Source: a virus (lineage: Duplodnaviria > Caudoviricetes). Taken from it: a DNA stretch of 64,000 nt. Shown in pieces: positions 1 to 64,000 of this stretch; position 1 is the stretch's first letter, and the number at the start of each line of letters is the position of its first letter. The DNA lies in the IMG/VR virus record IMGVR_UViG_3300027608_000010; one strand, written 5' to 3'. Made by a program: the position numbers and the translations under genes. Under the pieces are notes generated by a model. That model worked only from the letters and a program-made list of their open reading frames with translations. It was not told where the DNA came from and searched no databases.

Positions 1-8770: not shown

Positions 8771-9670
8771 TTATTCTTCGTACATTGTGGAACTAGAACT
8801 TTGTCTAGACCACGATGGATTGAGACCATTGATTTCTAAAATGTCATCCCGTATGTTTTGATTACGCTTTTCGGTGTTCAGTACACGACAAAAGCTATTA
8901 GTTATAGCGGCTGTGTAGTAAGCGAATGGGTTTGCACTTTTGGCTTCATTAAATCTTAATCCAACATATGTAAGTTGAAGAATGGCTGAGTTACGCATTT
9001 CATCATTGTATGTATAACCACGCCAATTGAATTTCATAGCATATTTTTCACACATCATAATGTACATGCGGGCAAGTTTGTTTGTGATGTTACCTTGATC
9101 TTTACCAAACTCACCGTTTACTAGATCACCTTTCCAATGACTCTTACCTATACATTGAAATGTATTTGTCTTGTCAATGCGGAAGTGTTGGAAGGGAGGG
9201 AAGTTAACTTTGACATGAACCATATCATCAATTTCTGCTTTAGTAACTATATCTTCTAGTTCGGCAAATAATTCATCGGTTTCATCTTCAAAATCTAAAA
9301 TGTCTTTGGCTGATTTCTTCTTATCTGATTTTCTGGGTTGCTTGGGTGCAACCGGAACATGATCCCAAGTCATCACACGATATACTAAATCAGTGATTGG
9401 AATGCTTGTTGGGTCAGTAGTACCTTTCCCTAGTTCTTGTTCTAAATCTATTCGTATTGCCCTAGTTTCACGGGCCAGTTGAACATTCTCTGGTTTCAAT
9501 GCATATTCTAAACTTTTTTCAATAGACTCTAAGGGCATATCAACGATGAAATCGTATCTATGATCCTCAGGGGTTAAGAATGTACAATATGAGTTTTTAC
9601 TTGAATGAATCTCTTTTAAAATATCCTTGTTATTCAGATAATTTACAGGTTTTTTGACAGCTATAGACAT
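8771..9670 (-). CDS. gp55: Late-transcription sigma factor gp55-like
   Basis: NYLNNKDIL N-terminus, FNWRGYTYNDEM, FNEAKSANPFAYYT motif; canonical gp55-gp47-gp46 order. Confidence 0.88.
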   Translation of the reverse strand: MSIAVKKPVNYLNNKDILKEIHSSKNSYCTFLTPEDHRYDFIVDMPLESIEKSLEYALKPENVQLARETRAIRIDLEQELGKGTTDPTSIPITDLVYRVMTWDHVPVAPKQPRKSDKKKSAKDILDFEDETDELFAELEDIVTKAEIDDMVHVKVNFPPFQHFRIDKTNTFQCIGKSHWKGDLVNGEFGKDQGNITNKLARMYIMMCEKYAMKFNWRGYTYNDEMRNSAILQLTYVGLRFNEAKSANPFAYYTAAITNSFCRVLNTEKRNQNIRDDILEINGLNPSWSRQSSSSTMYEE

Positions 9671-9695
9671 AATTCTCCGTTGTTATGATGTACTA

Positions 9696-9724
9696 ATTGT
9701 AACACATTAGTTGCAGAAATGCAA
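9696..9724 (-). promoter_or_regulatory. Sigma70-type promoter for gp55
   Basis: TTGCAT-17 nt-TACAAT followed by a GGAG SD. Confidence 0.6.
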
Positions 9725-9768
9725 CAGTTTGATAGTGGAAAAGGTAAAAATACCACTTTTTAATAGCG

Positions 9769-9775
9769 ATAAATA
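9769..9775 (+). promoter_or_regulatory. Late promoter for the baseplate operon
   Basis: ATAAATA upstream of ORF 9796. Confidence 0.55.
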
Positions 9776-9795
9776 TATTTAGTAAAGGTACATAT

Positions 9796-10008
9796 ATGAA
9801 AGCAAACGAAGCAGCCGATGCATGGTTGAAAGTACAACATGACGCCGACACCTTGCGGTCTATTCAGTTCGCCAAACAGCAGGCGGCAAAAGGTGCTCTC
9901 AACGGGTTAGATACTCCTAGACTTAAAGATCCTCTTTTTGATTTTGTTGCCGGTGTGGGAATATACATACCTAAAATTACTACATTGAAACAAGTGTTAG
10001 GATTATAA
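9796..10008 (+). CDS. 70-aa chimeric ORF; its last 29 aa are identical to the C-terminus of the gp53-like protein
   Basis: Ends RLKDPLFDFVAGVGIYIPKITTLKQVLGL, identical to ORF 11428. Confidence 0.45.
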   Translation: MKANEAADAWLKVQHDADTLRSIQFAKQQAAKGALNGLDTPRLKDPLFDFVAGVGIYIPKITTLKQVLGL

Positions 10009-10012
10009 GATG
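9918..10012 (+). repeat. 95-bp direct repeat, copy 1
   Basis: 93/95 identical to 11637-11731; includes the stop codon and the next gene's ATG. Confidence 0.95.
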
Positions 10013-11428
10013 TCCACACTTTATCAACTCGGTTTTGAAGGAGAGGAGCTTAGACGACAGTTAGAAAAAGTCAACGGAGACCGCAACGATGCCGTAAACT
10101 ATCTCAGTAAACTTGAGGATGAGAATCCGCAAAGGCCGGAACGTATAGCCTTAATACAGAAAGAACTGGAAAGAACTAATGCCCTAGAAGAAGTACTACT
10201 GGCAAAAATTACTGACTGGACTCAAAGATGGAGAGAAGCACAAATCAAAAGAGCCGCATCCGACGAGGCTAAAGAACAAGCTGACCAAGCTAAAAAGACA
10301 GCTACTCTTACACCTGAAGAAACTGCCGCACTACCGGAAAAGCAAGTTTCAAATGTACAACCAACAGGATCAAACTCGGCTCAGGAAACTCTGCCCATTA
10401 TTGGGCAGAATGGCGCAGCTACATTCATAAAAGGACAACCCGAAACCGATGCTGCGACAAATAATATTCCAAATCCCACGACAGCACCGACGGCGGTTGG
10501 TCCGGAAGACCCTGCGGCATTTAAAAATGCAACTAATAACAGTGTCCTCGCTGCTATTAAACCAGCAGACGATGATTTAAACAATAGAATTTTTGCAAGA
10601 AGTCCGGGCGATGAAATGAGCAATGCGGCAGCTGAGGCAGCAAAACCACCACTTGATTGGCGAGTTAAACTTGAACTAGCTAGCAAATCAGATTGGGCTA
10701 CAACTTGGTTTGAAAGTGACGATGCAAAAATTCTAAAACCTTTATCAGAAACTAAAGGGGTTGTATTTCCCTACACACCAACTATTCAAATGGGGTATAA
10801 GGCTCAATATGATTCTACTGACATTACCCATAGCAATTATAAATTGAGTTTTTATAAAAATAGTTATGTAGATGATATTTCAATTTCTGCGGTGTTTACC
10901 GCCCAAGATACAGTAGAAGCTAATTATTTGTTAGCAACAATGCATTTTTTCAAAACAGTTACTAAGATGTTTTACGGGAAAGATACATATCCTATTGCAG
11001 GTACTCCCCCACCATTGTTATTTTTAACTGGATATGGTAAATATCAATTTGATCATCTTCCATTAGTGCTTACTAGTTTTACTTTTACTCTTCCCGATGA
11101 TGTTGATTATATCAGAACAAATACTGATAAGACTTGGTCCGGAACAACAATTGGTATACAAGAATCCAATACTCCGGCGTCGCCAAAACCCAAATCCCCA
11201 GTAAGAGATTGGTTAAATAAAACATTAAGATTGACTAATAACAATTTAGTACCCGGCGGCGAAAAAGTAAAACCGGTTTTTACTAGTATGAATCTTAATA
11301 ACAATGACTCTACTTATGTACCTACTAAAATTTCATTCTCATTGACATTAAAACCTATTGTTACTCGCGGTAATATTAGCAAAAACTATTCAACGCAAGG
11401 ATATGCACAAAAAGGAGGGTATTGGTAA
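10010..11428 (+). CDS. Baseplate-tail tube junction protein, gp48/gp54-like, with N-terminal extension
   Basis: DWRVKL, VVFPYTPTIQ, GTPPPLLFLTGYG and VPTKISFSLTLKP motifs of tube-initiator-like proteins; position in the baseplate operon. Confidence 0.6.
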   Translation: MSTLYQLGFEGEELRRQLEKVNGDRNDAVNYLSKLEDENPQRPERIALIQKELERTNALEEVLLAKITDWTQRWREAQIKRAASDEAKEQADQAKKTATLTPEETAALPEKQVSNVQPTGSNSAQETLPIIGQNGAATFIKGQPETDAATNNIPNPTTAPTAVGPEDPAAFKNATNNSVLAAIKPADDDLNNRIFARSPGDEMSNAAAEAAKPPLDWRVKLELASKSDWATTWFESDDAKILKPLSETKGVVFPYTPTIQMGYKAQYDSTDITHSNYKLSFYKNSYVDDISISAVFTAQDTVEANYLLATMHFFKTVTKMFYGKDTYPIAGTPPPLLFLTGYGKYQFDHLPLVLTSFTFTLPDDVDYIRTNTDKTWSGTTIGIQESNTPASPKPKSPVRDWLNKTLRLTNNNLVPGGEKVKPVFTSMNLNNNDSTYVPTKISFSLTLKPIVTRGNISKNYSTQGYAQKGGYW

Positions 11429-11727
11429 TGAGTTTTCCTAAAACAAGTCCATATTATCTTTCCTCAGTTTTCAATAATCAATTTTTAGATGTCATGGTAA
11501 ATAGACCTATCCCAATGATTGAGACAGATGAATATTGGGAAATAACACAAACATATAGTTTAAGACCTGACCTACTAGCGTATGACTTATACAATGAAAG
11601 TACGTTATGGTGGGTCTTTGCACAACGCAATCCTAATAGACTTAAAGATCCTCTTTTTGATTTTGTTGCCGGTGTGGGAATATACATACCTAAAATTACT
11701 ACATTGAAACAAGTGTTGGGGTTATAA
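11428..11727 (+). CDS. Baseplate wedge protein gp53-like (LysM-like)
   Basis: RPDLLAYDLY...LWWVFA motif; start placed at ATG 11428 (AGGAGG SD, TAATG overlap) rather than 11422. Confidence 0.75.
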   Translation: MSFPKTSPYYLSSVFNNQFLDVMVNRPIPMIETDEYWEITQTYSLRPDLLAYDLYNESTLWWVFAQRNPNRLKDPLFDFVAGVGIYIPKITTLKQVLGL

Positions 11728-11731
11728 GATG
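11637..11731 (+). repeat. 95-bp direct repeat, copy 2
   Basis: See copy 1; offset 1719 bp. Confidence 0.95.
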
Positions 11732-14662
11732 GCAGGCACTAAAGCTGAAATTGACGCTCTCAAAAGAGAACGAGAAGCCAATAACAAAATAGCCGACGCG
11801 GCTTGGCAAGAGTATCTTCAAAAAGTTAATAAAGAATTTGCGGTTGAGCTTACTAAAAATTCTGCTGATAACAATGCAATAAACGCATCAAAATCTACTC
11901 TTAGCGAAGCTGAATATATTCAAAAAAAGATAGAGATTCAAAAAACTAATATAGATATATCTGAAAGAGCTATTACTGACATTACTAATATATACAACAA
12001 AATAGCTGTAACTTCGGGGTCACCTAGAGGTGATTATGTATCAGACTATCAGACTAAAATGAGGCAACAGCTAACAGGTCTGCAAGTATTAATTGCTGAT
12101 GCCAAATACGATATAACAGCTTTTGAAACAAAACTAAATGCCTTAACCGGAAAACAATCTGCGACCGAAGAAGAAGCCGCAAAGGCAAAAGCTGCGGAAG
12201 AAGCTACAAAAACCCCAATAGTTGGCAACACAACAGACCCTGCAAAAGCATCATCTGAGGTAGCCGATGATGAACAAGGAGAAAAAAAAGAAAAAAAAGA
12301 TGCTGTCTATGGGCTACGGACAAGTGAAATTAACTCTGCCCCAGCCCAATCCGAACCTATAAAAGTAAATGTTACTGGTTTTATTCCCATTAGTGATATA
12401 GCATCTGATAAAACTCCCGGAGCAAGAGATTTTAATCCACTATCACTATACAGTAGCTATACCTATAATCTAACATTGAGTTTAGTAACTCCTACTATCT
12501 ATAATAGATTTATTAATGGAGAAATTAATGCAGTTGACGAAGCACCTATCATTGTTAGAAGTGGCGGAACAAGTCAAAAAAGAGCAGATGGGTTTGAGTT
12601 AGATTTTTATATTGACGATTTAGAACTTGAAACTTTAACTAATTCTAAAGAAACTCTAATTTCAACTAATACAATGAAGTTTAAATTTAAAGTTTATGAA
12701 CCATATGGTTTTAGTTTTCCACATAAATTATCAGAACTACGTAACAATTCAGCAAGCCGCACCCCGGATTCTATTCGAGGTAACTATTTTTTAACAATAC
12801 GTTTTTATGGATACACTGACCCCGCTCTGGACGAGGACAGAACACCACATCCAATTGCTCAAAAATCACCACACGAAAGAACTTTTTGCATATACATTAC
12901 TACTGTTGGTTATAAATTAGAACAGGGTTTAGTAGTATATGATATTACCGCAGTTCCTGCAGGAGAACTAGTTGCATTGGGTAACTATGGTGTTATCACT
13001 TCAAATAAAAGTTTTCAAGGAAAAACAGTAGGTGAACTTCTCTTAGGAGAAAACCCTGATCCATCTGTTAAGAGTGTAGTTGATGTTTTGAATAATGACG
13101 AAAAACGCCGCCTTGATAATAAGGAAATTGAAGTTGCAAACGTTTATAAAATAGAAATATGGGACGATGATATATTAAATGCGCCAATGGTAAACAAGAA
13201 GGATCTTTCAGCACAGAAAACACCATTAACAACTATTGTTACTCCAAACCAAGTAAATGCAAGAACTGAATATCGAATGAATTATGCTGAAAAAGGTCTT
13301 GTTAATTATGATATAAGAATAGTTAGCAATTCCGCCGGTGAACCAATAATTAATATAATTGATACTATTATTTCTCAGAGTGATTTTGTTAGAAGTAAAT
13401 TAAGTTCTGTTACAAAGGAAGACCCAATAAACACTGAACCTGTTGATAACGGATCAAGTGATTTAATACGTTGGTATAATATTACTCCAAAAATTAAATT
13501 TTTAGCAACTGGTTCAGGACCTGAAGGTAAAGATATTAAACGTAATAACTTTGCGTATGAAATTACATACATCATTCAATTATATAAAGTACCTTTTCTT
13601 AGAACAATTTATTCAAATGCTTTAGAAAAATATTACGGGCCTTATAAACGGTATCAATATTGGTATACCGGCCAAAACACAGAAGTATTATCATTTGATG
13701 TGAGTTATAATTTTACCTACCAATTAGAAAACTCTAATTCTTCTTCTGCAAAAACACAAACATCAAGTAACATAGGTGAAATTCCGATAGCAACTGTTGG
13801 CGCCGCTGGTGCTAGAAACGCTGGTAAAGAAATTGGGACAAATGAAGAAGTTAATAGTATCCGTTCTTGGTTATACAGTCCGGGTGAATTAGTGAAATAT
13901 AATTTGTCAATTTTGGGTGATCCTGATTACTTAATGCCGGCCTTTAATGGAACAATAGTGAAACAATTGAATAGATGGTATGGAGACGATTATGCAATTA
14001 ATCCAGGTGTGGGCCAAGTTTTTATTGAGATTGATTTTAAGCAAGCTGAGGACTATGATGAAAAAACAGGACTGCTTAAAACTGATGATAGAATATTATT
14101 CATGGATTATCCTAAAAGTATGAACCCAAAACCAAAAGGTTTTGTGTTCATGGTAAATAAAGTTATTAGTTCTTTTAGTAGGGGTAAATTTGTACAACGA
14201 CTTACCGGAGGACTACCTAATTTTTCAGCAGCAACTGAAAAAAACCTAAATTCAACTTCAGTTTCAGATCCAGGTAGAAGTACAGGATATGATTCTTTAG
14301 GTACTAATAATAGAGTTGCACAATTTGGTGTTAGTGAACAAATCAATTCGCCACCGGTCGATGGTAACATGCCAGGGGTGTTAGGTACTAATAGAGTTGC
14401 ACAATTCGGTGTTGATAATCAAATCAGTTCGCCACCGATGGTAAATCAAACAGCGCAAGCCAGTGACAATGATGATAATAGCGGTAGTACTGCTAGTAAC
14501 AACAATAATACAAATTCACAATCAGATGAAGGCGGCAGAGAACCTGTGTATACAGAATCCGTAGCTTTTAATAAAGGAAAAGTGCCAATCAGCGGCAGAA
14601 AACCTGTGTATACAGAATCCGTAGCTTTTGGTCAACGAAATGTAATATCAAATAATGTATAA
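11729..14662 (+). CDS. Baseplate hub protein, gp27/gpD-like
   Basis: NPLSLYSSYTYNLTL, FYIDDL, FKVYEPYG, YQYWYTGQNTEVL and ILGDPDYL motifs; lies between the gp53- and gp5-like genes. Confidence 0.55.
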   Translation: MAGTKAEIDALKREREANNKIADAAWQEYLQKVNKEFAVELTKNSADNNAINASKSTLSEAEYIQKKIEIQKTNIDISERAITDITNIYNKIAVTSGSPRGDYVSDYQTKMRQQLTGLQVLIADAKYDITAFETKLNALTGKQSATEEEAAKAKAAEEATKTPIVGNTTDPAKASSEVADDEQGEKKEKKDAVYGLRTSEINSAPAQSEPIKVNVTGFIPISDIASDKTPGARDFNPLSLYSSYTYNLTLSLVTPTIYNRFINGEINAVDEAPIIVRSGGTSQKRADGFELDFYIDDLELETLTNSKETLISTNTMKFKFKVYEPYGFSFPHKLSELRNNSASRTPDSIRGNYFLTIRFYGYTDPALDEDRTPHPIAQKSPHERTFCIYITTVGYKLEQGLVVYDITAVPAGELVALGNYGVITSNKSFQGKTVGELLLGENPDPSVKSVVDVLNNDEKRRLDNKEIEVANVYKIEIWDDDILNAPMVNKKDLSAQKTPLTTIVTPNQVNARTEYRMNYAEKGLVNYDIRIVSNSAGEPIINIIDTIISQSDFVRSKLSSVTKEDPINTEPVDNGSSDLIRWYNITPKIKFLATGSGPEGKDIKRNNFAYEITYIIQLYKVPFLRTIYSNALEKYYGPYKRYQYWYTGQNTEVLSFDVSYNFTYQLENSNSSSAKTQTSSNIGEIPIATVGAAGARNAGKEIGTNEEVNSIRSWLYSPGELVKYNLSILGDPDYLMPAFNGTIVKQLNRWYGDDYAINPGVGQVFIEIDFKQAEDYDEKTGLLKTDDRILFMDYPKSMNPKPKGFVFMVNKVISSFSRGKFVQRLTGGLPNFSAATEKNLNSTSVSDPGRSTGYDSLGTNNRVAQFGVSEQINSPPVDGNMPGVLGTNRVAQFGVDNQISSPPMVNQTAQASDNDDNSGSTASNNNNTNSQSDEGGREPVYTESVAFNKGKVPISGRKPVYTESVAFGQRNVISNNV
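14297..14629 (+). repeat. Two intragenic tandem duplications in the hub C-terminal tail
   Basis: 14297-14356 vs 14381-14437 (LGTN(N)RVAQFGV...SPP twice); 14532-14569 vs 14592-14629 (38 bp, 1 mismatch; PVYTESVAF twice). Confidence 0.9.
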
Positions 14663-14691
14663 GATATCAGTAAAATATAGGAAAACAATGT

Positions 14692-17600
14692 ATGTCATGG
14701 AATAGATTTTTTAACGGACCTAGTAAAAATTATAAAGATGATAGAGGCCGAACCAACTTAATTCCTAGCGCCGTCGTCGGTACAGTTAAACATAATATAG
14801 ACCCTAAAAAATCAGGACAAATCAAAGTATACCTTCATAGGTTAGATGCAGGAGATCAAAACAATCCTGATAATTGGACTACGGTAGATTATCTAAGCCC
14901 CTTCTTTGGTACTACACCTAATACAGGTAGTCCTGATAATGAATTCGGTACTTTTAAAGACAATCCACAAAGTTATGGTTTTTGGTTTACTCCTCCTGAT
15001 TTGGGAATTCAAGTAGTTTGTTTGTTTGAAAATGGTGTATCAGATTTTGGATGGTATATAGGTAGTATTCCTAGAACTGGAGTAATGCATATGGTGCCTG
15101 CTATAGGATCATCAGATTCCATTGTGTCAAATGAAGCAGAGGCAAAAAATTACGGTGGTGCTACATTATTGCCTGTAGGTGAGATTAACGATATAAGACC
15201 CAGCAATAGATATGGTACTCAACTAACTTCACACCCAAGACCTGTGCATAGTTATATGGCTGCAAGTTTAAATAATCAAGGATTGATACGTGACCCTGAT
15301 CGAGGAACAATTAGTAGCAGTAGTAGTCGTGAAAGTCCTAGTAAAGTATTTGGTATAAGCACTCCTGGTAGAGCAATATATCAAGGGGGATATTCTGATT
15401 CAACCATACTAGATGCAGTAAAAGATGCTACAATCCCAGAAGATAATTATAAAGTAGTAGGTCGAAGAGCCGGACATACACTTGTAATGGATGATGGAGA
15501 TCTACAAGGCAAAGATCAATTAATGAGATTTCGAACTGCTGCCGGTCACATGATTATGATGAATGATACTATTGGTACTTTATTCATTGTACATGCAAGT
15601 GGTAAAAGTTATATTGAGATGGGCAAAGAAGGCACCATTGATATGTATTCTACTAACAGTGTTAATATACGAACTCAAGGTGATTTGAATCTACATGCTG
15701 ATAATAATATAAACATCAATGCTAAAAACGATTTGAATATTTCTGCTACTAACATTAAGATAGAAAGTTTTCAAGATACTTCTCAATTCACAGGCGGTAC
15801 ATTGCAACAACATACTAAAGGAGATCATACTTTAAAAGTTGACAGTAAAATGTCATTTGAAAGTTCCGGCGATAGTATGATAAAAAGTGGAGGAACTAAT
15901 TACATTAAAGGTGGACCAAATGTAAAATTAAACACAGGTGAAAGTTCACTCTCTCCTCAAGAAGTTAAACCTATTCCGCAAGTTGCACACACTGACACAT
16001 TGTTTGATAAAGAAAAAGGATATCTTGCGGCCCCGGCCAAGTTGCCTAGTATTGTTAGTCGTGCTCCGGCACACAGCCCTTGGGCCGGAGCAAATCAAGG
16101 TGTAAATGTAAAAATTGATTTGACTGCTGACGCTAATTTACCAGAAGCCGCTTCACCAGCCGTCACTGCAACTAACGTTGCCGCAAACGAAAATTCTACT
16201 TCTCCGGTTGCAAGTTCAGCAGTACAATCAACTGTTCCTGATAATGTCACTGAAGAAAACAAAGCATTAGTTTCTCAGATAGCGGTTAATTCACAGACCG
16301 CTGATCAAAAAGTTGGGCTATCGGTAAATCAAGTAGCGGCTATAAAAGAAGCAGATGGAGCAAAAGTTCCCGCTGTTGGACCTTTGGGATTGAATCCACA
16401 TCAACTTGAGGCTGCTGGTTATATTAAACCCGGCACAGCAGATGCTGTGGTCGCCGCAACCACTAGTGGTAAGACTATCGAACAAGCGATGCCTCCAAAT
16501 ATCTTTACTGGTAAAGACGGTATAAATTCAATGAAAGACTTAGTTAATAATACTCCTGCTCAAGTTACAGTTGCAAATAATTTGTTAACTAAGTCAAAAA
16601 CTGCATTAACAACAGCAGGAGTAATCACTGGCAAAGAAGATCCATCACAAGTTAGTGGATTAGTATTAGCAGGCGCAACCCATGGCACACAGGCAACAGC
16701 AGATTTTGTTAAATCTACGGCAGCCGGAACAAATACAAGTCTTCCAAGTAAAATAGGTGCAGCAATAGTTGCCGGCGGAGTAGCAATAGCTTCCAAAATA
16801 GCTTCTAAATTAGGAATTAAAATTCCACCTAACATAAGTGAAAAATTGTCTGGTTCTATAAAAGACATAGTAGGTTCTGGTAACAAAGCGGCTGAAATTC
16901 AAGAAAAAGCTACAGGACCATTAAGTGGAGCAAAAATTCTTGATAATTTAAAAGGTGCGGTATCTTCCGCGTTTGATAAAATTAAGAAAGGCTTCAAGTC
17001 ATTAACTGCGGGCAAACCACAAAATCTAACAACAATCAATGCAAAAAATGATGAAGAAAAAGCAGCCGTAGATGCAGGTGAAACTGCAGCCTTGGATGCA
17101 GGAGCACAGGCTCCCCAGAGCACAGCAGTAAAAGCACCAACATTAAAAGAATCATTATCAAAAGTGGGTTCTAAAATTAAAGCATTCTTTACTCCTAATC
17201 CTAGTGGAACTGCTAATTTAACAGCAGGTAGTGCAACAGCATCAAATCTAGTAGAAGTAAATCATGAAGGGCAATCAATGATTGTTGATAATAATATGCC
17301 TACTAAAGAAAATCCTTATGCTGGATTGTCAGATGAGCAAAGGAAGTCTTTTGGCAACGCTGACCCCACTGATCCGTATATACGTGCTAGATTGGGAGTA
17401 CCACCATTAGTAAGCACAACTGCAACAGCTAGTTCCGGTACAAGTGGTGCATCATTACCCGGAACCGCTGGAATCTCGGGCGTACTAGGATCTATCAAAT
17501 CAAGTATTTCAGCAGGTGCAGATAAAGTGAAGGGTGCTATTGCTTCTCTTAAGACTAAACTTACCGGAGCAAATAAACTTACTGATGTAGCAAACAAAGA

Positions 17601-18168
17601 TTTAGGTCCTGCAGAATCTGCAAAACTTAGCGCATCTTTAAATTCAATGAAAACAGGCGGATCAAGTATTGTTTTACCTACAGTGGCTGTGGGTACAACA
17701 AACACAGCAGTTCAATCTGCCCAATTTGGCGCATTGTTGGGTGATTTGAAAATGCCACCAGGTAATTTAGGTGATGGTATCCCGACAGGGTCATTCTCGG
17801 TTCCAACTGCGGCCCAATCTGCAAACTATGACAAGTTGAAAAAAGAATTAACTGAACTTGATACTAATAAAAAATGGGATTTACAAACAAAATATTTCAA
17901 TTCTAAGAAAAAGAACGGTGAAGAAGCCGCAGAAACAACCACAGCTAAAGAAGAATGGCAAACATGTCTGAAACGAATTGAACAAATCAGAGGTGAAATG
18001 TACACTAATCAAACTGGTAATCCTCCACCAACTCAAGTACCCCCAGCCAATGCACCAATAGATATCAATAAAAACTTGACAGTAGCAGCAGGAATGCAAG
18101 AAGGCGGTCCCGGTCGTCAAGCAATAGAATCAATAGGGGCGTCTTTTAAAGGATCTCTTAACCAATAA
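14692..18168 (+). CDS. Baseplate central spike gp5/VgrG-like with long C-terminal extension
   Basis: OB-fold GTVKHNIDPKKSGQIKV, GWYIG, GHTLVMDD/GHMIMMND beta-helix repeats, then a long Ala/Ser/Thr-rich extension. Confidence 0.75.
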   Translation: MSWNRFFNGPSKNYKDDRGRTNLIPSAVVGTVKHNIDPKKSGQIKVYLHRLDAGDQNNPDNWTTVDYLSPFFGTTPNTGSPDNEFGTFKDNPQSYGFWFTPPDLGIQVVCLFENGVSDFGWYIGSIPRTGVMHMVPAIGSSDSIVSNEAEAKNYGGATLLPVGEINDIRPSNRYGTQLTSHPRPVHSYMAASLNNQGLIRDPDRGTISSSSSRESPSKVFGISTPGRAIYQGGYSDSTILDAVKDATIPEDNYKVVGRRAGHTLVMDDGDLQGKDQLMRFRTAAGHMIMMNDTIGTLFIVHASGKSYIEMGKEGTIDMYSTNSVNIRTQGDLNLHADNNININAKNDLNISATNIKIESFQDTSQFTGGTLQQHTKGDHTLKVDSKMSFESSGDSMIKSGGTNYIKGGPNVKLNTGESSLSPQEVKPIPQVAHTDTLFDKEKGYLAAPAKLPSIVSRAPAHSPWAGANQGVNVKIDLTADANLPEAASPAVTATNVAANENSTSPVASSAVQSTVPDNVTEENKALVSQIAVNSQTADQKVGLSVNQVAAIKEADGAKVPAVGPLGLNPHQLEAAGYIKPGTADAVVAATTSGKTIEQAMPPNIFTGKDGINSMKDLVNNTPAQVTVANNLLTKSKTALTTAGVITGKEDPSQVSGLVLAGATHGTQATADFVKSTAAGTNTSLPSKIGAAIVAGGVAIASKIASKLGIKIPPNISEKLSGSIKDIVGSGNKAAEIQEKATGPLSGAKILDNLKGAVSSAFDKIKKGFKSLTAGKPQNLTTINAKNDEEKAAVDAGETAALDAGAQAPQSTAVKAPTLKESLSKVGSKIKAFFTPNPSGTANLTAGSATASNLVEVNHEGQSMIVDNNMPTKENPYAGLSDEQRKSFGNADPTDPYIRARLGVPPLVSTTATASSGTSGASLPGTAGISGVLGSIKSSISAGADKVKGAIASLKTKLTGANKLTDVANKDLGPAESAKLSASLNSMKTGGSSIVLPTVAVGTTNTAVQSAQFGALLGDLKMPPGNLGDGIPTGSFSVPTAAQSANYDKLKKELTELDTNKKWDLQTKYFNSKKKNGEEAAETTTAKEEWQTCLKRIEQIRGEMYTNQTGNPPPTQVPPANAPIDINKNLTVAAGMQEGGPGRQAIESIGASFKGSLNQ

Positions 18169-18183
18169 AGTATAGGAAAAAAT

Positions 18184-18636
18184 ATGGCAACCTACATAGG
18201 ATTTAACACACAACATGTCAACGAAGTGAGACAAACAATAGACTCAACCAACACCGGCGTTGCTGGCAGCATTCCACTAAACTCGCCAATGAAGTCTAAG
18301 AATAAATTTAGAACGCTGGATGAGGAATTAGTAATTCAAGATTTTATTAATGCACTAAACATACAACAGGGGTCTAAGCCCGGTAATCCAGGATACGGTA
18401 CTTCTTTGTGGAGTTTTGTATTTGAACCAAACACAACTGAAACAAGAGTTGTCTTAGAAGAAGAAATTATGAGAGTTGCTTCCTTTGACCCTAGAATAGC
18501 AGTAAGTATTACTGGGGTAGTATCTAGGGAGAATGGAATATCAATGACTATTGATATGTATGTGCTACCCTTCAATAATCCTATTTCACTATCAATATTA
18601 TTCGACCAGAACAGTTCAATGGCAATTGGATCTTAA
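18184..18636 (+). CDS. gp25: Baseplate wedge subunit gp25-like
   Basis: GSKPGNPGYGTSLWSFVFEP and FDPRI motifs. Confidence 0.85.
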   Translation: MATYIGFNTQHVNEVRQTIDSTNTGVAGSIPLNSPMKSKNKFRTLDEELVIQDFINALNIQQGSKPGNPGYGTSLWSFVFEPNTTETRVVLEEEIMRVASFDPRIAVSITGVVSRENGISMTIDMYVLPFNNPISLSILFDQNSSMAIGS

Positions 18637-18656
18637 AAACAGCCATTTTTTATATG

Positions 18657-18663
18657 ATAAATA
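18657..18663 (+). promoter_or_regulatory. Late promoter
   Basis: ATAAATA upstream of gp6. Confidence 0.55.
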
Positions 18664-18683
18664 TATAAAAGAGATTATATAAT

Positions 18684-21600
18684 ATGGCCACAAGTTCACG
18701 ACAAACTTCTATTTTTGGTGTAAATGACTGGAAATCCATCTATAAAACATATAGACAAGCAGATTTACAGAGTTATGATTACGAAACCCTTCGTAAAACC
18801 TTTGTGGATTATTTACAAACATATTATCCAGAAACATTCAATGATTATGTTGAATCTAGTGAATATGTAGCATTACTAGATGTTATTGCTTATATGGGAC
18901 AGGCTCTTGCTTTCCGTGATGATTTGAATGCCCGTGAAAATTTTATAGACACCGCAGAACGCCGCGACAGTGTTATTAAACTAGCAAACTTAGTTGGATA
19001 TAACCCAAAACGTAATATTGCCGCCCAAGGATACTTGAAGATTTCATCCATACAAACTACCGAGCAGGTTAGGGATGTCAATGGATTGCAATTAAGTAAC
19101 CTAACAGTATTATGGAATGATCCTGCAAATCCAAACTGGCAAGAACAATTTAATAGTATTATTAATGCCGCCCTAATAACTTCTCAGCGTGTTGGTAGAC
19201 CTGGAAATAGTAAAGACATTTTAGGGGTACGCACCGATGAGTATACGGTTCAACGATCAACAGGCATATTACCTGTTGCTTCTTTTAGCGCAGTAGTACA
19301 GGGCACTAACATGAATTTTGAGTGTGTCAGTGTAACAAGTTTAAACGCAGATAATGTATATGAGATGAGTCCCAACTTAAATTCAAATTTTAATATTCTT
19401 TATAGAAACGACAAACTAGGTTATGGGAGTATTAATACTGGGTTCTTTATGTACTTCAAGCAAGGTTCATTGCAGCCTTATAACTTTAATGTGTCAGAAC
19501 AAATTGGCAATCAGTTGATCGATATTAATATTCAAGGGATTAATAACAGTGATACTTGGTTGTATAGACTTGATCCTATAACTGGTTTAGAAAAAAACTG
19601 GACACAAGTAGAAAATATATATGATAGTACTAGAAATACACAAACCTCTAATAATAAACAGATTTTTAGTGTAGTTTCTAGATTCAACGATCAAGTAAGT
19701 TATACGTTTGGCGACGGTGTATTTGGTAAAATACCTAACGGTAACTTTAGAGCATATGTTAGAACTAGTAATGCATTGACATATACAATTAATTCAGATG
19801 AGTTTCAAGGTACTTCTATTATTATGACATATGTCAGTAGAACCGGAAGAATCGAAACATTATCAATATCATTAGAATTGATGACACCAATCTCAAACGC
19901 ACAGGGAAGAGAATCTCTAACTAATATTAAACAACGTGCTCCACAACGATACTACAGCCAAAATCGTATGGTTAACGGAGAAGATTATAATAACTTTCCC
20001 TTCACACTTTTTAATAGTATTATCAAAAGTAAAGCGTTGAACCGCAGTAGTGTTGGCGTTAGTAGAAATTTTGATTTACTAGACCCAACAGGAAAATATT
20101 CAAGTACTAACGTCTTTGCTGATGACGGTGGATTGTATATAGAAGAAACTGATGGAAATCTAATTTTTAATGCTTATACTACAAATGATATTTTAGTTTT
20201 TCTAACTGATACGTTAAGCAATGCATTGAACAATCACCGAGTTTTTCAATACTATACTCAACAATTCGTAAGATATAAAATTGATGCTAGTTCCGGGGAC
20301 AACGATATCATGTGGCATCAAAGTTCCTTTAACGATTTAGAATCAACTGGTTATTTTTATAACAATTCCGGTCCTGTTTCAATTGGGGTATTTACTACTG
20401 GTAACGTAAAATATCTTACTGAAGGCGCTCTATTAAAATTTAAAGCTCCAAGTGGATATTATTTCAATAAAAATAATAAGTTAGTAGAAGGTTTGCCAGG
20501 CGTTGCTGATAGCATTTATCTTTGGACAAGTATTTCTGCTGTTATCGGTGAAGGGACTAATAACGGCGAGGGTAATCTGATTACTGGCTACGGTCCTGTA
20601 ACGTTGAATAATCCACTACAAACCGGATTGATTTTACGGGAAGTATTACCGTCATTTACAAACTCATTACCAACTACATTGATACAAGAAATTTCTACTC
20701 AAGTCCTATTAGGTCAAAATTTTAGTTTGGTTTTTAGAAATGACTTATTAGTGAATCAAGACCGATGGTACCTAAGTACAGTTACAGATAGCAAATATTT
20801 TGTTAAATTTGAAAGTTTAGGATCTGGTAGATATAAAGTAACATATAAATCTATTGCTTATTACTTTGCAAGTTCTTCAAGTGTGCGTTTTGCTTTTAAT
20901 AAAAATAGAATTATATATGATCCTGCAACAGGAAAATTATTACAAGACTATATCAATGTTCTAAAAGTAAACAGTTATCCTGATAGTAACTATCCTTTCC
21001 CTACTGATACTAAATTAAGTATAGTGGGACAACTAACTGAAATAGATGGGTATGTGGATGATTATAGTGTTGAAGTATCAAGCACGGATCCAAATACAGC
21101 CGGAGCAATCAAGAATCCTGATTTTTTCTACCTATTAACAGGATATGCCACTGGCTCAACTAATCTTTTTAAATATGTATTTTTTGAATTGATTACTGAT
21201 TCTAACTTATTAACTAGATATCAAATGGTAGAAACTAACACCATTAACTATGCTTACACTAGCAGACAAGAAATTGCTTTGGTGAGATACGAGTTTCCAC
21301 CAAATAGTGTATTTTTTGCAGGTAAAGAAAAAACTTTTTATAAAACAATACAGAATACTAGTAACAAGAATGTAATTGAAGTTGTCCAAGTTGACAATTA
21401 TATTGCAAAAATAGGTCGCCAAGGTTTAGCTTTCCAATACAAACACAACTCAAGTAATACTACACGTATTGATCCAGCAACCACTAATATCATTGATTTG
21501 TTCTTAGTAACACAGAGTTACTATACACAGTATCAAAATTGGATTAAGGATTCAAGTGGTAGATTATCAGAACCAGAGAAACCAACGCTTGATGAATTGA

Positions 21601-22040
21601 ATCTAATTTATTCAACAGTAAATGATTATAAAATGTTGACTGATAGTCTGATATTAAACTGTGTAACATTTAAACCATTGTTTGGTATAAAGGCAGAATC
21701 AAAACTACAAGCAACTATTAAGGTTATTAAATCTGGCACAACAACTGCCAGCGATAGTGAAGTTCGGTCAGCAGTATTAACCTCAATGAATTCATATTTT
21801 TCAATTGACAATTGGACATTTGGTGATACATTTTATTTTAGCGAATTAAGTGCATTCACTCACAGCACCATTGGCGATTTAGTAAGTTCAATAGTATTAG
21901 TACCAAATGATCCTTCATTAAAATTTGGGGATTTGTATGAGATACATAGCTCCCCTTATGAGATTTTTGTTAACGCGGCGCAAGCTAGTGATATCACGGT
22001 GATCACTTCACTATCACCGGCAGAATTACAAATAGGTTAA
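18684..22040 (+). CDS. gp6: Baseplate wedge subunit gp6-like
   Basis: YDYETLR, FNDYVESSE, LLDVIAY, RENFIDTAERRDSV..LA..VGYNPKR, FGDGVFG, QNRMVNGEDY. Confidence 0.88.
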   Translation: MATSSRQTSIFGVNDWKSIYKTYRQADLQSYDYETLRKTFVDYLQTYYPETFNDYVESSEYVALLDVIAYMGQALAFRDDLNARENFIDTAERRDSVIKLANLVGYNPKRNIAAQGYLKISSIQTTEQVRDVNGLQLSNLTVLWNDPANPNWQEQFNSIINAALITSQRVGRPGNSKDILGVRTDEYTVQRSTGILPVASFSAVVQGTNMNFECVSVTSLNADNVYEMSPNLNSNFNILYRNDKLGYGSINTGFFMYFKQGSLQPYNFNVSEQIGNQLIDINIQGINNSDTWLYRLDPITGLEKNWTQVENIYDSTRNTQTSNNKQIFSVVSRFNDQVSYTFGDGVFGKIPNGNFRAYVRTSNALTYTINSDEFQGTSIIMTYVSRTGRIETLSISLELMTPISNAQGRESLTNIKQRAPQRYYSQNRMVNGEDYNNFPFTLFNSIIKSKALNRSSVGVSRNFDLLDPTGKYSSTNVFADDGGLYIEETDGNLIFNAYTTNDILVFLTDTLSNALNNHRVFQYYTQQFVRYKIDASSGDNDIMWHQSSFNDLESTGYFYNNSGPVSIGVFTTGNVKYLTEGALLKFKAPSGYYFNKNNKLVEGLPGVADSIYLWTSISAVIGEGTNNGEGNLITGYGPVTLNNPLQTGLILREVLPSFTNSLPTTLIQEISTQVLLGQNFSLVFRNDLLVNQDRWYLSTVTDSKYFVKFESLGSGRYKVTYKSIAYYFASSSSVRFAFNKNRIIYDPATGKLLQDYINVLKVNSYPDSNYPFPTDTKLSIVGQLTEIDGYVDDYSVEVSSTDPNTAGAIKNPDFFYLLTGYATGSTNLFKYVFFELITDSNLLTRYQMVETNTINYAYTSRQEIALVRYEFPPNSVFFAGKEKTFYKTIQNTSNKNVIEVVQVDNYIAKIGRQGLAFQYKHNSSNTTRIDPATTNIIDLFLVTQSYYTQYQNWIKDSSGRLSEPEKPTLDELNLIYSTVNDYKMLTDSLILNCVTFKPLFGIKAESKLQATIKVIKSGTTTASDSEVRSAVLTSMNSYFSIDNWTFGDTFYFSELSAFTHSTIGDLVSSIVLVPNDPSLKFGDLYEIHSSPYEIFVNAAQASDITVITSLSPAELQIG

Positions 22041-22055
22041 TATAGGCAACCAGAT

Positions 22056-25000
22056 ATGGCTACACAAGTTAGAACAATTGATTTTTTACCTGAGATATTC
22101 AAGACAAAATCTAATGAACAGTTTTTGGCTGCAACATTAGATCAGATTACTCAGCAACCTGACTTTGTAAAAGTTCAGGGATTTGTAGGTAGTAAATTTG
22201 GTTATGGAGTAACAGCTAGTGATGGCTATGTAAATGAGCCTACTAAAGAAAGAACTGATTATCAATTAGAACCTGCTGTTGTTTTTAAAAAGAAAGATAC
22301 TGATGTTGCAATTGATGCAATACCTTATTCAGGATTGATTGATAGCTTACGAACTGAAGGTGCATTGGGTCTTGACCATAACAAACTTTTTAATAACGAA
22401 TTCTATTCTTGGGACAGTTTCACTGAACTAGACAAGATAATTAACTATAGTCAATATTACTGGTTACCACAGGGACCGGACGATATCATTGTAGCTACTA
22501 ACACGCTTTTCAATAATTTAGATTTCACAGTTACTAATATTGGTGCTGCTTATTCATTGAATTCATTGCTACAGACTTTTACTGAAAATAATCCTACTAT
22601 AACTTTGGTTAGAGGTGGAACATATACCTTTACGGTTAGTCAAGATTCTGAATTTTGGATCCAAACGGAACCGGGCACTAGCGGAGTAAGAGCCGACAGT
22701 CCTAACATTAGTACAAGAGAAGTTGTTGGAGTTGACTTCAATGGTTCTACTCAAGGCACAATTACTTTCACAGTACCATTATCATCTTCACAGAATGATA
22801 ATTACTATCCTGGTAATTTATCAGTTGATTTAGTTTCTGATAAAAAGTTTGATGAAGTGCATGGTAAGTCACTAAGCGAACTTAGTCAAATTGATGGAGA
22901 AGTAAACTTCAATGGTAAGACATTGCTTTTCTACAAATCTACTTCAGCAGATATTGGCTATCGCGGTACATTCTTTGATGAGTATGACTTTGATAGTGAT
23001 TCACCTGGTAACGTTGAAAAAATAAGTATTGAAGTTACACAAACAGAAGCAATTGGTAATCTAATTCATACCACCTCAACTAGTGATTTAGCAGTTGGTT
23101 CCGATATTACTTTTTCTGGCATATCGTTTGGTGGGATAATAGTTGGTCAAGTGTACTATGTTAAAACTGTTAATAGTTCAACTACGTTTACTATTGCACC
23201 AACGTTTGACGGAACAGTTGTAGCACTAACAAACGGGTCAACTGATTCAAATGCTCCACTATTGGCAGAGGTTAATGTGGGCGGTCTTGAAGAAGGCAAA
23301 ACAACTACAGTAAATGATAATTTTTATAAAATTACATTAGTTGGTGATATCAACAATCCAACAATATATCTAGAAGAACATAGTGCAATACCCAACGACC
23401 AACGTATTCAAGTCACCAATGGAAAAGAATATGTTAATCGTGTTCTTGTAAGAAATACATACGGTGAAATATTATTAGTTCCTATAATTACTGCAAACTT
23501 AGATACTCTATATTATCAAGACGGTAAAACAGAAACTCAATTTGGTAAAATCAACCTAGTTGATGGTCTATATCTATCAAAAATTGATGTACTTACAGAT
23601 ATATTAAACAAACCAAACTACAAAAGCCCAAATGATGTAAAATTTACTAATGGCATAAAAGTTAAATTCTTTGGTAATGTATTTCCAGAAGAATATTTAC
23701 AGGACGCATACTATGTTGAGGGGGTTGGATCATCCATTCAATTAATACCTGTTTCAGAACAACTTGTACCTGAACCATTCACTGAAGGTGAAGCAGTTCC
23801 ATTAGACTCTGATGGGTTCGATGTTAGTCCATATAGTGATAGTGCATTAGTACCTGCATTGCCAGACTACATTACAATTGGTCGAGGTAGCAAAAATAAA
23901 AATGGCTGGAGTCGTAGTAATAGATGGTTTCATGTAAATGCTTTAAATTTAACACTAGAAAAAAATTCAAATAGTCCGTTAGTGTTGTCTGCTTTTAATA
24001 ACTCAGATGTTAGAGCCAAACGCCCAATAATAGAATTTTACCCTGACTTAAAATTATTCAATTCAGGTGCAATAGGCAAACCTCCTGTTGATTTTATTGA
24101 TTTGAATACTACTAATGCTTTTACTCAAGTATCCGGTAAGTTAGCAACCACATATCATCCTGACGGGGCATCCTCGTTTGCATTTGATGGCGCACGAATT
24201 ATCTTTGCAAATGATGATGATCCTAAAATTAAAGGACAAATATTTATAGTGTCGTTAGCTGATAACAACAGTGATTACAGGTTTAAGGTAACTTTAAGCA
24301 AAGCAGTCAATGGAGAAGTGCGGTTTAATGATCAAACAGTTATAACAAAGGGTGAGTATTCTAAGGGACTTACTTATTATTTTGATGGATCAAATTGGCA
24401 TGAAGCACAATCTAAGAAAACAATAAACCAACCACCGTTGTTTGATTTATTTGATTCTAATGGTATTAGTTACGGGAACGATGAATATTACCCAGGAACT
24501 GACTTTAGTGGTACAAAACTATTTAGTTATGCTGAGGGTGCCGGTCAACCCGACCCTATCTTAAAATTCCCAATTAAATATAGTTCAATAACAAATATCG
24601 GTGATATCGTATTTGAATCAAGGTTAAACTCTGACACATTCAATTATGTAGCTGATAGTACTTCAATTACCTCTAACATTAACAATGGATATGTCCATTC
24701 ATATGATTCTAATATTGATTTTACTAGATTGATTGGATGGCAGACAGCAGTTGAATATAGTATTCAATATCAAATTTTCAATTTAGTTTACACTGGTTCT
24801 TCTTTAATATGTGATATTGCAGCCAAAGACCCTGAATCTACTAAGTGGCCAGTCATTACGGTATATGAAGATAATCAAAGAATAACTGATTACGAATATA
24901 CTACCTCTGCTACAACAACTAAAATAACATTGCTAACTCCACCACCGATAGGGACACCAGTTGAGATTTTAATTCACAGTGATCAAGTATCCAAGATTGG

Positions 25001-28000
25001 GTATTATCAGATCCCAAGTAACTTTGATCATAATCCCTTTAATGAAGAAATCTCTACTATTAATTTAGGTGATCTGCGCGGTCATTATAAAAGTATTTGC
25101 AACAATCTAAAAACCATTGAGGGTCCTGCGTTTGGGCCTAATAATTTTAGAGATTTAGGAAACACAGTACCATATGGTACTCGAATTATTCAAAATAGCT
25201 CATCGTTAATAACACCTGCAATTTTAACAAAAGCATCAAAGTTTAATTTCTTGGATGCATTGTTGTTTAATAGTAACCAGTACACTAAATTTAAAACATC
25301 ATTGTTAGATATGGTTAACAATAATGACTACCTATCAATTCAACCGGCTTCAATTATATTAGACGATGCATTAGAGCAAATTACTAATAACAGAGATGAG
25401 ACAATGAGTTTCTTTTGGAGTGACATGATCCCATGTAAGGGAGTTCATTCTCAAAAGACATACACGTTCAATAGTTCTGTAGATGCATCAATATTTCCGC
25501 TATCACGTTTTTATGACTTTACAAATGCAAACTATTTTGGTATTTTAGTATACCTGTCTAGAATCATAGATGGTACAAAAAGAACCATTCAATTAATGAA
25601 AGATGTTGATTATGTCGTAAAAAACACTGAAAAGTTATTACGCATTAATACAGATTTGTTACCAAATGACGTTATTATTGTCAGAGAATATTCACAGACA
25701 TATGGTAATTATGTCCCGAACACCCCAACTAAATTAGGTTTCTATCCTTCATATATCCCTGAAGTTATATTAGATGACTCGTATAGTAAACCTACGTATT
25801 TTATCAAAGGACATGATGGCTCACTTACTAAGTTGTTTGGCGAATACAACAATGGTTTCTTAGAAGACAACAGAGATAGAGCATTATTAGAATTTGAAAA
25901 ACGAGTTTACAATAACTTAAAGGTTAATGCAAAGATTCCCGTAGAATACGATGAAATAATACCAGGACAATTCAGAAAATCTGATTATACATTTGACGAA
26001 ATAAATGCAATCTATGCTACTCAATTTTTGAATTGGGCAGGTAACAACAACATTGACTACACCGCCCAGACATATTTTGAAACTAATGAGTTTACATGGA
26101 ATTATAAAGGGACTAAAAATAAGTTAGATAACTCCTACGTTAATCAAGGTTACTGGAGAGGTATATATCTATGGTATTATGATACTACAACACCGCATAC
26201 TACTCCTTGGGAAATGCTAGGTTTAGTTAATAAACCTAGCTGGTGGAATAATAGATACGGTGAGGCCCCTTATACAAGTGATAATACATTGTTATGGACC
26301 GATATTAGTAATGGTTTAATTTGGAATAACGGTGACAGTTATGTTAACGAAAGAAGAATTAGATCAAGGTTATTAGAAGTATTACCAGTAGACTCGGCTG
26401 GCAGATTGATCTCTCCTTTTGTTAGTATAGTTAACTCTTACAATAGTCTGTCATTTGAAAATACATGGAACGTAGCTGATACAGGTCCTGCGGAATATAG
26501 TTACAAAAAAAGTAGTACATGGCCGTTTGATTTACTACGCATATTTGCATTAACTAAACCGGCCGAGTTTTTTAGCCTTGGTATTAACTTAGATGCATTT
26601 AGATATAACACTGAATTTAATCAATACTTAATTTTTAACAGAAAACGCCAAACTACAAGTGACATTCCTGTTTACGGTGACGGAACTGCTACCCATAGTT
26701 TGTTCAATTGGATTGTCGATTATGCAAATCAATATGGTATTGACGGACATACTCAATTAGTTGAGTATATTACAAACATTGATGTTAGACTTGCTTATAG
26801 AATGGCAGGATTTAGTGACAAGTCATTGTTAAAATTCTTTGCCGAAAAAGGTAGTCCAAATAGTAAAAACAACAGTTTATTAATACCGGATGAGAGTTTC
26901 AATATTTTATTGACACATAATCAACCAACAAAAAATATCATTTACAGCAGTGTTATTATTCAAAGAACTAGAAAAGGATATAGAGTTTATGGTAATGACA
27001 AAGAAAGATCATATTTTGTAGCTAATGATCCTAGATTCGATGGTAGATATGAAAATATTAGCATGGGTAGCCAGACAGTTAGTCTTTCTACTCACTTCTT
27101 TAATTCAACTACAATATATCCTTATGGATATGAATTTACCTCTGTGCTAACATTAGCTAATTTTCTAAACGGATATGGTAAATATCTTGCGTCTGTTGGT
27201 TTTACTTTTGAAAATATAGAAAATGGAATTGAAATCAATTGGAGACAAATGATTGTTGAAGTTCTATATTGGGTAGATTCTGGATGGGAAGAGGGTAGTG
27301 TGATTAACCTGAATCCAAATGCTTCTTCTCTGACAATTTCAAATTCAATTGGTGTGGTTCAATCATTAACCGACACAAACAATAATTTGATATTCAATCA
27401 GAATCAAATTCCAATCTCATTAAAAGACTTAGCAATAACTAGATTAGGTACAACGTTTACAGTAAAAGTATTGAATTCTGGTGATGCTATTGGTTTCTTT
27501 AAAGCTAATATAAGTTCATATGAACACATAGTTATATTTGATAACATTACTGTCTTTAATGATATTTTGTTTAATTTGAAAACAGGATTAAGACAACAAC
27601 GTTTGTTTATGCGCGGTAGCAAAACTGCTCAATGGGATGGCACGTTGAATGCACCTGGATTCATCATTAACCAAGACAATATTCTTGATTGGGAAGCAAA
27701 CGTAAGATATAGTAAAGGGTCAATTGTTAAGTATAAAAATTCTTATTGGATTTATTTACCTGCAATGAGCAAACCGCAATCTGTTTTTAAACCAGAAGAA
27801 TGGAATCCAGTCGATTACAATTTGATGCAAAAAGGATTACTACCAAATGCAAGTACTAGAGCAAAAGAATCAACATTATACTATGATAGTAATACAACGA
27901 ATCTGAAAAAAGATGCAGATCTATTGAGTTTCTCATTGATTGGATATAGACCTAGAAATTATTTCAGTGAAATAAACTTAGATGATACCACTCAAGTTAA

Positions 28001-31000
28001 TTTATACAAGAGTATGATCGTTAATAAAGGGACAAAGAATTCTTTAGACATTTTATTGGGTGCAACTCTTCAGGAAACTGATTTAAACTACACTTTCCAT
28101 GACAACTGGGCTATTAAGCAATCAGAGTATGGTGGAAAAATGAACAAAAATTTCATTGAAGTTACTTTGGATGAAAAACTGCTTGTAGGTAATCCTTCAA
28201 TAGTTTCAATCACACAAGGAATAACTGAAGATGGAGCGCACCAAGAGATTCAATTCTATGACATAAAAAATTATAGCACACCTCCTAAGGACGTAAATTT
28301 CTTACCATCTATTTCTGCGACAGAAGAAAATCTATTGCCTTCAGCAGGTTATGTTAATATTGATGATATACAAACTTATGCATTCTATCCTGGAATGTTA
28401 AATAGTGCCAACATTGGTGATTTGTATAAAAATGATTATGTTTGGGTAGCTGATGTTGCCGGGGACTGGAAAGTGTATACTCCTATAAGACTCGGAATCA
28501 ATTTAATAACAGTTCGCAATAGTTTAAACTCTCAGGCTGTGTTTGTATTTGACAATCCACATACATTGACAGAGAATGAGTTATTTGGTGTGATTAATTT
28601 TAATCCAAATATCAATGGCTATTACACAGTCATTGGTGTTTTGTCTTTGAACTCAATTAGTGTTATTAAAAATATAGACCCATCGACAACAACATTGACC
28701 GGTATAGGAATAACATTCAAATTAAGCAATCAGCGTGTTGAAAGAGCTAAAGACATTTTAGGACTACCACTGCTAAACGCAGAATATGTAAAAAATAAAG
28801 TTTGGGTTGATAAAGATGTCAATGGTGAATGGAATGTTTTACAAAAAACTAATTCTTATACTTACAAAACAGCATCTACTCCGGCCCTATCAGTTGAGTT
28901 TGGTGCAACCGTAGCTGCAATTGACTCGGGCTACTTAGTAGCCGATCCTTCTGCTGGTAAAGTATTTTATTATGTTGACTCAGCATTGTCGGCTACTGAT
29001 TGGAAATTATCAGCGACCCTATCTCAAGGTTCTGGATTTGGTAGTGCTATTGCATCAAATGATAAAATATTAGTAATCTCACAGCCAGATCCATTTGGAG
29101 ACCTAAGTAAAATTTATATTTACAGAATGGTTGCTAACTCTAAGATTAACTGTTTAGTTGAAGAACAAATAATAAGTTTTACTAACACAATGTTTGGTAC
29201 TGGAATTACTGTGGGTTCTGTGGGTACAGCATTGGCATTGTCCGGCGATGGTAACTATTTATATATTAGTGCAACTGATTTAATACTTGATGGTTCCCCA
29301 ACAGTTGGATTATTCTTCTCTTTCCAATTGGATCAGGGATTGATTTATTATGATGTTGGTTATACCCTAAGTTCTGCTATTACCCCTGGATCAACTCAAT
29401 TTGATATTTACGGTGATATTGGAACTGCACCACAAGGTCGTAGAATTACATTCACTGCTTTTGGTGTAGGAGATGATGTCTACACAATCGTAACTGCAAA
29501 ATACAATTCAAGCACATTAATTACTACAGTGTATATATACGAAACAATTCCTTATACGGTTAGTACCGGTAGTACAATGTATCTAGGAGTTTTAAATTAT
29601 AGTTTAGTCGGAGCAGTATCTAGTGAAGGTTACGGCGGATATCAAGATAAATTTGGATATTCACTTGCAACAAACCACGATGGTACTCGATTATTTGTGG
29701 GATCACCATTGGCTGACTGGAGTTATGGTGCTGGCTTAGTTGATACAGGATTTGTATTCTCATTCAATCGTTTAGTAGAAAAATGGGAAGTTGTTGGAGA
29801 CAGTCCATTAAACAGTGCGGCTCTTTTCTTCCTGTCTTGGACACCAAATTATGGATCAGCAGTTTACATTAATGAAGTAAGAGTTAATCCTTCATATTAC
29901 GTATTAATCTCCAACCTATTAGTAACTTTCTTGGAATTAAAATCAGGTGACATCATTACCGTTAGTAGCGGTAATGTATTGCTTATGCAACGATTGCAAG
30001 GTGCTGGAACCATTGACGAATTTGATAGTTTTGAAAAATTTGGATTTGCATTAGATTGTAACACTTCTGCTACTGACTTGATTGTGGGAAGTCCTAATAA
30101 CTTAGACAGTTTAGGCCACGAAGGTGCAGTGTTCAGATTTACTAATGAAGGAAAACGTACCGGTGTTATTACTGGTATAATACAATGTCATTTACTATGT
30201 CCGGTTGATATTTTCATTAATGGATTCAGAGTTAGTTTACCTGATCCTGATCCATATCAAGGGATTGCAGGAGATGCATTCTATGTTGCAAATAGGATAA
30301 ATTTGTCAGTAGTAAATAACGTGTTTGCATATGCTTCCGAAGATAATAGGTTACATATTCGCTTACGTGACTTTAATTTGGGTCCAGTTAATAATAAGTT
30401 GAACATCACTGTTTTTGGTTCTAATTATTATCACAAAGATACTTTCACTGGCGACGGTGTTACTGCGGCATTTACATTAGAAAATGCTCCAGCAAATATA
30501 TCAGCGTTGACCGTAACGATTGATGGTCTTAATATACCATATGCTGTTTTAAATAATGATAATAGTATTACTATATATTTTACTTTGACTGGCAGCGTAG
30601 TTACATTTGTTCAGGCACCATGGAATGCAGGTGAAATTATAATCACATGGACAGAAGCACTAGCTGCACCATCAACTATTCTAACTCAACTGGGTATTTC
30701 AGAATACATTACGACTGAGGTAATTACAGACCCTAGACCAAGTTCAAGAACTAGTTTTGGTTATAGTGTTAAGTTTAATGAATTGAATAGCTTCATTGTT
30801 GGTGCCCCGACCACCGACAGATATTTTAGCACCTCATTTGATTTTACAGATGATACAAATAATCATAATGATTGTGTGTTTGATAATAACTTTACTCAGT
30901 GGGAAGATATCTATAAAAATGCAGGTACTGCGTATATCTATGAATACATAGATTCACAAGGTGAGACTTTGTTGACATTGGGTAATTATACATATGCTCA

Positions 31001-34000
31001 ATCATTACCTGACTTATCTACTTCTTATGGTAAGCAACCATATTATGGCAAATCAGTTTCATTAAGAAACAATCATGCTGTTATTGGTGCACCAAGTCAT
31101 AGGTATCTTACAGGTAACAATGTTGGTCGTGCAGTCGCATATCAAAATTTAACTGGGGACAAGCATTGGTCTGTTCTACGTAAATCAACTAGTATTACAG
31201 ATGTTTCTAAAATTCAAAAAGTTCAACTATATGATAATGAAACCAATCAAACACTAGATTCGCTTGATTATTTTGACCCATTGCAAGGTAAATTATTAGG
31301 AACTATTGCTGACAACTTAGATTTTATCACTACTATAGACCCTGCAGGATACAATAATGAAATGTTCACCGGCACTATAGTTTGGACTGCTAACAAAGTA
31401 GGAACATTGTGGTTTGATATTTCTAGCACCAAATTCATGAATTATCATCAAGAAGATATTGAATATAATAGTAAATATTGGGGAGCAGTGTTTCCTGGAA
31501 GCATCGTTACGGTATACAGTTGGATTGAAAGTAATGTTATACCTATTAACTACCCGGGCCCGGGCACACCGTACGATTATTCAAGTTATAGCATGTCATA
31601 TGAGAATGATGCCGGTGGTAACTTAAATGTGCATTATTATTATTGGGTTAGAAATACTAACAAATTATTCAGTGCCCATGGAAAGACATTGACAGATACT
31701 GTTATTGAAAGTTACATCAAAGATCCTCATGGTTCTGGTATAGACTATTTTGTAGCACTTAAGCCAAATGTATTTGGTTTATATAATGTGCGAGAGTACA
31801 TCAATGAGAAAACCACAAACTTACATATAGGATATAGTTCAACTGATGTTGATATACCTATTCATTCTGAGTTCCAATTAATAAGGTCTAACTACACTAA
31901 TGATTTCTTACCTGGGTTGCCTGATGGTAGAAATTATTTGGCTCCTGAAGGCCTATATAGAAAATTTATAGAAAGTTTTGCTGGTCAAGATGATTTTGGA
32001 CAAGTTCTTCCTAATCCAGGACTTCCTAAATTATTACAAATTGGTATTGGATCTAGACCTAACCAAACAATGTTCATCGACAGAAGTACTGCATTAAAAA
32101 ATTATTTACAGTATGCTAATAGAGTATTGAAAAACTATCCAATAAGTGAACTACCTAACTTGAATTTTTTAAGTTTAGCTGGTGAAGATTATGATACAAC
32201 TTTGTTTTGGGACTACGTATATTGGTGGGCTGACGGTTACTCAGATAATGTTAAGACTATATTTGAGGTTGATGCTTACTATGACTTAGTAAAAGAGACG
32301 GTAAAAGAGGGCACAATCGTAGGTGTTTCTAAAAATAGTCAAGGTAAACGTGAAGTCTATAAATTTACTTCAGGTGTTTGGGAACGTATTGGAGTTGAGG
32401 ATGGAACGATTGAATTCTCATCTAAGTTATGGAATCCTGTCGGTGATAATATTGGATACGGAGATGATTTCTTTGATGTATCATCGTTTGATGCATATCC
32501 TGCAGTTGAAACAAAAAATATAATACGAGCATTAAATGAGCAGATTTATACAGGTGAACTTGCTGAACATAGAAATAAAAGTCTAATATTAATGTTTGAA
32601 TACATTCAAAGTGAAAATGTTAACTCTAACAATTATCTACCTTGGTTAACTAAAACTAGTTTAGCTGATGTTAGTTATAAAATACGAGAATTAAAACCAT
32701 ACCAAAAATACCAAAATGAAAATACTAATTTGTTAGAAGGGTTTATTAACGAGATAAAACCATATCATACCGTATTAAAAGAATTCTACTTCACATATTC
32801 AGGAACTGAATCTTATGAAATGAGTATGACTGACTTTGACTTACCTGCAACATTTAGTTCCTTCACTTCTAGATATGAGTCACCTAAACTAAAATATGTT
32901 AATGTTAACACAGAAGCAGATATAGTATCTACGGACACTATTTGGTCAACAAACACTGAATATAATTTATGGTATAATAATTTTGGATTAGAATTAGAGT
33001 CTAAAGAAAATCAACAAATTGGTGTAGTTAGTAAATATTTGGGAACAACATCAACTGAAATTTTCTTAGAAAATGCTCGAGGAGTTCCGGTTACCGGACT
33101 AATTAAAATCAACGATGAATTAATTCGTTATACTCAAGTTGATAGAGAACAGAAACGTTTATATGGGTTGAGTAGAGGAGTAGACAACACTATAGTTACC
33201 GAGCATTACCCAAAGACTATAGTTTATTCTGATTCTTCTGGAGTTGTTGTTGTCTCTTCTGGTAGAGGTTATGTTGACCCTCCCATAGTTAAAGCATATA
33301 TTGATACTTCAAAATATCCAGCACCTAGAAAAGAAGCAGTATTGCGCTCAGTGCTAGTTGATGATAAGGTGGTTGAGGTTCAAATCATTGATCCGGGTGA
33401 TGGGTACGTAGTAACCCCAGAGATAATATTTGATCCAGCCTTTTCAATTACATTTGACGGCACGCAACTAAACTATCAGTCTAATTTGTTAGTGATAGAA
33501 TCAGATGATTTAAGAACTGGTGATCAAATCAAGATTACATCTAATTCAAATCAATTTGAAGCAATACAACCCGGGTATTATTATGCAAGAGTGTTAGGAT
33601 TTAACACTAGATTATTGACAGCGGCTAAACCGGTCGTTTCTTTGCACTATCGATATTTGGATTCTATTTCCGGAGAATATAAAGTTGTCTTTAAGATTAA
33701 TAAATTGAATTTACCACTAAGCTATACTCTTGCTATGGTACCTAAAGTGGTTGTTAAAACTAAAAATTCAAAATCTCGACAACTTAATTCTAAATTAAGA
33801 TTTGATAGAACAAGTTATAATTCATTTATTGTACCTTGGGAATCAGGAATCTTTTGGCCAAGTAGTTTTAATAGTTTGGGTAATGATGCAAGCTCAAACG
33901 TTCCAATTAGTGTCAGCACAGAATATAAATTTGATCAAACTTTAGCAATACTTGATGGGACAATTTCAGTTGCCAGTAGTACTGGGGAGGGTTTCAAATT

Positions 34001-37000
34001 CAGTGTATTCAATCAAAAAGCATATGGAACTTATTATGTGACTATAACTTCCCCCGGTGTTGCATTCAGAGTCGGAGACACTATTACCATTACCGGTGAT
34101 TATTTAGGAGGTGAAACTCCTGAAAACGATATTGTAATTACTGTAACAGAATTGACAACCGGCGGAGTTAGTAGTCCGATAAATAAAGTATCATTTGTTG
34201 GTACTCCTTTTGTCTCGTCTACAATTGATGTAAATGAAGAAAATATTCAAGATGTTGTGCTTACCGCTAGTTTACAAGGTGCAGTAATACCTATAGTTAG
34301 TGCCAGTGCAGATTCAGATGAGACTACTATCATTCAAGTTAACTATTTACCAAGCACATTGAGACCCGGACAGCTTAAAGGATTAAAAGCATATTTTTAT
34401 AGAAATTTAGCACCTTATACATATAATGATACCGGTGCAAACTTTAAAGCAACGGTTGCAATTGGTAGTACATCAACTTTCACAGGCACGATTTCAGGAA
34501 CAACACTAACAGTAACAACAGGTCCTGTAGGTACTGGAATTTCAATAGGTGACATTTTAACTGGTGGCTCAATTGCATCTGATATCTATATTGTTAGAAA
34601 CTTAACCGGTACTAGCACAAGTACAAATAGTTCATGGACTATAAATTCATCGATTACACAAGTCACTACTGTTACATTTACAGTAACTCCTGTAACAATG
34701 ACAGTCACTGAAGTCACGCACGGTAAACTAAGTGCAGGACAGACACTATATGGTACTGGAGTTACTTCAGGAACTAAAATAGCTTTACCAGTAACCGGTA
34801 CTATAGGTGGTACGGGCTCTTACAAATTAACTAAAGCACAAACAGTATCGGCTTCAACAAGCATACAAACAAATGGTGGTGCAATTCTTGAAATTCATAG
34901 ACCAAACTTTGATCCGCTAGTTCTTATTAATAGATACTATCTAAAAATAGTTGATTCAGGTTCTATTTACAAAGACGGGGATACGGTTATTATTCCGGGA
35001 GACCTATTAGGTGGAGTTACCGGTACTAATGATGCTGTTATTGATATTGTATTTGCTAATGACGTTACTGGAGAAATACAGGTTTCAAAAATTAACGGTC
35101 TCTCTGTTGGCTATATTGCTTCTTATTACATTTTCCCATTCTCAGCTAATGAATTGAAAGTATACTCTGATGTTAGTTTAGTAAAACCAGTACCATTCAT
35201 TAACTTCATTTATACAAGTGATGGAACAAATGATTTTGCATATTTACCTGAACCATTGCTAATTAGTGGTGGATACAAGTACGCTATAACAGCCTTAGTC
35301 TCATACAACAACAAAGTATATCGTTGTTTAGAAAGTAACAGCGATGATTATTTTGATAACGCTAAGTGGCAAGAAATTGTTATTTCTGATCGTGAGTTAA
35401 ATGCGGTCGATAGAATTTTGGGTTATTATCAACCAACAATAGATATGCCAGCAAAAGATTTAGGTCAATTGCTACTTGGAGTAACTAATCCTAATCCAAC
35501 TTATCTTGGAAATAGTTTTGCTCCGGATGAAGTCTTACCATTAGATGTTATTGTTAAAGATGATAGATTTTATCCAAGAGAAGTCAACATACATGCAATG
35601 ATACCTATTCCAATCTATGATGAAGAAAACACATTGATTAGAACTGAATACATCTCTATTGGTGAATCTGAGAAAGAATCATTATTAATGGTAAGTAGTG
35701 ATGGTCTTACATGGGGAAAAACTACGCTAGTTGATTGGTCATTTAAAAACTTACATGTAGGAGATATTGGTGTAACGGATGTTGCATTTAATGGGTTTGT
35801 ATATGTTATCACTACAACTAATGCCAAAACGTCATTACTGATAAGTTTTGATAAAGTAAATTGGGTCACTATTGGTGAACAAATATCATATGACTTTGGT
35901 GGTTTTAGTGATATTGGATACGATACAGTTGCTGTTGATAGCCCAGAAACTCCACTAAATGCAATCACATCTGTGGGTGAGAAATTTTTTGCATGCGGTA
36001 TGTATCAAATTGTTAAGAGTGATGACGGTATATTATGGGAAAGCGTATACACTAACACTAGTAGATTATATCAAAATCTTAATGATATACGATATATTGA
36101 ATCTAAAAACTTTGAAGGATATATCGCTGTTGGTATAGGAAATAGAGTAACATCCGGTAATGAAACTGCGGCTCCTGTAGTAGAGAGTTATGGAAAAGTA
36201 ATGTACAGTATTACCGGTAATGAATGGGTCGAAAGTTTTGTGTATTTTACTAATTATGAACTATATGCCATAACTGCATCAGATGTATTAATTGTAGTTG
36301 TGGGAGATAACGGAGAAATTTGGAATAGTTTAAATGCTTCTAACTGGGGGAAAATTTCTCCATTAAATTATCTAGGAAATCCAATAACTACGTCACTACG
36401 AGATGTAATCTATGCTAATGAGATTTTTATTGCTGTAGGTAACAATGGTGTGATACTTAGATCCACTGATGGTTATACTTGGACTGATCAAAATTATCCG
36501 GTACATTTCACAAATGATTTGTGGAATATTTCTTATGATGGCACATACTTCTTTATTGTAGGAAACAATGGTGCAATGTTCCGTAGTGTTAACGGATTAT
36601 TCTGGACAGATATTAGTAATATTACTGTTGAAGAACCGTTGTATAGTATTAAAGGTAGTGACTTCTTAACTGGTTATGGTCCTGAAGAGATGGTTCCTGG
36701 AGTAGTTAGTGACCATATGTATATGCGTGTTCTTACTAGACCAGGCGGATGGTGGGATAATGATACAATATCACAAGAAAAGATTTACGGGTATACTGGT
36801 TTCAACCTGGTATCTAAAATTGATAGTAGCGGAATTACTCTCATAAGTTTTGCAGACATGGTTAAGAACCCTGCTCAATTAGCAGTATTCAGTATTGATA
36901 ATACTACGTTAATGGGTCCTCGTCTTTATGAAGGGATTGATTACCTTGTAAATTGGGTTACTAAACAAATTTCTTTGCTTTATGCTGGTAATTCAGTATT

Positions 37001-38579
37001 GATTGAAGTATATGAGATTGGTAATGGAAATCAATTAGCAAGAGGCACAACTGATCATGTTCCTATATATACTAATTCAATTACCGGCATGAGTGAAATT
37101 AGATTAGATTGTCAATATATCTTATTAGAAACTCCAATAGTATATCACAATGGTTCTAGATTGGAATATATTACTGACTATGTAGTAGAGTTAAGTGAAA
37201 ACAACTTGATGGCAATAATTTTTGAAAATGAATATGATGCTACTGTTGATTTTATTTCATATGCGGTATTAGCTGATAGTACTTACACAACTGATTATAA
37301 TACTGAAGATCATTTTGGTTATAGTATACCCGAGACAGAAGTTTTTGAATATACAACATCAACTACATTCACGTTATCTAACGATTTGTATTATCTTGGC
37401 GCACTGTTGGGCGGTCCAACTGTTGCCACTGATAATGAAAATAATGCAATCGTTGAATTAAATGGATTGAGATTAAATCCTGCAGATTATACAATTGATG
37501 CAGTAGCAGGTACAGTTATTATACCTAGTGCAACCTCAGGTGATATTATTGCGGTCACTTCTTACCATGACACAAAACGTCAATATTTAAATACTGATAT
37601 CTCGACTTCTATAAAAACATATGCAGTATATAATGTAGATACAACTTCATATAATAAAGTTAATATAGTGTTTGAAAATATTACTGGTCTTGTTTCCGGC
37701 GATTTAGTTGTACTAGATGGATTCTTGGGTTCTACTCAACTCAATAATGTTCAAGTTTATGTCAAAGCAGAAACACCGTTTGTAGAAGATACTATAACTT
37801 ATTATCCGTTTAGCTTGTATTTTGAATCAACCTTCTTGACAGCAATCAGAAGTGAGTTGGTAACTAAATATGTAGGTAGAGGGTTTGCAACAAAAGTTAG
37901 TGATCTGATAGACATAACAGTAAGTTTTGTTAATTTAATTTCAACCAGTGAAAATTTTTATGTTGTTCCTACTGATGAAAATAGAACATGGGTGACAGTT
38001 AATGGAAATAGACTGTCTTCTGATCAAATAAGATTTATTCCAGGTGAGAATGCAACTAAATTGAATCTGCTCGTTGAAGTTAACTTAGGTGATGTGGTAA
38101 TAGCGACTACAATGGTCCCTGGAGCTACACCAAATAGCAACTCTTATATTTTAAATGTAAATAAGCATAAAGAAGCATCTGTTAATCAATCTGAAATAAA
38201 ACAGAGTACTTGGATAGTACCAGCAGTAAGACCTGCAGGCGGTAGCCCTGATTTCCTTGTATCTGACGATGTAATCTACTTGAACAATGTTTCAAATGTA
38301 GTATATGAAGATACTAAAATTCTAGAAATTAACGGGGAGAAGATACGCTTCACTACAGTAGATTTTGAAGCAAATACTGTTTCCGGCTTAACTAGGGGAA
38401 TTGAAGGAACTGGACAAAAACTAATTCATAAAGTAAACGATATTGTATTCTCTATATCTAAGGCAACGACCTTGGTAAACGAACAATATAACAAACTTTG
38501 GTATAATAAGCAATCCGGTGATCCTATCCAACTTAGTGATACTGTTGCTACTAGGTTCTTAAATATTGGGCTAGAATAA
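22056..38579 (+). CDS. Giant 5507-aa virion structural protein (gp7-like wedge / fibre scaffold, multidomain)
   Basis: Uninterrupted 16.5-kb ORF directly after gp6; FG-GAP-like repeats (FGYSLA, FGFALD, FGYSVK...VGAP), Asp-box repeats (SSDGLTW, SDDGILW, STDGYTW), Ser/Thr/Gly-rich segment. Confidence 0.7.
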   Translation: MATQVRTIDFLPEIFKTKSNEQFLAATLDQITQQPDFVKVQGFVGSKFGYGVTASDGYVNEPTKERTDYQLEPAVVFKKKDTDVAIDAIPYSGLIDSLRTEGALGLDHNKLFNNEFYSWDSFTELDKIINYSQYYWLPQGPDDIIVATNTLFNNLDFTVTNIGAAYSLNSLLQTFTENNPTITLVRGGTYTFTVSQDSEFWIQTEPGTSGVRADSPNISTREVVGVDFNGSTQGTITFTVPLSSSQNDNYYPGNLSVDLVSDKKFDEVHGKSLSELSQIDGEVNFNGKTLLFYKSTSADIGYRGTFFDEYDFDSDSPGNVEKISIEVTQTEAIGNLIHTTSTSDLAVGSDITFSGISFGGIIVGQVYYVKTVNSSTTFTIAPTFDGTVVALTNGSTDSNAPLLAEVNVGGLEEGKTTTVNDNFYKITLVGDINNPTIYLEEHSAIPNDQRIQVTNGKEYVNRVLVRNTYGEILLVPIITANLDTLYYQDGKTETQFGKINLVDGLYLSKIDVLTDILNKPNYKSPNDVKFTNGIKVKFFGNVFPEEYLQDAYYVEGVGSSIQLIPVSEQLVPEPFTEGEAVPLDSDGFDVSPYSDSALVPALPDYITIGRGSKNKNGWSRSNRWFHVNALNLTLEKNSNSPLVLSAFNNSDVRAKRPIIEFYPDLKLFNSGAIGKPPVDFIDLNTTNAFTQVSGKLATTYHPDGASSFAFDGARIIFANDDDPKIKGQIFIVSLADNNSDYRFKVTLSKAVNGEVRFNDQTVITKGEYSKGLTYYFDGSNWHEAQSKKTINQPPLFDLFDSNGISYGNDEYYPGTDFSGTKLFSYAEGAGQPDPILKFPIKYSSITNIGDIVFESRLNSDTFNYVADSTSITSNINNGYVHSYDSNIDFTRLIGWQTAVEYSIQYQIFNLVYTGSSLICDIAAKDPESTKWPVITVYEDNQRITDYEYTTSATTTKITLLTPPPIGTPVEILIHSDQVSKIGYYQIPSNFDHNPFNEEISTINLGDLRGHYKSICNNLKTIEGPAFGPNNFRDLGNTVPYGTRIIQNSSSLITPAILTKASKFNFLDALLFNSNQYTKFKTSLLDMVNNNDYLSIQPASIILDDALEQITNNRDETMSFFWSDMIPCKGVHSQKTYTFNSSVDASIFPLSRFYDFTNANYFGILVYLSRIIDGTKRTIQLMKDVDYVVKNTEKLLRINTDLLPNDVIIVREYSQTYGNYVPNTPTKLGFYPSYIPEVILDDSYSKPTYFIKGHDGSLTKLFGEYNNGFLEDNRDRALLEFEKRVYNNLKVNAKIPVEYDEIIPGQFRKSDYTFDEINAIYATQFLNWAGNNNIDYTAQTYFETNEFTWNYKGTKNKLDNSYVNQGYWRGIYLWYYDTTTPHTTPWEMLGLVNKPSWWNNRYGEAPYTSDNTLLWTDISNGLIWNNGDSYVNERRIRSRLLEVLPVDSAGRLISPFVSIVNSYNSLSFENTWNVADTGPAEYSYKKSSTWPFDLLRIFALTKPAEFFSLGINLDAFRYNTEFNQYLIFNRKRQTTSDIPVYGDGTATHSLFNWIVDYANQYGIDGHTQLVEYITNIDVRLAYRMAGFSDKSLLKFFAEKGSPNSKNNSLLIPDESFNILLTHNQPTKNIIYSSVIIQRTRKGYRVYGNDKERSYFVANDPRFDGRYENISMGSQTVSLSTHFFNSTTIYPYGYEFTSVLTLANFLNGYGKYLASVGFTFENIENGIEINWRQMIVEVLYWVDSGWEEGSVINLNPNASSLTISNSIGVVQSLTDTNNNLIFNQNQIPISLKDLAITRLGTTFTVKVLNSGDAIGFFKANISSYEHIVIFDNITVFNDILFNLKTGLRQQRLFMRGSKTAQWDGTLNAPGFIINQDNILDWEANVRYSKGSIVKYKNSYWIYLPAMSKPQSVFKPEEWNPVDYNLMQKGLLPNASTRAKESTLYYDSNTTNLKKDADLLSFSLIGYRPRNYFSEINLDDTTQVNLYKSMIVNKGTKNSLDILLGATLQETDLNYTFHDNWAIKQSEYGGKMNKNFIEVTLDEKLLVGNPSIVSITQGITEDGAHQEIQFYDIKNYSTPPKDVNFLPSISATEENLLPSAGYVNIDDIQTYAFYPGMLNSANIGDLYKNDYVWVADVAGDWKVYTPIRLGINLITVRNSLNSQAVFVFDNPHTLTENELFGVINFNPNINGYYTVIGVLSLNSISVIKNIDPSTTTLTGIGITFKLSNQRVERAKDILGLPLLNAEYVKNKVWVDKDVNGEWNVLQKTNSYTYKTASTPALSVEFGATVAAIDSGYLVADPSAGKVFYYVDSALSATDWKLSATLSQGSGFGSAIASNDKILVISQPDPFGDLSKIYIYRMVANSKINCLVEEQIISFTNTMFGTGITVGSVGTALALSGDGNYLYISATDLILDGSPTVGLFFSFQLDQGLIYYDVGYTLSSAITPGSTQFDIYGDIGTAPQGRRITFTAFGVGDDVYTIVTAKYNSSTLITTVYIYETIPYTVSTGSTMYLGVLNYSLVGAVSSEGYGGYQDKFGYSLATNHDGTRLFVGSPLADWSYGAGLVDTGFVFSFNRLVEKWEVVGDSPLNSAALFFLSWTPNYGSAVYINEVRVNPSYYVLISNLLVTFLELKSGDIITVSSGNVLLMQRLQGAGTIDEFDSFEKFGFALDCNTSATDLIVGSPNNLDSLGHEGAVFRFTNEGKRTGVITGIIQCHLLCPVDIFINGFRVSLPDPDPYQGIAGDAFYVANRINLSVVNNVFAYASEDNRLHIRLRDFNLGPVNNKLNITVFGSNYYHKDTFTGDGVTAAFTLENAPANISALTVTIDGLNIPYAVLNNDNSITIYFTLTGSVVTFVQAPWNAGEIIITWTEALAAPSTILTQLGISEYITTEVITDPRPSSRTSFGYSVKFNELNSFIVGAPTTDRYFSTSFDFTDDTNNHNDCVFDNNFTQWEDIYKNAGTAYIYEYIDSQGETLLTLGNYTYAQSLPDLSTSYGKQPYYGKSVSLRNNHAVIGAPSHRYLTGNNVGRAVAYQNLTGDKHWSVLRKSTSITDVSKIQKVQLYDNETNQTLDSLDYFDPLQGKLLGTIADNLDFITTIDPAGYNNEMFTGTIVWTANKVGTLWFDISSTKFMNYHQEDIEYNSKYWGAVFPGSIVTVYSWIESNVIPINYPGPGTPYDYSSYSMSYENDAGGNLNVHYYYWVRNTNKLFSAHGKTLTDTVIESYIKDPHGSGIDYFVALKPNVFGLYNVREYINEKTTNLHIGYSSTDVDIPIHSEFQLIRSNYTNDFLPGLPDGRNYLAPEGLYRKFIESFAGQDDFGQVLPNPGLPKLLQIGIGSRPNQTMFIDRSTALKNYLQYANRVLKNYPISELPNLNFLSLAGEDYDTTLFWDYVYWWADGYSDNVKTIFEVDAYYDLVKETVKEGTIVGVSKNSQGKREVYKFTSGVWERIGVEDGTIEFSSKLWNPVGDNIGYGDDFFDVSSFDAYPAVETKNIIRALNEQIYTGELAEHRNKSLILMFEYIQSENVNSNNYLPWLTKTSLADVSYKIRELKPYQKYQNENTNLLEGFINEIKPYHTVLKEFYFTYSGTESYEMSMTDFDLPATFSSFTSRYESPKLKYVNVNTEADIVSTDTIWSTNTEYNLWYNNFGLELESKENQQIGVVSKYLGTTSTEIFLENARGVPVTGLIKINDELIRYTQVDREQKRLYGLSRGVDNTIVTEHYPKTIVYSDSSGVVVVSSGRGYVDPPIVKAYIDTSKYPAPRKEAVLRSVLVDDKVVEVQIIDPGDGYVVTPEIIFDPAFSITFDGTQLNYQSNLLVIESDDLRTGDQIKITSNSNQFEAIQPGYYYARVLGFNTRLLTAAKPVVSLHYRYLDSISGEYKVVFKINKLNLPLSYTLAMVPKVVVKTKNSKSRQLNSKLRFDRTSYNSFIVPWESGIFWPSSFNSLGNDASSNVPISVSTEYKFDQTLAILDGTISVASSTGEGFKFSVFNQKAYGTYYVTITSPGVAFRVGDTITITGDYLGGETPENDIVITVTELTTGGVSSPINKVSFVGTPFVSSTIDVNEENIQDVVLTASLQGAVIPIVSASADSDETTIIQVNYLPSTLRPGQLKGLKAYFYRNLAPYTYNDTGANFKATVAIGSTSTFTGTISGTTLTVTTGPVGTGISIGDILTGGSIASDIYIVRNLTGTSTSTNSSWTINSSITQVTTVTFTVTPVTMTVTEVTHGKLSAGQTLYGTGVTSGTKIALPVTGTIGGTGSYKLTKAQTVSASTSIQTNGGAILEIHRPNFDPLVLINRYYLKIVDSGSIYKDGDTVIIPGDLLGGVTGTNDAVIDIVFANDVTGEIQVSKINGLSVGYIASYYIFPFSANELKVYSDVSLVKPVPFINFIYTSDGTNDFAYLPEPLLISGGYKYAITALVSYNNKVYRCLESNSDDYFDNAKWQEIVISDRELNAVDRILGYYQPTIDMPAKDLGQLLLGVTNPNPTYLGNSFAPDEVLPLDVIVKDDRFYPREVNIHAMIPIPIYDEENTLIRTEYISIGESEKESLLMVSSDGLTWGKTTLVDWSFKNLHVGDIGVTDVAFNGFVYVITTTNAKTSLLISFDKVNWVTIGEQISYDFGGFSDIGYDTVAVDSPETPLNAITSVGEKFFACGMYQIVKSDDGILWESVYTNTSRLYQNLNDIRYIESKNFEGYIAVGIGNRVTSGNETAAPVVESYGKVMYSITGNEWVESFVYFTNYELYAITASDVLIVVVGDNGEIWNSLNASNWGKISPLNYLGNPITTSLRDVIYANEIFIAVGNNGVILRSTDGYTWTDQNYPVHFTNDLWNISYDGTYFFIVGNNGAMFRSVNGLFWTDISNITVEEPLYSIKGSDFLTGYGPEEMVPGVVSDHMYMRVLTRPGGWWDNDTISQEKIYGYTGFNLVSKIDSSGITLISFADMVKNPAQLAVFSIDNTTLMGPRLYEGIDYLVNWVTKQISLLYAGNSVLIEVYEIGNGNQLARGTTDHVPIYTNSITGMSEIRLDCQYILLETPIVYHNGSRLEYITDYVVELSENNLMAIIFENEYDATVDFISYAVLADSTYTTDYNTEDHFGYSIPETEVFEYTTSTTFTLSNDLYYLGALLGGPTVATDNENNAIVELNGLRLNPADYTIDAVAGTVIIPSATSGDIIAVTSYHDTKRQYLNTDISTSIKTYAVYNVDTTSYNKVNIVFENITGLVSGDLVVLDGFLGSTQLNNVQVYVKAETPFVEDTITYYPFSLYFESTFLTAIRSELVTKYVGRGFATKVSDLIDITVSFVNLISTSENFYVVPTDENRTWVTVNGNRLSSDQIRFIPGENATKLNLLVEVNLGDVVIATTMVPGATPNSNSYILNVNKHKEASVNQSEIKQSTWIVPAVRPAGGSPDFLVSDDVIYLNNVSNVVYEDTKILEINGEKIRFTTVDFEANTVSGLTRGIEGTGQKLIHKVNDIVFSISKATTLVNEQYNKLWYNKQSGDPIQLSDTVATRFLNIGLE

Positions 38580-38590
38580 TAGATAAATAA

Positions 38591-38755
38591 ATGATTATGA
38601 ATGAAAAACCCATTGATGTAGAGCAACCCAAACACCAAGATTCTACCCCAGGTCCGACTCCGGATGAACAGGGAGGGTTTGTTTTTAGTTCAGTTATTAA
38701 GATTTCCGATCCTAATACAAAAGAGATTCTATTACACATGCGAGGCGACGATTAA
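38591..38755 (+). CDS. 54-aa protein (not in track)
   Basis: MIMNEKPIDV...PDEQGGFVFSSVIKISDPNTKEILLHMRGDD; ATAAATA at 38583-38589; TAATG coupling to the next gene. Confidence 0.65.
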   Translation: MIMNEKPIDVEQPKHQDSTPGPTPDEQGGFVFSSVIKISDPNTKEILLHMRGDD

Positions 38756-39375
38756 TGTCACAAGTAACAATTCCAATTCAAATCGAGGGCTTTTTGAAAG
38801 TATTCGACCCCAACAATGGGGAAGTTTTCTATGATGGTCATAATGCTATCCACTATGAAAATATTAGTGTAGCTATTGCCGATACTCTAAGTAGTCGAGG
38901 ATATGGGAGCATTTTAAAGATGGCGTTTGGTAACGGTGGGGCCAGTGTCGATGAGACCGGAGTTATCACATATTTACCAACCAATACTACAGGACAGAAT
39001 GCTTCTTTATATAGTCAAACATATGTAAAAATCATAGATGACACTAGTGTGCTTAACACAGATACTAGTAGAAATAAGATGACAGTTAGTCACCCTACTG
39101 GTAAAGTATATTCTGATATTATTATAGAATGTATTTTGGATTACGGGGAGCCAGCAGGGCAGTTAGCATTTGACAATGGTACGAGAAATCAGTCAGCATA
39201 CGTGTTTGATGAAATTGGTCTAATTGCAGACTACGGAAGTGATGCTAACGGTAATGAACTTACAAAATTACTTACCCATGTTATATTTCACCCGGTTCAA
39301 AAGAGTTTAAATAGGCAAATTCAGATTGACTATACAATCCGAATTCAAAGTTTGACCAACTTAATCACGGTTTAA
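38755..39375 (+). CDS. Virion/baseplate-associated protein (tail-collar-like)
   Basis: 206 aa; MAFGNGG, FDEIGL, LLTHVIFHPVQKSLNR resemble tail-fibre collar / gpH-like motifs. Confidence 0.5.
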   Translation: MSQVTIPIQIEGFLKVFDPNNGEVFYDGHNAIHYENISVAIADTLSSRGYGSILKMAFGNGGASVDETGVITYLPTNTTGQNASLYSQTYVKIIDDTSVLNTDTSRNKMTVSHPTGKVYSDIIIECILDYGEPAGQLAFDNGTRNQSAYVFDEIGLIADYGSDANGNELTKLLTHVIFHPVQKSLNRQIQIDYTIRIQSLTNLITV

Positions 39376-39409
39376 AGATAAATACTACAATATTGCGGAG
39401 TAAAACAGA

Positions 39410-40630
39410 ATGGCATATCAAATACTAAGAACTAATGGATCAACCCTGACTACAATTCAGGATGGTACTATTAATACTACTAGCACCTCATTACAATTAC
39501 CTGGGCGAAATAAAGCAGGTTATGGTCAGGCATTGAATCAAAACTTTGTCAGAATCGTTGAGAACTTTGCTAGTGAAAATCCTCCCCCAAATCCTATTAA
39601 GGGACAACTTTGGTATGACACTGGTGCGGGAACATTGAATGTCTGTCCATATGACGGATTAACTAGCAAAACTTCTTGGAATACATTAGCAAGTACTGCT
39701 GGAGGCGGTGGTGGTGTAACAATTGGATCGCTGAACGTTACTGGAGATGCCGCTGTTAATGGTAATCTTACAGTTGATGGCGATATAGTTAGTGACACAT
39801 TAACTACCAGGTTAATCGATGTATCAGATACGATTACCACAGTTACCATTAATGCAACAAGTGGGACAATCAATGGTCTAAATACGCAAACAATTACTAC
39901 CGGCTCAGCGGCAACACCAGGAACAATGACCGGTACTTGGGCAGTAGTCGGGCCAACAACCGGCAACGTAATGACACTTACCGGTAATCTACGCTTTGCA
40001 GCTAGCACATATGGTGTAAGGTCAGATAACTACATGTATGCAAATGGTGCATCATTCACACCTACTGGTACATATTCTGATTCTAATGTTTCTGCATATC
40101 TAACTGATACTAATGTAAGTGGATTTAAGGGTAACATTGCCCCAACTAAAGTCACTACAAGTTATTTAGGTGCTCCTGGTAGTGGTGGCACTGTTCAAGG
40201 TATTTGGACTCTATCAGCTAATGCAAGATTTGAAGCTACATACGCTGACTTGGCTGAAAGATTTGAAGCAGATGCTGAATATGATCCTGGCACAGTTGTT
40301 GAACTTGGTGGAGAGAAAGAAGTCACTGCTGTAATAGATGATCTAAGCGATACTGTATTCGGTGTTGTAAGTAACACAGCGGCTTATTTAATGAATAGTC
40401 AAAAAGGATACACAGACAAAACACATCCTCCTATCGCAATTGGCGGTCGGGTCCAAGTTAAAATTAAAGGTCAAGTTAAAAAGGGTGATAGATTGGTTAG
40501 TGCTGGAAATGGATATGCTAGAGCCGCAACTAAAGAAGAATTAACTGCATTTAATACTATAGGTCGTTCGCTAGGTGATAAATTAGATGATACAGATGGA
40601 ACTATCGAAGCTATAGTGATGTTGAAATAA
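39410..40630 (+). CDS. Tail fibre-like protein with C-terminal intramolecular chaperone domain
   Basis: N-terminal GRNKAGYGQALNQNFVRIVENFA...GQLWYD anchor; C-terminal YADLAERFEAD..Y.PGTVV...GRV.VK; ATAAATA at 39378-39384. Confidence 0.7.
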   Translation: MAYQILRTNGSTLTTIQDGTINTTSTSLQLPGRNKAGYGQALNQNFVRIVENFASENPPPNPIKGQLWYDTGAGTLNVCPYDGLTSKTSWNTLASTAGGGGGVTIGSLNVTGDAAVNGNLTVDGDIVSDTLTTRLIDVSDTITTVTINATSGTINGLNTQTITTGSAATPGTMTGTWAVVGPTTGNVMTLTGNLRFAASTYGVRSDNYMYANGASFTPTGTYSDSNVSAYLTDTNVSGFKGNIAPTKVTTSYLGAPGSGGTVQGIWTLSANARFEATYADLAERFEADAEYDPGTVVELGGEKEVTAVIDDLSDTVFGVVSNTAAYLMNSQKGYTDKTHPPIAIGGRVQVKIKGQVKKGDRLVSAGNGYARAATKEELTAFNTIGRSLGDKLDDTDGTIEAIVMLK

Positions 40631-40642
40631 GAAGGAATTATA

Positions 40643-41599
40643 ATGGCATACCAAAAAGGCGGCAAAATTCAAGCAGAGGATCTCAATACTCTGATTAATA
40701 ATGTTAATTCAGTACTAGGTGATTTAGGTCAAACCACACTTGGTACGGTAACACAGTATTCTAAAATGACATTTGGTCAATGGAAAGCAGTTCTTGACTC
40801 CATGTCAAATCTTGGTAATCAACAAGGAACTGTACTTTCTAGTATTGCTACTCCTTTAACCGGGCAAGCAAGTTCATATGTTGCGGCTCTTATTACTAAT
40901 AAAAATGCGATTGAATCAAACAGAAGAAATGCAGCCGCACTAGGTACATTTGTATATAATGGAACCGAAGTTACAGCTGGATGGAGTAACTTTGTAAAAT
41001 TTACACAAAGTATAGCTTTTACTAACCAAGCAGCGGCAATTAATTATTTTAATGCAGGTGGTCAAATAGGTTTACAATTCGTACATCCAGCATCCGGTAC
41101 AGGTATTGACGGTGTTTTTAATGGATTGGCTACAAACTGCGGAACAGTCGTAATGAGTGGACAGAATACAGGCACACGATCAATTGCCGGAACAACATAT
41201 AATGGTATTACTAAAATTCCCCCCTCATTACCAGCACCCGGCAATTCTCCAACTATTGGTACTAATTTAGGATATGCTGGATTAACAACTGTTGGTCAAT
41301 CATTGTTCAAACAAATTGGTGCAACTTACGTTAATCCATCATTCGGTGGCGGAACATATAGTCAAAACTTTATTGAGGTTGTTGCCTACACCACTAATAA
41401 TGGTGCAACAGTTAATTTTGAGACTACGTGGGATGAAATTCCCAATGGATTGTTAACTGGAGCAGGATCTTATACCGGACCTGACGCAGTTAATAGGTCT
41501 AGAACAACGACATATATTGTTCAACGCCCGCCATCAACAACTTATATTACTAAGTCTTGGGGAACGTTAGTGTTTACTGGTACTGTTACTGGATCATAA
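40643..41599 (+). CDS. Virion structural protein, fibre-associated
   Basis: 318 aa, Gly/Thr/Asn-rich; NYFNAGGQI; follows the fibre gene. Confidence 0.5.
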   Translation: MAYQKGGKIQAEDLNTLINNVNSVLGDLGQTTLGTVTQYSKMTFGQWKAVLDSMSNLGNQQGTVLSSIATPLTGQASSYVAALITNKNAIESNRRNAAALGTFVYNGTEVTAGWSNFVKFTQSIAFTNQAAAINYFNAGGQIGLQFVHPASGTGIDGVFNGLATNCGTVVMSGQNTGTRSIAGTTYNGITKIPPSLPAPGNSPTIGTNLGYAGLTTVGQSLFKQIGATYVNPSFGGGTYSQNFIEVVAYTTNNGATVNFETTWDEIPNGLLTGAGSYTGPDAVNRSRTTTYIVQRPPSTTYITKSWGTLVFTGTVTGS

Positions 41600-41635
41600 A
41601 ATTCTATAGCATTATGTGTATCCAGTAAATACTGC

Positions 41636-41941
41636 ATGGACACAAAAGAATTAATCAAAGAAGCCAAAGCTAGATTTAGCCACAATTCAACTAAGGCTTA
41701 TCTAAAAAGCAAATATCAAAGTAAACTTATAGTAGCCGATCAAGGTGGACTATGGACAGCTACACCAAGTCTAATAGCATTTTTATCTTCTACACAAGAT
41801 AATAATACAGTGTTATTAGATTCATACGACAACCCAGTCAAAGTAGATACAACCAAACTATTAATCAAGTTAAAAGAAACATATCGTGTTACTATGGAAG
41901 AATGGTATGCTGAGTTCTCAACATTAGAGAAGACTAGATGA
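41636..41941 (+). CDS. Hypothetical protein, first gene of the glycan cluster
   Basis: 101 aa; GTAAATA (41625-41631) 4 nt upstream; ATGA-coupled to the next gene. Confidence 0.6.
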   Translation: MDTKELIKEAKARFSHNSTKAYLKSKYQSKLIVADQGGLWTATPSLIAFLSSTQDNNTVLLDSYDNPVKVDTTKLLIKLKETYRVTMEEWYAEFSTLEKTR

Positions 41942-42741
41942 GTAAGGGTGTATTACTATTTGCATTCAATAATGGAACTACTGACTATTTTAAAATGGCA
42001 GTAGCCACTGCAAGCAGAGCATATCAATTCTTAAATCTACAAACTACAGTAGTAACAGACTCTAATACGATTGTAGAGAATTATTTTCATACTTTTGAGA
42101 ATGTGATAGTAGTTGACTCTGACAATAGTAATCGGGGTGTTGATAATCACATTTGGATCAACAAGGGCAGATATCAAGCATATGACCTATCTCCATATGA
42201 TGAGACACTATTATTAGATACTGACTATCTAATCAACAGTGATACCTTATTAAAACCATTTGAACTGTATGATGATTTTATGTGTCATAATACCACTGAG
42301 TTTTTAATGAAGTCTAAGGCTGAACAAGAGAAAATAAGTAAGTACTCCTTCAACACACTTTGGGCAACCGTGATTTATTTTAAGAAGACAAAGAAAACCA
42401 AACTAATATTTGATACTATGAAGATGGTTCAAGAAAACTATCAACATTATATTAATATATACAATCCTACAGTAGGATTCTTTCGCAACGATTTTGCATT
42501 GACTTTTGCATTACGCATAGTACATGGGCAGACGGAAGATATGAGAAATTACATCCCCTGGTCACTGACGCATGTTGATAAAGATGTTATGGTTGTACCA
42601 AACAAGCATCATACTTGTAATGAATCTTATACGTTATTATATGATAACCAGACCCGATATAAAGTTAAGAAAGAGTACATGATAGTAACAGATAAAGACT
42701 TTCATATGCTTAGTAAAGAAAACTTTATGGAGGTAGCATGA
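41938..42741 (+). CDS. Glycosyltransferase-like protein (GT-A fold, GT8-like)
   Basis: SPYDETLLLDTDYL DxD motif; LWATVIYFKK. Confidence 0.6.
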   Translation: MSKGVLLFAFNNGTTDYFKMAVATASRAYQFLNLQTTVVTDSNTIVENYFHTFENVIVVDSDNSNRGVDNHIWINKGRYQAYDLSPYDETLLLDTDYLINSDTLLKPFELYDDFMCHNTTEFLMKSKAEQEKISKYSFNTLWATVIYFKKTKKTKLIFDTMKMVQENYQHYINIYNPTVGFFRNDFALTFALRIVHGQTEDMRNYIPWSLTHVDKDVMVVPNKHHTCNESYTLLYDNQTRYKVKKEYMIVTDKDFHMLSKENFMEVA

Positions 42742-43502
42742 ATAGAGGATTTGTAATTATGGCACAGAACACAACGTCTGTTGACTATGTAAAATGTGCA
42801 GAACAGTTATCTAATAGTATTAACAAAGTCATGCCTGATGCTAATGTAACAATTATAACAGATAAGCTATTACCCTACGGTGATTTGGCAGTTGATAGTG
42901 ATTGGAAGTTAATCAATGATTGGCAAGTATACGAAGCTAGTCCATATGAATACACCATCAAACTAGAAGCAGATATGCTTATTCCACGAAACATAGACTA
43001 TTGGTGGGATATACTTAAAGAACATGATTTGATTGTCAGTGGTACTGTTAGAGATTACACCAACGGTATATCTAATATAAAATCATATAGGCAATTCATA
43101 ATCAACAACAATCTACCTGATGTGTATAATGCAATTACATATTTTAAGAAATCAGATAAGGCTGAGCAGTTCTACAAGATAGTACGAAATATTTTTGAAA
43201 ATTGGAATGAATTCAAATCTAACTTAACGTGTGAGACATCAGAGATTGCGACAACAGATTGGGCATATAGTATTGCTTGTCATATTATGGGTGTAGAAAA
43301 CACTACTTTACCCAATTTTAGTGAGTTTAGTTTTATACACATGAAACAATTCATAAATAATCTAATGATAGATGACTGGACCAAAGAGTTATTGTTTGAA
43401 TTTAACCCATCTCTTAAGGTAAATACTATCGTACAAGAATATCCATTTCACTATCACGTGAAATCGTTTAGTAATATTATTGGAGAACATTATGGAAAAT
43501 GA
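42738..43502 (+). CDS. Glycosyltransferase-like protein, paralog of the preceding gene
   Basis: SPYEYTIKLEADML, YNAITYFKK align with the preceding ORF (ExD in place of DxD). Confidence 0.55.
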   Translation: MNRGFVIMAQNTTSVDYVKCAEQLSNSINKVMPDANVTIITDKLLPYGDLAVDSDWKLINDWQVYEASPYEYTIKLEADMLIPRNIDYWWDILKEHDLIVSGTVRDYTNGISNIKSYRQFIINNNLPDVYNAITYFKKSDKAEQFYKIVRNIFENWNEFKSNLTCETSEIATTDWAYSIACHIMGVENTTLPNFSEFSFIHMKQFINNLMIDDWTKELLFEFNPSLKVNTIVQEYPFHYHVKSFSNIIGEHYGK

Positions 43503-43872
43503 AGAAGAATTATTTGATCTTGAAGAAATGCTTATCAACTTTTCAAAAGATATTGAACCTAAATTACCCGTTCCTTTTGAATTTAGGTTGTATTATCGTG
43601 AAGATGGTAGTATAATAACGTATTCATGTGAAGAACTTGAGGGTAATTATGTTGTTATTGACGCCGAAACATTTGCTAGTGGCAGAATTGATGTTAGAGT
43701 TGTTAATGGAGAGATAGAAATAATTACTCCTATATTTTCAATTGACAAATTAGTTGAAGCTACAGAAGGAACGGCTTGTGCAGTTGAAGATATTAACATC
43801 CCGGTTTCTAATGACCATGAAGGGGAAAGTACGAAATGGACAATGAAACACGATGAGTTCAAATTTAATTGA
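43480..43872 (+). CDS. Hypothetical acidic protein
   Basis: 130-aa ORF in operon register; FRLYYREDG. Confidence 0.55.
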   Translation: MENIMENEEELFDLEEMLINFSKDIEPKLPVPFEFRLYYREDGSIITYSCEELEGNYVVIDAETFASGRIDVRVVNGEIEIITPIFSIDKLVEATEGTACAVEDINIPVSNDHEGESTKWTMKHDEFKFN

Positions 43873-44800
43873 TGTAGCAGATTTAGATTGCATTTACCTA
43901 AGCTATGATGAACCACAAAAAGAAGAATTCTGGTTAAAAATTAAAAACATGGTGCCTTGGGCACGTAGAGTAGACGGTGTCAAGGGCAGTGACGCCGCTC
44001 ATAAAGCCGCCGCGGAAGCAAGTGATACTGAACGTTTCATATTGATTGACGGTGACAACATGCCCAACATGGAGTTCTTTAACTTAGAGTTAGACTTCAC
44101 TGACAAGCACGAAGATTACAAAAAAGCACAATATCGTTGGAGAGCAGTTAATGCTATCAACGGATTGCGCTACGGCAATGGCGGTATGAGTTCATGGACA
44201 AAAGAATATGTGATGAACATGCGTACACATGAAGCAAGTGATGGCAATGATACACATACGATTGACTTTTGTTTAGATTACAGCAACAGTTTATATTGGA
44301 GTATGTACGATTGCTACTCAACAACACACCCTAACTATACACCTTTTCAAGCATGGCGTGCTGGATTTCGTGAAGGCGTTAAGATGTGTCTAGTCAATGG
44401 TAAAAAGCCAGACATTGATGATTTTACACGTAATGTACCTGGACGTAACTTTAACAACTTAACTATATGGCATAATGTTGGATTAGATGTAGAGAACGGT
44501 GATTGGGCAATATATGGTGCAAGATACGGCACCTATATGACAATGTTAGAACATTGGAATTCAAAAGATGTTCAATGGTTTGATAATCTTAGTAAACTAT
44601 GGGAACATATAAAAGATGTAAATCCTAGACAAAATGCTGAGAGCATTGGTGAACATTTAAGAGATAAACTAGGACTACCAATATGTACAATGAGTGCTGA
44701 ACAAAGCAAATTCTTTAAGCGTCATTATAATAGTGACAAACACAACCTAGGTCCTCTAGTACGTGAGATAGATGTAATACGAAAAATAGAAGGTTGGTAA
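43853..44800 (+). CDS. Putative glycosyltransferase (GT-A-like, DGD motif)
   Basis: LSYDEP, RVDGVKGSDAAHKAAA, FILIDGDN, AWRAGFREGVKM. Confidence 0.5.
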   Translation: MSSNLIDVADLDCIYLSYDEPQKEEFWLKIKNMVPWARRVDGVKGSDAAHKAAAEASDTERFILIDGDNMPNMEFFNLELDFTDKHEDYKKAQYRWRAVNAINGLRYGNGGMSSWTKEYVMNMRTHEASDGNDTHTIDFCLDYSNSLYWSMYDCYSTTHPNYTPFQAWRAGFREGVKMCLVNGKKPDIDDFTRNVPGRNFNNLTIWHNVGLDVENGDWAIYGARYGTYMTMLEHWNSKDVQWFDNLSKLWEHIKDVNPRQNAESIGEHLRDKLGLPICTMSAEQSKFFKRHYNSDKHNLGPLVREIDVIRKIEGW

Positions 44801-44803
44801 ACA

Positions 44804-46216
44804 ATGTCAGATTTTAATAATCATATCAAGATAGTAAAAGAGAAACTAGATACAGTTAGTCCTAGTTTTTGTGTGGCTAAATGGAAACAAGTTACAATGC
44901 ACTTACAGAACGGACATACACATAGTTGTCATCATCCGTCAACACACTTAGTACCGTTAGATGAAATTGCTTCAAACCCCACAGCACTACACAATACTAA
45001 TTATAAAAAATTACAAAGAAAATTGATGATAGAGGGTGAAAGACCCAGTGAATGTGATTATTGTTGGAAAGTAGAAGATCAAACCACTGATAGTTATAGT
45101 GACAGGGTTTATAAAAGTTCAGATCAATGGGCATTACCTTATGTAGATGATATTGTTAGCAAGCCTTGGGATGATAATGTAGATCCTAGTTATGTTGAAG
45201 TTAGTTTTGGTAATACATGTAATTTTAAATGTAGTTACTGTGCCCCTCATATTAGTAGTCAATGGATGGAAGAAATTGAAAGATATGGTCCATATCCTAC
45301 TAGCGGTAAATTCAATAATTTAGAATGGATCAAATTACAACAGATGATGCCTATTCCAAATAGAGATGAAAATCCCTATGTTGAAGCATTTTGGAAATGG
45401 TGGCCTACTATGTATAAGAGTTTGCAACATTTTAGAATCACCGGTGGCGAACCCTTATTAAACAAAAACACTTTCAAAGTTTTAGACTATGTTATTGACA
45501 ATCCAAATGCAAATTTAGAATTATCAATTAATACAAATCTAAATCCTCCGGATGATATATTTGATAGATTTATTGAAAAACTTAATATCATTATCAGTGA
45601 AAAGAAATTAAAAGAATTGAAGCTATTTACTAGTGCTGAAGCACATGGTAAGCAAGCTGAATATATTCGTTTTGGTATGAATTATGATACTTGGTTAACT
45701 AATTTACATAGATTATACAAAGAAGTCCCGGGTATACAAATTACTATTATGAGTACATACAATATATTGAGTATCCCAAGTTATGGTAAGTTTCTAAATG
45801 ATATATTAGAAATTAAACGAACTTACGGTGAAGTAGTTAACAAGCGTAAGAATCCCAATCCAATGATATTAGATATACCTTACTTACGATATCCAGAACA
45901 TCAATCAATATTTTTGATGGAAGCGTCAATGGTTGATATGATTTTTGACCAAGTAACTTTCATGTATAGAAATTTGCAAAATAAAGATTGGATGGGAACA
46001 TCTAATGATGGATTCTATGAGCATGAAGCGGAAAAATTAAAACGTATATATGAGATGGGTCTACACTCAGTCACTAATAAAAATGAATATGTAGATAACA
46101 ATCGTAAAGACTTTATTAAATTTGTTGATGAGCATGATTTGCGCCGCGGAACAAATTTCTTAGAAACTTTCCCTGAAATGAAAAACTTTTATAATAATTG
46201 TAAAAACCTATTATGA
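44804..46216 (+). CDS. Radical SAM protein with N-terminal auxiliary Cys cluster
   Basis: CNFKCSYC (CxxxCxxC), ITGGEP; additional CVAKW, SCHH and CDYCW. Confidence 0.9.
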   Translation: MSDFNNHIKIVKEKLDTVSPSFCVAKWKQVTMHLQNGHTHSCHHPSTHLVPLDEIASNPTALHNTNYKKLQRKLMIEGERPSECDYCWKVEDQTTDSYSDRVYKSSDQWALPYVDDIVSKPWDDNVDPSYVEVSFGNTCNFKCSYCAPHISSQWMEEIERYGPYPTSGKFNNLEWIKLQQMMPIPNRDENPYVEAFWKWWPTMYKSLQHFRITGGEPLLNKNTFKVLDYVIDNPNANLELSINTNLNPPDDIFDRFIEKLNIIISEKKLKELKLFTSAEAHGKQAEYIRFGMNYDTWLTNLHRLYKEVPGIQITIMSTYNILSIPSYGKFLNDILEIKRTYGEVVNKRKNPNPMILDIPYLRYPEHQSIFLMEASMVDMIFDQVTFMYRNLQNKDWMGTSNDGFYEHEAEKLKRIYEMGLHSVTNKNEYVDNNRKDFIKFVDEHDLRRGTNFLETFPEMKNFYNNCKNLL

Positions 46217-46644
46217 AATTTATAGCGCATCGCGGGAATTTATTAGGTCCTGATATTGAACATGAAAATACTACTAATTATATACAACATGCAATTAACA
46301 AAGGATATGATGTAGAAGTAGATGTATGGTATATAGATGGTAAACTTCTATTAGGGCATAATGCCCCCATGCATGATACTAATTTATCTTTTTTGCAACG
46401 CCCTGCAATATGGGCACATGCTAAAAATTTACCAGCGTTAGAGTACTTACTAAATAACAATGTTCATTGTTTTTGGCATGAAAATGATGAACGGACGTTG
46501 ACTAGTCAACACTATATTTGGACATACCCTGATAAAGAAATAGTAGAAAATAGTGTTTTAGTCGTGTTAACCAAACATTTAAATTTAATAGATAATAATA
46601 TTTACGCAGTATGTGGGGATTACGTTGAAATTTGGAAATCCTAA
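46213..46644 (+). CDS. Glycerophosphodiester phosphodiesterase-like (short GDPD)
   Basis: IAHRGN...EN, DVEVDVW, LGHN, WAHAKN. Confidence 0.75.
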   Translation: MKFIAHRGNLLGPDIEHENTTNYIQHAINKGYDVEVDVWYIDGKLLLGHNAPMHDTNLSFLQRPAIWAHAKNLPALEYLLNNNVHCFWHENDERTLTSQHYIWTYPDKEIVENSVLVVLTKHLNLIDNNIYAVCGDYVEIWKS

Positions 46645-47380
46645 GATTGCACTATGTTTTAGTGGTCAACCAAGAACCTGGCGAAAATGCTTAGAGTCTT
46701 GGAAATTGCACAATGTATTTACCGATAATGTAGATGTATTTTGTCATATTTGGGATTTTAATACAGTGCCAAACTGCGTTGCTGTTGGTAAAGATATAAA
46801 AAATCAGATATTACCTCAGGACGAAATTAATGAGTTACTTGCAATACTTAAGCCAAAAAAATATTTGATAGAACCAGTGAGAACTTTTACACCTATCAAA
46901 GAATCTCAACCTATTACTTTTTCTAATTTCTTAAGCCAATTTTATGGCATTATGGCAAGTGCTAGATTAAAACGAGAATATGAAATTGAAAATATGATGC
47001 AATATGATATTGTTATCCGAATGAGGTATGATGCTTTTTTTACTGATTCAATTTTCCCTAATCAACAAGTTCATCTACCGCAAGATAACACAATGTATTG
47101 CCATCATCTGGCATGGAATCATCTTTTAAATCGAGGTAGAATTGGTGATATATTTTGGTATGCTGACTCACAAACCTATGATATTATTGGTGATTATTAT
47201 TTAAATTTAAATTCAGTAGAACTAAAATTTGTTAAAGATTTCAATGAACATGAAATATTTTTTCATTATATTAAAAAAAATAATATTCAATTGAATATTA
47301 ATAATTGGGATATTAAATTGTTTCGTGAATCGTCAGAACTAGCTTTTTCTAAGGACAAAAATGGATTTGAGACCTGGTAA
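46613..47380 (+). CDS. Putative glycosyltransferase-like protein (start uncertain)
   Basis: KIALCFSGQPR, DVFCHIW, YDIVIRMRYD. Confidence 0.55.
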   Translation: MGITLKFGNPKIALCFSGQPRTWRKCLESWKLHNVFTDNVDVFCHIWDFNTVPNCVAVGKDIKNQILPQDEINELLAILKPKKYLIEPVRTFTPIKESQPITFSNFLSQFYGIMASARLKREYEIENMMQYDIVIRMRYDAFFTDSIFPNQQVHLPQDNTMYCHHLAWNHLLNRGRIGDIFWYADSQTYDIIGDYYLNLNSVELKFVKDFNEHEIFFHYIKKNNIQLNINNWDIKLFRESSELAFSKDKNGFETW

Positions 47381-48098
47381 AATTGCAATCTGTATTAGCG
47401 GGATGCTTAGGACAGGTATCAAAGCATATCCCTGTTTTAAACATTTTTTCAAAGATTTAAATGCAGATGTGTTCTTCCATACATGGGGTTTAGATAACGA
47501 GACATTAGATACTGTCAATAACTTATACGAACCAATAGGCTATATAAATCAACAACCATTCGAAACCATTTCAATGGGATCATTTGGTAATATGTTTTAC
47601 AGTATTATGATGGCTAATGAATTGAAAAAGAAATACGAAATAAAAAATAATTTTCGATATGATTTAGTTATAAAAACTAGGTTTGACTTAATTTTTCCTG
47701 ACACCAATATATTTGCTAATAACAAAATTAGCCCTAGAACCATTTATAGTTCAGGGGGAGATAATGGAATCAATCATACTGATTATGAACATCACGGGAT
47801 TGCTGATTTGATTTTTTGGGGTGATAGTGAATCTATGGATATTGCCACTAACACTTTTATGTATTATAAGCACACAGCATTGCCAAAGAATCAACTGTTG
47901 ATTTCAGGCATTCAATTTGATCCTAAAGCTATATTTTTAAGTCCAGGCAATCTGATTTATAATACATGTATCAACCAAAATATACACTTAGTTAAATTTG
48001 CATCATGGTTAGGGGAAGTACCTTGGCGCGATGACGTAGACCATTTAGATCCCTTTAGGGATTATGCTTTAATAAGAGAAAGATACCGGCAAATATGA
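47361..48098 (+). CDS. Putative glycosyltransferase-like protein, paralog of the preceding gene
   Basis: KIAICISGMLR, DVFFHTW, YDLVIKTRFD. Confidence 0.55.
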   Translation: MDLRPGKIAICISGMLRTGIKAYPCFKHFFKDLNADVFFHTWGLDNETLDTVNNLYEPIGYINQQPFETISMGSFGNMFYSIMMANELKKKYEIKNNFRYDLVIKTRFDLIFPDTNIFANNKISPRTIYSSGGDNGINHTDYEHHGIADLIFWGDSESMDIATNTFMYYKHTALPKNQLLISGIQFDPKAIFLSPGNLIYNTCINQNIHLVKFASWLGEVPWRDDVDHLDPFRDYALIRERYRQI

Positions 48099-48895
48099 GA
48101 AAAATAGTAGTAGTAGGAGACAGCTGGACATATGGTAGCGAGATTAAAGATCCAGCGTTACCCAACACAATCAATGATTGGGATGCAGAAAATGATTCAT
48201 ACAGAATTCCTAAAATTTGGCCAACTAAGTTGGGAAACTTATTGGGGACTTCCGATGTAATTAATCTAAGTTATCCTGCAGCCAGTAATGACCGTAGTGT
48301 TAGACTTTTAGTTGGGTGGTTGACACAAGAATATCTAAGTAAAAACAAACCTACCGATGAATTGTTTGTTGTAGTAGGATTAACTAGTCCAGAAAGAAAA
48401 GATTTTTTCTATATAGATGAAAAGATAAGTAATTGGATTACTATATGGCCAATGTGGACACATGATTATATGCAAGAACCACTGCGTAGATTTGGACGAC
48501 TGTATGCCGAACATTTTTGGAATATAGAAGAATCAACACATAGATATCTGCAACAAATTTTCTATTTACAAACATTATTCAAACATTATAACATTAAATT
48601 CTTATTCTTTCAAGCATTTTATCAAAGACAAGACTTGCATATTAAACAATGGACAGATGATCCCTATTCCAGACACTACCAAAGTCAGCCTGACAAAATG
48701 ATATGGGATCTAATTGATGATAAAACGTTTATGCATAAGAACGATAAGATACATAGTTTTCATAACTATATTATAAAGAATGATCCTGACCCTGAAAAGA
48801 AATCAGTAATCCTAAATATGCATCCTAGTGAACTGGGACATACGATGTGGGCAGAGCATATGACAGACTATCTTAAGGAGAATAATTTATGGTAA
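48095..48895 (+). CDS. SGNH/GDSL hydrolase-like protein
   Basis: GDSWTYG, SN, HPSELGH. Confidence 0.75.
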   Translation: MRKIVVVGDSWTYGSEIKDPALPNTINDWDAENDSYRIPKIWPTKLGNLLGTSDVINLSYPAASNDRSVRLLVGWLTQEYLSKNKPTDELFVVVGLTSPERKDFFYIDEKISNWITIWPMWTHDYMQEPLRRFGRLYAEHFWNIEESTHRYLQQIFYLQTLFKHYNIKFLFFQAFYQRQDLHIKQWTDDPYSRHYQSQPDKMIWDLIDDKTFMHKNDKIHSFHNYIIKNDPDPEKKSVILNMHPSELGHTMWAEHMTDYLKENNLW

Positions 48896-49668
48896 CACAC
48901 ATTGCAACATGCGGTGATAGTTTTGGTGTAGGTACTGGATTACCTCAGGATAGATGTTTTGAAGATAGTTTTGGGGGAATTATTGCTAGTCATTTCAATC
49001 TACCTCAGAAAGTATATGCTCGGGCAGGTTGCTGTAATTTTGTCATTTATCTTCAAATTAAAAAGATAATAGAACAAATCGAAAAAGATGAAACGTATAA
49101 ACCTTTCGTATTGGTTACTACTACTTACCACGAAAGATTAATCTTTCCGTTAGATAACGGCACAATATATAAAAATCCAAACTTATCAGATGTTGAATAT
49201 AAATCATATAACCCCTATCATGATACAACACATGCTAAGGGCAGAGAATTGGCTTTTGAATCAAAAAAGAATACAAGATTAGTAGCTGAAACTATTTCAA
49301 ACATAAAACATTTTCAAGATGGAAAAGCCGATGGAATAGCAAGATTATTTGCAAAAGTAGATAAATCAAAACTTGAAGCAATCAAATCATACTATACGGA
49401 TATATTTGACACCGGTATTAAAAGTGAATATGACCAAGCATTAATTATTACAATGAGTTTTTTATTGAAAAAATTTAACATCCCCCATGTTATTATGGGT
49501 TATCCGTCATTAGAACTTACATATCTTGAAAATTTTATGCCAAATGATTGGGGATATTATACTAGATTATATCCAGACACTATGGGCAGTTCACATTGCA
49601 ATGAAGAAGGAAACAGGCTCGTAGGTGAAAATGTTATTAACTTTATTAAAGAACATCACTTGATATGA
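48889..49668 (+). CDS. SGNH hydrolase-like protein
   Basis: GDSFGVG, CCN, HCNEEGN. Confidence 0.65.
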   Translation: MVTHIATCGDSFGVGTGLPQDRCFEDSFGGIIASHFNLPQKVYARAGCCNFVIYLQIKKIIEQIEKDETYKPFVLVTTTYHERLIFPLDNGTIYKNPNLSDVEYKSYNPYHDTTHAKGRELAFESKKNTRLVAETISNIKHFQDGKADGIARLFAKVDKSKLEAIKSYYTDIFDTGIKSEYDQALIITMSFLLKKFNIPHVIMGYPSLELTYLENFMPNDWGYYTRLYPDTMGSSHCNEEGNRLVGENVINFIKEHHLI

Positions 49669-50384
49669 ATATATTGTTTGGATTATGTGGCGCGGGTAAA
49701 CGTTTTCGTGATGTAGGGTACACCATACCTAAATACATCATTGATGTTAATGGATCTCCCATGATTGAACATGCAGTAAAGACTTTAAAAATTTTGGGCG
49801 ATGTATTTTTTATTGTATTGAAAGAACACATGGATCAATACCCGCAAATTAAAGATATATTGTCACCTATGGGTACTATCATAGTTAGCGAATTTACTAC
49901 TCAAGGTGCCGCGCAAACATTGTTACTAGCCAAAGATTATATTGATTTAACTAAGCCCTTGATATCAGCTAACGGAGATCAATATTTAGATTGGGACTCT
50001 AGTTGCTTTAATTCAATGCTATGCGATTATCCTAATACTTCATATATTTTAACATACAAGGAAAATGATACTAAGTGCAGTTATATTAAAAAAAATGAAA
50101 AAGGTGATATTATTGAAGTTAGAGAGAAACAAGTTATAAGCAATGACGCAACTGTAGGAGTGTATCATTGGGCCAGTGCATCTGATTTTTTTAAGGACGC
50201 AGAAACAATGATTGCAGCAGATTATAGAGAGAACGGGGAGTATTATGTTGCGCCAGTATACAATTATTCAATAAAGCGTGGCTTGCAAGTTAAAAATTAC
50301 GAATTGTCTGATAAAGAATTTTGGCCGATAGGTACACCAAATGATTTGGAAAACTTTTTAAAAGTGATACAGCCCAATGATTAA
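49665..50384 (+). CDS. Sugar-phosphate nucleotidyltransferase
   Basis: GAGKRF...PKYIIDVNG, TTQGAAQT, NGDQY, EVREKQVIS, ENGEYYVAPVYN, IGTPNDL. Confidence 0.85.
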   Translation: MNILFGLCGAGKRFRDVGYTIPKYIIDVNGSPMIEHAVKTLKILGDVFFIVLKEHMDQYPQIKDILSPMGTIIVSEFTTQGAAQTLLLAKDYIDLTKPLISANGDQYLDWDSSCFNSMLCDYPNTSYILTYKENDTKCSYIKKNEKGDIIEVREKQVISNDATVGVYHWASASDFFKDAETMIAADYRENGEYYVAPVYNYSIKRGLQVKNYELSDKEFWPIGTPNDLENFLKVIQPND

Positions 50385-51114
50385 AAATATATTAATAGTT
50401 ACTTGGAATCAAGATTGGCATCAATGTTCTAATATGTTAATTCCTTCTATATCTAAATTTATCCCCGGAGCTAATATTAAAATAGTTGATACTACATTTC
50501 ATACACCCTCACCTATAATCGCCCCTAGCTTTAGTAATATAACATACGAAGTATTACCTGCAATACAATTATTAGAAACACTAGAACCTTGGAAAGGCGA
50601 CAATCATAATGAAGGTTGGATGTACCAACAGATGTGTAAATTAGCAGGATACAAATTATTTGATAGTGAATTTGTAGTATTAGATTCTGAATTAGTAATA
50701 CTTAGAAAATTTGATAAATGGCCTACATATTGTAGGCTAACAGCCAGTAATACTCATTTTAATAAATTTATAGAATATGCTAGTGCTAGATTGAATATTG
50801 ATTGCGAAGGTCATTGTTTTTTAGAACCGTGTGTTCCGTATATATTAGATCCTAAGATTTTAAAAGAAATAGTTTCAACATTTGGGTCATTTGCAGAATT
50901 ATATAAATGGTTTATCACACATTCGGAGCCTAGTGAATTTATACTTTACGATTTATTTAAATATAGAAAAGACTTGCAACAAGACACTAATAACCAAAAT
51001 ATATATGAAAGCCCGGCAATACAATTTATAATAGACAATAAACCGTATGTTTTGGATAGTAGATACGATTTTGCTTTGATTAACCGTAATGCCTATATGA
51101 ATTTTGGAAAATAG
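50377..51114 (+). CDS. Hypothetical protein, possible glycosyltransferase-like
   Basis: GWMYQQMCKL, VLDSE, SEFILY. Confidence 0.45.
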   Translation: MIKNILIVTWNQDWHQCSNMLIPSISKFIPGANIKIVDTTFHTPSPIIAPSFSNITYEVLPAIQLLETLEPWKGDNHNEGWMYQQMCKLAGYKLFDSEFVVLDSELVILRKFDKWPTYCRLTASNTHFNKFIEYASARLNIDCEGHCFLEPCVPYILDPKILKEIVSTFGSFAELYKWFITHSEPSEFILYDLFKYRKDLQQDTNNQNIYESPAIQFIIDNKPYVLDSRYDFALINRNAYMNFGK

Positions 51115-51116
51115 AT

Positions 51117-51443
51117 ATGAAAATAGCACACATAGAACAATTCACAAAGGGTTGGTTTGTTGGTAACTTTGATCCTAGCTTGTTGAAAGCTGATTTTGAA
51201 GTAGGACTACATCAACACAAAGCCGGAGAATTCCACCAAGATCATTTTCATAAATTAGGTACAGAGATTAATGTTATGATAGAAGGTCACTTACTATTAA
51301 ACGGAAATGAGTTCGGCCCGGGTGAAATTTTTGTATTAGAGCCATACGAAATTAGTCAAGTAGAGTATCTAACAGATGTTAAATTAATCGTAGTTAGAGA
51401 TATTAGCGATCCTAATGACAAATATGAAGTAGAGATAAAATGA
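51117..51443 (+). CDS. Cupin-fold protein (possible sugar epimerase/isomerase)
   Basis: KGWFVGNF, HFH..GTEINVMIEG cupin motif. Confidence 0.75.
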   Translation: MKIAHIEQFTKGWFVGNFDPSLLKADFEVGLHQHKAGEFHQDHFHKLGTEINVMIEGHLLLNGNEFGPGEIFVLEPYEISQVEYLTDVKLIVVRDISDPNDKYEVEIK

Positions 51444-52558
51444 ACATTTATATCAATGAGATACCCACAGACCATATCAAAGTAACATATCAGGTTACCT
51501 CTACTAAAAATCTATCTATTGCGGCAGAGGCAATTGCTATAGGACAGAGTATCGGCAACCCATCTGTACGAAATGAGTTTGAATCACCTGAATTAGTTAG
51601 TAATCATTCTGCTAAAATATTAGGAGATAAAAATGAATTGTCTAAAATAACTGATGGTGAAATAATTATTGGTTATCCGTTAGTAAATATTAATTGGGAT
51701 GAAGATGGTGTATCACAACTACTTTGTATGATTCAAGGTGGACAGCTTGACATAGACCATATAGTTAAGTGTAGAGTAACTGACATTGATATAACTAATT
51801 TGCCTATGCTTAAGCCAAAGTTTGGTCTTTCAGGTATAAGAGAACTAACTAAAACATATGATCGACCTTTATTAGGATGTATATTAAAACCTAAGACAGG
51901 ACTACGCCCTAAAGAGCTATCATTATTAGTTAAGGAAATGATTGCTGGCGGGGCTAACATTATTAAAGAAGATGAAATTTTAGGATCACCCTCATACTGC
52001 AATTTAGAATCACGCTTACCCTACATTAGAGATATTATACAAGATAAGAATGTAGTTTATCTTACTTGCATTAACAGCAATCCAGACAAACTTATAGAAA
52101 AGTCTAGTACTGTTAGGATGCTAGGAGTTAATGGTATACATATTAATATCTGGAGTGGTTTAGGTAGTTATGCCGCTGTTCGAAATAAAAATTATCCACT
52201 AGTCATGCATTACCAAAAGAGTGGTGATAAGATTTTAACCAATATACATAATCCATATGGTATCGATTGGATAGTTCTATGCAAGTTAGCAATCATTAGT
52301 GGTATCGATACTATACATGCCGGAATGTGGGGCGGATACTTAAGTGATGATCCTGTATACCTTAAAAATATTATGGACACATTAACTAGTCACAATGTAG
52401 TCCCTGCATTGAGTTGTGGAATGAATGCAACATTAATACCACAAGTTACCGCTAAGTTTGGTGTTGATTACTTAGCGAATGTAGGCGGGGCGTGTCATAC
52501 ACATCCTGATGGAATTAAGGCTGCTGTACGGGAATTACGAAATGCCATCGACAGATAA
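51440..52558 (+). CDS. RuBisCO-like protein (form IV RLP)
   Basis: LGCILKPKTGL, IIKEDE (carbamylated Lys motif), MHYQ, DTIHAG, PALSCG, GGACHTHPDG; lacks the RuBisCO E60, N123 and K334 equivalents. Confidence 0.9.
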   Translation: MNIYINEIPTDHIKVTYQVTSTKNLSIAAEAIAIGQSIGNPSVRNEFESPELVSNHSAKILGDKNELSKITDGEIIIGYPLVNINWDEDGVSQLLCMIQGGQLDIDHIVKCRVTDIDITNLPMLKPKFGLSGIRELTKTYDRPLLGCILKPKTGLRPKELSLLVKEMIAGGANIIKEDEILGSPSYCNLESRLPYIRDIIQDKNVVYLTCINSNPDKLIEKSSTVRMLGVNGIHINIWSGLGSYAAVRNKNYPLVMHYQKSGDKILTNIHNPYGIDWIVLCKLAIISGIDTIHAGMWGGYLSDDPVYLKNIMDTLTSHNVVPALSCGMNATLIPQVTAKFGVDYLANVGGACHTHPDGIKAAVRELRNAIDR

Positions 52559-53495
52559 CATCACAATACTTAAAGGCGGTTCTTTAAATTCGACATGCCT
52601 ACATGAAAACTCTATGGGTAAGTTTGTTAGAAAAAAAATAGCTACAGATAAGAATAGAGAATATGGATATGTTCGATGGTATAGTCAGCTAAAGAAATTA
52701 CAACGTTATAATAGTATGTTTCCTGGATTTGTTCCAAAGGTCTTGGATGCAGGAGTTAATGATAATGAAGCATACTTTGATATTGAATATATTGATGGTA
52801 TAGATATTAAGACTTTGTTTAAGAATAATCTAATAGATGATGTAGAAAAGTTGAATCAATCATTATGGGAAGCATTTGACTTGATACATCATAGGTCATA
52901 TAGTCCACTGCGTAGTTCTCTTATGCTTTACTTTATGGAAGAAGTAGAACAGAAACTACATGATGCACTAGAGTTCCCAGAGTTCAGAGACTTTTACATG
53001 ATGGATGTATATGAGTACAGGGGTGAAACATTTAGGGGCATGATCGGACAGCACGATAAGTTCAAAAAACTATTCAATAGAGATATTACTAGTGAAGGCT
53101 ATGTCCACGGCAATCCTACACTTGAAAACATACTATACAATACTGATACAAACAAAATAACCTTTATTGATTTATATGAAGAAGGGATAGTTGATAGTAG
53201 ATATTCAGATTATAGTCAGGTGTTACAATGCAGTAATAGTCACTATGGATTGATAAATGATTCAATAGTAACAATTAATGATAATCAGATTATGTCCGAT
53301 TATATTATACCAGATAAATTAGCAGAGTTCAATTCGTTGTTTATAGAAAATATTGAAGACAACACATCGTTGGTAATGCTATTTGAGGCTACCCAATATT
53401 TTAGAATGTTACCGTTTAAGTGTCATAGTGGTAACATATCTCACGCTAAGTTTTTTTATGGGTATGGATGCTATCTAGTAAATAAATTACTATGA
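52542..53495 (+). CDS. APH/choline-kinase-fold phosphotransferase
   Basis: FVRKK, YFDIEYI, HGNPTLENIL, FIDL; start placed at ATG 52542 rather than 52509. Confidence 0.7.
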   Translation: MPSTDNITILKGGSLNSTCLHENSMGKFVRKKIATDKNREYGYVRWYSQLKKLQRYNSMFPGFVPKVLDAGVNDNEAYFDIEYIDGIDIKTLFKNNLIDDVEKLNQSLWEAFDLIHHRSYSPLRSSLMLYFMEEVEQKLHDALEFPEFRDFYMMDVYEYRGETFRGMIGQHDKFKKLFNRDITSEGYVHGNPTLENILYNTDTNKITFIDLYEEGIVDSRYSDYSQVLQCSNSHYGLINDSIVTINDNQIMSDYIIPDKLAEFNSLFIENIEDNTSLVMLFEATQYFRMLPFKCHSGNISHAKFFYGYGCYLVNKLL

Positions 53496-54583
53496 TATGT
53501 AACATAAAAACATCACTCCCGATTGAATTTGAAATCCGTAAAGCTGTCAACGTATTATCGTTATCCGAAATTACTAGTAAAAGAAAAATTGTTATAATTG
53601 ACAGAAATGTTTATGAGTTATATTCCGATCAACTATTTGATGACGTAGATTCGTTGTTATTTATAGACTCGTCCGAAGAAAACAAAGATTGGACAACTGC
53701 GGAAATGGTACTAACCTTCTTAGAAGAAAATAAAATATTACGTAGGTCAGAACCAGTAATAGCAATAGGTGGCGGAGTCTTATTAGACTTAGTAGGATTT
53801 TGCTGTAGCATATATCGTAGGGGTATTCCTTACATTCGTATACCCACGACATTACTAGCAATCGTTGACGCTAGTGTGGGAGCAAAAACAAGCGTAAATC
53901 ATTTTAATAGAAGAAATCGTTTGGGTAGTTTTTATCCACCACAACTAACATTGATTGACACTACGTTTATCAAAACACAATCTGATAGAGAAATATCTAA
54001 TGGCTTTGCAGAGATATTAAAATTAGCAATCGTGTTAGATAGTAAGTTGTTTGAATTAATAGAAACAGATTCAGATAAGTTACTACAGTGCAAATTTCAA
54101 GATACCGCACATTCAACTGAAATAATTGAACGGGCAATTGCAGGTATGACCAAAGAACTTAATGATAATTTGTGGGAGCAAGAATTAGAAAGACCAGTAG
54201 ATTTTGGTCATTCATTCAGTCCCCTAATTGAAATGAAGAACGTACCTAATCTACTTCACGGAGAAGCAGTTATACTAGATTGTTTATTAAGTTGCTGTAT
54301 ATCAACTGTTAGAAACCTTCTCTCAGCGGATGAGTTAACTAGAATATTTAATTTGACTAGAAAAATGAATCTACCTGTAACTCATACTGATTTTTTAAAT
54401 AGCACATTATTGTTAGAAGGCTTGTCTGATGTAATGAAGCACAGAAACGGAAATCAATACTTACCTATACCAACATCTATTGGACAGTGTAAAATCATCA
54501 ATGACCTAACACCTGCTGAATTAGAATCAGCAATACAACTAATGAGATTATATGAAAAAGACCATATTGATTACTGGCACTAG
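53492..54583 (+). CDS. Sedoheptulose-7-phosphate cyclase, 2-epi-5-epi-valiolone synthase (EEVS)-type
   Basis: DHQS-family core (IGGGVLLD, RIPTTLL..VDASVGAKT, EILK) plus NLWEQELERPVDFGHSFSP and KHRNG, the EEVS-type signature rather than AroB NLGH or DDGS AYGH. Confidence 0.8.
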   Translation: MICNIKTSLPIEFEIRKAVNVLSLSEITSKRKIVIIDRNVYELYSDQLFDDVDSLLFIDSSEENKDWTTAEMVLTFLEENKILRRSEPVIAIGGGVLLDLVGFCCSIYRRGIPYIRIPTTLLAIVDASVGAKTSVNHFNRRNRLGSFYPPQLTLIDTTFIKTQSDREISNGFAEILKLAIVLDSKLFELIETDSDKLLQCKFQDTAHSTEIIERAIAGMTKELNDNLWEQELERPVDFGHSFSPLIEMKNVPNLLHGEAVILDCLLSCCISTVRNLLSADELTRIFNLTRKMNLPVTHTDFLNSTLLLEGLSDVMKHRNGNQYLPIPTSIGQCKIINDLTPAELESAIQLMRLYEKDHIDYWH

Positions 54584-55217
54584 TAGTGGTCTAGGTTTAG
54601 CTCTGGCAAAACACTATAGCAAGAATCACAATGTTATTGGATTAAGTAGAACCAATGTAGAAATGCCTAATTATACTCATCATATTTGTGATATTAGTAA
54701 CTTTGATAACGTATCTAAAACATTTTATTCCATCGGTGATAGTAAAATTGATTTACTGATTAATAATGCAGGGGTATTTGATATGGACAAGTTTACTCAA
54801 ACATCTATCCATACTATTGACCGTGTTATTAATACTAACCTGACAGGTGCCATGTATGTAACCAGATCAGCATTAGAGTCAATGCCAGATCATAGTAAAA
54901 TAGTCTTTATCAATAGTGTAGCAGGATTAGAAGAATTAGAGAATCAAAGTATATATTGTGCTAGTAAGTATGGTCTAACTGCATTTGCTGGAATACTTGG
55001 TAAAGAACTAAGAGACAGACATATCAAAGTCTCTAGCATACACCCCGGTGGGATTAATACCCCATTATGGGATAATACCCCATACCCGTTAGGAGATGCT
55101 ACTAATGCAATGGATCCAAATTCTATAATAGAAATTATCGACCTAATTGTAAACAGTAAATATGATATTGATTACAAAACTGTCAAAATGTTTCCGTCTA
55201 TTGAATGGCATAACTGA
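54552..55217 (+). CDS. Short-chain dehydrogenase/reductase
   Basis: TGTSSGLG, NNAG, S, YCASK. Confidence 0.92.
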   Translation: MKKTILITGTSSGLGLALAKHYSKNHNVIGLSRTNVEMPNYTHHICDISNFDNVSKTFYSIGDSKIDLLINNAGVFDMDKFTQTSIHTIDRVINTNLTGAMYVTRSALESMPDHSKIVFINSVAGLEELENQSIYCASKYGLTAFAGILGKELRDRHIKVSSIHPGGINTPLWDNTPYPLGDATNAMDPNSIIEIIDLIVNSKYDIDYKTVKMFPSIEWHN

Positions 55218-55227
55218 AAGATAAACT

Positions 55228-55344
55228 ATGAGAAACTTATTTCAAACACTATATTATAATACAATTGGAAAATTAGTTAGAGAATACAAGTATAGAAAAC
55301 GATTAAAAGAGTTACGTAAACGAGATCCATTTATCTACAAATGA
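55228..55344 (+). CDS. 38-aa basic protein (not in track)
   Basis: MRNLFQTLYYNTIGKLVREYKYRKRLKELRKRDPFIYK; ATGA overlap with the carbamoyltransferase. Confidence 0.6.
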   Translation: MRNLFQTLYYNTIGKLVREYKYRKRLKELRKRDPFIYK

Positions 55345-56864
55345 ATATACTAGGAATCAGTGCCGGCTTTCATGACGCTGCCATCTCAGTTGTTAACACC
55401 CAAGGTGATATACTGTTTGCCGGCCACAGCGAACGCTACAGCAAGATAAAAAACGATGCACACATCAGCGCAGGCTTGATTGAAGAAATCTTCGGATTTG
55501 ATATTGATACCATTGCCTACTATGAACGACCCTGGGCCAAACAACTGCGTAGGCTTTACAGTGGCGAAGGTGTGCAATGGGGAGCCCTGACTGTAGAGCA
55601 ATGCTTACAAAGAGAACTCGGCGATCATCTAAAAATTTCCAGAGAACAAAACATCACGGATCCTCTGCATCCTGCTACAAATCTAAGAACCAGATCCTTC
55701 AATCACCATCTTAGTCATGCAGCCGGTGGATTTCAAACAAGTCCGTATGATCGTGCTACAGTTGTTGTGATTGATGCCATAGGTGAGTGGGATACGATAT
55801 CGATCTGGGGAGCCGAGTATGACAAGAGAGGCCGAGCACAGTATAAGAGATTGTGGACACAGCGCTATCCTCACAGCCTAGGTTTGTTTTATAGTGCAAT
55901 TACTAAGCGTGTGGGCCTACACCCATTAGACGAAGAATACATTACTATGGGCATGGCTGCTTATGGTGATGACCATTACCATGATCTTATGGAGGCAGTA
56001 TTGATCAGCGATGCAGACTCCATAGAATTCAAACAAAACTTGCACATAGGCGTTAGTGATAAATTCATGGACGGACTGGATCACATGGATATCGCTGCCA
56101 GTGCTCAACGGTTGTTACAACGACTAATAGGTAATGTCATGCGTAGAGCCAGGGATTTTAAGTGGTCAACCAATCTTGTGTATCAGGGTGGTGTTGCACT
56201 CAACTGTCTGGCCAATAGACAACTAGGAAGATTTTTTGAAAATATTTGGATTATGCCTTGCCCCGGTGATGCTGGCAGTAGTCTTGGCGCTGCTGCTCTT
56301 GCTCATGGTGGCAGGATTAATTGGACTACTGCTTTCTTGGGTCATGCTATACCCGGTAACTATCCCGTTAATGATGCTCTTAATCATCTCATTACTAATA
56401 GTATTGTTGGTGTAGCAAGTGGGCGTGCAGAATTTGGCCCAAGAGCATTGGGAAATAGAAGCCTACTTGCAGACCCAAGAGGAAAAGAAATAAAGGACCA
56501 AGTAAATGCAATCAAACGCAGACAAAAGTTTCGACCCTTTGCCCCTGTTATACTGGCTGAACTGGCTGATGACTATTTTGATATCAAGCCCGGCTGGCAT
56601 ACTCACAGTTATATGCAGTCAGTCGCTAGTTGCCGCGATCCTAATCTTTACCCTGCTATATGTCATGTTGATGGCACCAGTAGAGTACAAACGGTGGCAA
56701 AGGATGGATCAGGTATAAGACAGTTGTTAGAAGCCTGGTATGCACAAACAGGTTGCCCAATGTTATTGAACACTAGTCTTAACATACGCGGTGAACCCAT
56801 GGTAAATGATAGAACTGATGCTGATAGATTTCAGAATTTATACAATGTACAGGTCTTTTCGTGA
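55341..56864 (+). CDS. O-carbamoyltransferase (NodU/CmcH/TobZ family)
   Basis: GISAGFHDAA, ERYSKIKND, HHLSHAA, GGVALNC, GDAG, EFGPRALGNRS, KRRQKFRPFAP, DGTSRVQTV, LLNTSLN. Confidence 0.92.
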   Translation: MNILGISAGFHDAAISVVNTQGDILFAGHSERYSKIKNDAHISAGLIEEIFGFDIDTIAYYERPWAKQLRRLYSGEGVQWGALTVEQCLQRELGDHLKISREQNITDPLHPATNLRTRSFNHHLSHAAGGFQTSPYDRATVVVIDAIGEWDTISIWGAEYDKRGRAQYKRLWTQRYPHSLGLFYSAITKRVGLHPLDEEYITMGMAAYGDDHYHDLMEAVLISDADSIEFKQNLHIGVSDKFMDGLDHMDIAASAQRLLQRLIGNVMRRARDFKWSTNLVYQGGVALNCLANRQLGRFFENIWIMPCPGDAGSSLGAAALAHGGRINWTTAFLGHAIPGNYPVNDALNHLITNSIVGVASGRAEFGPRALGNRSLLADPRGKEIKDQVNAIKRRQKFRPFAPVILAELADDYFDIKPGWHTHSYMQSVASCRDPNLYPAICHVDGTSRVQTVAKDGSGIRQLLEAWYAQTGCPMLLNTSLNIRGEPMVNDRTDADRFQNLYNVQVFS

Positions 56865-59389
56865 TAGATATAGCGCATAGAAAAAAACTTTGGGATCAAG
56901 GATATTGGGAAATACCTGAAGGGTTAGATATAACTAACTTTGACTTCTCATGGAGACCAGAATCACATGATAGACCTTATATACATCAGTTTGGTACCCA
57001 GCATCAAAAGACAGGTGGACCAAGATTTGTAATTCCTGAAAATGAGGGTATCAAATATCAAAATTATCAACATGCAATAAGATTGCCTACTCCTGATATC
57101 AGATGTTGGCGACCATTGGTATCAAACATAGATTTTGATTATAGCTGGCACCCAGATGATACAGAACCTCCGTTCATTTATGTATTTGGTAACCAATGGC
57201 ATGACTCAGTTGAAATGCCGACTATACAATATAAAGTTTCAGGTGCAACTGAAAAGAAGTATGTTAATACAATAAAAGCAAAATTATTACCTGATAAAAC
57301 TAATTGGATCATACCTGATGATATAGAGGATAACTTTGACTATAGCTGGGTTCCTAGCCCCAAAGAACCATCTTTCATTTGGGAATTTGGAACACAATGG
57401 CAATCAACCGGTGGACCGAGTTATGTTGCACACGGCGCAACTTATACAAAATACTCTAAAGAATTGAATGCTACTAAGAAAAGTAATAATGAAGATAGAT
57501 GCTGGAGACCATTATTTCCCAATATAGACTTTGACTATAGTTGGCACCCCGATAAAAATGATCCGCCATACATATATGTGTTTGGCAATCAATGGTATGA
57601 TAGTTTAACAATGCCAACATTGTTATATAGGGTGAAAGGTGCAACTGAAAAGAAATATATGACTGACATAAAGGTCACGCTAACTCCTAATAAATCTTTG
57701 TGGTCTATACCAGATGACATAGAAGATGATTTTGATTATAGTTGGCTACCACACCCTGATGAACCGGCATATATATGGCAGTTCGGCACACAATGGCAGA
57801 AGAACGGTGGACCAAAGTATACTGCAATCAATGCAACTGTAGTTAAACATTCTGATTTGTTTAAAGCAACCAAAAAGAATATTAAAGAAAATCGTTTATA
57901 CAGACCATTAGTGTCAAATATTGAATTTGACTATAGCTGGCACCCGGATGAAGATGAACCACCATACATATATGTATTCGGCAATCAATGGTATGATAGT
58001 TTAAAAATGCCGACATTGGTATACCGAGTTAAAAGAGCTACTGAGAAGAAATATATGACTGACATAAAGGTCACGCTAACTCCTAATAAATCTTTGTGGT
58101 CTATACCAGATGACATAGAAGATGATTTTGATTATAGTTGGCTACCAGACCCCATAGAGCCACCATTTATTTGGCAGTTCGGCACACAATGGCAGAGGAA
58201 CGGTGGACCAAAGTATAATGCACTAGGAGCAAACATAATTAAACATTCTGATTTGTTCAAGGCAACTAAAAAATCTAATATTCGTAATTGGCGTTTTATT
58301 GAATCTATTAATAAAGAAACATTTGACTTTAGTTGGCACCCAGATGAAACAGAAGAAAACTTTAACCACATTGTTGGTACTAAGTTTCATACACCTGAGA
58401 TAATGCCTGCAATTATGTATCGTGGACACAATGATGCAAGAACTAACAAATATACTACAGAGATATGTGCTGATTTGACGATAGATAAGATTGTATATGA
58501 GGATAGCATATTTGATGCATGTATGGAACATAAATTCTCTACTGCTTATGCACATTTTGTAAAGAATACTAATAGCAACTACACACATGATTTGATTAAG
58601 GCTGATAATATCAGCGTACATTTATTTCCAAGCGAGGCGATTATTCCTAAGTCAGCAGTTACATTCTTCTATGATAAGATTACTGACTATGACCATGTTA
58701 TTGAACATGAATTTGAAGAAACAGTTGAGCCACTAGATGTTATATTCTTTAGTAACGGTGAAGCATGTGCTGATGACAATTATAATCATTTATTGTCACT
58801 TAATTTACCTAATAGAATTGTGCGTATTGACAGAGTGAAAGGTCGTGTTGCAAGTCAACATGCGGCAGCAAATGCTAGTAATACCCCCTGGTACTTCTTG
58901 GTAAATGCTAAGTTAAAAGTAAGAGATGACTTTGACTTCAATTGGCAACCAAACATATACAAATCACGTAGACACTATATATTCAGGGCAACTAATCCTG
59001 TAAATGGATTAGTGTATGGTCACCAAGCTATTGTCGCAAACAACAAGAAACTTACTTTGAACACTGTAGTTCGTGGGTTAGACTTTACAATGGACAGTGC
59101 AACAGAAGTAGTTGACATTAACTCCGGAGTAGCAATGTACAATACTAGTGCGTGGGATACTTGGAGAACAGCATTTAGAGAAATGATTAAACTATGTTGC
59201 AACACAGACCAAGATTCAATTGACAGAGGCGCAGCCTGGTTGAATAAGGGTTACGGAGACTTTGGTGAATACAGCAAGTTGGGTGCAAAAGATGCAGTTG
59301 ATTATTATAACAGTGTTGATGGTAATATGGAAAAACTTATGCTAAGTTATGATTGGGAATGGTTGTATCAGTATTACCAAAATAGTTGA
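56861..59389 (+). CDS. Trp-rich tandem-repeat protein with a C-terminal domain paralogous to ORF 43853
   Basis: Eight FD[YF]SW.P units; C-terminal IFFSNGE...RIDRVKG...HAAA...WRTAFRE aligns with ORF 43853. Confidence 0.7.
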   Translation: MIDIAHRKKLWDQGYWEIPEGLDITNFDFSWRPESHDRPYIHQFGTQHQKTGGPRFVIPENEGIKYQNYQHAIRLPTPDIRCWRPLVSNIDFDYSWHPDDTEPPFIYVFGNQWHDSVEMPTIQYKVSGATEKKYVNTIKAKLLPDKTNWIIPDDIEDNFDYSWVPSPKEPSFIWEFGTQWQSTGGPSYVAHGATYTKYSKELNATKKSNNEDRCWRPLFPNIDFDYSWHPDKNDPPYIYVFGNQWYDSLTMPTLLYRVKGATEKKYMTDIKVTLTPNKSLWSIPDDIEDDFDYSWLPHPDEPAYIWQFGTQWQKNGGPKYTAINATVVKHSDLFKATKKNIKENRLYRPLVSNIEFDYSWHPDEDEPPYIYVFGNQWYDSLKMPTLVYRVKRATEKKYMTDIKVTLTPNKSLWSIPDDIEDDFDYSWLPDPIEPPFIWQFGTQWQRNGGPKYNALGANIIKHSDLFKATKKSNIRNWRFIESINKETFDFSWHPDETEENFNHIVGTKFHTPEIMPAIMYRGHNDARTNKYTTEICADLTIDKIVYEDSIFDACMEHKFSTAYAHFVKNTNSNYTHDLIKADNISVHLFPSEAIIPKSAVTFFYDKITDYDHVIEHEFEETVEPLDVIFFSNGEACADDNYNHLLSLNLPNRIVRIDRVKGRVASQHAAANASNTPWYFLVNAKLKVRDDFDFNWQPNIYKSRRHYIFRATNPVNGLVYGHQAIVANNKKLTLNTVVRGLDFTMDSATEVVDINSGVAMYNTSAWDTWRTAFREMIKLCCNTDQDSIDRGAAWLNKGYGDFGEYSKLGAKDAVDYYNSVDGNMEKLMLSYDWEWLYQYYQNS
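57651..58147 (+). repeat. Intragenic tandem repeat, 396-bp period
   Basis: 57651-57751 is identical to 58047-58147. Confidence 0.95.
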
Positions 59390-59414
59390 CCTTAACTAAA
59401 TACTATGATACGAT
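59386..59414 (+). promoter_or_regulatory. Sigma70 promoter with embedded late motif
   Basis: TTGACC-17 nt-TACGAT, CTAAATA within the spacer. Confidence 0.55.
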
Positions 59415-59424
59415 AAGGACTGTC

Positions 59425-59571
59425 ATGGAACTAGTACGATACAGAGATGCGGGTATGAATACATATACTTGGTTTTATGTAAATGACAAAAAACATTGTA
59501 TTAGTCCTTTTTTTGATAGTGAGCAAGAAGCCAAAGATTGGTTTGAAAAAGTTTTTGATGGTGATGAATGA
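59425..59571 (+). CDS. Hypothetical 48-aa protein
   Basis: ATG 59425 with an AAGGA SD; the track start at 59386 coincides with the -35 box. Confidence 0.5.
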   Translation: MELVRYRDAGMNTYTWFYVNDKKHCISPFFDSEQEAKDWFEKVFDGDE

Positions 59572-60326
59572 GTGATGAAAAAATAACATTATTTGCGAAC
59601 GGATGTAGTCATACAGCTGGTTCTGAAATAGAACATGAGTACCAAGGATATTGTTATCATAAAGCCTGGCCCCGCTGGTTAGCAGATGATAAAAATTGGA
59701 ATTGGGTTAATAAAGCGGAACCAGGCGGAAGTAATGAGGGAATTAGTAGAAGTACTATTGAATGGATTACTCAGAATGTGGTTATTGAAAAAAAATATAA
59801 TCATACTAATTTAATAGTAATGATTCTGTGGTCGGGCTTTAATAGATTTGAAGTATGGAATCCCGGAGACGGTAAATTTATATCAGTCTCAGGTATTAGT
59901 ACTGATGAAGCACCAGATATAATGGAATATATTAAGTTAAGAACAATAATAGATTTGTCCCCGGTAACTGAATATAAAAATCTATTGGATATGTACCTTA
60001 CTGCAATATTCTTAGAATCACTGAATATTAAATATTATTTTGCTAATGCATTGTACGATTGGCCAACAGTGGAAGAATTCACCGGTAACAAATGGTTATC
60101 TGACCGGTATGAAATAATTTATAAAGCATATGGAGATAGAAGACACCGACATTTAGGATTTACTGATCCAAAAGAACGTTTTGGGGAATACTTAACACAG
60201 TACCCACTTAGTCCGTATGCACGGTTCGGTCATTGGGGAGTAGATGGTCATCAAAAATGGAAAGATTACTTATTACAATGGATGAGTCAATTAGATAATC
60301 CGATAGATATCATCCAAAATAATTGA
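59568..60326 (+). CDS. SGNH hydrolase-like protein
   Basis: GCSHTAG, GGSN, HWGVDGH. Confidence 0.7.
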   Translation: MSDEKITLFANGCSHTAGSEIEHEYQGYCYHKAWPRWLADDKNWNWVNKAEPGGSNEGISRSTIEWITQNVVIEKKYNHTNLIVMILWSGFNRFEVWNPGDGKFISVSGISTDEAPDIMEYIKLRTIIDLSPVTEYKNLLDMYLTAIFLESLNIKYYFANALYDWPTVEEFTGNKWLSDRYEIIYKAYGDRRHRHLGFTDPKERFGEYLTQYPLSPYARFGHWGVDGHQKWKDYLLQWMSQLDNPIDIIQNN

Positions 60327-60351
60327 CAACAAAGCTGAATAAATATATACT
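60323..60351 (+). promoter_or_regulatory. Sigma70 promoter with embedded late motif
   Basis: TTGACA-17 nt-TATACT; ATAAATA at 60339-60345. Confidence 0.7.
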
Positions 60352-60427
60352 GTAAGTTATTGCTGTATGAAGTACAAGAGTAAGGTTTTATGTTTGAAAA
60401 AGTCTTTTATGAAATTTAGGAGTAATT

Positions 60428-60820
60428 ATGAAAAAAGTATTATTTGGATTAATGTTAGTATCTAGTATATCTTATGCACAAGATGTATATGTGATTAGTA
60501 GTCAGCCTAGATTTGTGACAATGCAACAACAGCAATGCCGCACGGTATCACAATATGAAGATAACAGTGGAGTCGGTACTGTAATTGGTGCAATCGCAGG
60601 TGGTGTCATTGGACATCAAATCGGCGGCGGCTTTGGTCGTGATGTAGCAACAGTATTAGGCACTGGTATAGGTGCTTCAGTTGGTCAACGTATTGGCCAG
60701 GATCAACGCCAAGTTGTAAACAAACAAGTTTGTGATTTAGTGCCCGTCACTATACAACAAGGTGAAGTTGTAACATTTAATTACAAAGGACGAGTGTTTA
60801 CACAAGTTTTTGGTAATTGA
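60428..60820 (+). CDS. Secreted glycine-zipper 2TM protein
   Basis: Signal peptide; GTVIGAIAGGVIGHQIGGG.GRDVATVLGTGIGASVG. Confidence 0.8.
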   Translation: MKKVLFGLMLVSSISYAQDVYVISSQPRFVTMQQQQCRTVSQYEDNSGVGTVIGAIAGGVIGHQIGGGFGRDVATVLGTGIGASVGQRIGQDQRQVVNKQVCDLVPVTIQQGEVVTFNYKGRVFTQVFGN

Positions 60821-60832
60821 TTTAAGATTTTT

Positions 60833-60934
60833 ATGTTTGAAAATTGGCATTGGGTTTATATGTGGGGCATCTTAGTTATAGTCAACTATATGTTCTGGAT
60901 AGTAAAAAATCTTTTTGACAGTGTGAAAGAGTAA
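60833..60934 (+). CDS. 33-aa putative membrane peptide (not in track)
   Basis: MFENWHWVYMWGILVIVNYMFWIVKNLFDSVKE. Confidence 0.4.
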   Translation: MFENWHWVYMWGILVIVNYMFWIVKNLFDSVKE

Positions 60935-61215
60935 GAACAGCGTAAACCTGCTGAGGAAACACTGGCGACACGGGAGTTCAATTCTCCCCACCTCCACCAA
61001 AAGCACATTCGGTATGCACATAGCATACAGAGACATTAGAAACATGATTGTGCTTTTGATGGGGGTGACATGGGATCGACCGACAGGATAGTACAAAGAT
61101 TAGGCGCTCATCAGAGTAGATGTTAAAACTAAACAAAAGTAACCGCAAACGACTCACAGTTCGCATTAGCAGCCTAAACACTGCTTAGGGTAAGACATAC
61201 CTCGTAACAGAAAAT
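60935..61215 (+). ncRNA. ssrA: Circularly permuted (two-piece) tmRNA; outer boundaries approximate
   Basis: T-arm GGGAG-TTCAATT-CTCCC and CACCTCC-ACCA (60972-60999) precede GGGGGTG (61061-61067), forming an acceptor stem with G3.U70; intervening segment closed by CAAAAGCACA/TGTGCTTTTG; tag ANDSQFALAA-stop at 61145-61177. Confidence 0.92.
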
Positions 61216-61217
61216 CA

Positions 61218-61243
61218 GAAAAGGCTCTTCGGAGCCTTTTTCT
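61218..61243 (+). terminator. Intrinsic terminator after tmRNA
   Basis: AAAAGGCTC-TTCG-GAGCCTTTT followed by further T. Confidence 0.85.
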
Positions 61244-61357
61244 CTAAGTGTTTACACTTAGTAAGAACAATGAATTTCACTATGTTATTTTTGATTTTTC
61301 CGTGTATAATAGTGATACATACTATGACAGTATGTCAAACTTAACCAGGAGAAAACT

Positions 61358-61429
61358 ATGTGGACAAAACCAACAGCATCTGATATGCGTTTCGGTTTCG
61401 AAATCACGATGTATATTGCCAACCGCTGA
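61358..61429 (+). CDS. pqqA: PQQ precursor peptide PqqA (not in track)
   Basis: [23 protein letters not shown]: 23 aa with the W.KP, R.G.E and E-x-x-x-Y pattern; AGGAG SD at 61347-61351; TATAAT at 61305-61310. Confidence 0.9.
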
Positions 61430-61443
61430 TATACATTGAAATC

Positions 61444-61475
61444 AAGAAAAGGGCACTAGTTGCCCTTTTTTCTTT
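61444..61475. terminator. Intrinsic terminator after pqqA (bidirectional-like)
   Basis: AAAAGGGCA-CTAGT-TGCCCTTTTTT. Confidence 0.85.
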
Positions 61476-61523
61476 ACTACGTTAGATAAATCTATATAAT
61501 AGAACGTCAACTTAGGAGATATC

Positions 61524-61769
61524 ATGTCAAGTCTAACTACTTATTTTGAAAACAAAGCATACAAACCCACATACTTTATTGGTGATCGTGTGTTTGGGCA
61601 TTACAATAAAATTCCATTTATAGCAAGCGTGGGCAATGACCGAGTTATAGGTCTTGATGGTCCGGACATCACAGTACATTTAGATTTACCTATCAAAGTA
61701 GATGGTGTAGTTAAGACTATGCTTATAGTCAAACACAAAGATATCAAGCCCTTAAAGGAGTTTAAATGA
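61524..61769 (+). CDS. Hypothetical protein
   Basis: 81 aa, AGGAG SD; YFIGDRVFG. Confidence 0.65.
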   Translation: MSSLTTYFENKAYKPTYFIGDRVFGHYNKIPFIASVGNDRVIGLDGPDITVHLDLPIKVDGVVKTMLIVKHKDIKPLKEFK

Positions 61770-61888
61770 TATTAGAAGTAATTGTATATGGATTTTTTAC
61801 AGCATTTGGATGGTGGGGTGCAAATCATTATATCATTGAACCCTATTTTCCACCTCCAATAGAGAAGAAAGAAGATTCAAAAAAATGA
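61766..61888 (+). CDS. 40-aa putative membrane peptide (not in track)
   Basis: MILEVIVYGFFTAFGWWGANHYIIEPYFPPPIEKKEDSKK; ATGA overlaps at both ends. Confidence 0.6.
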   Translation: MILEVIVYGFFTAFGWWGANHYIIEPYFPPPIEKKEDSKK

Positions 61889-62172
61889 GTACTGAACAAG
61901 ACAAATTCAACCATTCTAAGCGTTTACTCAAGGATGAAAACGCTATTAAAAAACAAACCAAAATTGCTAAATCAGCAGGTTTAAAAGTTGACGAACCGCA
62001 CAAGTTTGCTAAACATCATGCATTGGACTGTGGTAATCCAGAATGTTTTTTATGTGGTAATCCTAGAAAAACACATAAGGATAAGTTAACTACACAAGAG
62101 AAACGTCTCTTCCAAAATGTTGAGACCGTACGTGACAAACATAGTAATGGTTTAAAAAGTGACGACACCTGA
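61885..62172 (+). CDS. Hypothetical protein with a putative Zn site
   Basis: KHHALDCGNPECFLCGNPRK. Confidence 0.7.
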   Translation: MSTEQDKFNHSKRLLKDENAIKKQTKIAKSAGLKVDEPHKFAKHHALDCGNPECFLCGNPRKTHKDKLTTQEKRLFQNVETVRDKHSNGLKSDDT

Positions 62173-62632
62173 AGAGAGTAATAGTGCAAAGGGTCGTGAT
62201 AGTTTTGATGCTAATATCGGGGATTCATTAGTTCATTTTCTAAATCGTAACGTAACACCTTACGCCACAAGTACACTGGGACCTAAATTTGATTTGATTC
62301 CTGTAACTCAGCAAAAAGATATAATGATTAACCATGCTAGGATGTATGCCCAGCAAGAATATAACCGCATTATTGAATTAGTAACTGTATTACAAAAACA
62401 AGCCGATGACATCAAACGTAGATTAGAAGTTACTGATTTAGTATATTCCGCAGAATATAATTTTCAAATAGTAATGGGAAACTGTTATTGGCTAGTATGG
62501 CAAAAACGTCATTCCAAAACATTGTTAGTTCATACTGGGCCAACTGAATGGTCTACTGGAATTCCTGAAGACTATGAGTACATAATACAGGTTAAATATA
62601 TGGGTGATCATACCTGGCAAGAGATTGTGTGA
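62159..62632 (+). CDS. Conserved hypothetical protein (DUF2452-like)
   Basis: AQQEYNRI.E...VLQKQA..IKRR, Y.F....G..Y, GP.EW pattern. Confidence 0.55.
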   Translation: MTTPEESNSAKGRDSFDANIGDSLVHFLNRNVTPYATSTLGPKFDLIPVTQQKDIMINHARMYAQQEYNRIIELVTVLQKQADDIKRRLEVTDLVYSAEYNFQIVMGNCYWLVWQKRHSKTLLVHTGPTEWSTGIPEDYEYIIQVKYMGDHTWQEIV

Positions 62633-62650
62633 TTGTAATATTACTGTCAC
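62633..62650 (+). promoter_or_regulatory. Pho box (PhoB site)
   Basis: TTGTAAT-ATTA-CTGTCAC, two half-sites at 11-bp period, matching CTGTCAT-A(A/T)A(T/A)-CTGT(C/A)A(C/T). Confidence 0.6.
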
Positions 62651-62717
62651 ACAATTCCTTCTAAATATTAGACTACATAGAAAATTACCCAGGCTAAGAT
62701 TTTAAATAAATAATTGC

Positions 62718-62746
62718 TTGACATTTGTATATTTTAAGTATATAAT
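62718..62746 (+). promoter_or_regulatory. Consensus sigma70 promoter for the porin-like gene
   Basis: TTGACA-17 nt-TATAAT; ATAAATA at 62706-62712. Confidence 0.8.
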
Positions 62747-62783
62747 AGGTAAGTTAAACACAGTAAATTAAAAAGGAGAAATT

Positions 62784-63347
62784 ATGAAATTTACAAAACT
62801 AGCGGTTGCATTTGCAACATTATTGATTGCAGGTTCAGCAGTAGCGGGTGGCTATGCATCATTAGAATATTCTGATGAAACTAATCGTGCAACAGATGCC
62901 ACAAACATCAAAGAAGCAATTGTAATCGGCAACAAAGTTGGCGACACAGACTACAGCCTTAAAATGGAAAACAGCCAAACATCGTTCGGTAGTGGTTCTA
63001 TTACACAAGGTCTAGAAGTTCGTGTAAGACAATCTTTTGGTGCCAAGGGTGCTATCCGTCCTTATTTGGGTGTTCGTTTAGGTGAAAAGGTATCTAGTTC
63101 AACACACTTCAGTCACTATGCTGTTGATGCAGGAGTTAAAATTCCTCTTGGCTCAGGTTTTACTGGTGATGTAGGCGCACGTTATCGTGATGCATTTGAT
63201 ACATCAAACAACTACACTACGCAACGTGCCCATGTTGCAGTTGGTTATGACTTAACTAAACAAGACGCAGTTGCAGTTCGCTGGAGCCGTACCTGGGGTG
63301 ATGAAGAAAAAGACGCAGTACGTTTACAGTACACACGTAGTTTCTAA
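62784..63347 (+). CDS. Outer-membrane beta-barrel protein (small porin-like)
   Basis: Sec signal peptide, alternating amphipathic strands, C-terminal Y-x-x-x-F (YTRSF) BAM signal; AGGAG SD. Confidence 0.75.
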   Translation: MKFTKLAVAFATLLIAGSAVAGGYASLEYSDETNRATDATNIKEAIVIGNKVGDTDYSLKMENSQTSFGSGSITQGLEVRVRQSFGAKGAIRPYLGVRLGEKVSSSTHFSHYAVDAGVKIPLGSGFTGDVGARYRDAFDTSNNYTTQRAHVAVGYDLTKQDAVAVRWSRTWGDEEKDAVRLQYTRSF

Positions 63348-63350
63348 TTT

Positions 63351-63575
63351 GTGAGTAGCAGTAATAAATCACTGAGTGGATTTATTGAAGTCTTTGAGGG
63401 AAGGTTACACAAAATTCGTGACCAGCTTAAGGAAGAACTAGATAAATCCAAATCAGAAAGATCTAGGACAATGATTAAACATCTACTGCGTGACTACAAG
63501 AAACTTAATAAGTTTTTAAAAGAAGTCAGACATGAACATGCAAAGAAGTGTCCTCACTGTGGAAAACATATTTAA
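63351..63575 (+). CDS. Hypothetical coiled-coil protein with C-terminal CPHCG
   Basis: 74-aa ORF, GTG start. Confidence 0.6.
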   Translation: MSSSNKSLSGFIEVFEGRLHKIRDQLKEELDKSKSERSRTMIKHLLRDYKKLNKFLKEVRHEHAKKCPHCGKHI

Positions 63576-63581
63576 AATCGA

Positions 63582-63619
63582 CCGCAACGATTGAGCGGAC
63601 ACTGGAACTCGTAACCAGT
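63582..63619 (+). ncRNA. Small two-hairpin element before a terminator
   Basis: CCGC-AACGATTGA-GCGG and ACTGG-AACTCGTAA-CCAGT. Confidence 0.4.
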
Positions 63620-63622
63620 ACT

Positions 63623-63646
63623 AAGACCCGAAAGGGTCTTTTTTTT
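63623..63646 (+). terminator. Intrinsic terminator
   Basis: AAGACCC-GAAA-GGGTCTT followed by a T-run. Confidence 0.9.
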
Positions 63647-63691
63647 ACGACTGTGCTGGTTATAGGATAAATACGGTACAGGAGATACATT

Positions 63692-63946
63692 ATGAAAATT
63701 GAGCAAGCAATTGATTGGCAAAAAGTAAAGGCTAGCCTGCTCAAACAAATGAAGGGTATTGGATATAATCCTGACTTTAGTAAGATGATTAAGAATATTG
63801 ACTCAATGGTTACAAATTTGAGCAAGGTAGAAGTGGAAGCAAGAAGAATTCGCAAATCTAATATGATTCAAAATCAATTAGATGGCATCAACAAAGCTAT
63901 TGACCATTTAGAAAAGTTACTCTTGATAGCACAATTAATGAAGTAA
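63692..63946 (+). CDS. Hypothetical protein (late promoter)
   Basis: ATAAATA at 63667-63673, AGGAG SD. Confidence 0.65.
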   Translation: MKIEQAIDWQKVKASLLKQMKGIGYNPDFSKMIKNIDSMVTNLSKVEVEARRIRKSNMIQNQLDGINKAIDHLEKLLLIAQLMK

Positions 63947-63968
63947 CAATTAATATTGCCTTTCTTGG

Positions 63969-63997
63969 TTGACAATAAATCATGCCTGTAGTATACT
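63969..63997 (+). promoter_or_regulatory. Sigma70 promoter for a gene beyond the window
   Basis: TTGACA-17 nt-TATACT. Confidence 0.75.
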
Positions 63998-64000
63998 TAC

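What the first reader, a model, noticed from the sequence alone, without database searches (positions are those of the whole stretch)
41636..60326. Phage-encoded C7-cyclitol (carbasugar) biosynthesis and transfer cluster right after the tail-fibre genes
Seen: a co-oriented, largely translationally coupled run containing an EEVS-type sedoheptulose-7-P cyclase, APH-fold kinase, nucleotidyltransferase, SDR, cupin, RLP, short GDPD, carbamoyltransferase, radical SAM, three SGNH proteins and about six GT-like ORFs, starting at a late-promoter-like motif. Known: in acarbose/validamycin pathways EEVS product is epimerised, phosphorylated, nucleotidylated and passed on by (pseudo)glycosyltransferases. 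Inference: the phage makes an NDP-activated carbasugar or unusual heptose derivative, tailored by carbamoylation/acylation, and installs it on virion proteins (glycan shield) or the host envelope. I know of no described phage cyclitol pathway.
Basis: partly seen in the sequence, partly recalled or inferred. Interest (0 to 1): 0.88.

Follow-up and report, generated by a model that had tools for sequence, protein, structure and literature searches.

The report
Phage carbasugar and glycan gene island
A lake-water jumbo phage carries an 18.7-kb operon-like island of sugar-building genes whose core should turn sedoheptulose 7-phosphate into an activated carbocyclic "pseudo-sugar", a compound class known so far only from antibiotics and sunscreens, apparently as a part for a glycan.

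Summary
Window 41636-60326 is a run of 21 co-oriented ORFs with 16 overlapping junctions, in a T4-like freshwater jumbo phage. ORF 53492-54583 is an EEVS-type sedoheptulose-7-P cyclase and not AroB. It scores 284 bits to ValA, 188 to DDGS and at most 161 to DHQS. It keeps the ValA D281/H360 fingerprint and falls in a 98%-supported clade apart from DHQS and DDGS.

The cyclase, an APH-fold kinase-like protein and an SDR are adjacent in nearly all the viral contigs whose flanks reach them, usually with a nucleotidyltransferase and a GT-A-fold transferase. The same cassette sits beside Wzz in polysaccharide loci of Polynucleobacter and a Desulfobulbaceae MAG.

The best reading is an activated C7 cyclitol that is built into a glycoconjugate. 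The acceptor (virion proteins or host envelope) is unresolved.

- The island is a composite: the NTase-cupin-RLP triad also occurs in phages without EEVS.
- The kinase family carries an invariant Asn where the catalytic Asp should be.
- Known pseudoglycosyltransferases are GT-B, whereas the transferase folded here is GT-A.

No paper I found links EEVS to phages or polysaccharides. Earlier notes of this scan found the core cassette in two bacterial glycan loci (e1-1122594, e1-3330526).

The parts
41636..41941 (+). First ORF of the array (101 aa), no family
   Evidence: GTAAATA lies 8 nt before the ATG.
41938..42741 (+).
   Evidence: BLASTP E 3e-10 to 42738-43502. No Pfam or PHROG family.
42738..43502 (+). 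254-aa paralogue of the previous ORF
   Evidence: Hits phrog_1903, function unknown.
43480..43872 (+). 130-aa ORF, unknown
43853..44800 (+). 315-aa protein, GT2-like lead
   Evidence: Atlas score 0.99 to a viral cluster named 'Glycosyltransferase 2-like'. Homologous to residues 622-779 of the 842-aa protein.
44804..46216 (+). N-twitch radical SAM enzyme
   Evidence: NF033640, 338 bits against a cut-off of 170. Conserved in L001, L003, L037, L038 and the RLP-only loci.
46213..46644 (+). 143-aa protein with an HRG...ENT motif (GDPD-like lead)
   Evidence: Motif. Atlas GDPD clusters at 0.78-0.85. No Pfam or PDB hit.
46613..47380 (+). GT-A-fold transferase X1, WavE-like
   Evidence: Model pLDDT 83. 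VIA Z 10-12 to Mnn9, ColGalT1 and GT6. AFDB top hit 'WavE lipopolysaccharide synthesis', E 1e-15, TM 0.70. Homologue lies next to the NTase in about 20 viral contigs.
47361..48098 (+). GT-A-fold paralogue X2
   Evidence: 30% identity, E 2e-16 to X1.
48095..48895 (+). DUF6071 protein with an N-terminal GDS motif (SGNH-like)
   Evidence: Pfam 67 bits. Motif.
48889..49668 (+). 259-aa protein with an N-terminal GDS motif (SGNH-like lead)
   Evidence: Only a weak DUF685 hit.
49665..50384 (+). Sugar-1-phosphate-type nucleotidyltransferase
   Evidence: PF00483 above its cut-off. Best PDB match 4evw, 68 bits. GAGKR motif.
50377..51114 (+). DUF6492 protein
   Evidence: Pfam 24.4 bits against a cut-off of 22.9. 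Absent from the near-identical contig L001.
51117..51443 (+). 108-aa cupin-like protein
   Evidence: Motifs only. Always directly upstream of the RLP.
51440..52558 (+). Form-IV RuBisCO-like protein
   Evidence: PF00016, 113 bits. Keeps KPK, K-x-D-E and H327; lacks H294, R295, H298 and K334.
52509..53495 (+). APH-fold kinase-like protein with HGNPTLEN
   Evidence: Other gene calls start it 33-114 nt later.
53492..54583 (+). EEVS-type sedoheptulose-7-phosphate cyclase
54552..55217 (+). Classical SDR, putative cyclitol ketoreductase
   Evidence: adh_short, 125 bits. Motifs. Directly follows EEVS in 29 of 31 viral loci.
55341..56864 (+). NodU/CmcH-type O-carbamoyltransferase
   Evidence: Carbam_trans_N and Carbam_trans_C. 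Only 57% identical in L001, whose flanking genes are 97-99% identical.
56861..59389 (+). 842-aa protein with a C-terminal GT2-like domain
   Evidence: Residues 622-779 match 43853 and the 234-aa protein that follows the SDR in L002, L003 and L037. The N-terminal ~600 aa are unknown.
59568..60326 (+). Second DUF6071 (SGNH-like, GCS motif); last ORF of the island
   Evidence: Pfam 38 bits. A sigma-70-like site and ATAAATA at 60323-60351 start the next unit.

Best explanation
The island is a phage-encoded, fully cytoplasmic glycan-building kit. Its core makes an activated C7 cyclitol (carbasugar).

Shown by sequence, fold or comparison:
- An EEVS-type cyclase, a classical SDR, an APH-fold kinase-like protein, a sugar-1-P-type nucleotidyltransferase and GT-A-fold transferases are translationally coupled here.
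- They travel together in many phages and in bacterial polysaccharide loci.

Inferred pathway: the cyclase converts sedoheptulose 7-phosphate to 2-epi-5-epi-valiolone. The SDR reduces the ketone. The kinase-like protein phosphorylates a ring hydroxyl. The nucleotidyltransferase makes the NDP-cyclitol. A GT-A (WavE-like) enzyme transfers the cyclitol, or cyclitol phosphate, onto a growing glycan.

The remaining genes build and tailor the rest of the glycan: further GT-like proteins, three SGNH-like proteins, the carbamoyltransferase, the radical SAM enzyme and the separable NTase-cupin-RLP module.

Acceptor (inferred, about 0.3 on its own): phage virion proteins, glycosylated before assembly. 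The overall confidence figure refers to 'activated cyclitol built into a glycoconjugate'.
For: EEVS type:
- phmmer gives ValA (4p53) 284 bits, DDGS (5tpr) 188 and DHQS 161 or less.
- The metal ligands E174, H240 and H256 are kept. So are D237 and H317, which align to ValA D281 and H360, the two sites said to separate EEVS from DDGS (PMC4426668).
- In my own set the rows split as D/H for 68 EEVS-type rows, A/T for DDGS and N/V for DHQS.
- In the tree the window lies in a 98% clade of phage and kinase-linked sequences. DHQS (98%) and DDGS (100%) are separate. The anchors are L107 (ValA, 637 bits) and L130 (DDGS, 582 bits).

Linkage:
- Kinase, EEVS and SDR are adjacent in nearly all of the 31 viral loci whose flanks reach them.
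- A GT-A homologue and an NTase complete a five-gene cassette in about 20 of them.
- The syntenic island in a 166-kb contig is only 63% identical in EEVS.

Cellular contexts: kinase-EEVS-SDR-NTase lies beside Wzz, GT2, GT9, ManC and GMD in Polynucleobacter, and beside Wzz and GT1 in a Desulfobulbaceae MAG.

Folds: kinase and GT-A.

None of the 21 proteins has a predicted membrane segment. This fits assembly on a cytoplasmic acceptor.

Precedent for the chemistry: AcbC, then AcbU (1-kinase), then AcbR (NTase) give GDP-valienol (PMC9200736).
Against: - No enzyme was assayed, so the product and the nucleotide are unknown.
- The kinase family carries Asn at the catalytic-Asp position in 49 of the 51 homologues checked. 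Only a divergent archaeal MAG has Asp, and one homologue showed no match to the motif. It may not be a conventional hydroxyl kinase.
- Characterised pseudoglycosyltransferases are GT-B (GT20, GT5). They use unsaturated GDP-valienol and need an amine nucleophile, and all known pseudo-oligosaccharides have a C-N link (PMC9200736). The conserved transferase folded here is GT-A, the window has no aminotransferase, and no dehydratase is identified.
- The window's only NTase is about 25% identical to the NTase of the common cassette and 38-58% identical to those of the EEVS-free RLP modules. It may therefore serve another sugar.
- Position next to fibre genes is not conserved: the cassette lies beside DnaB or a helicase in other phages.
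- Only 2 of the 14 published EEVS fingerprint sites could be checked.
Confidence: 0.5

Rival explanations
1. The pathway is the same, but the acceptor is the host envelope. The soluble phage transferases build a cyclitol-containing unit on the host's undecaprenyl-linked O-antigen or capsule intermediates. Host flippase, polymerase and ligase export it, changing the surface of infected cells, for example to block superinfection.
For: The only interpretable cellular contexts of the cassette are Wzz-containing polysaccharide loci. The closest AFDB cluster of the GT-A is named 'WavE lipopolysaccharide synthesis'. From memory, T4-like cyanophages such as P-SSM2 carry 'LPS' gene clusters.
Against: No membrane protein, flippase, polymerase, ligase or polyprenol-phosphate transferase lies in the island. 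Surface conversion is typical of temperate phages, and this is a T4-like lytic type.
Confidence: 0.2
2. The product is a free small molecule: a pseudo-oligosaccharide or cyclitol that inhibits glycosidases or other sugar-processing enzymes of the host or of competitors, as acarbose and validamycin do.
For: All characterised bacterial EEVS pathways give secondary metabolites (PMC12904256; PMC9200736).
Against: Several GT-like genes, three SGNH-like genes and linkage to Wzz in bacteria point to a polymer or glycoconjugate. The window has no aminotransferase for a C-N-linked pseudo-oligosaccharide and no exporter.
Confidence: 0.1
3. The NDP-cyclitol, or another sugar made here, is used to hypermodify phage DNA bases.
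For: RB69 and DLP3 make NDP-arabinose for DNA with a nucleotidyltransferase-kinase fusion whose kinase half resembles APH (10.1101/2025.06.16.659550). In some phages the cassette lies next to replication genes.
Against: The DNA glycosyltransferases described there resemble GT-B enzymes such as BshA, MshA and PimA, whereas the folded transferase here is GT-A. The bacterial homologues sit in polysaccharide loci. An unchecked first-reader note places a separate deazaguanine and GT-B cluster elsewhere in this genome.
Confidence: 0.07
4. The cyclase does not make a valiolone. It makes another cyclitol or uses another sugar phosphate, and the island simply makes ordinary nucleotide sugars.
For: Only 2 of the 14 fingerprint sites were checked. 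The backbone of the EEVS radiation is unresolved. Product specificity in this superfamily has been mis-predicted from trees before (PMC5133447).
Against: 45% identity to ValA across the whole active-site region, together with the D/H fingerprint and the metal ligands.
Confidence: 0.06

Closest known systems
GDP-valienol branch of acarbose and validamycin biosynthesis (AcbC/ValA, AcbM/ValC, AcbL/AcbN, AcbU, AcbR/ValB, AcbS/VldE)
   Same: An EEVS cyclase, then redox tailoring, phosphorylation, nucleotidylation and transfer of the carbasugar (PMC9200736).
   Different: - The kinase is APH-fold with HGN, not ROK or adenosine-kinase-like.
- The NTase is a short RmlA/4evw-like enzyme, not GlgC-like.
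- The transferase is GT-A, not GT-B (GT20/GT5).
- No VOC epimerase, HAD phosphatase or aminotransferase is present in the window.
- The setting is a phage and bacterial surface-glycan loci, not an actinomycete secondary-metabolite cluster.
APH-fold kinase plus NTP_transferase pairs that activate non-standard units (AmgK/MurU, LicA/LicC; from memory)
   Same: A small-molecule kinase of the APH fold next to a short nucleotidyltransferase. Weak hits of the phage NTase to MurU and LicC were seen.
   Different: The substrate would be a carbocycle. The catalytic Asp of the kinase is replaced by Asn.
Virus-encoded glycosylation machineries (chlorovirus and mimivirus glycans, PMC9614988; mycobacteriophage capsid glycosylation, from memory)
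   Same: Soluble viral glycosyltransferases and sugar-nucleotide enzymes that work in the cytoplasm without host ER or periplasm steps.
   Different: No carbasugar is known in those systems. Here the acceptor is unproven.
Form-IV-like RuBisCO-like proteins on Myoviridae scaffolds (Jaffe et al. 2018, PMC6389311)
   Same: A divergent RLP on large myovirus-type genomes that lacks carboxylase residues. That paper left the function open.
   Different: This work supplies the gene context: the RLP always follows a 108-aa cupin-like gene and an NTase inside glycan-tailoring clusters, with or without EEVS. I did not test whether these are the same RLP clade as in the paper.
NDP-arabinose and DNA arabinosylation cluster of RB69/DLP3 (10.1101/2025.06.16.659550)
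   Same: A T4-like phage makes its own unusual NDP-sugar using nucleotidyltransferase and APH-like kinase activities.
   Different: That system has GT-B transferases and a modified-base synthase. Neither is present in this island.

Membership tests
[quoted passage not shown] | DHQS fold with NAD and metal sites | tested here: met
   PF01761 and PF24621. GGGV, K132, N142, E174, H240 and H256 are invariant.
[quoted passage not shown] | The two fingerprint sites that separate EEVS from DDGS (ValA D281, H360) | tested here: met
   D237 and H317 align to them. DDGS rows have A/T and DHQS rows N/V.
[quoted passage not shown] | The other 12 of the 14 fingerprint residues (Kean et al. 2014) | not tested
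   The paper listing them is not held.
[quoted passage not shown] | Groups with characterised EEVS rather than DHQS or DDGS | tested here: met
   Bit scores 284, 188 and 161. In the tree, DHQS and DDGS are split off at 98-100%. The deep order inside the EEVS radiation is unresolved.
[quoted passage not shown] | Makes 2-epi-5-epi-valiolone from sedoheptulose 7-phosphate | not testable with these tools
   Needs an enzyme assay.
APH/choline-kinase-type small-molecule kinases | Bilobal protein-kinase-like fold | tested here: met
   Foldseek probability 1.0, TM 0.5-0.65.
APH/choline-kinase-type small-molecule kinases | Catalytic Asp of the HxDxxxxN motif | tested here: not met
   The motif reads HGNPTLEN. 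Asn is found in 49 of the 51 homologues checked. N207 and D221 (metal binding) and K42 are kept.
Sugar-1-phosphate nucleotidyltransferases (PF00483) | Domain above the Pfam cut-off and an N-terminal G-x-G-x-R loop | tested here: met
   33.1 bits against a cut-off of 21.2. GAGKR motif.
Classical SDR | TGxxxGxG, NNAG, Ser and YxxxK | tested here: met
   adh_short, 125 bits.
RuBisCO form IV (RLP) as opposed to a carboxylase | Large-chain barrel with K175/K177 and K201/D203/E204 kept | tested here: met
   KPK and IKEDE in the alignment to 2cwx.
Bona fide RuBisCO (forms I-III) | Loop-6 K334 and H294, R295 and H298 | tested here: not met
   These positions read Tyr, Gln, Lys and Asp.
GT-A glycosyltransferases | GT-A Rossmann-like fold | tested here: met
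   For 46613-47380: Z 10-12, 184-205 residues aligned. AFDB WavE-like hit, E 1e-15.
GT-A glycosyltransferases | DxD metal motif | tested here: inconclusive
   Invariant R138-x-D140 and D179. Their register with DxD was not checked on the model.
Pseudoglycosyltransferases (VldE, AcbS) | GT-B fold of GT20 or GT5 type | tested here: not met
   No Pfam GT-B (GT5, GT20 or Glycos_transf_1) domain hit any island protein. The conserved transferase is GT-A.
SGNH hydrolases | Block I GDS(L) and the later catalytic blocks | tested here: inconclusive
   GDS in 48095 and 48889, GCS in 59568. Later blocks and the fold were not tested. The Pfam hit is DUF6071.
GDPD | GDPD domain | tested here: inconclusive
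   HRG...ENT motif only. No Pfam or PDB hit. Atlas lead at 0.85 or lower.
NodU/CmcH O-carbamoyltransferases | Carbam_trans_N plus Carbam_trans_C | tested here: met
   122 and 164 bits.

The most novel reading that the evidence does not exclude
A carbocyclic pseudo-sugar made from sedoheptulose 7-phosphate is a genuine building block of glycoconjugates, both on phage particles or infected cells and in bacterial surface polysaccharides. It would be installed from an NDP-cyclitol by a GT-A enzyme through a C-O or phosphodiester link that no known pseudoglycosyltransferase makes. Such a link would resist glycosidases and phage depolymerases. In this reading the phage RuBisCO-like proteins that were left unexplained in 2018 are sugar-phosphate tailoring enzymes of the same glycan kits.
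Probability: 0.35. Interest if true: 0.9.

Novelty: new variant of a known kind. Interest (0 to 1): 0.72.

Why it matters
C7 cyclitols are known as antibiotics, enzyme inhibitors and sunscreens. A 2026 review of the field does not mention phages, viruses or polysaccharides.

If this reading is right, it has four consequences:
- A conserved, widespread cassette in lake and marine phages and in bacterial O-antigen or capsule loci would add carbasugars to the repertoire of glycan units.
- It would point to a new type of pseudo-glycosyl or cyclitol-phosphate transferase.
- It would point to an APH-fold enzyme that works without the usual catalytic Asp.
- It would give a testable gene context for the roughly 80 phage RuBisCO-like proteins whose function was left open in PMC6389311.

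A non-hydrolysable sugar in a surface glycan would also bear on phage-host recognition and on resistance to depolymerases.

Tried and rejected
- blastn of the core against deposited phages found no match.
- tblastn of the cyclase against deposited phages returned only bacterial aroB genes in mislabelled or contaminated records.
- The window's own assembly is not held. The nearest record, G001, is a 17-kb fragment with no match.
- Profile searches of the PDB with the kinase and GT-A alignments gave nothing significant by sequence. The folds were needed.
- hhalign of the GT-A family against 50377, 41938 and 43853 found no relation.
- PHROGs gave only two families of unknown function.
- PDB sequence searches with the radical SAM enzyme and the GDPD-like ORF found nothing.
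- The Kean 2014 and Asamizu 2012 papers are not held, so the full 14-residue fingerprint could not be applied.
- Lake metatranscriptome libraries hold short contigs (260-500 nt, depth 2-10) over 15-26 of the 30 bins of the island (23-26 in three of the four runs). These are contigs from RNA libraries that may contain DNA, so they do not show transcription, timing or strand. Uncovered bins mean nothing.
- EEVS was sought in five whole viral records that carry the RLP module and was not found. These records are 10-65% complete, so absence from those genomes is not shown. Only the lack of linkage is.
- A single-pathway reading with the RLP as the cyclitol epimerase or dehydratase was considered and downgraded.

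Full report
**What the window is.** The window comes from a T4-like phage. It encodes gp46/47-type SbcCD nuclease subunits, a gp5-like baseplate hub and a gp6-like wedge, followed by a 5507-aa ORF. GC content is about 35%. The cyclase protein was seen on a 296,737-bp contig, so this is a jumbo phage. The stretch is held almost word for word by at least 14 freshwater or lake metagenome runs from 2016 to 2025. Deposited phage genomes contain nothing similar.

**Observation.** From 41636 to 60326 there are 21 plus-strand ORFs. Sixteen junctions overlap, two have gaps of 2-3 nt, and two have gaps of 123 and 178 nt. Promoter-like and terminator-like sites inside the run are no more frequent than in shuffled sequence.

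The heptamer ATAAATA is depleted in the window (14 copies against 43 expected). Its plus-strand copies mostly lie just before genes, including the next unit at 60339. The island itself starts with the variant GTAAATA, 8 nt before its first ATG.

The SGNH, cupin and GDPD calls and four of the GT calls rest on motifs or weak leads only.

**The cyclase.** Against solved structures the protein scores 284 bits to ValA (4p53), 188 to DDGS (5tpr), 161 or less to DHQS and 82 to DOIS. It stays below the NCBIfam aroB cut-off (217 against 305).

In the printed alignment the motif holding ValA D281 (VDFGHSFSP) is identical, and H360 in KHR(D/N)G is kept, while DDGS has Ala and Thr at these two sites. These are the two sites reported to separate EEVS from DDGS (PMC4426668).

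I assembled 94 sequences at under 80% identity: phage, bacterial, cyanobacterial DDGS and DHQS. All 68 EEVS-type rows have D/H, the DDGS rows A/T and the DHQS rows N/V.

A maximum-likelihood tree, built on 93 of these after one outlier was dropped, puts DHQS (98%) and DDGS plus a sister group (100%) apart. The window falls in a 98% clade of phage and kinase-linked sequences. The anchors are a Streptomyces hygroscopicus sequence (637 bits to ValA) and a cyanobacterial one (582 bits to DDGS). The deep order inside the EEVS radiation is unresolved, and 12 of the 14 published fingerprint sites could not be checked.

**The conserved cassette.** Thirty-one viral contigs encode a relative at 47-97% identity. 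The SDR follows the cyclase in 29 of them. The kinase-like gene precedes it wherever the flank reaches. In about 20, a 235-aa protein and an NTase complete a tightly overlapping five-gene unit.

A 166-kb contig with only 63% cyclase identity keeps almost the whole island in the same order, from the radical SAM gene to the SDR. A 122-kb phage contig has NTase-kinase-EEVS-SDR with three radical SAM genes next to a helicase and a primase.

The kinase-like family is small: 717 hits among 5.8 billion proteins. Its model (pLDDT 90.7) is an APH or ketoamine-kinase fold.

The 235-aa family, present twice in the window, is GT-A. VIA Z scores are 10-12 to Mnn9, ColGalT1 and GT6 enzymes. The best AFDB cluster is named 'WavE lipopolysaccharide synthesis' (E 1e-15, TM 0.70).

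**Cellular relatives.** A scan of one genome per species found EEVS-type genes at 39-53% identity. The kinase-like gene accompanies the cyclase in Polynucleobacter, Myxococcota, Fibrobacteria, Balneolaceae, Desulfobulbaceae, Actinomarina and Melainabacteria-type MAGs and in Prochlorococcus single-cell assemblies. It is absent from the actinomycete natural-product clusters.

In the cultured Polynucleobacter sp. 80A-SIGWE the order is ManC, GT2, Wzz, kinase, EEVS, SDR, NTase, then GT9 and GDP-mannose dehydratase. In the Desulfobulbaceae MAG, a GT1 and Wzz directly precede the cassette. These are surface-polysaccharide loci. This is the main reason to read the product as a glycan unit and not as a free metabolite.

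**Points that complicate the simple pathway.**

1. The kinase motif is HGNxTLEN in 49 of the 51 homologues checked, viral and cellular. Only one divergent archaeal MAG has HGD, and one homologue showed no match. The metal-binding Asn and Asp and the lysine are kept. Either another residue, such as the invariant Glu before the Asn, acts as the base, or the chemistry differs from hydroxyl phosphorylation.

2. The two characterised pseudoglycosyltransferases are GT-B enzymes. They use unsaturated GDP-valienol and need an amine acceptor, and all natural pseudo-oligosaccharides have a C-N link (PMC9200736). Here the conserved transferase is GT-A and the window has no aminotransferase, although DegT genes flank the cassette in other phages. 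A cyclitol-phosphate (phosphodiester) transfer is a reasonable alternative. The conserved GDPD-like ORF would fit it, but that remains inference.

3. The island is a composite. A scan with the RLP found nine viral loci. Seven carry NTase-cupin-RLP, mostly with radical SAM, GDPD-like, GT-A and SGNH genes, but no kinase, EEVS or SDR. None was found on five of those records searched whole (they are fragments). In one of them the module ends at the tail sheath gene. The window's only NTase is 38-58% identical to those of the RLP modules, 47% to the NTase next to the kinase in L038, and about 25% to the NTase of the common cassette. The RLP and cupin may therefore belong to a second sugar-donor route and not to cyclitol tailoring.

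**The RLP.** It keeps KPK, the K-x-D-E metal and carbamate motif, H327 and the C-terminal GG..HP phosphate site. It has Gln, Lys and Asp at the H294, R295 and H298 positions and Tyr at the loop-6 K334 position. It is a form-IV-type enolising enzyme for a phosphorylated substrate and not a carboxylase. Jaffe et al. reported about 80 such proteins on myovirus scaffolds and left the function open; their text does not mention cyclases, nucleotidyl- or glycosyl- enzymes or gene neighbours (PMC6389311). The constant cupin-RLP pairing after an NTase inside glycan clusters is new context.

**Where the product goes.** None of the 21 proteins has a predicted membrane segment. There is no flippase, polymerase, ligase or initiating phosphotransferase. 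This favours a cytoplasmic acceptor such as virion proteins, as in giant-virus glycosylation (PMC9614988). It does not exclude building on host lipid-linked intermediates. The DNA-modification alternative has a precedent in the NTase-kinase fusion of RB69/DLP3, but those systems use GT-B transferases. I rank the acceptors as virion proteins about 0.3, host envelope about 0.2, free metabolite about 0.1 and DNA about 0.07.

**Modularity.** The near-identical contig L001 is 97-99% identical from the cupin to the SDR. It is only 57% identical in the carbamoyltransferase and 63-86% in the GT and SGNH genes, and it lacks the DUF6492 gene. RNA-library contigs from lakes break away from the window at 43517-43678, 47236 and 60338-60372. 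The tailoring part is swapped between close relatives, as in O-antigen loci.

**Novelty.** Full-text searches found no paper joining EEVS or valiolone with phages, viruses or polysaccharides. A 2026 review of cyclitols mentions none of them. Earlier notes of this scan describe the same four-gene cassette in a Melainabacteria glycosylation island, noting its presence in aquatic phages (e1-1122594), and in a CPR glycan locus (e1-3330526). My searches reached the same picture independently, but those notes are not independent evidence.

I file this as a new variant of known kinds: EEVS pathways and virus-encoded glycosylation. Confidence that the cyclase is EEVS-type is high (about 0.9). Confidence in an activated cyclitol used in a glycoconjugate is moderate (about 0.5). 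The acceptor remains open.

Noticed in passing
window 22056-38579 (+): A single 5507-aa ORF directly after the gp6-like baseplate wedge gene. Pfam finds only one sub-threshold FG-GAP repeat. It is presumably a giant fibre or baseplate-attached protein.
   Followed up: partly
whole window: ATAAATA is strongly depleted (14 copies against 43 expected). Its plus-strand copies mostly lie just upstream of genes (3440, 9769, 18657, 38583, 39378, 60339, 62706, 63667), which is behaviour expected of a T4-type late promoter.
   Followed up: partly
window 52509-53495 and homologues in L001-L063: An APH-fold family with an invariant HGNxTLEN: Asn replaces the catalytic Asp. JAK2 pseudokinase was the best sequence-profile hit.
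   Followed up: partly
L154-L160 (e.g. L155 6935-9104): An NTase-cupin-RLP triad in phage glycan clusters that lack EEVS. In L155 it ends next to the tail sheath gene. In L157 it lies among an NDP-sugar C-methyltransferase, an epimerase and O-methyltransferases.
   Followed up: partly
L001 versus window 55341-56864 and 50377-51114: Mosaic exchange between near-identical phages. The carbamoyltransferase is 57% identical while its neighbours are 97-99%, and the DUF6492 gene is absent from L001.
   Followed up: no
window 60428-60820 and 62784-63347 (+): A signal-peptide glycine-zipper lipoprotein-like gene and a signal-peptide outer-membrane beta-barrel gene follow the island. They suggest a Gram-negative-type host.
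   Followed up: no
window 39410-40630 and 40643-41599 (+): Two genes that both start MAYQ. The first has a weak Peptidase_G2 intramolecular-chaperone domain, typical of tail fibres or spikes.
   Followed up: no
L089, L090 (Prochlorococcus single-cell assemblies): NTase-kinase-EEVS on short contigs of Prochlorococcus single amplified genomes. These could be phage DNA from infected cells and not host genes.
   Followed up: no
L137-L143, L148 (cyanobacteria): A sister group of DDGS with Ala and Lys at the two fingerprint sites and Arg at the K132 position, some copies in open frames of about 600 aa. It may be EboD-like.
   Followed up: no

Follow-up and report, generated by a model that had tools for sequence, protein, structure and literature searches.

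We identify a genuine phage pqqA gene in a 64-kb stretch of viral DNA (IMG/VR record IMGVR_UViG_3300027608_000010; hereafter the window), where the open reading frame at 61358-61429 is established as such by both its family identity and the anatomy of the cassette in which it lies. This self-contained cassette probably serves to top up the PQQ precursor for methanol oxidation by the host. PqqA is a ribosomally made peptide in which PqqE, together with PqqD, joins residues Glu15 and Tyr19 by a cross-link, PqqD being the protein that recognizes the conserved N-terminal leader; the cross-linked product then passes through PqqF/G, PqqB and PqqC to yield one PQQ, with one peptide consumed per cofactor. 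The phage peptide is presumably translated and processed by the host versions of these enzymes.

A stand-alone pqqA cassette in a T4-like jumbo myophage

An earlier note, made from the letters of the window, had proposed that a short open reading frame missed by gene calling encodes PqqA and had named a profile search as one way to check it. The 23-residue peptide scores 40.2 bits with the PF08042 profile (cut-off 21.1) and 40.4 bits with the equivalog-level TIGR02107 profile (cut-off 20), passing both models at about twice their curated cut-offs, which settles the identification. Likewise, a back-translated pattern of the PqqA core had a single match in the window and none in any of 100 shuffles. 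The core Glu15-Ile-Thr-Met-Tyr19 is intact, and the length of 23 residues falls within the range of about 20-40 residues seen in the family. The N-terminal MWTKP is that of the copies from Methylophilaceae and Methylophaga, while positions 6-9, 16 and 20-23 differ from the common host peptide. The elements of the cassette, together with the RNA gene that precedes it, are as follows:

60901-61243, + strand: two-piece (permuted) tmRNA gene of the betaproteobacterial type (RF01850, RF04321)
61267-61283, no strand assigned: box ACAATGAATTTCACTAT, agreeing at 13/17 positions with the host 7-3-7 palindrome CTMATGAWWWTCATKAG, the "pqq box" (cassette alignment)
61282-61287, + strand: poor -35 hexamer ATGTTA, 3/6 (promoter scan)
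61305-61310, + strand: perfect -10 hexamer TATAAT (direct reading)
61317-61335, + strand: leader hairpin, stem ACAUACU/AGUAUGU with a 5-nt loop (RNA folding)
61347-61351, + strand: Shine-Dalgarno sequence AGGAG, with the ATG 6 nt further on (direct reading)
61358-61429, + strand: pqqA, 23 codons and a stop (PF08042, TIGR02107)
61445-61478, + strand: intrinsic terminator, a GC-rich 10-11-bp stem with a 5-nt loop followed by a T-run (folding and terminator scan)

Direct reading places the TATAAT, the AGGAG and the 23-residue frame with its Glu-x3-Tyr core exactly where the earlier note had put them. Its further proposal that the unit possesses its own terminator is borne out: the hairpin at 61445-61471 has a folding energy of -13.5 kcal/mol (z = -3.5), none of 200 shuffles folds as well, and a terminator scan independently flagged the site. 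The overlapping repeats it had reported in the leader (CATACT/AGTATG and TGACA/TGTCA) are indeed present but are not significant on their own, as the single 7-bp stem of -5.2 kcal/mol (z = -0.99) is equalled in stability by 33 of 200 shuffles. The same stem (ACATACT...AGTATGT), there with an 11-nt loop, recurs in the pqqA cassette of a related jumbo phage record (G006). The range first given for the unit, 61290-61475, holds the elements that it was said to hold; it missed the host-type palindrome just upstream, at 61267-61283.

The promoter was not called by a scan for consensus promoters because its -35 hexamer, ATGTTA, is poor. Across the collected copies of the gene a Shine-Dalgarno sequence precedes pqqA in 118 of 120 viral cases (among the matches listed) and in 123 of 129 bacterial ones. 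A perfect TATAAT, on the other hand, is found upstream of 39 of 119 viral copies (again among the matches listed) versus 2 of 125 bacterial copies, an excess that the AT-rich composition of phage DNA may be enough to explain. The gene that follows pqqA (61473-61769, + strand; 81 residues, no family above the Pfam cut-off) has a good sigma-70-like promoter of its own (TTTACT, 16 nt, TATAAT; 61473-61500) directly past the pqqA terminator, and the stretch around pqqA is a run of such single-gene units.

Family searches show that the window belongs to a T4-like jumbo myophage, with a gp20-type portal, baseplate proteins, gp25 and gp46/47-like proteins. The nearest isolates are jumbo phages of the PA5oct and Atu_ph07 types, at about 40% amino-acid identity, and the GC content of the window is 35%. 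A closer relative is the above-mentioned G006, a 356-kb IMG/VR record estimated to be 96% complete, which carries a close pqqA and whose gp46-like protein is 53-61% identical to that of the window. Downstream of the baseplate genes, positions 22056-38579 (+ strand) form a single open reading frame for 5507 residues.

Typically, though not by definition, pqqA is found in a pqqABCDE operon, a context absent from both the window and its near-complete phage relatives. Family searches of the open reading frames recovered neither pqqB-E nor a methanol dehydrogenase within the 64-kb window. PqqC was absent from 50 pqqA-bearing viral records, seven of them at least 90% complete, and searches of four near-complete viral records including G006 returned no PqqB, PqqC, PqqE or PQQ-dependent methanol/ethanol dehydrogenase, whereas the positive control, Methylophilus rhizosphaerae, gave matches for all four. 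The description of the gene as standing alone, without pqqB-E, therefore holds for the window, and its near-complete phage relatives agree. The only radical SAM protein of the window, encoded at 44804-46213 (+ strand), was rejected as PqqE since it is a twitch-domain radical SAM protein (NF033640, 338 bits). It sits within a long sugar-type gene island, which at 49665-56864 codes for a nucleotidyltransferase, a RuBisCO-like protein, an AroB-like cyclase, an SDR protein and a NodU-like carbamoyltransferase.

The phage tmRNA gene directly upstream of the pqqA unit (RF01850, 112 bits against a gathering score of 84; RF04321, 88.6 bits) ends in its own terminator at 61219-61240 and went undetected by ARAGORN. 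Comparable two-piece tmRNAs of the beta-type were found in four of five other pqqA-bearing phage records (126-155 bits). Among phages, the two genes adjoin only in the window and in L103 and L034, the records closest to it by peptide; elsewhere they lie 6 kb (L016) or 44-84 kb (G047 and G006) apart. Capture of ssrA and pqqA together from a host was rejected, since the tmRNA and pqqA genes are never neighbors in the five host genomes examined. We also rejected the use of the tmRNA type to indicate the host: a beta-type tmRNA scored above threshold in 0 of 37 bacterial genomes that have this PqqA subtype, and the phage tmRNA is for that reason uninformative about the host. The tmRNA of the cultured methylophage Melnitz is likewise of a type unlike that of its host.

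Distribution, selection and mobility of the viral pqqA genes

A tblastn search of GenBank phages recovered intact PqqA frames in Venkman, Melnitz (four records), MEP301, MEP401, MEP402 and P19250A, with 65-73% identity to the window peptide. Every cultured methylophage record returned by this search has such a frame, and the search also matched one spring-water contig. The Melnitz and Venkman peptides pass the TIGR02107 model, the former with 34 bits. The OM43 phage isolates that a 2023 paper lists as all those known are exactly the OM43 isolates in which we found pqqA. These cultured methylophages infect marine OM43 or freshwater LD28 bacteria, have small or mid-size genomes, and share only the cassette with the jumbo phage of the window. 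Two further records labelled Acinetobacter phage MD-2021a (H11 and H12), which are metagenome-derived, contain weaker PqqA-like frames (59% identity, E = 0.02); these may represent either phage pqqA genes beyond the phages of methylotrophs or contamination with host DNA.

Scanning IMG/VR with a degenerate DNA pattern yielded at least 120 contigs coding for MWTKP-type peptides of 23-25 residues. In bacterial genomes the subtype MWTKP...RFGFE[VI]TMY occurs in Methylophilaceae (Methylophilus, Methylotenera, Methylobacillus, Methylovorus, Methylopumilus and OM43-like MAGs) and in Methylophaga, often in multiple copies per genome, and among the matches listed many viral peptides are letter for letter identical to host peptides. 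The earlier guess of a freshwater methylotroph or a member of Burkholderiales as host fits this distribution, since Methylophilaceae are placed in Burkholderiales by GTDB. Judged by peptide subtype and operator type, the two features used for this prediction, the phage most likely infects a low-GC freshwater bacterium of the Methylophilaceae.

The 112 viral copies of equal length among the matches listed comprise 100 distinct coding sequences that specify 45 peptides. In these copies the entropy at codon positions 1, 2 and 3 is 0.35, 0.21 and 0.98 bits respectively, and pN/pS across the viral copies among the matches listed is about 0.16. Similarly, the genes of the window and of L016 are separated by 13.5 synonymous and 2.5 non-synonymous changes. 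The retrieval pattern fixed about half of the residues and so inflates the apparent conservation; residues that the pattern left free (Phe12, Phe14 and Met18) are likewise conserved. Viral pqqA is under purifying selection. The gene is of host type, resides in a genuine phage genome and is selected, as would be expected of an auxiliary metabolic gene of phages.

When the window was compared with other viral contigs, the nucleotide similarity covered the coding frame and the Shine-Dalgarno sequence, in some cases also the leader and promoter, and never reached the flanks. Shared synteny with the closest pqqA contigs was rejected, as these have no other detectable gene in common with the window. 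The cassettes of G006 and the window align over the upstream box and all that follows it as far as the -10 region; this alignment and the shared leader stem indicate that the box, -10 hexamer, leader, Shine-Dalgarno sequence, coding frame and terminator are inherited together as a unit.

A candidate operator upstream of host and phage pqqA

Alignment of the cassettes revealed a conserved motif approximately 85-90 nt upstream of the ATG. Its bacterial form is a 7-3-7 palindrome, CT(A/C)ATGA-www-TCAT(T/G)AG, located 110-145 nt before pqqA. Core scores of at least 13/15 are attained in 60 of 125 bacterial upstream regions versus 1.9% of random 160-nt windows, and in 31 of 116 viral copies among the matches listed versus a background of 1.1%. 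The exact 17-mer occurs at nine sites in five methylotroph genomes, eight of them before pqqA and one directly before pqqB, with no occurrence of the reversed control pattern; if one mismatch is allowed, 12 of 16 sites in six methylotroph genomes are at pqq genes. The site before pqqB belongs to a Methylophilus rhizosphaerae locus (L253; G052:C10:54729-54745) and has no pqqA between the palindrome and pqqB, which would place the pqq operon and the dispersed pqqA copies under one operator.

The inner 15 bp of the palindrome resemble what we take to be the core of the E. coli Fur box. A Fur box was nevertheless rejected, since the exact and one-mismatch sites lie almost all at pqq genes and none at a recognizable iron-uptake gene. 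This genome-wide distribution favors a PQQ-specific regulator over Fur. In two of the four host loci examined, a PAS/HisKA_3 kinase and a NarL-type response regulator (Response_reg+GerE) are encoded directly before pqqA.

By its score alone the 13/17 box of the window is at chance level, given 33 such matches in the window versus about 33 in shuffles of this AT-rich DNA; its meaning derives instead from its position. It lies 21 nt before the TATAAT, the commonest spacing among the viral cassettes (in the matches listed), and it aligns, weak as the match itself is, with the boxes of G006 and L014. Its center is at about -42 relative to the predicted start (~61317), where it overlaps the -35 region. 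A box near -42 that takes the place of a poor -35 hexamer would correspond to the layout of an activator-dependent promoter. We tentatively raise the possibility, which we hold with somewhat less than even confidence, that the phage pqqA is wired into the PQQ regulon of its host, having kept a site for the NarL-type regulator in a class-II-like position around -42 while its -10 hexamer was upgraded to TATAAT. If this were the case, the signal that prompts PQQ synthesis in the host would also switch the phage gene, and the many sites on replicating phage genomes could titrate the regulator off host promoters; it would also constitute a phage metabolic gene that has inherited a dedicated two-component operator from its host. 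The candidate operator thus offers a testable tie between a host signaling system and a phage metabolic gene.

A close parallel is found in the orphan pqqA genes on Methylophilaceae chromosomes, which are of the same 23-residue subtype and stand-alone, with their own Shine-Dalgarno sequence and terminator and the 7-3-7 palindrome upstream. They differ in that their box is a far better palindrome than the 13/17 box of the window and lies 110-145 nt before the ATG, leaving a longer leader, against about 90 nt in the window. The pqqA of Melnitz also has a box (15/17) and, like that of the window, sits among RNA genes. In the bacterial loci L123-L242 a further conserved half-site-like element (TTTCATGA.TTTC) is found 5-17 nt downstream of the palindrome, suggesting that more than one dimer of the regulator may bind there.

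Proposed role, alternatives and relation to known systems

We propose that the host would supply all the enzymes of PQQ synthesis and the phage only the consumable precursor. After the phage has taken over host transcription, its PqqA would keep PQQ reaching the periplasmic methanol dehydrogenases (XoxF/MxaF), and the sustained oxidation of methanol would in turn maintain energy and the flow of C1 carbon during infection. The promoter combines a perfect -10 hexamer with a candidate host-type PQQ operator near -42. Transcription of the cassette is accordingly probably by the host RNA polymerase, and the NarL-type regulator of PQQ genes in the host may control it. Two parallel patterns concern the precursor alone: hosts multiply only pqqA among the pqq genes, and in at least five unrelated phage lineages pqqA occurs by itself. 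That a Methylophilaceae genome has one pqqBCDEFG but 3-12 copies of pqqA (Beck et al. 2014, PMC4109929) we count as support for the importance of precursor dosage in the hosts. Both the benefit to the phage and the function of the operator are predictions.

The recurrence of the cassette in unrelated contexts, with similarity ending at its borders, is also what would be expected of a mobile moron, and many viral peptides among the matches listed are identical to host ones. Thus, the cassette could be a neutral passenger captured from a host or another phage, its conservation being due merely to recent transfer. We consider this unlikely, as synonymous sites in the viral copies are near saturation (pS 0.5-1.0) while the peptide is kept (pN 0.04-0.13), and as cultured methylophages from five or more unrelated lineages have the gene, as do seven near-complete uncultured genomes. 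A different kind of reading ascribes to the cassette a role in interference, whereby a poor substrate ties up PqqD and PqqE, or the operator copies soak up the regulator, with the result that the host makes PQQ at an altered level or not at all. The retention of an operator-like box beside the gene would accord with this, as would the substitutions at positions 6-9, 16 and 20-23 by which the window peptide departs from the common host form. However, all of these positions also vary in bacterial PqqA, neither the invariant core nor the WTKP leader is altered, and many phages (among the matches listed) carry the exact host peptide; moreover, a decoy needs neither the conserved Glu and Tyr nor a strong Shine-Dalgarno sequence and terminator. 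Interference is accordingly improbable in our assessment.

It might alternatively be the DNA itself that matters, with the host-like stretch of about 70 nt acting as an attP core or as a recombination target in the multi-copy pqqA of the host. Several of the IMG/VR copies do lie at contig ends, as would be seen at prophage borders or at assembly breaks induced by repeats, and small multi-copy genes are known to be able to serve as integration targets. Yet the phage is a T4-like jumbo myophage in which family searches of the larger open reading frames of the window found no integrase or recombinase, its pqqA shares no more than about 80% of its nucleotides with other copies although the encoded peptide is conserved, and a complete frame with Shine-Dalgarno sequence, promoter and terminator has been retained rather than a 3' fragment, so that we give this explanation hardly any weight. 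Very little probability attaches also to a role of the peptide or its product outside cofactor supply, for instance as a signal for the two-component system encoded near pqqA: such sensor kinase and regulator pairs do adjoin host pqqA copies, but the peptide matches the cofactor precursor at the equivalog level (TIGR02107) and the signaling reading is purely hypothetical. The supply of precursor for PQQ synthesis by host enzymes hence remains our preferred reading.

A comparison may be drawn with psbA of cyanophages, which encodes D1. In that case, too, the phage encodes only the fastest-consumed part of an energy-harvesting system of its host. The comparison is one of analogy, with no homology between the proteins, as D1 is a structural subunit that undergoes turnover whereas PqqA is a stoichiometric substrate.

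Phage pqqA is not new in kind, having been known since 2020, when Coutinho et al. (Microbiome 8:163, PMC7678222) described viral PqqA in Methylophilaceae phages of Lake Baikal (population VP_266), interpreted the gene as auxiliary metabolic, in support of methanol dehydrogenase, and thereby already put forward the supply reading preferred here. Compared by description rather than by sequence, VP_266 resembles the present case in having a PQQ precursor gene on an uncultured freshwater phage with a predicted methylotroph host. It differs in that it also encodes a methanol dehydrogenase, none of which was found in the window or in the related near-complete jumbo record G006. The anatomy of the cassette, the operator and the tmRNA neighbor are undescribed for VP_266 (PMC7678222), and the candidate host-type PQQ operator in the phage cassette may represent a modest addition to what is known of viral PqqA. 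Methylophilaceae (OM43, LD28/Methylopumilus and Methylotenera) are major consumers of methanol in lakes and oceans, and a phage gene that sustains their PQQ supply would bear on the flow of carbon during infection.

The gene falls below the length cut-offs of gene callers and is missing or miscalled in the GenBank records of all the cultured methylophages returned by our search, where the PqqA frames bear either no feature or an unnamed "hypothetical protein". Given this state of annotation, adding pqqA would be an inexpensive correction to the records, and the gene is a useful marker for the hosts of uncultured phages. The papers describing Melnitz and MEP401/402 leave the gene unmentioned. 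No feature is annotated over pqqA in Venkman, MEP301, MEP401/402 and P19250A. In the region 2961-3066 of Melnitz-1 (L001; MZ577095.1) an intact pqqA lies between the genes for tRNA-Arg and tRNA-Leu, and the record annotates over it, on the other strand, a hypothetical protein (locus_tag ..._151) that is probably a wrong gene call.
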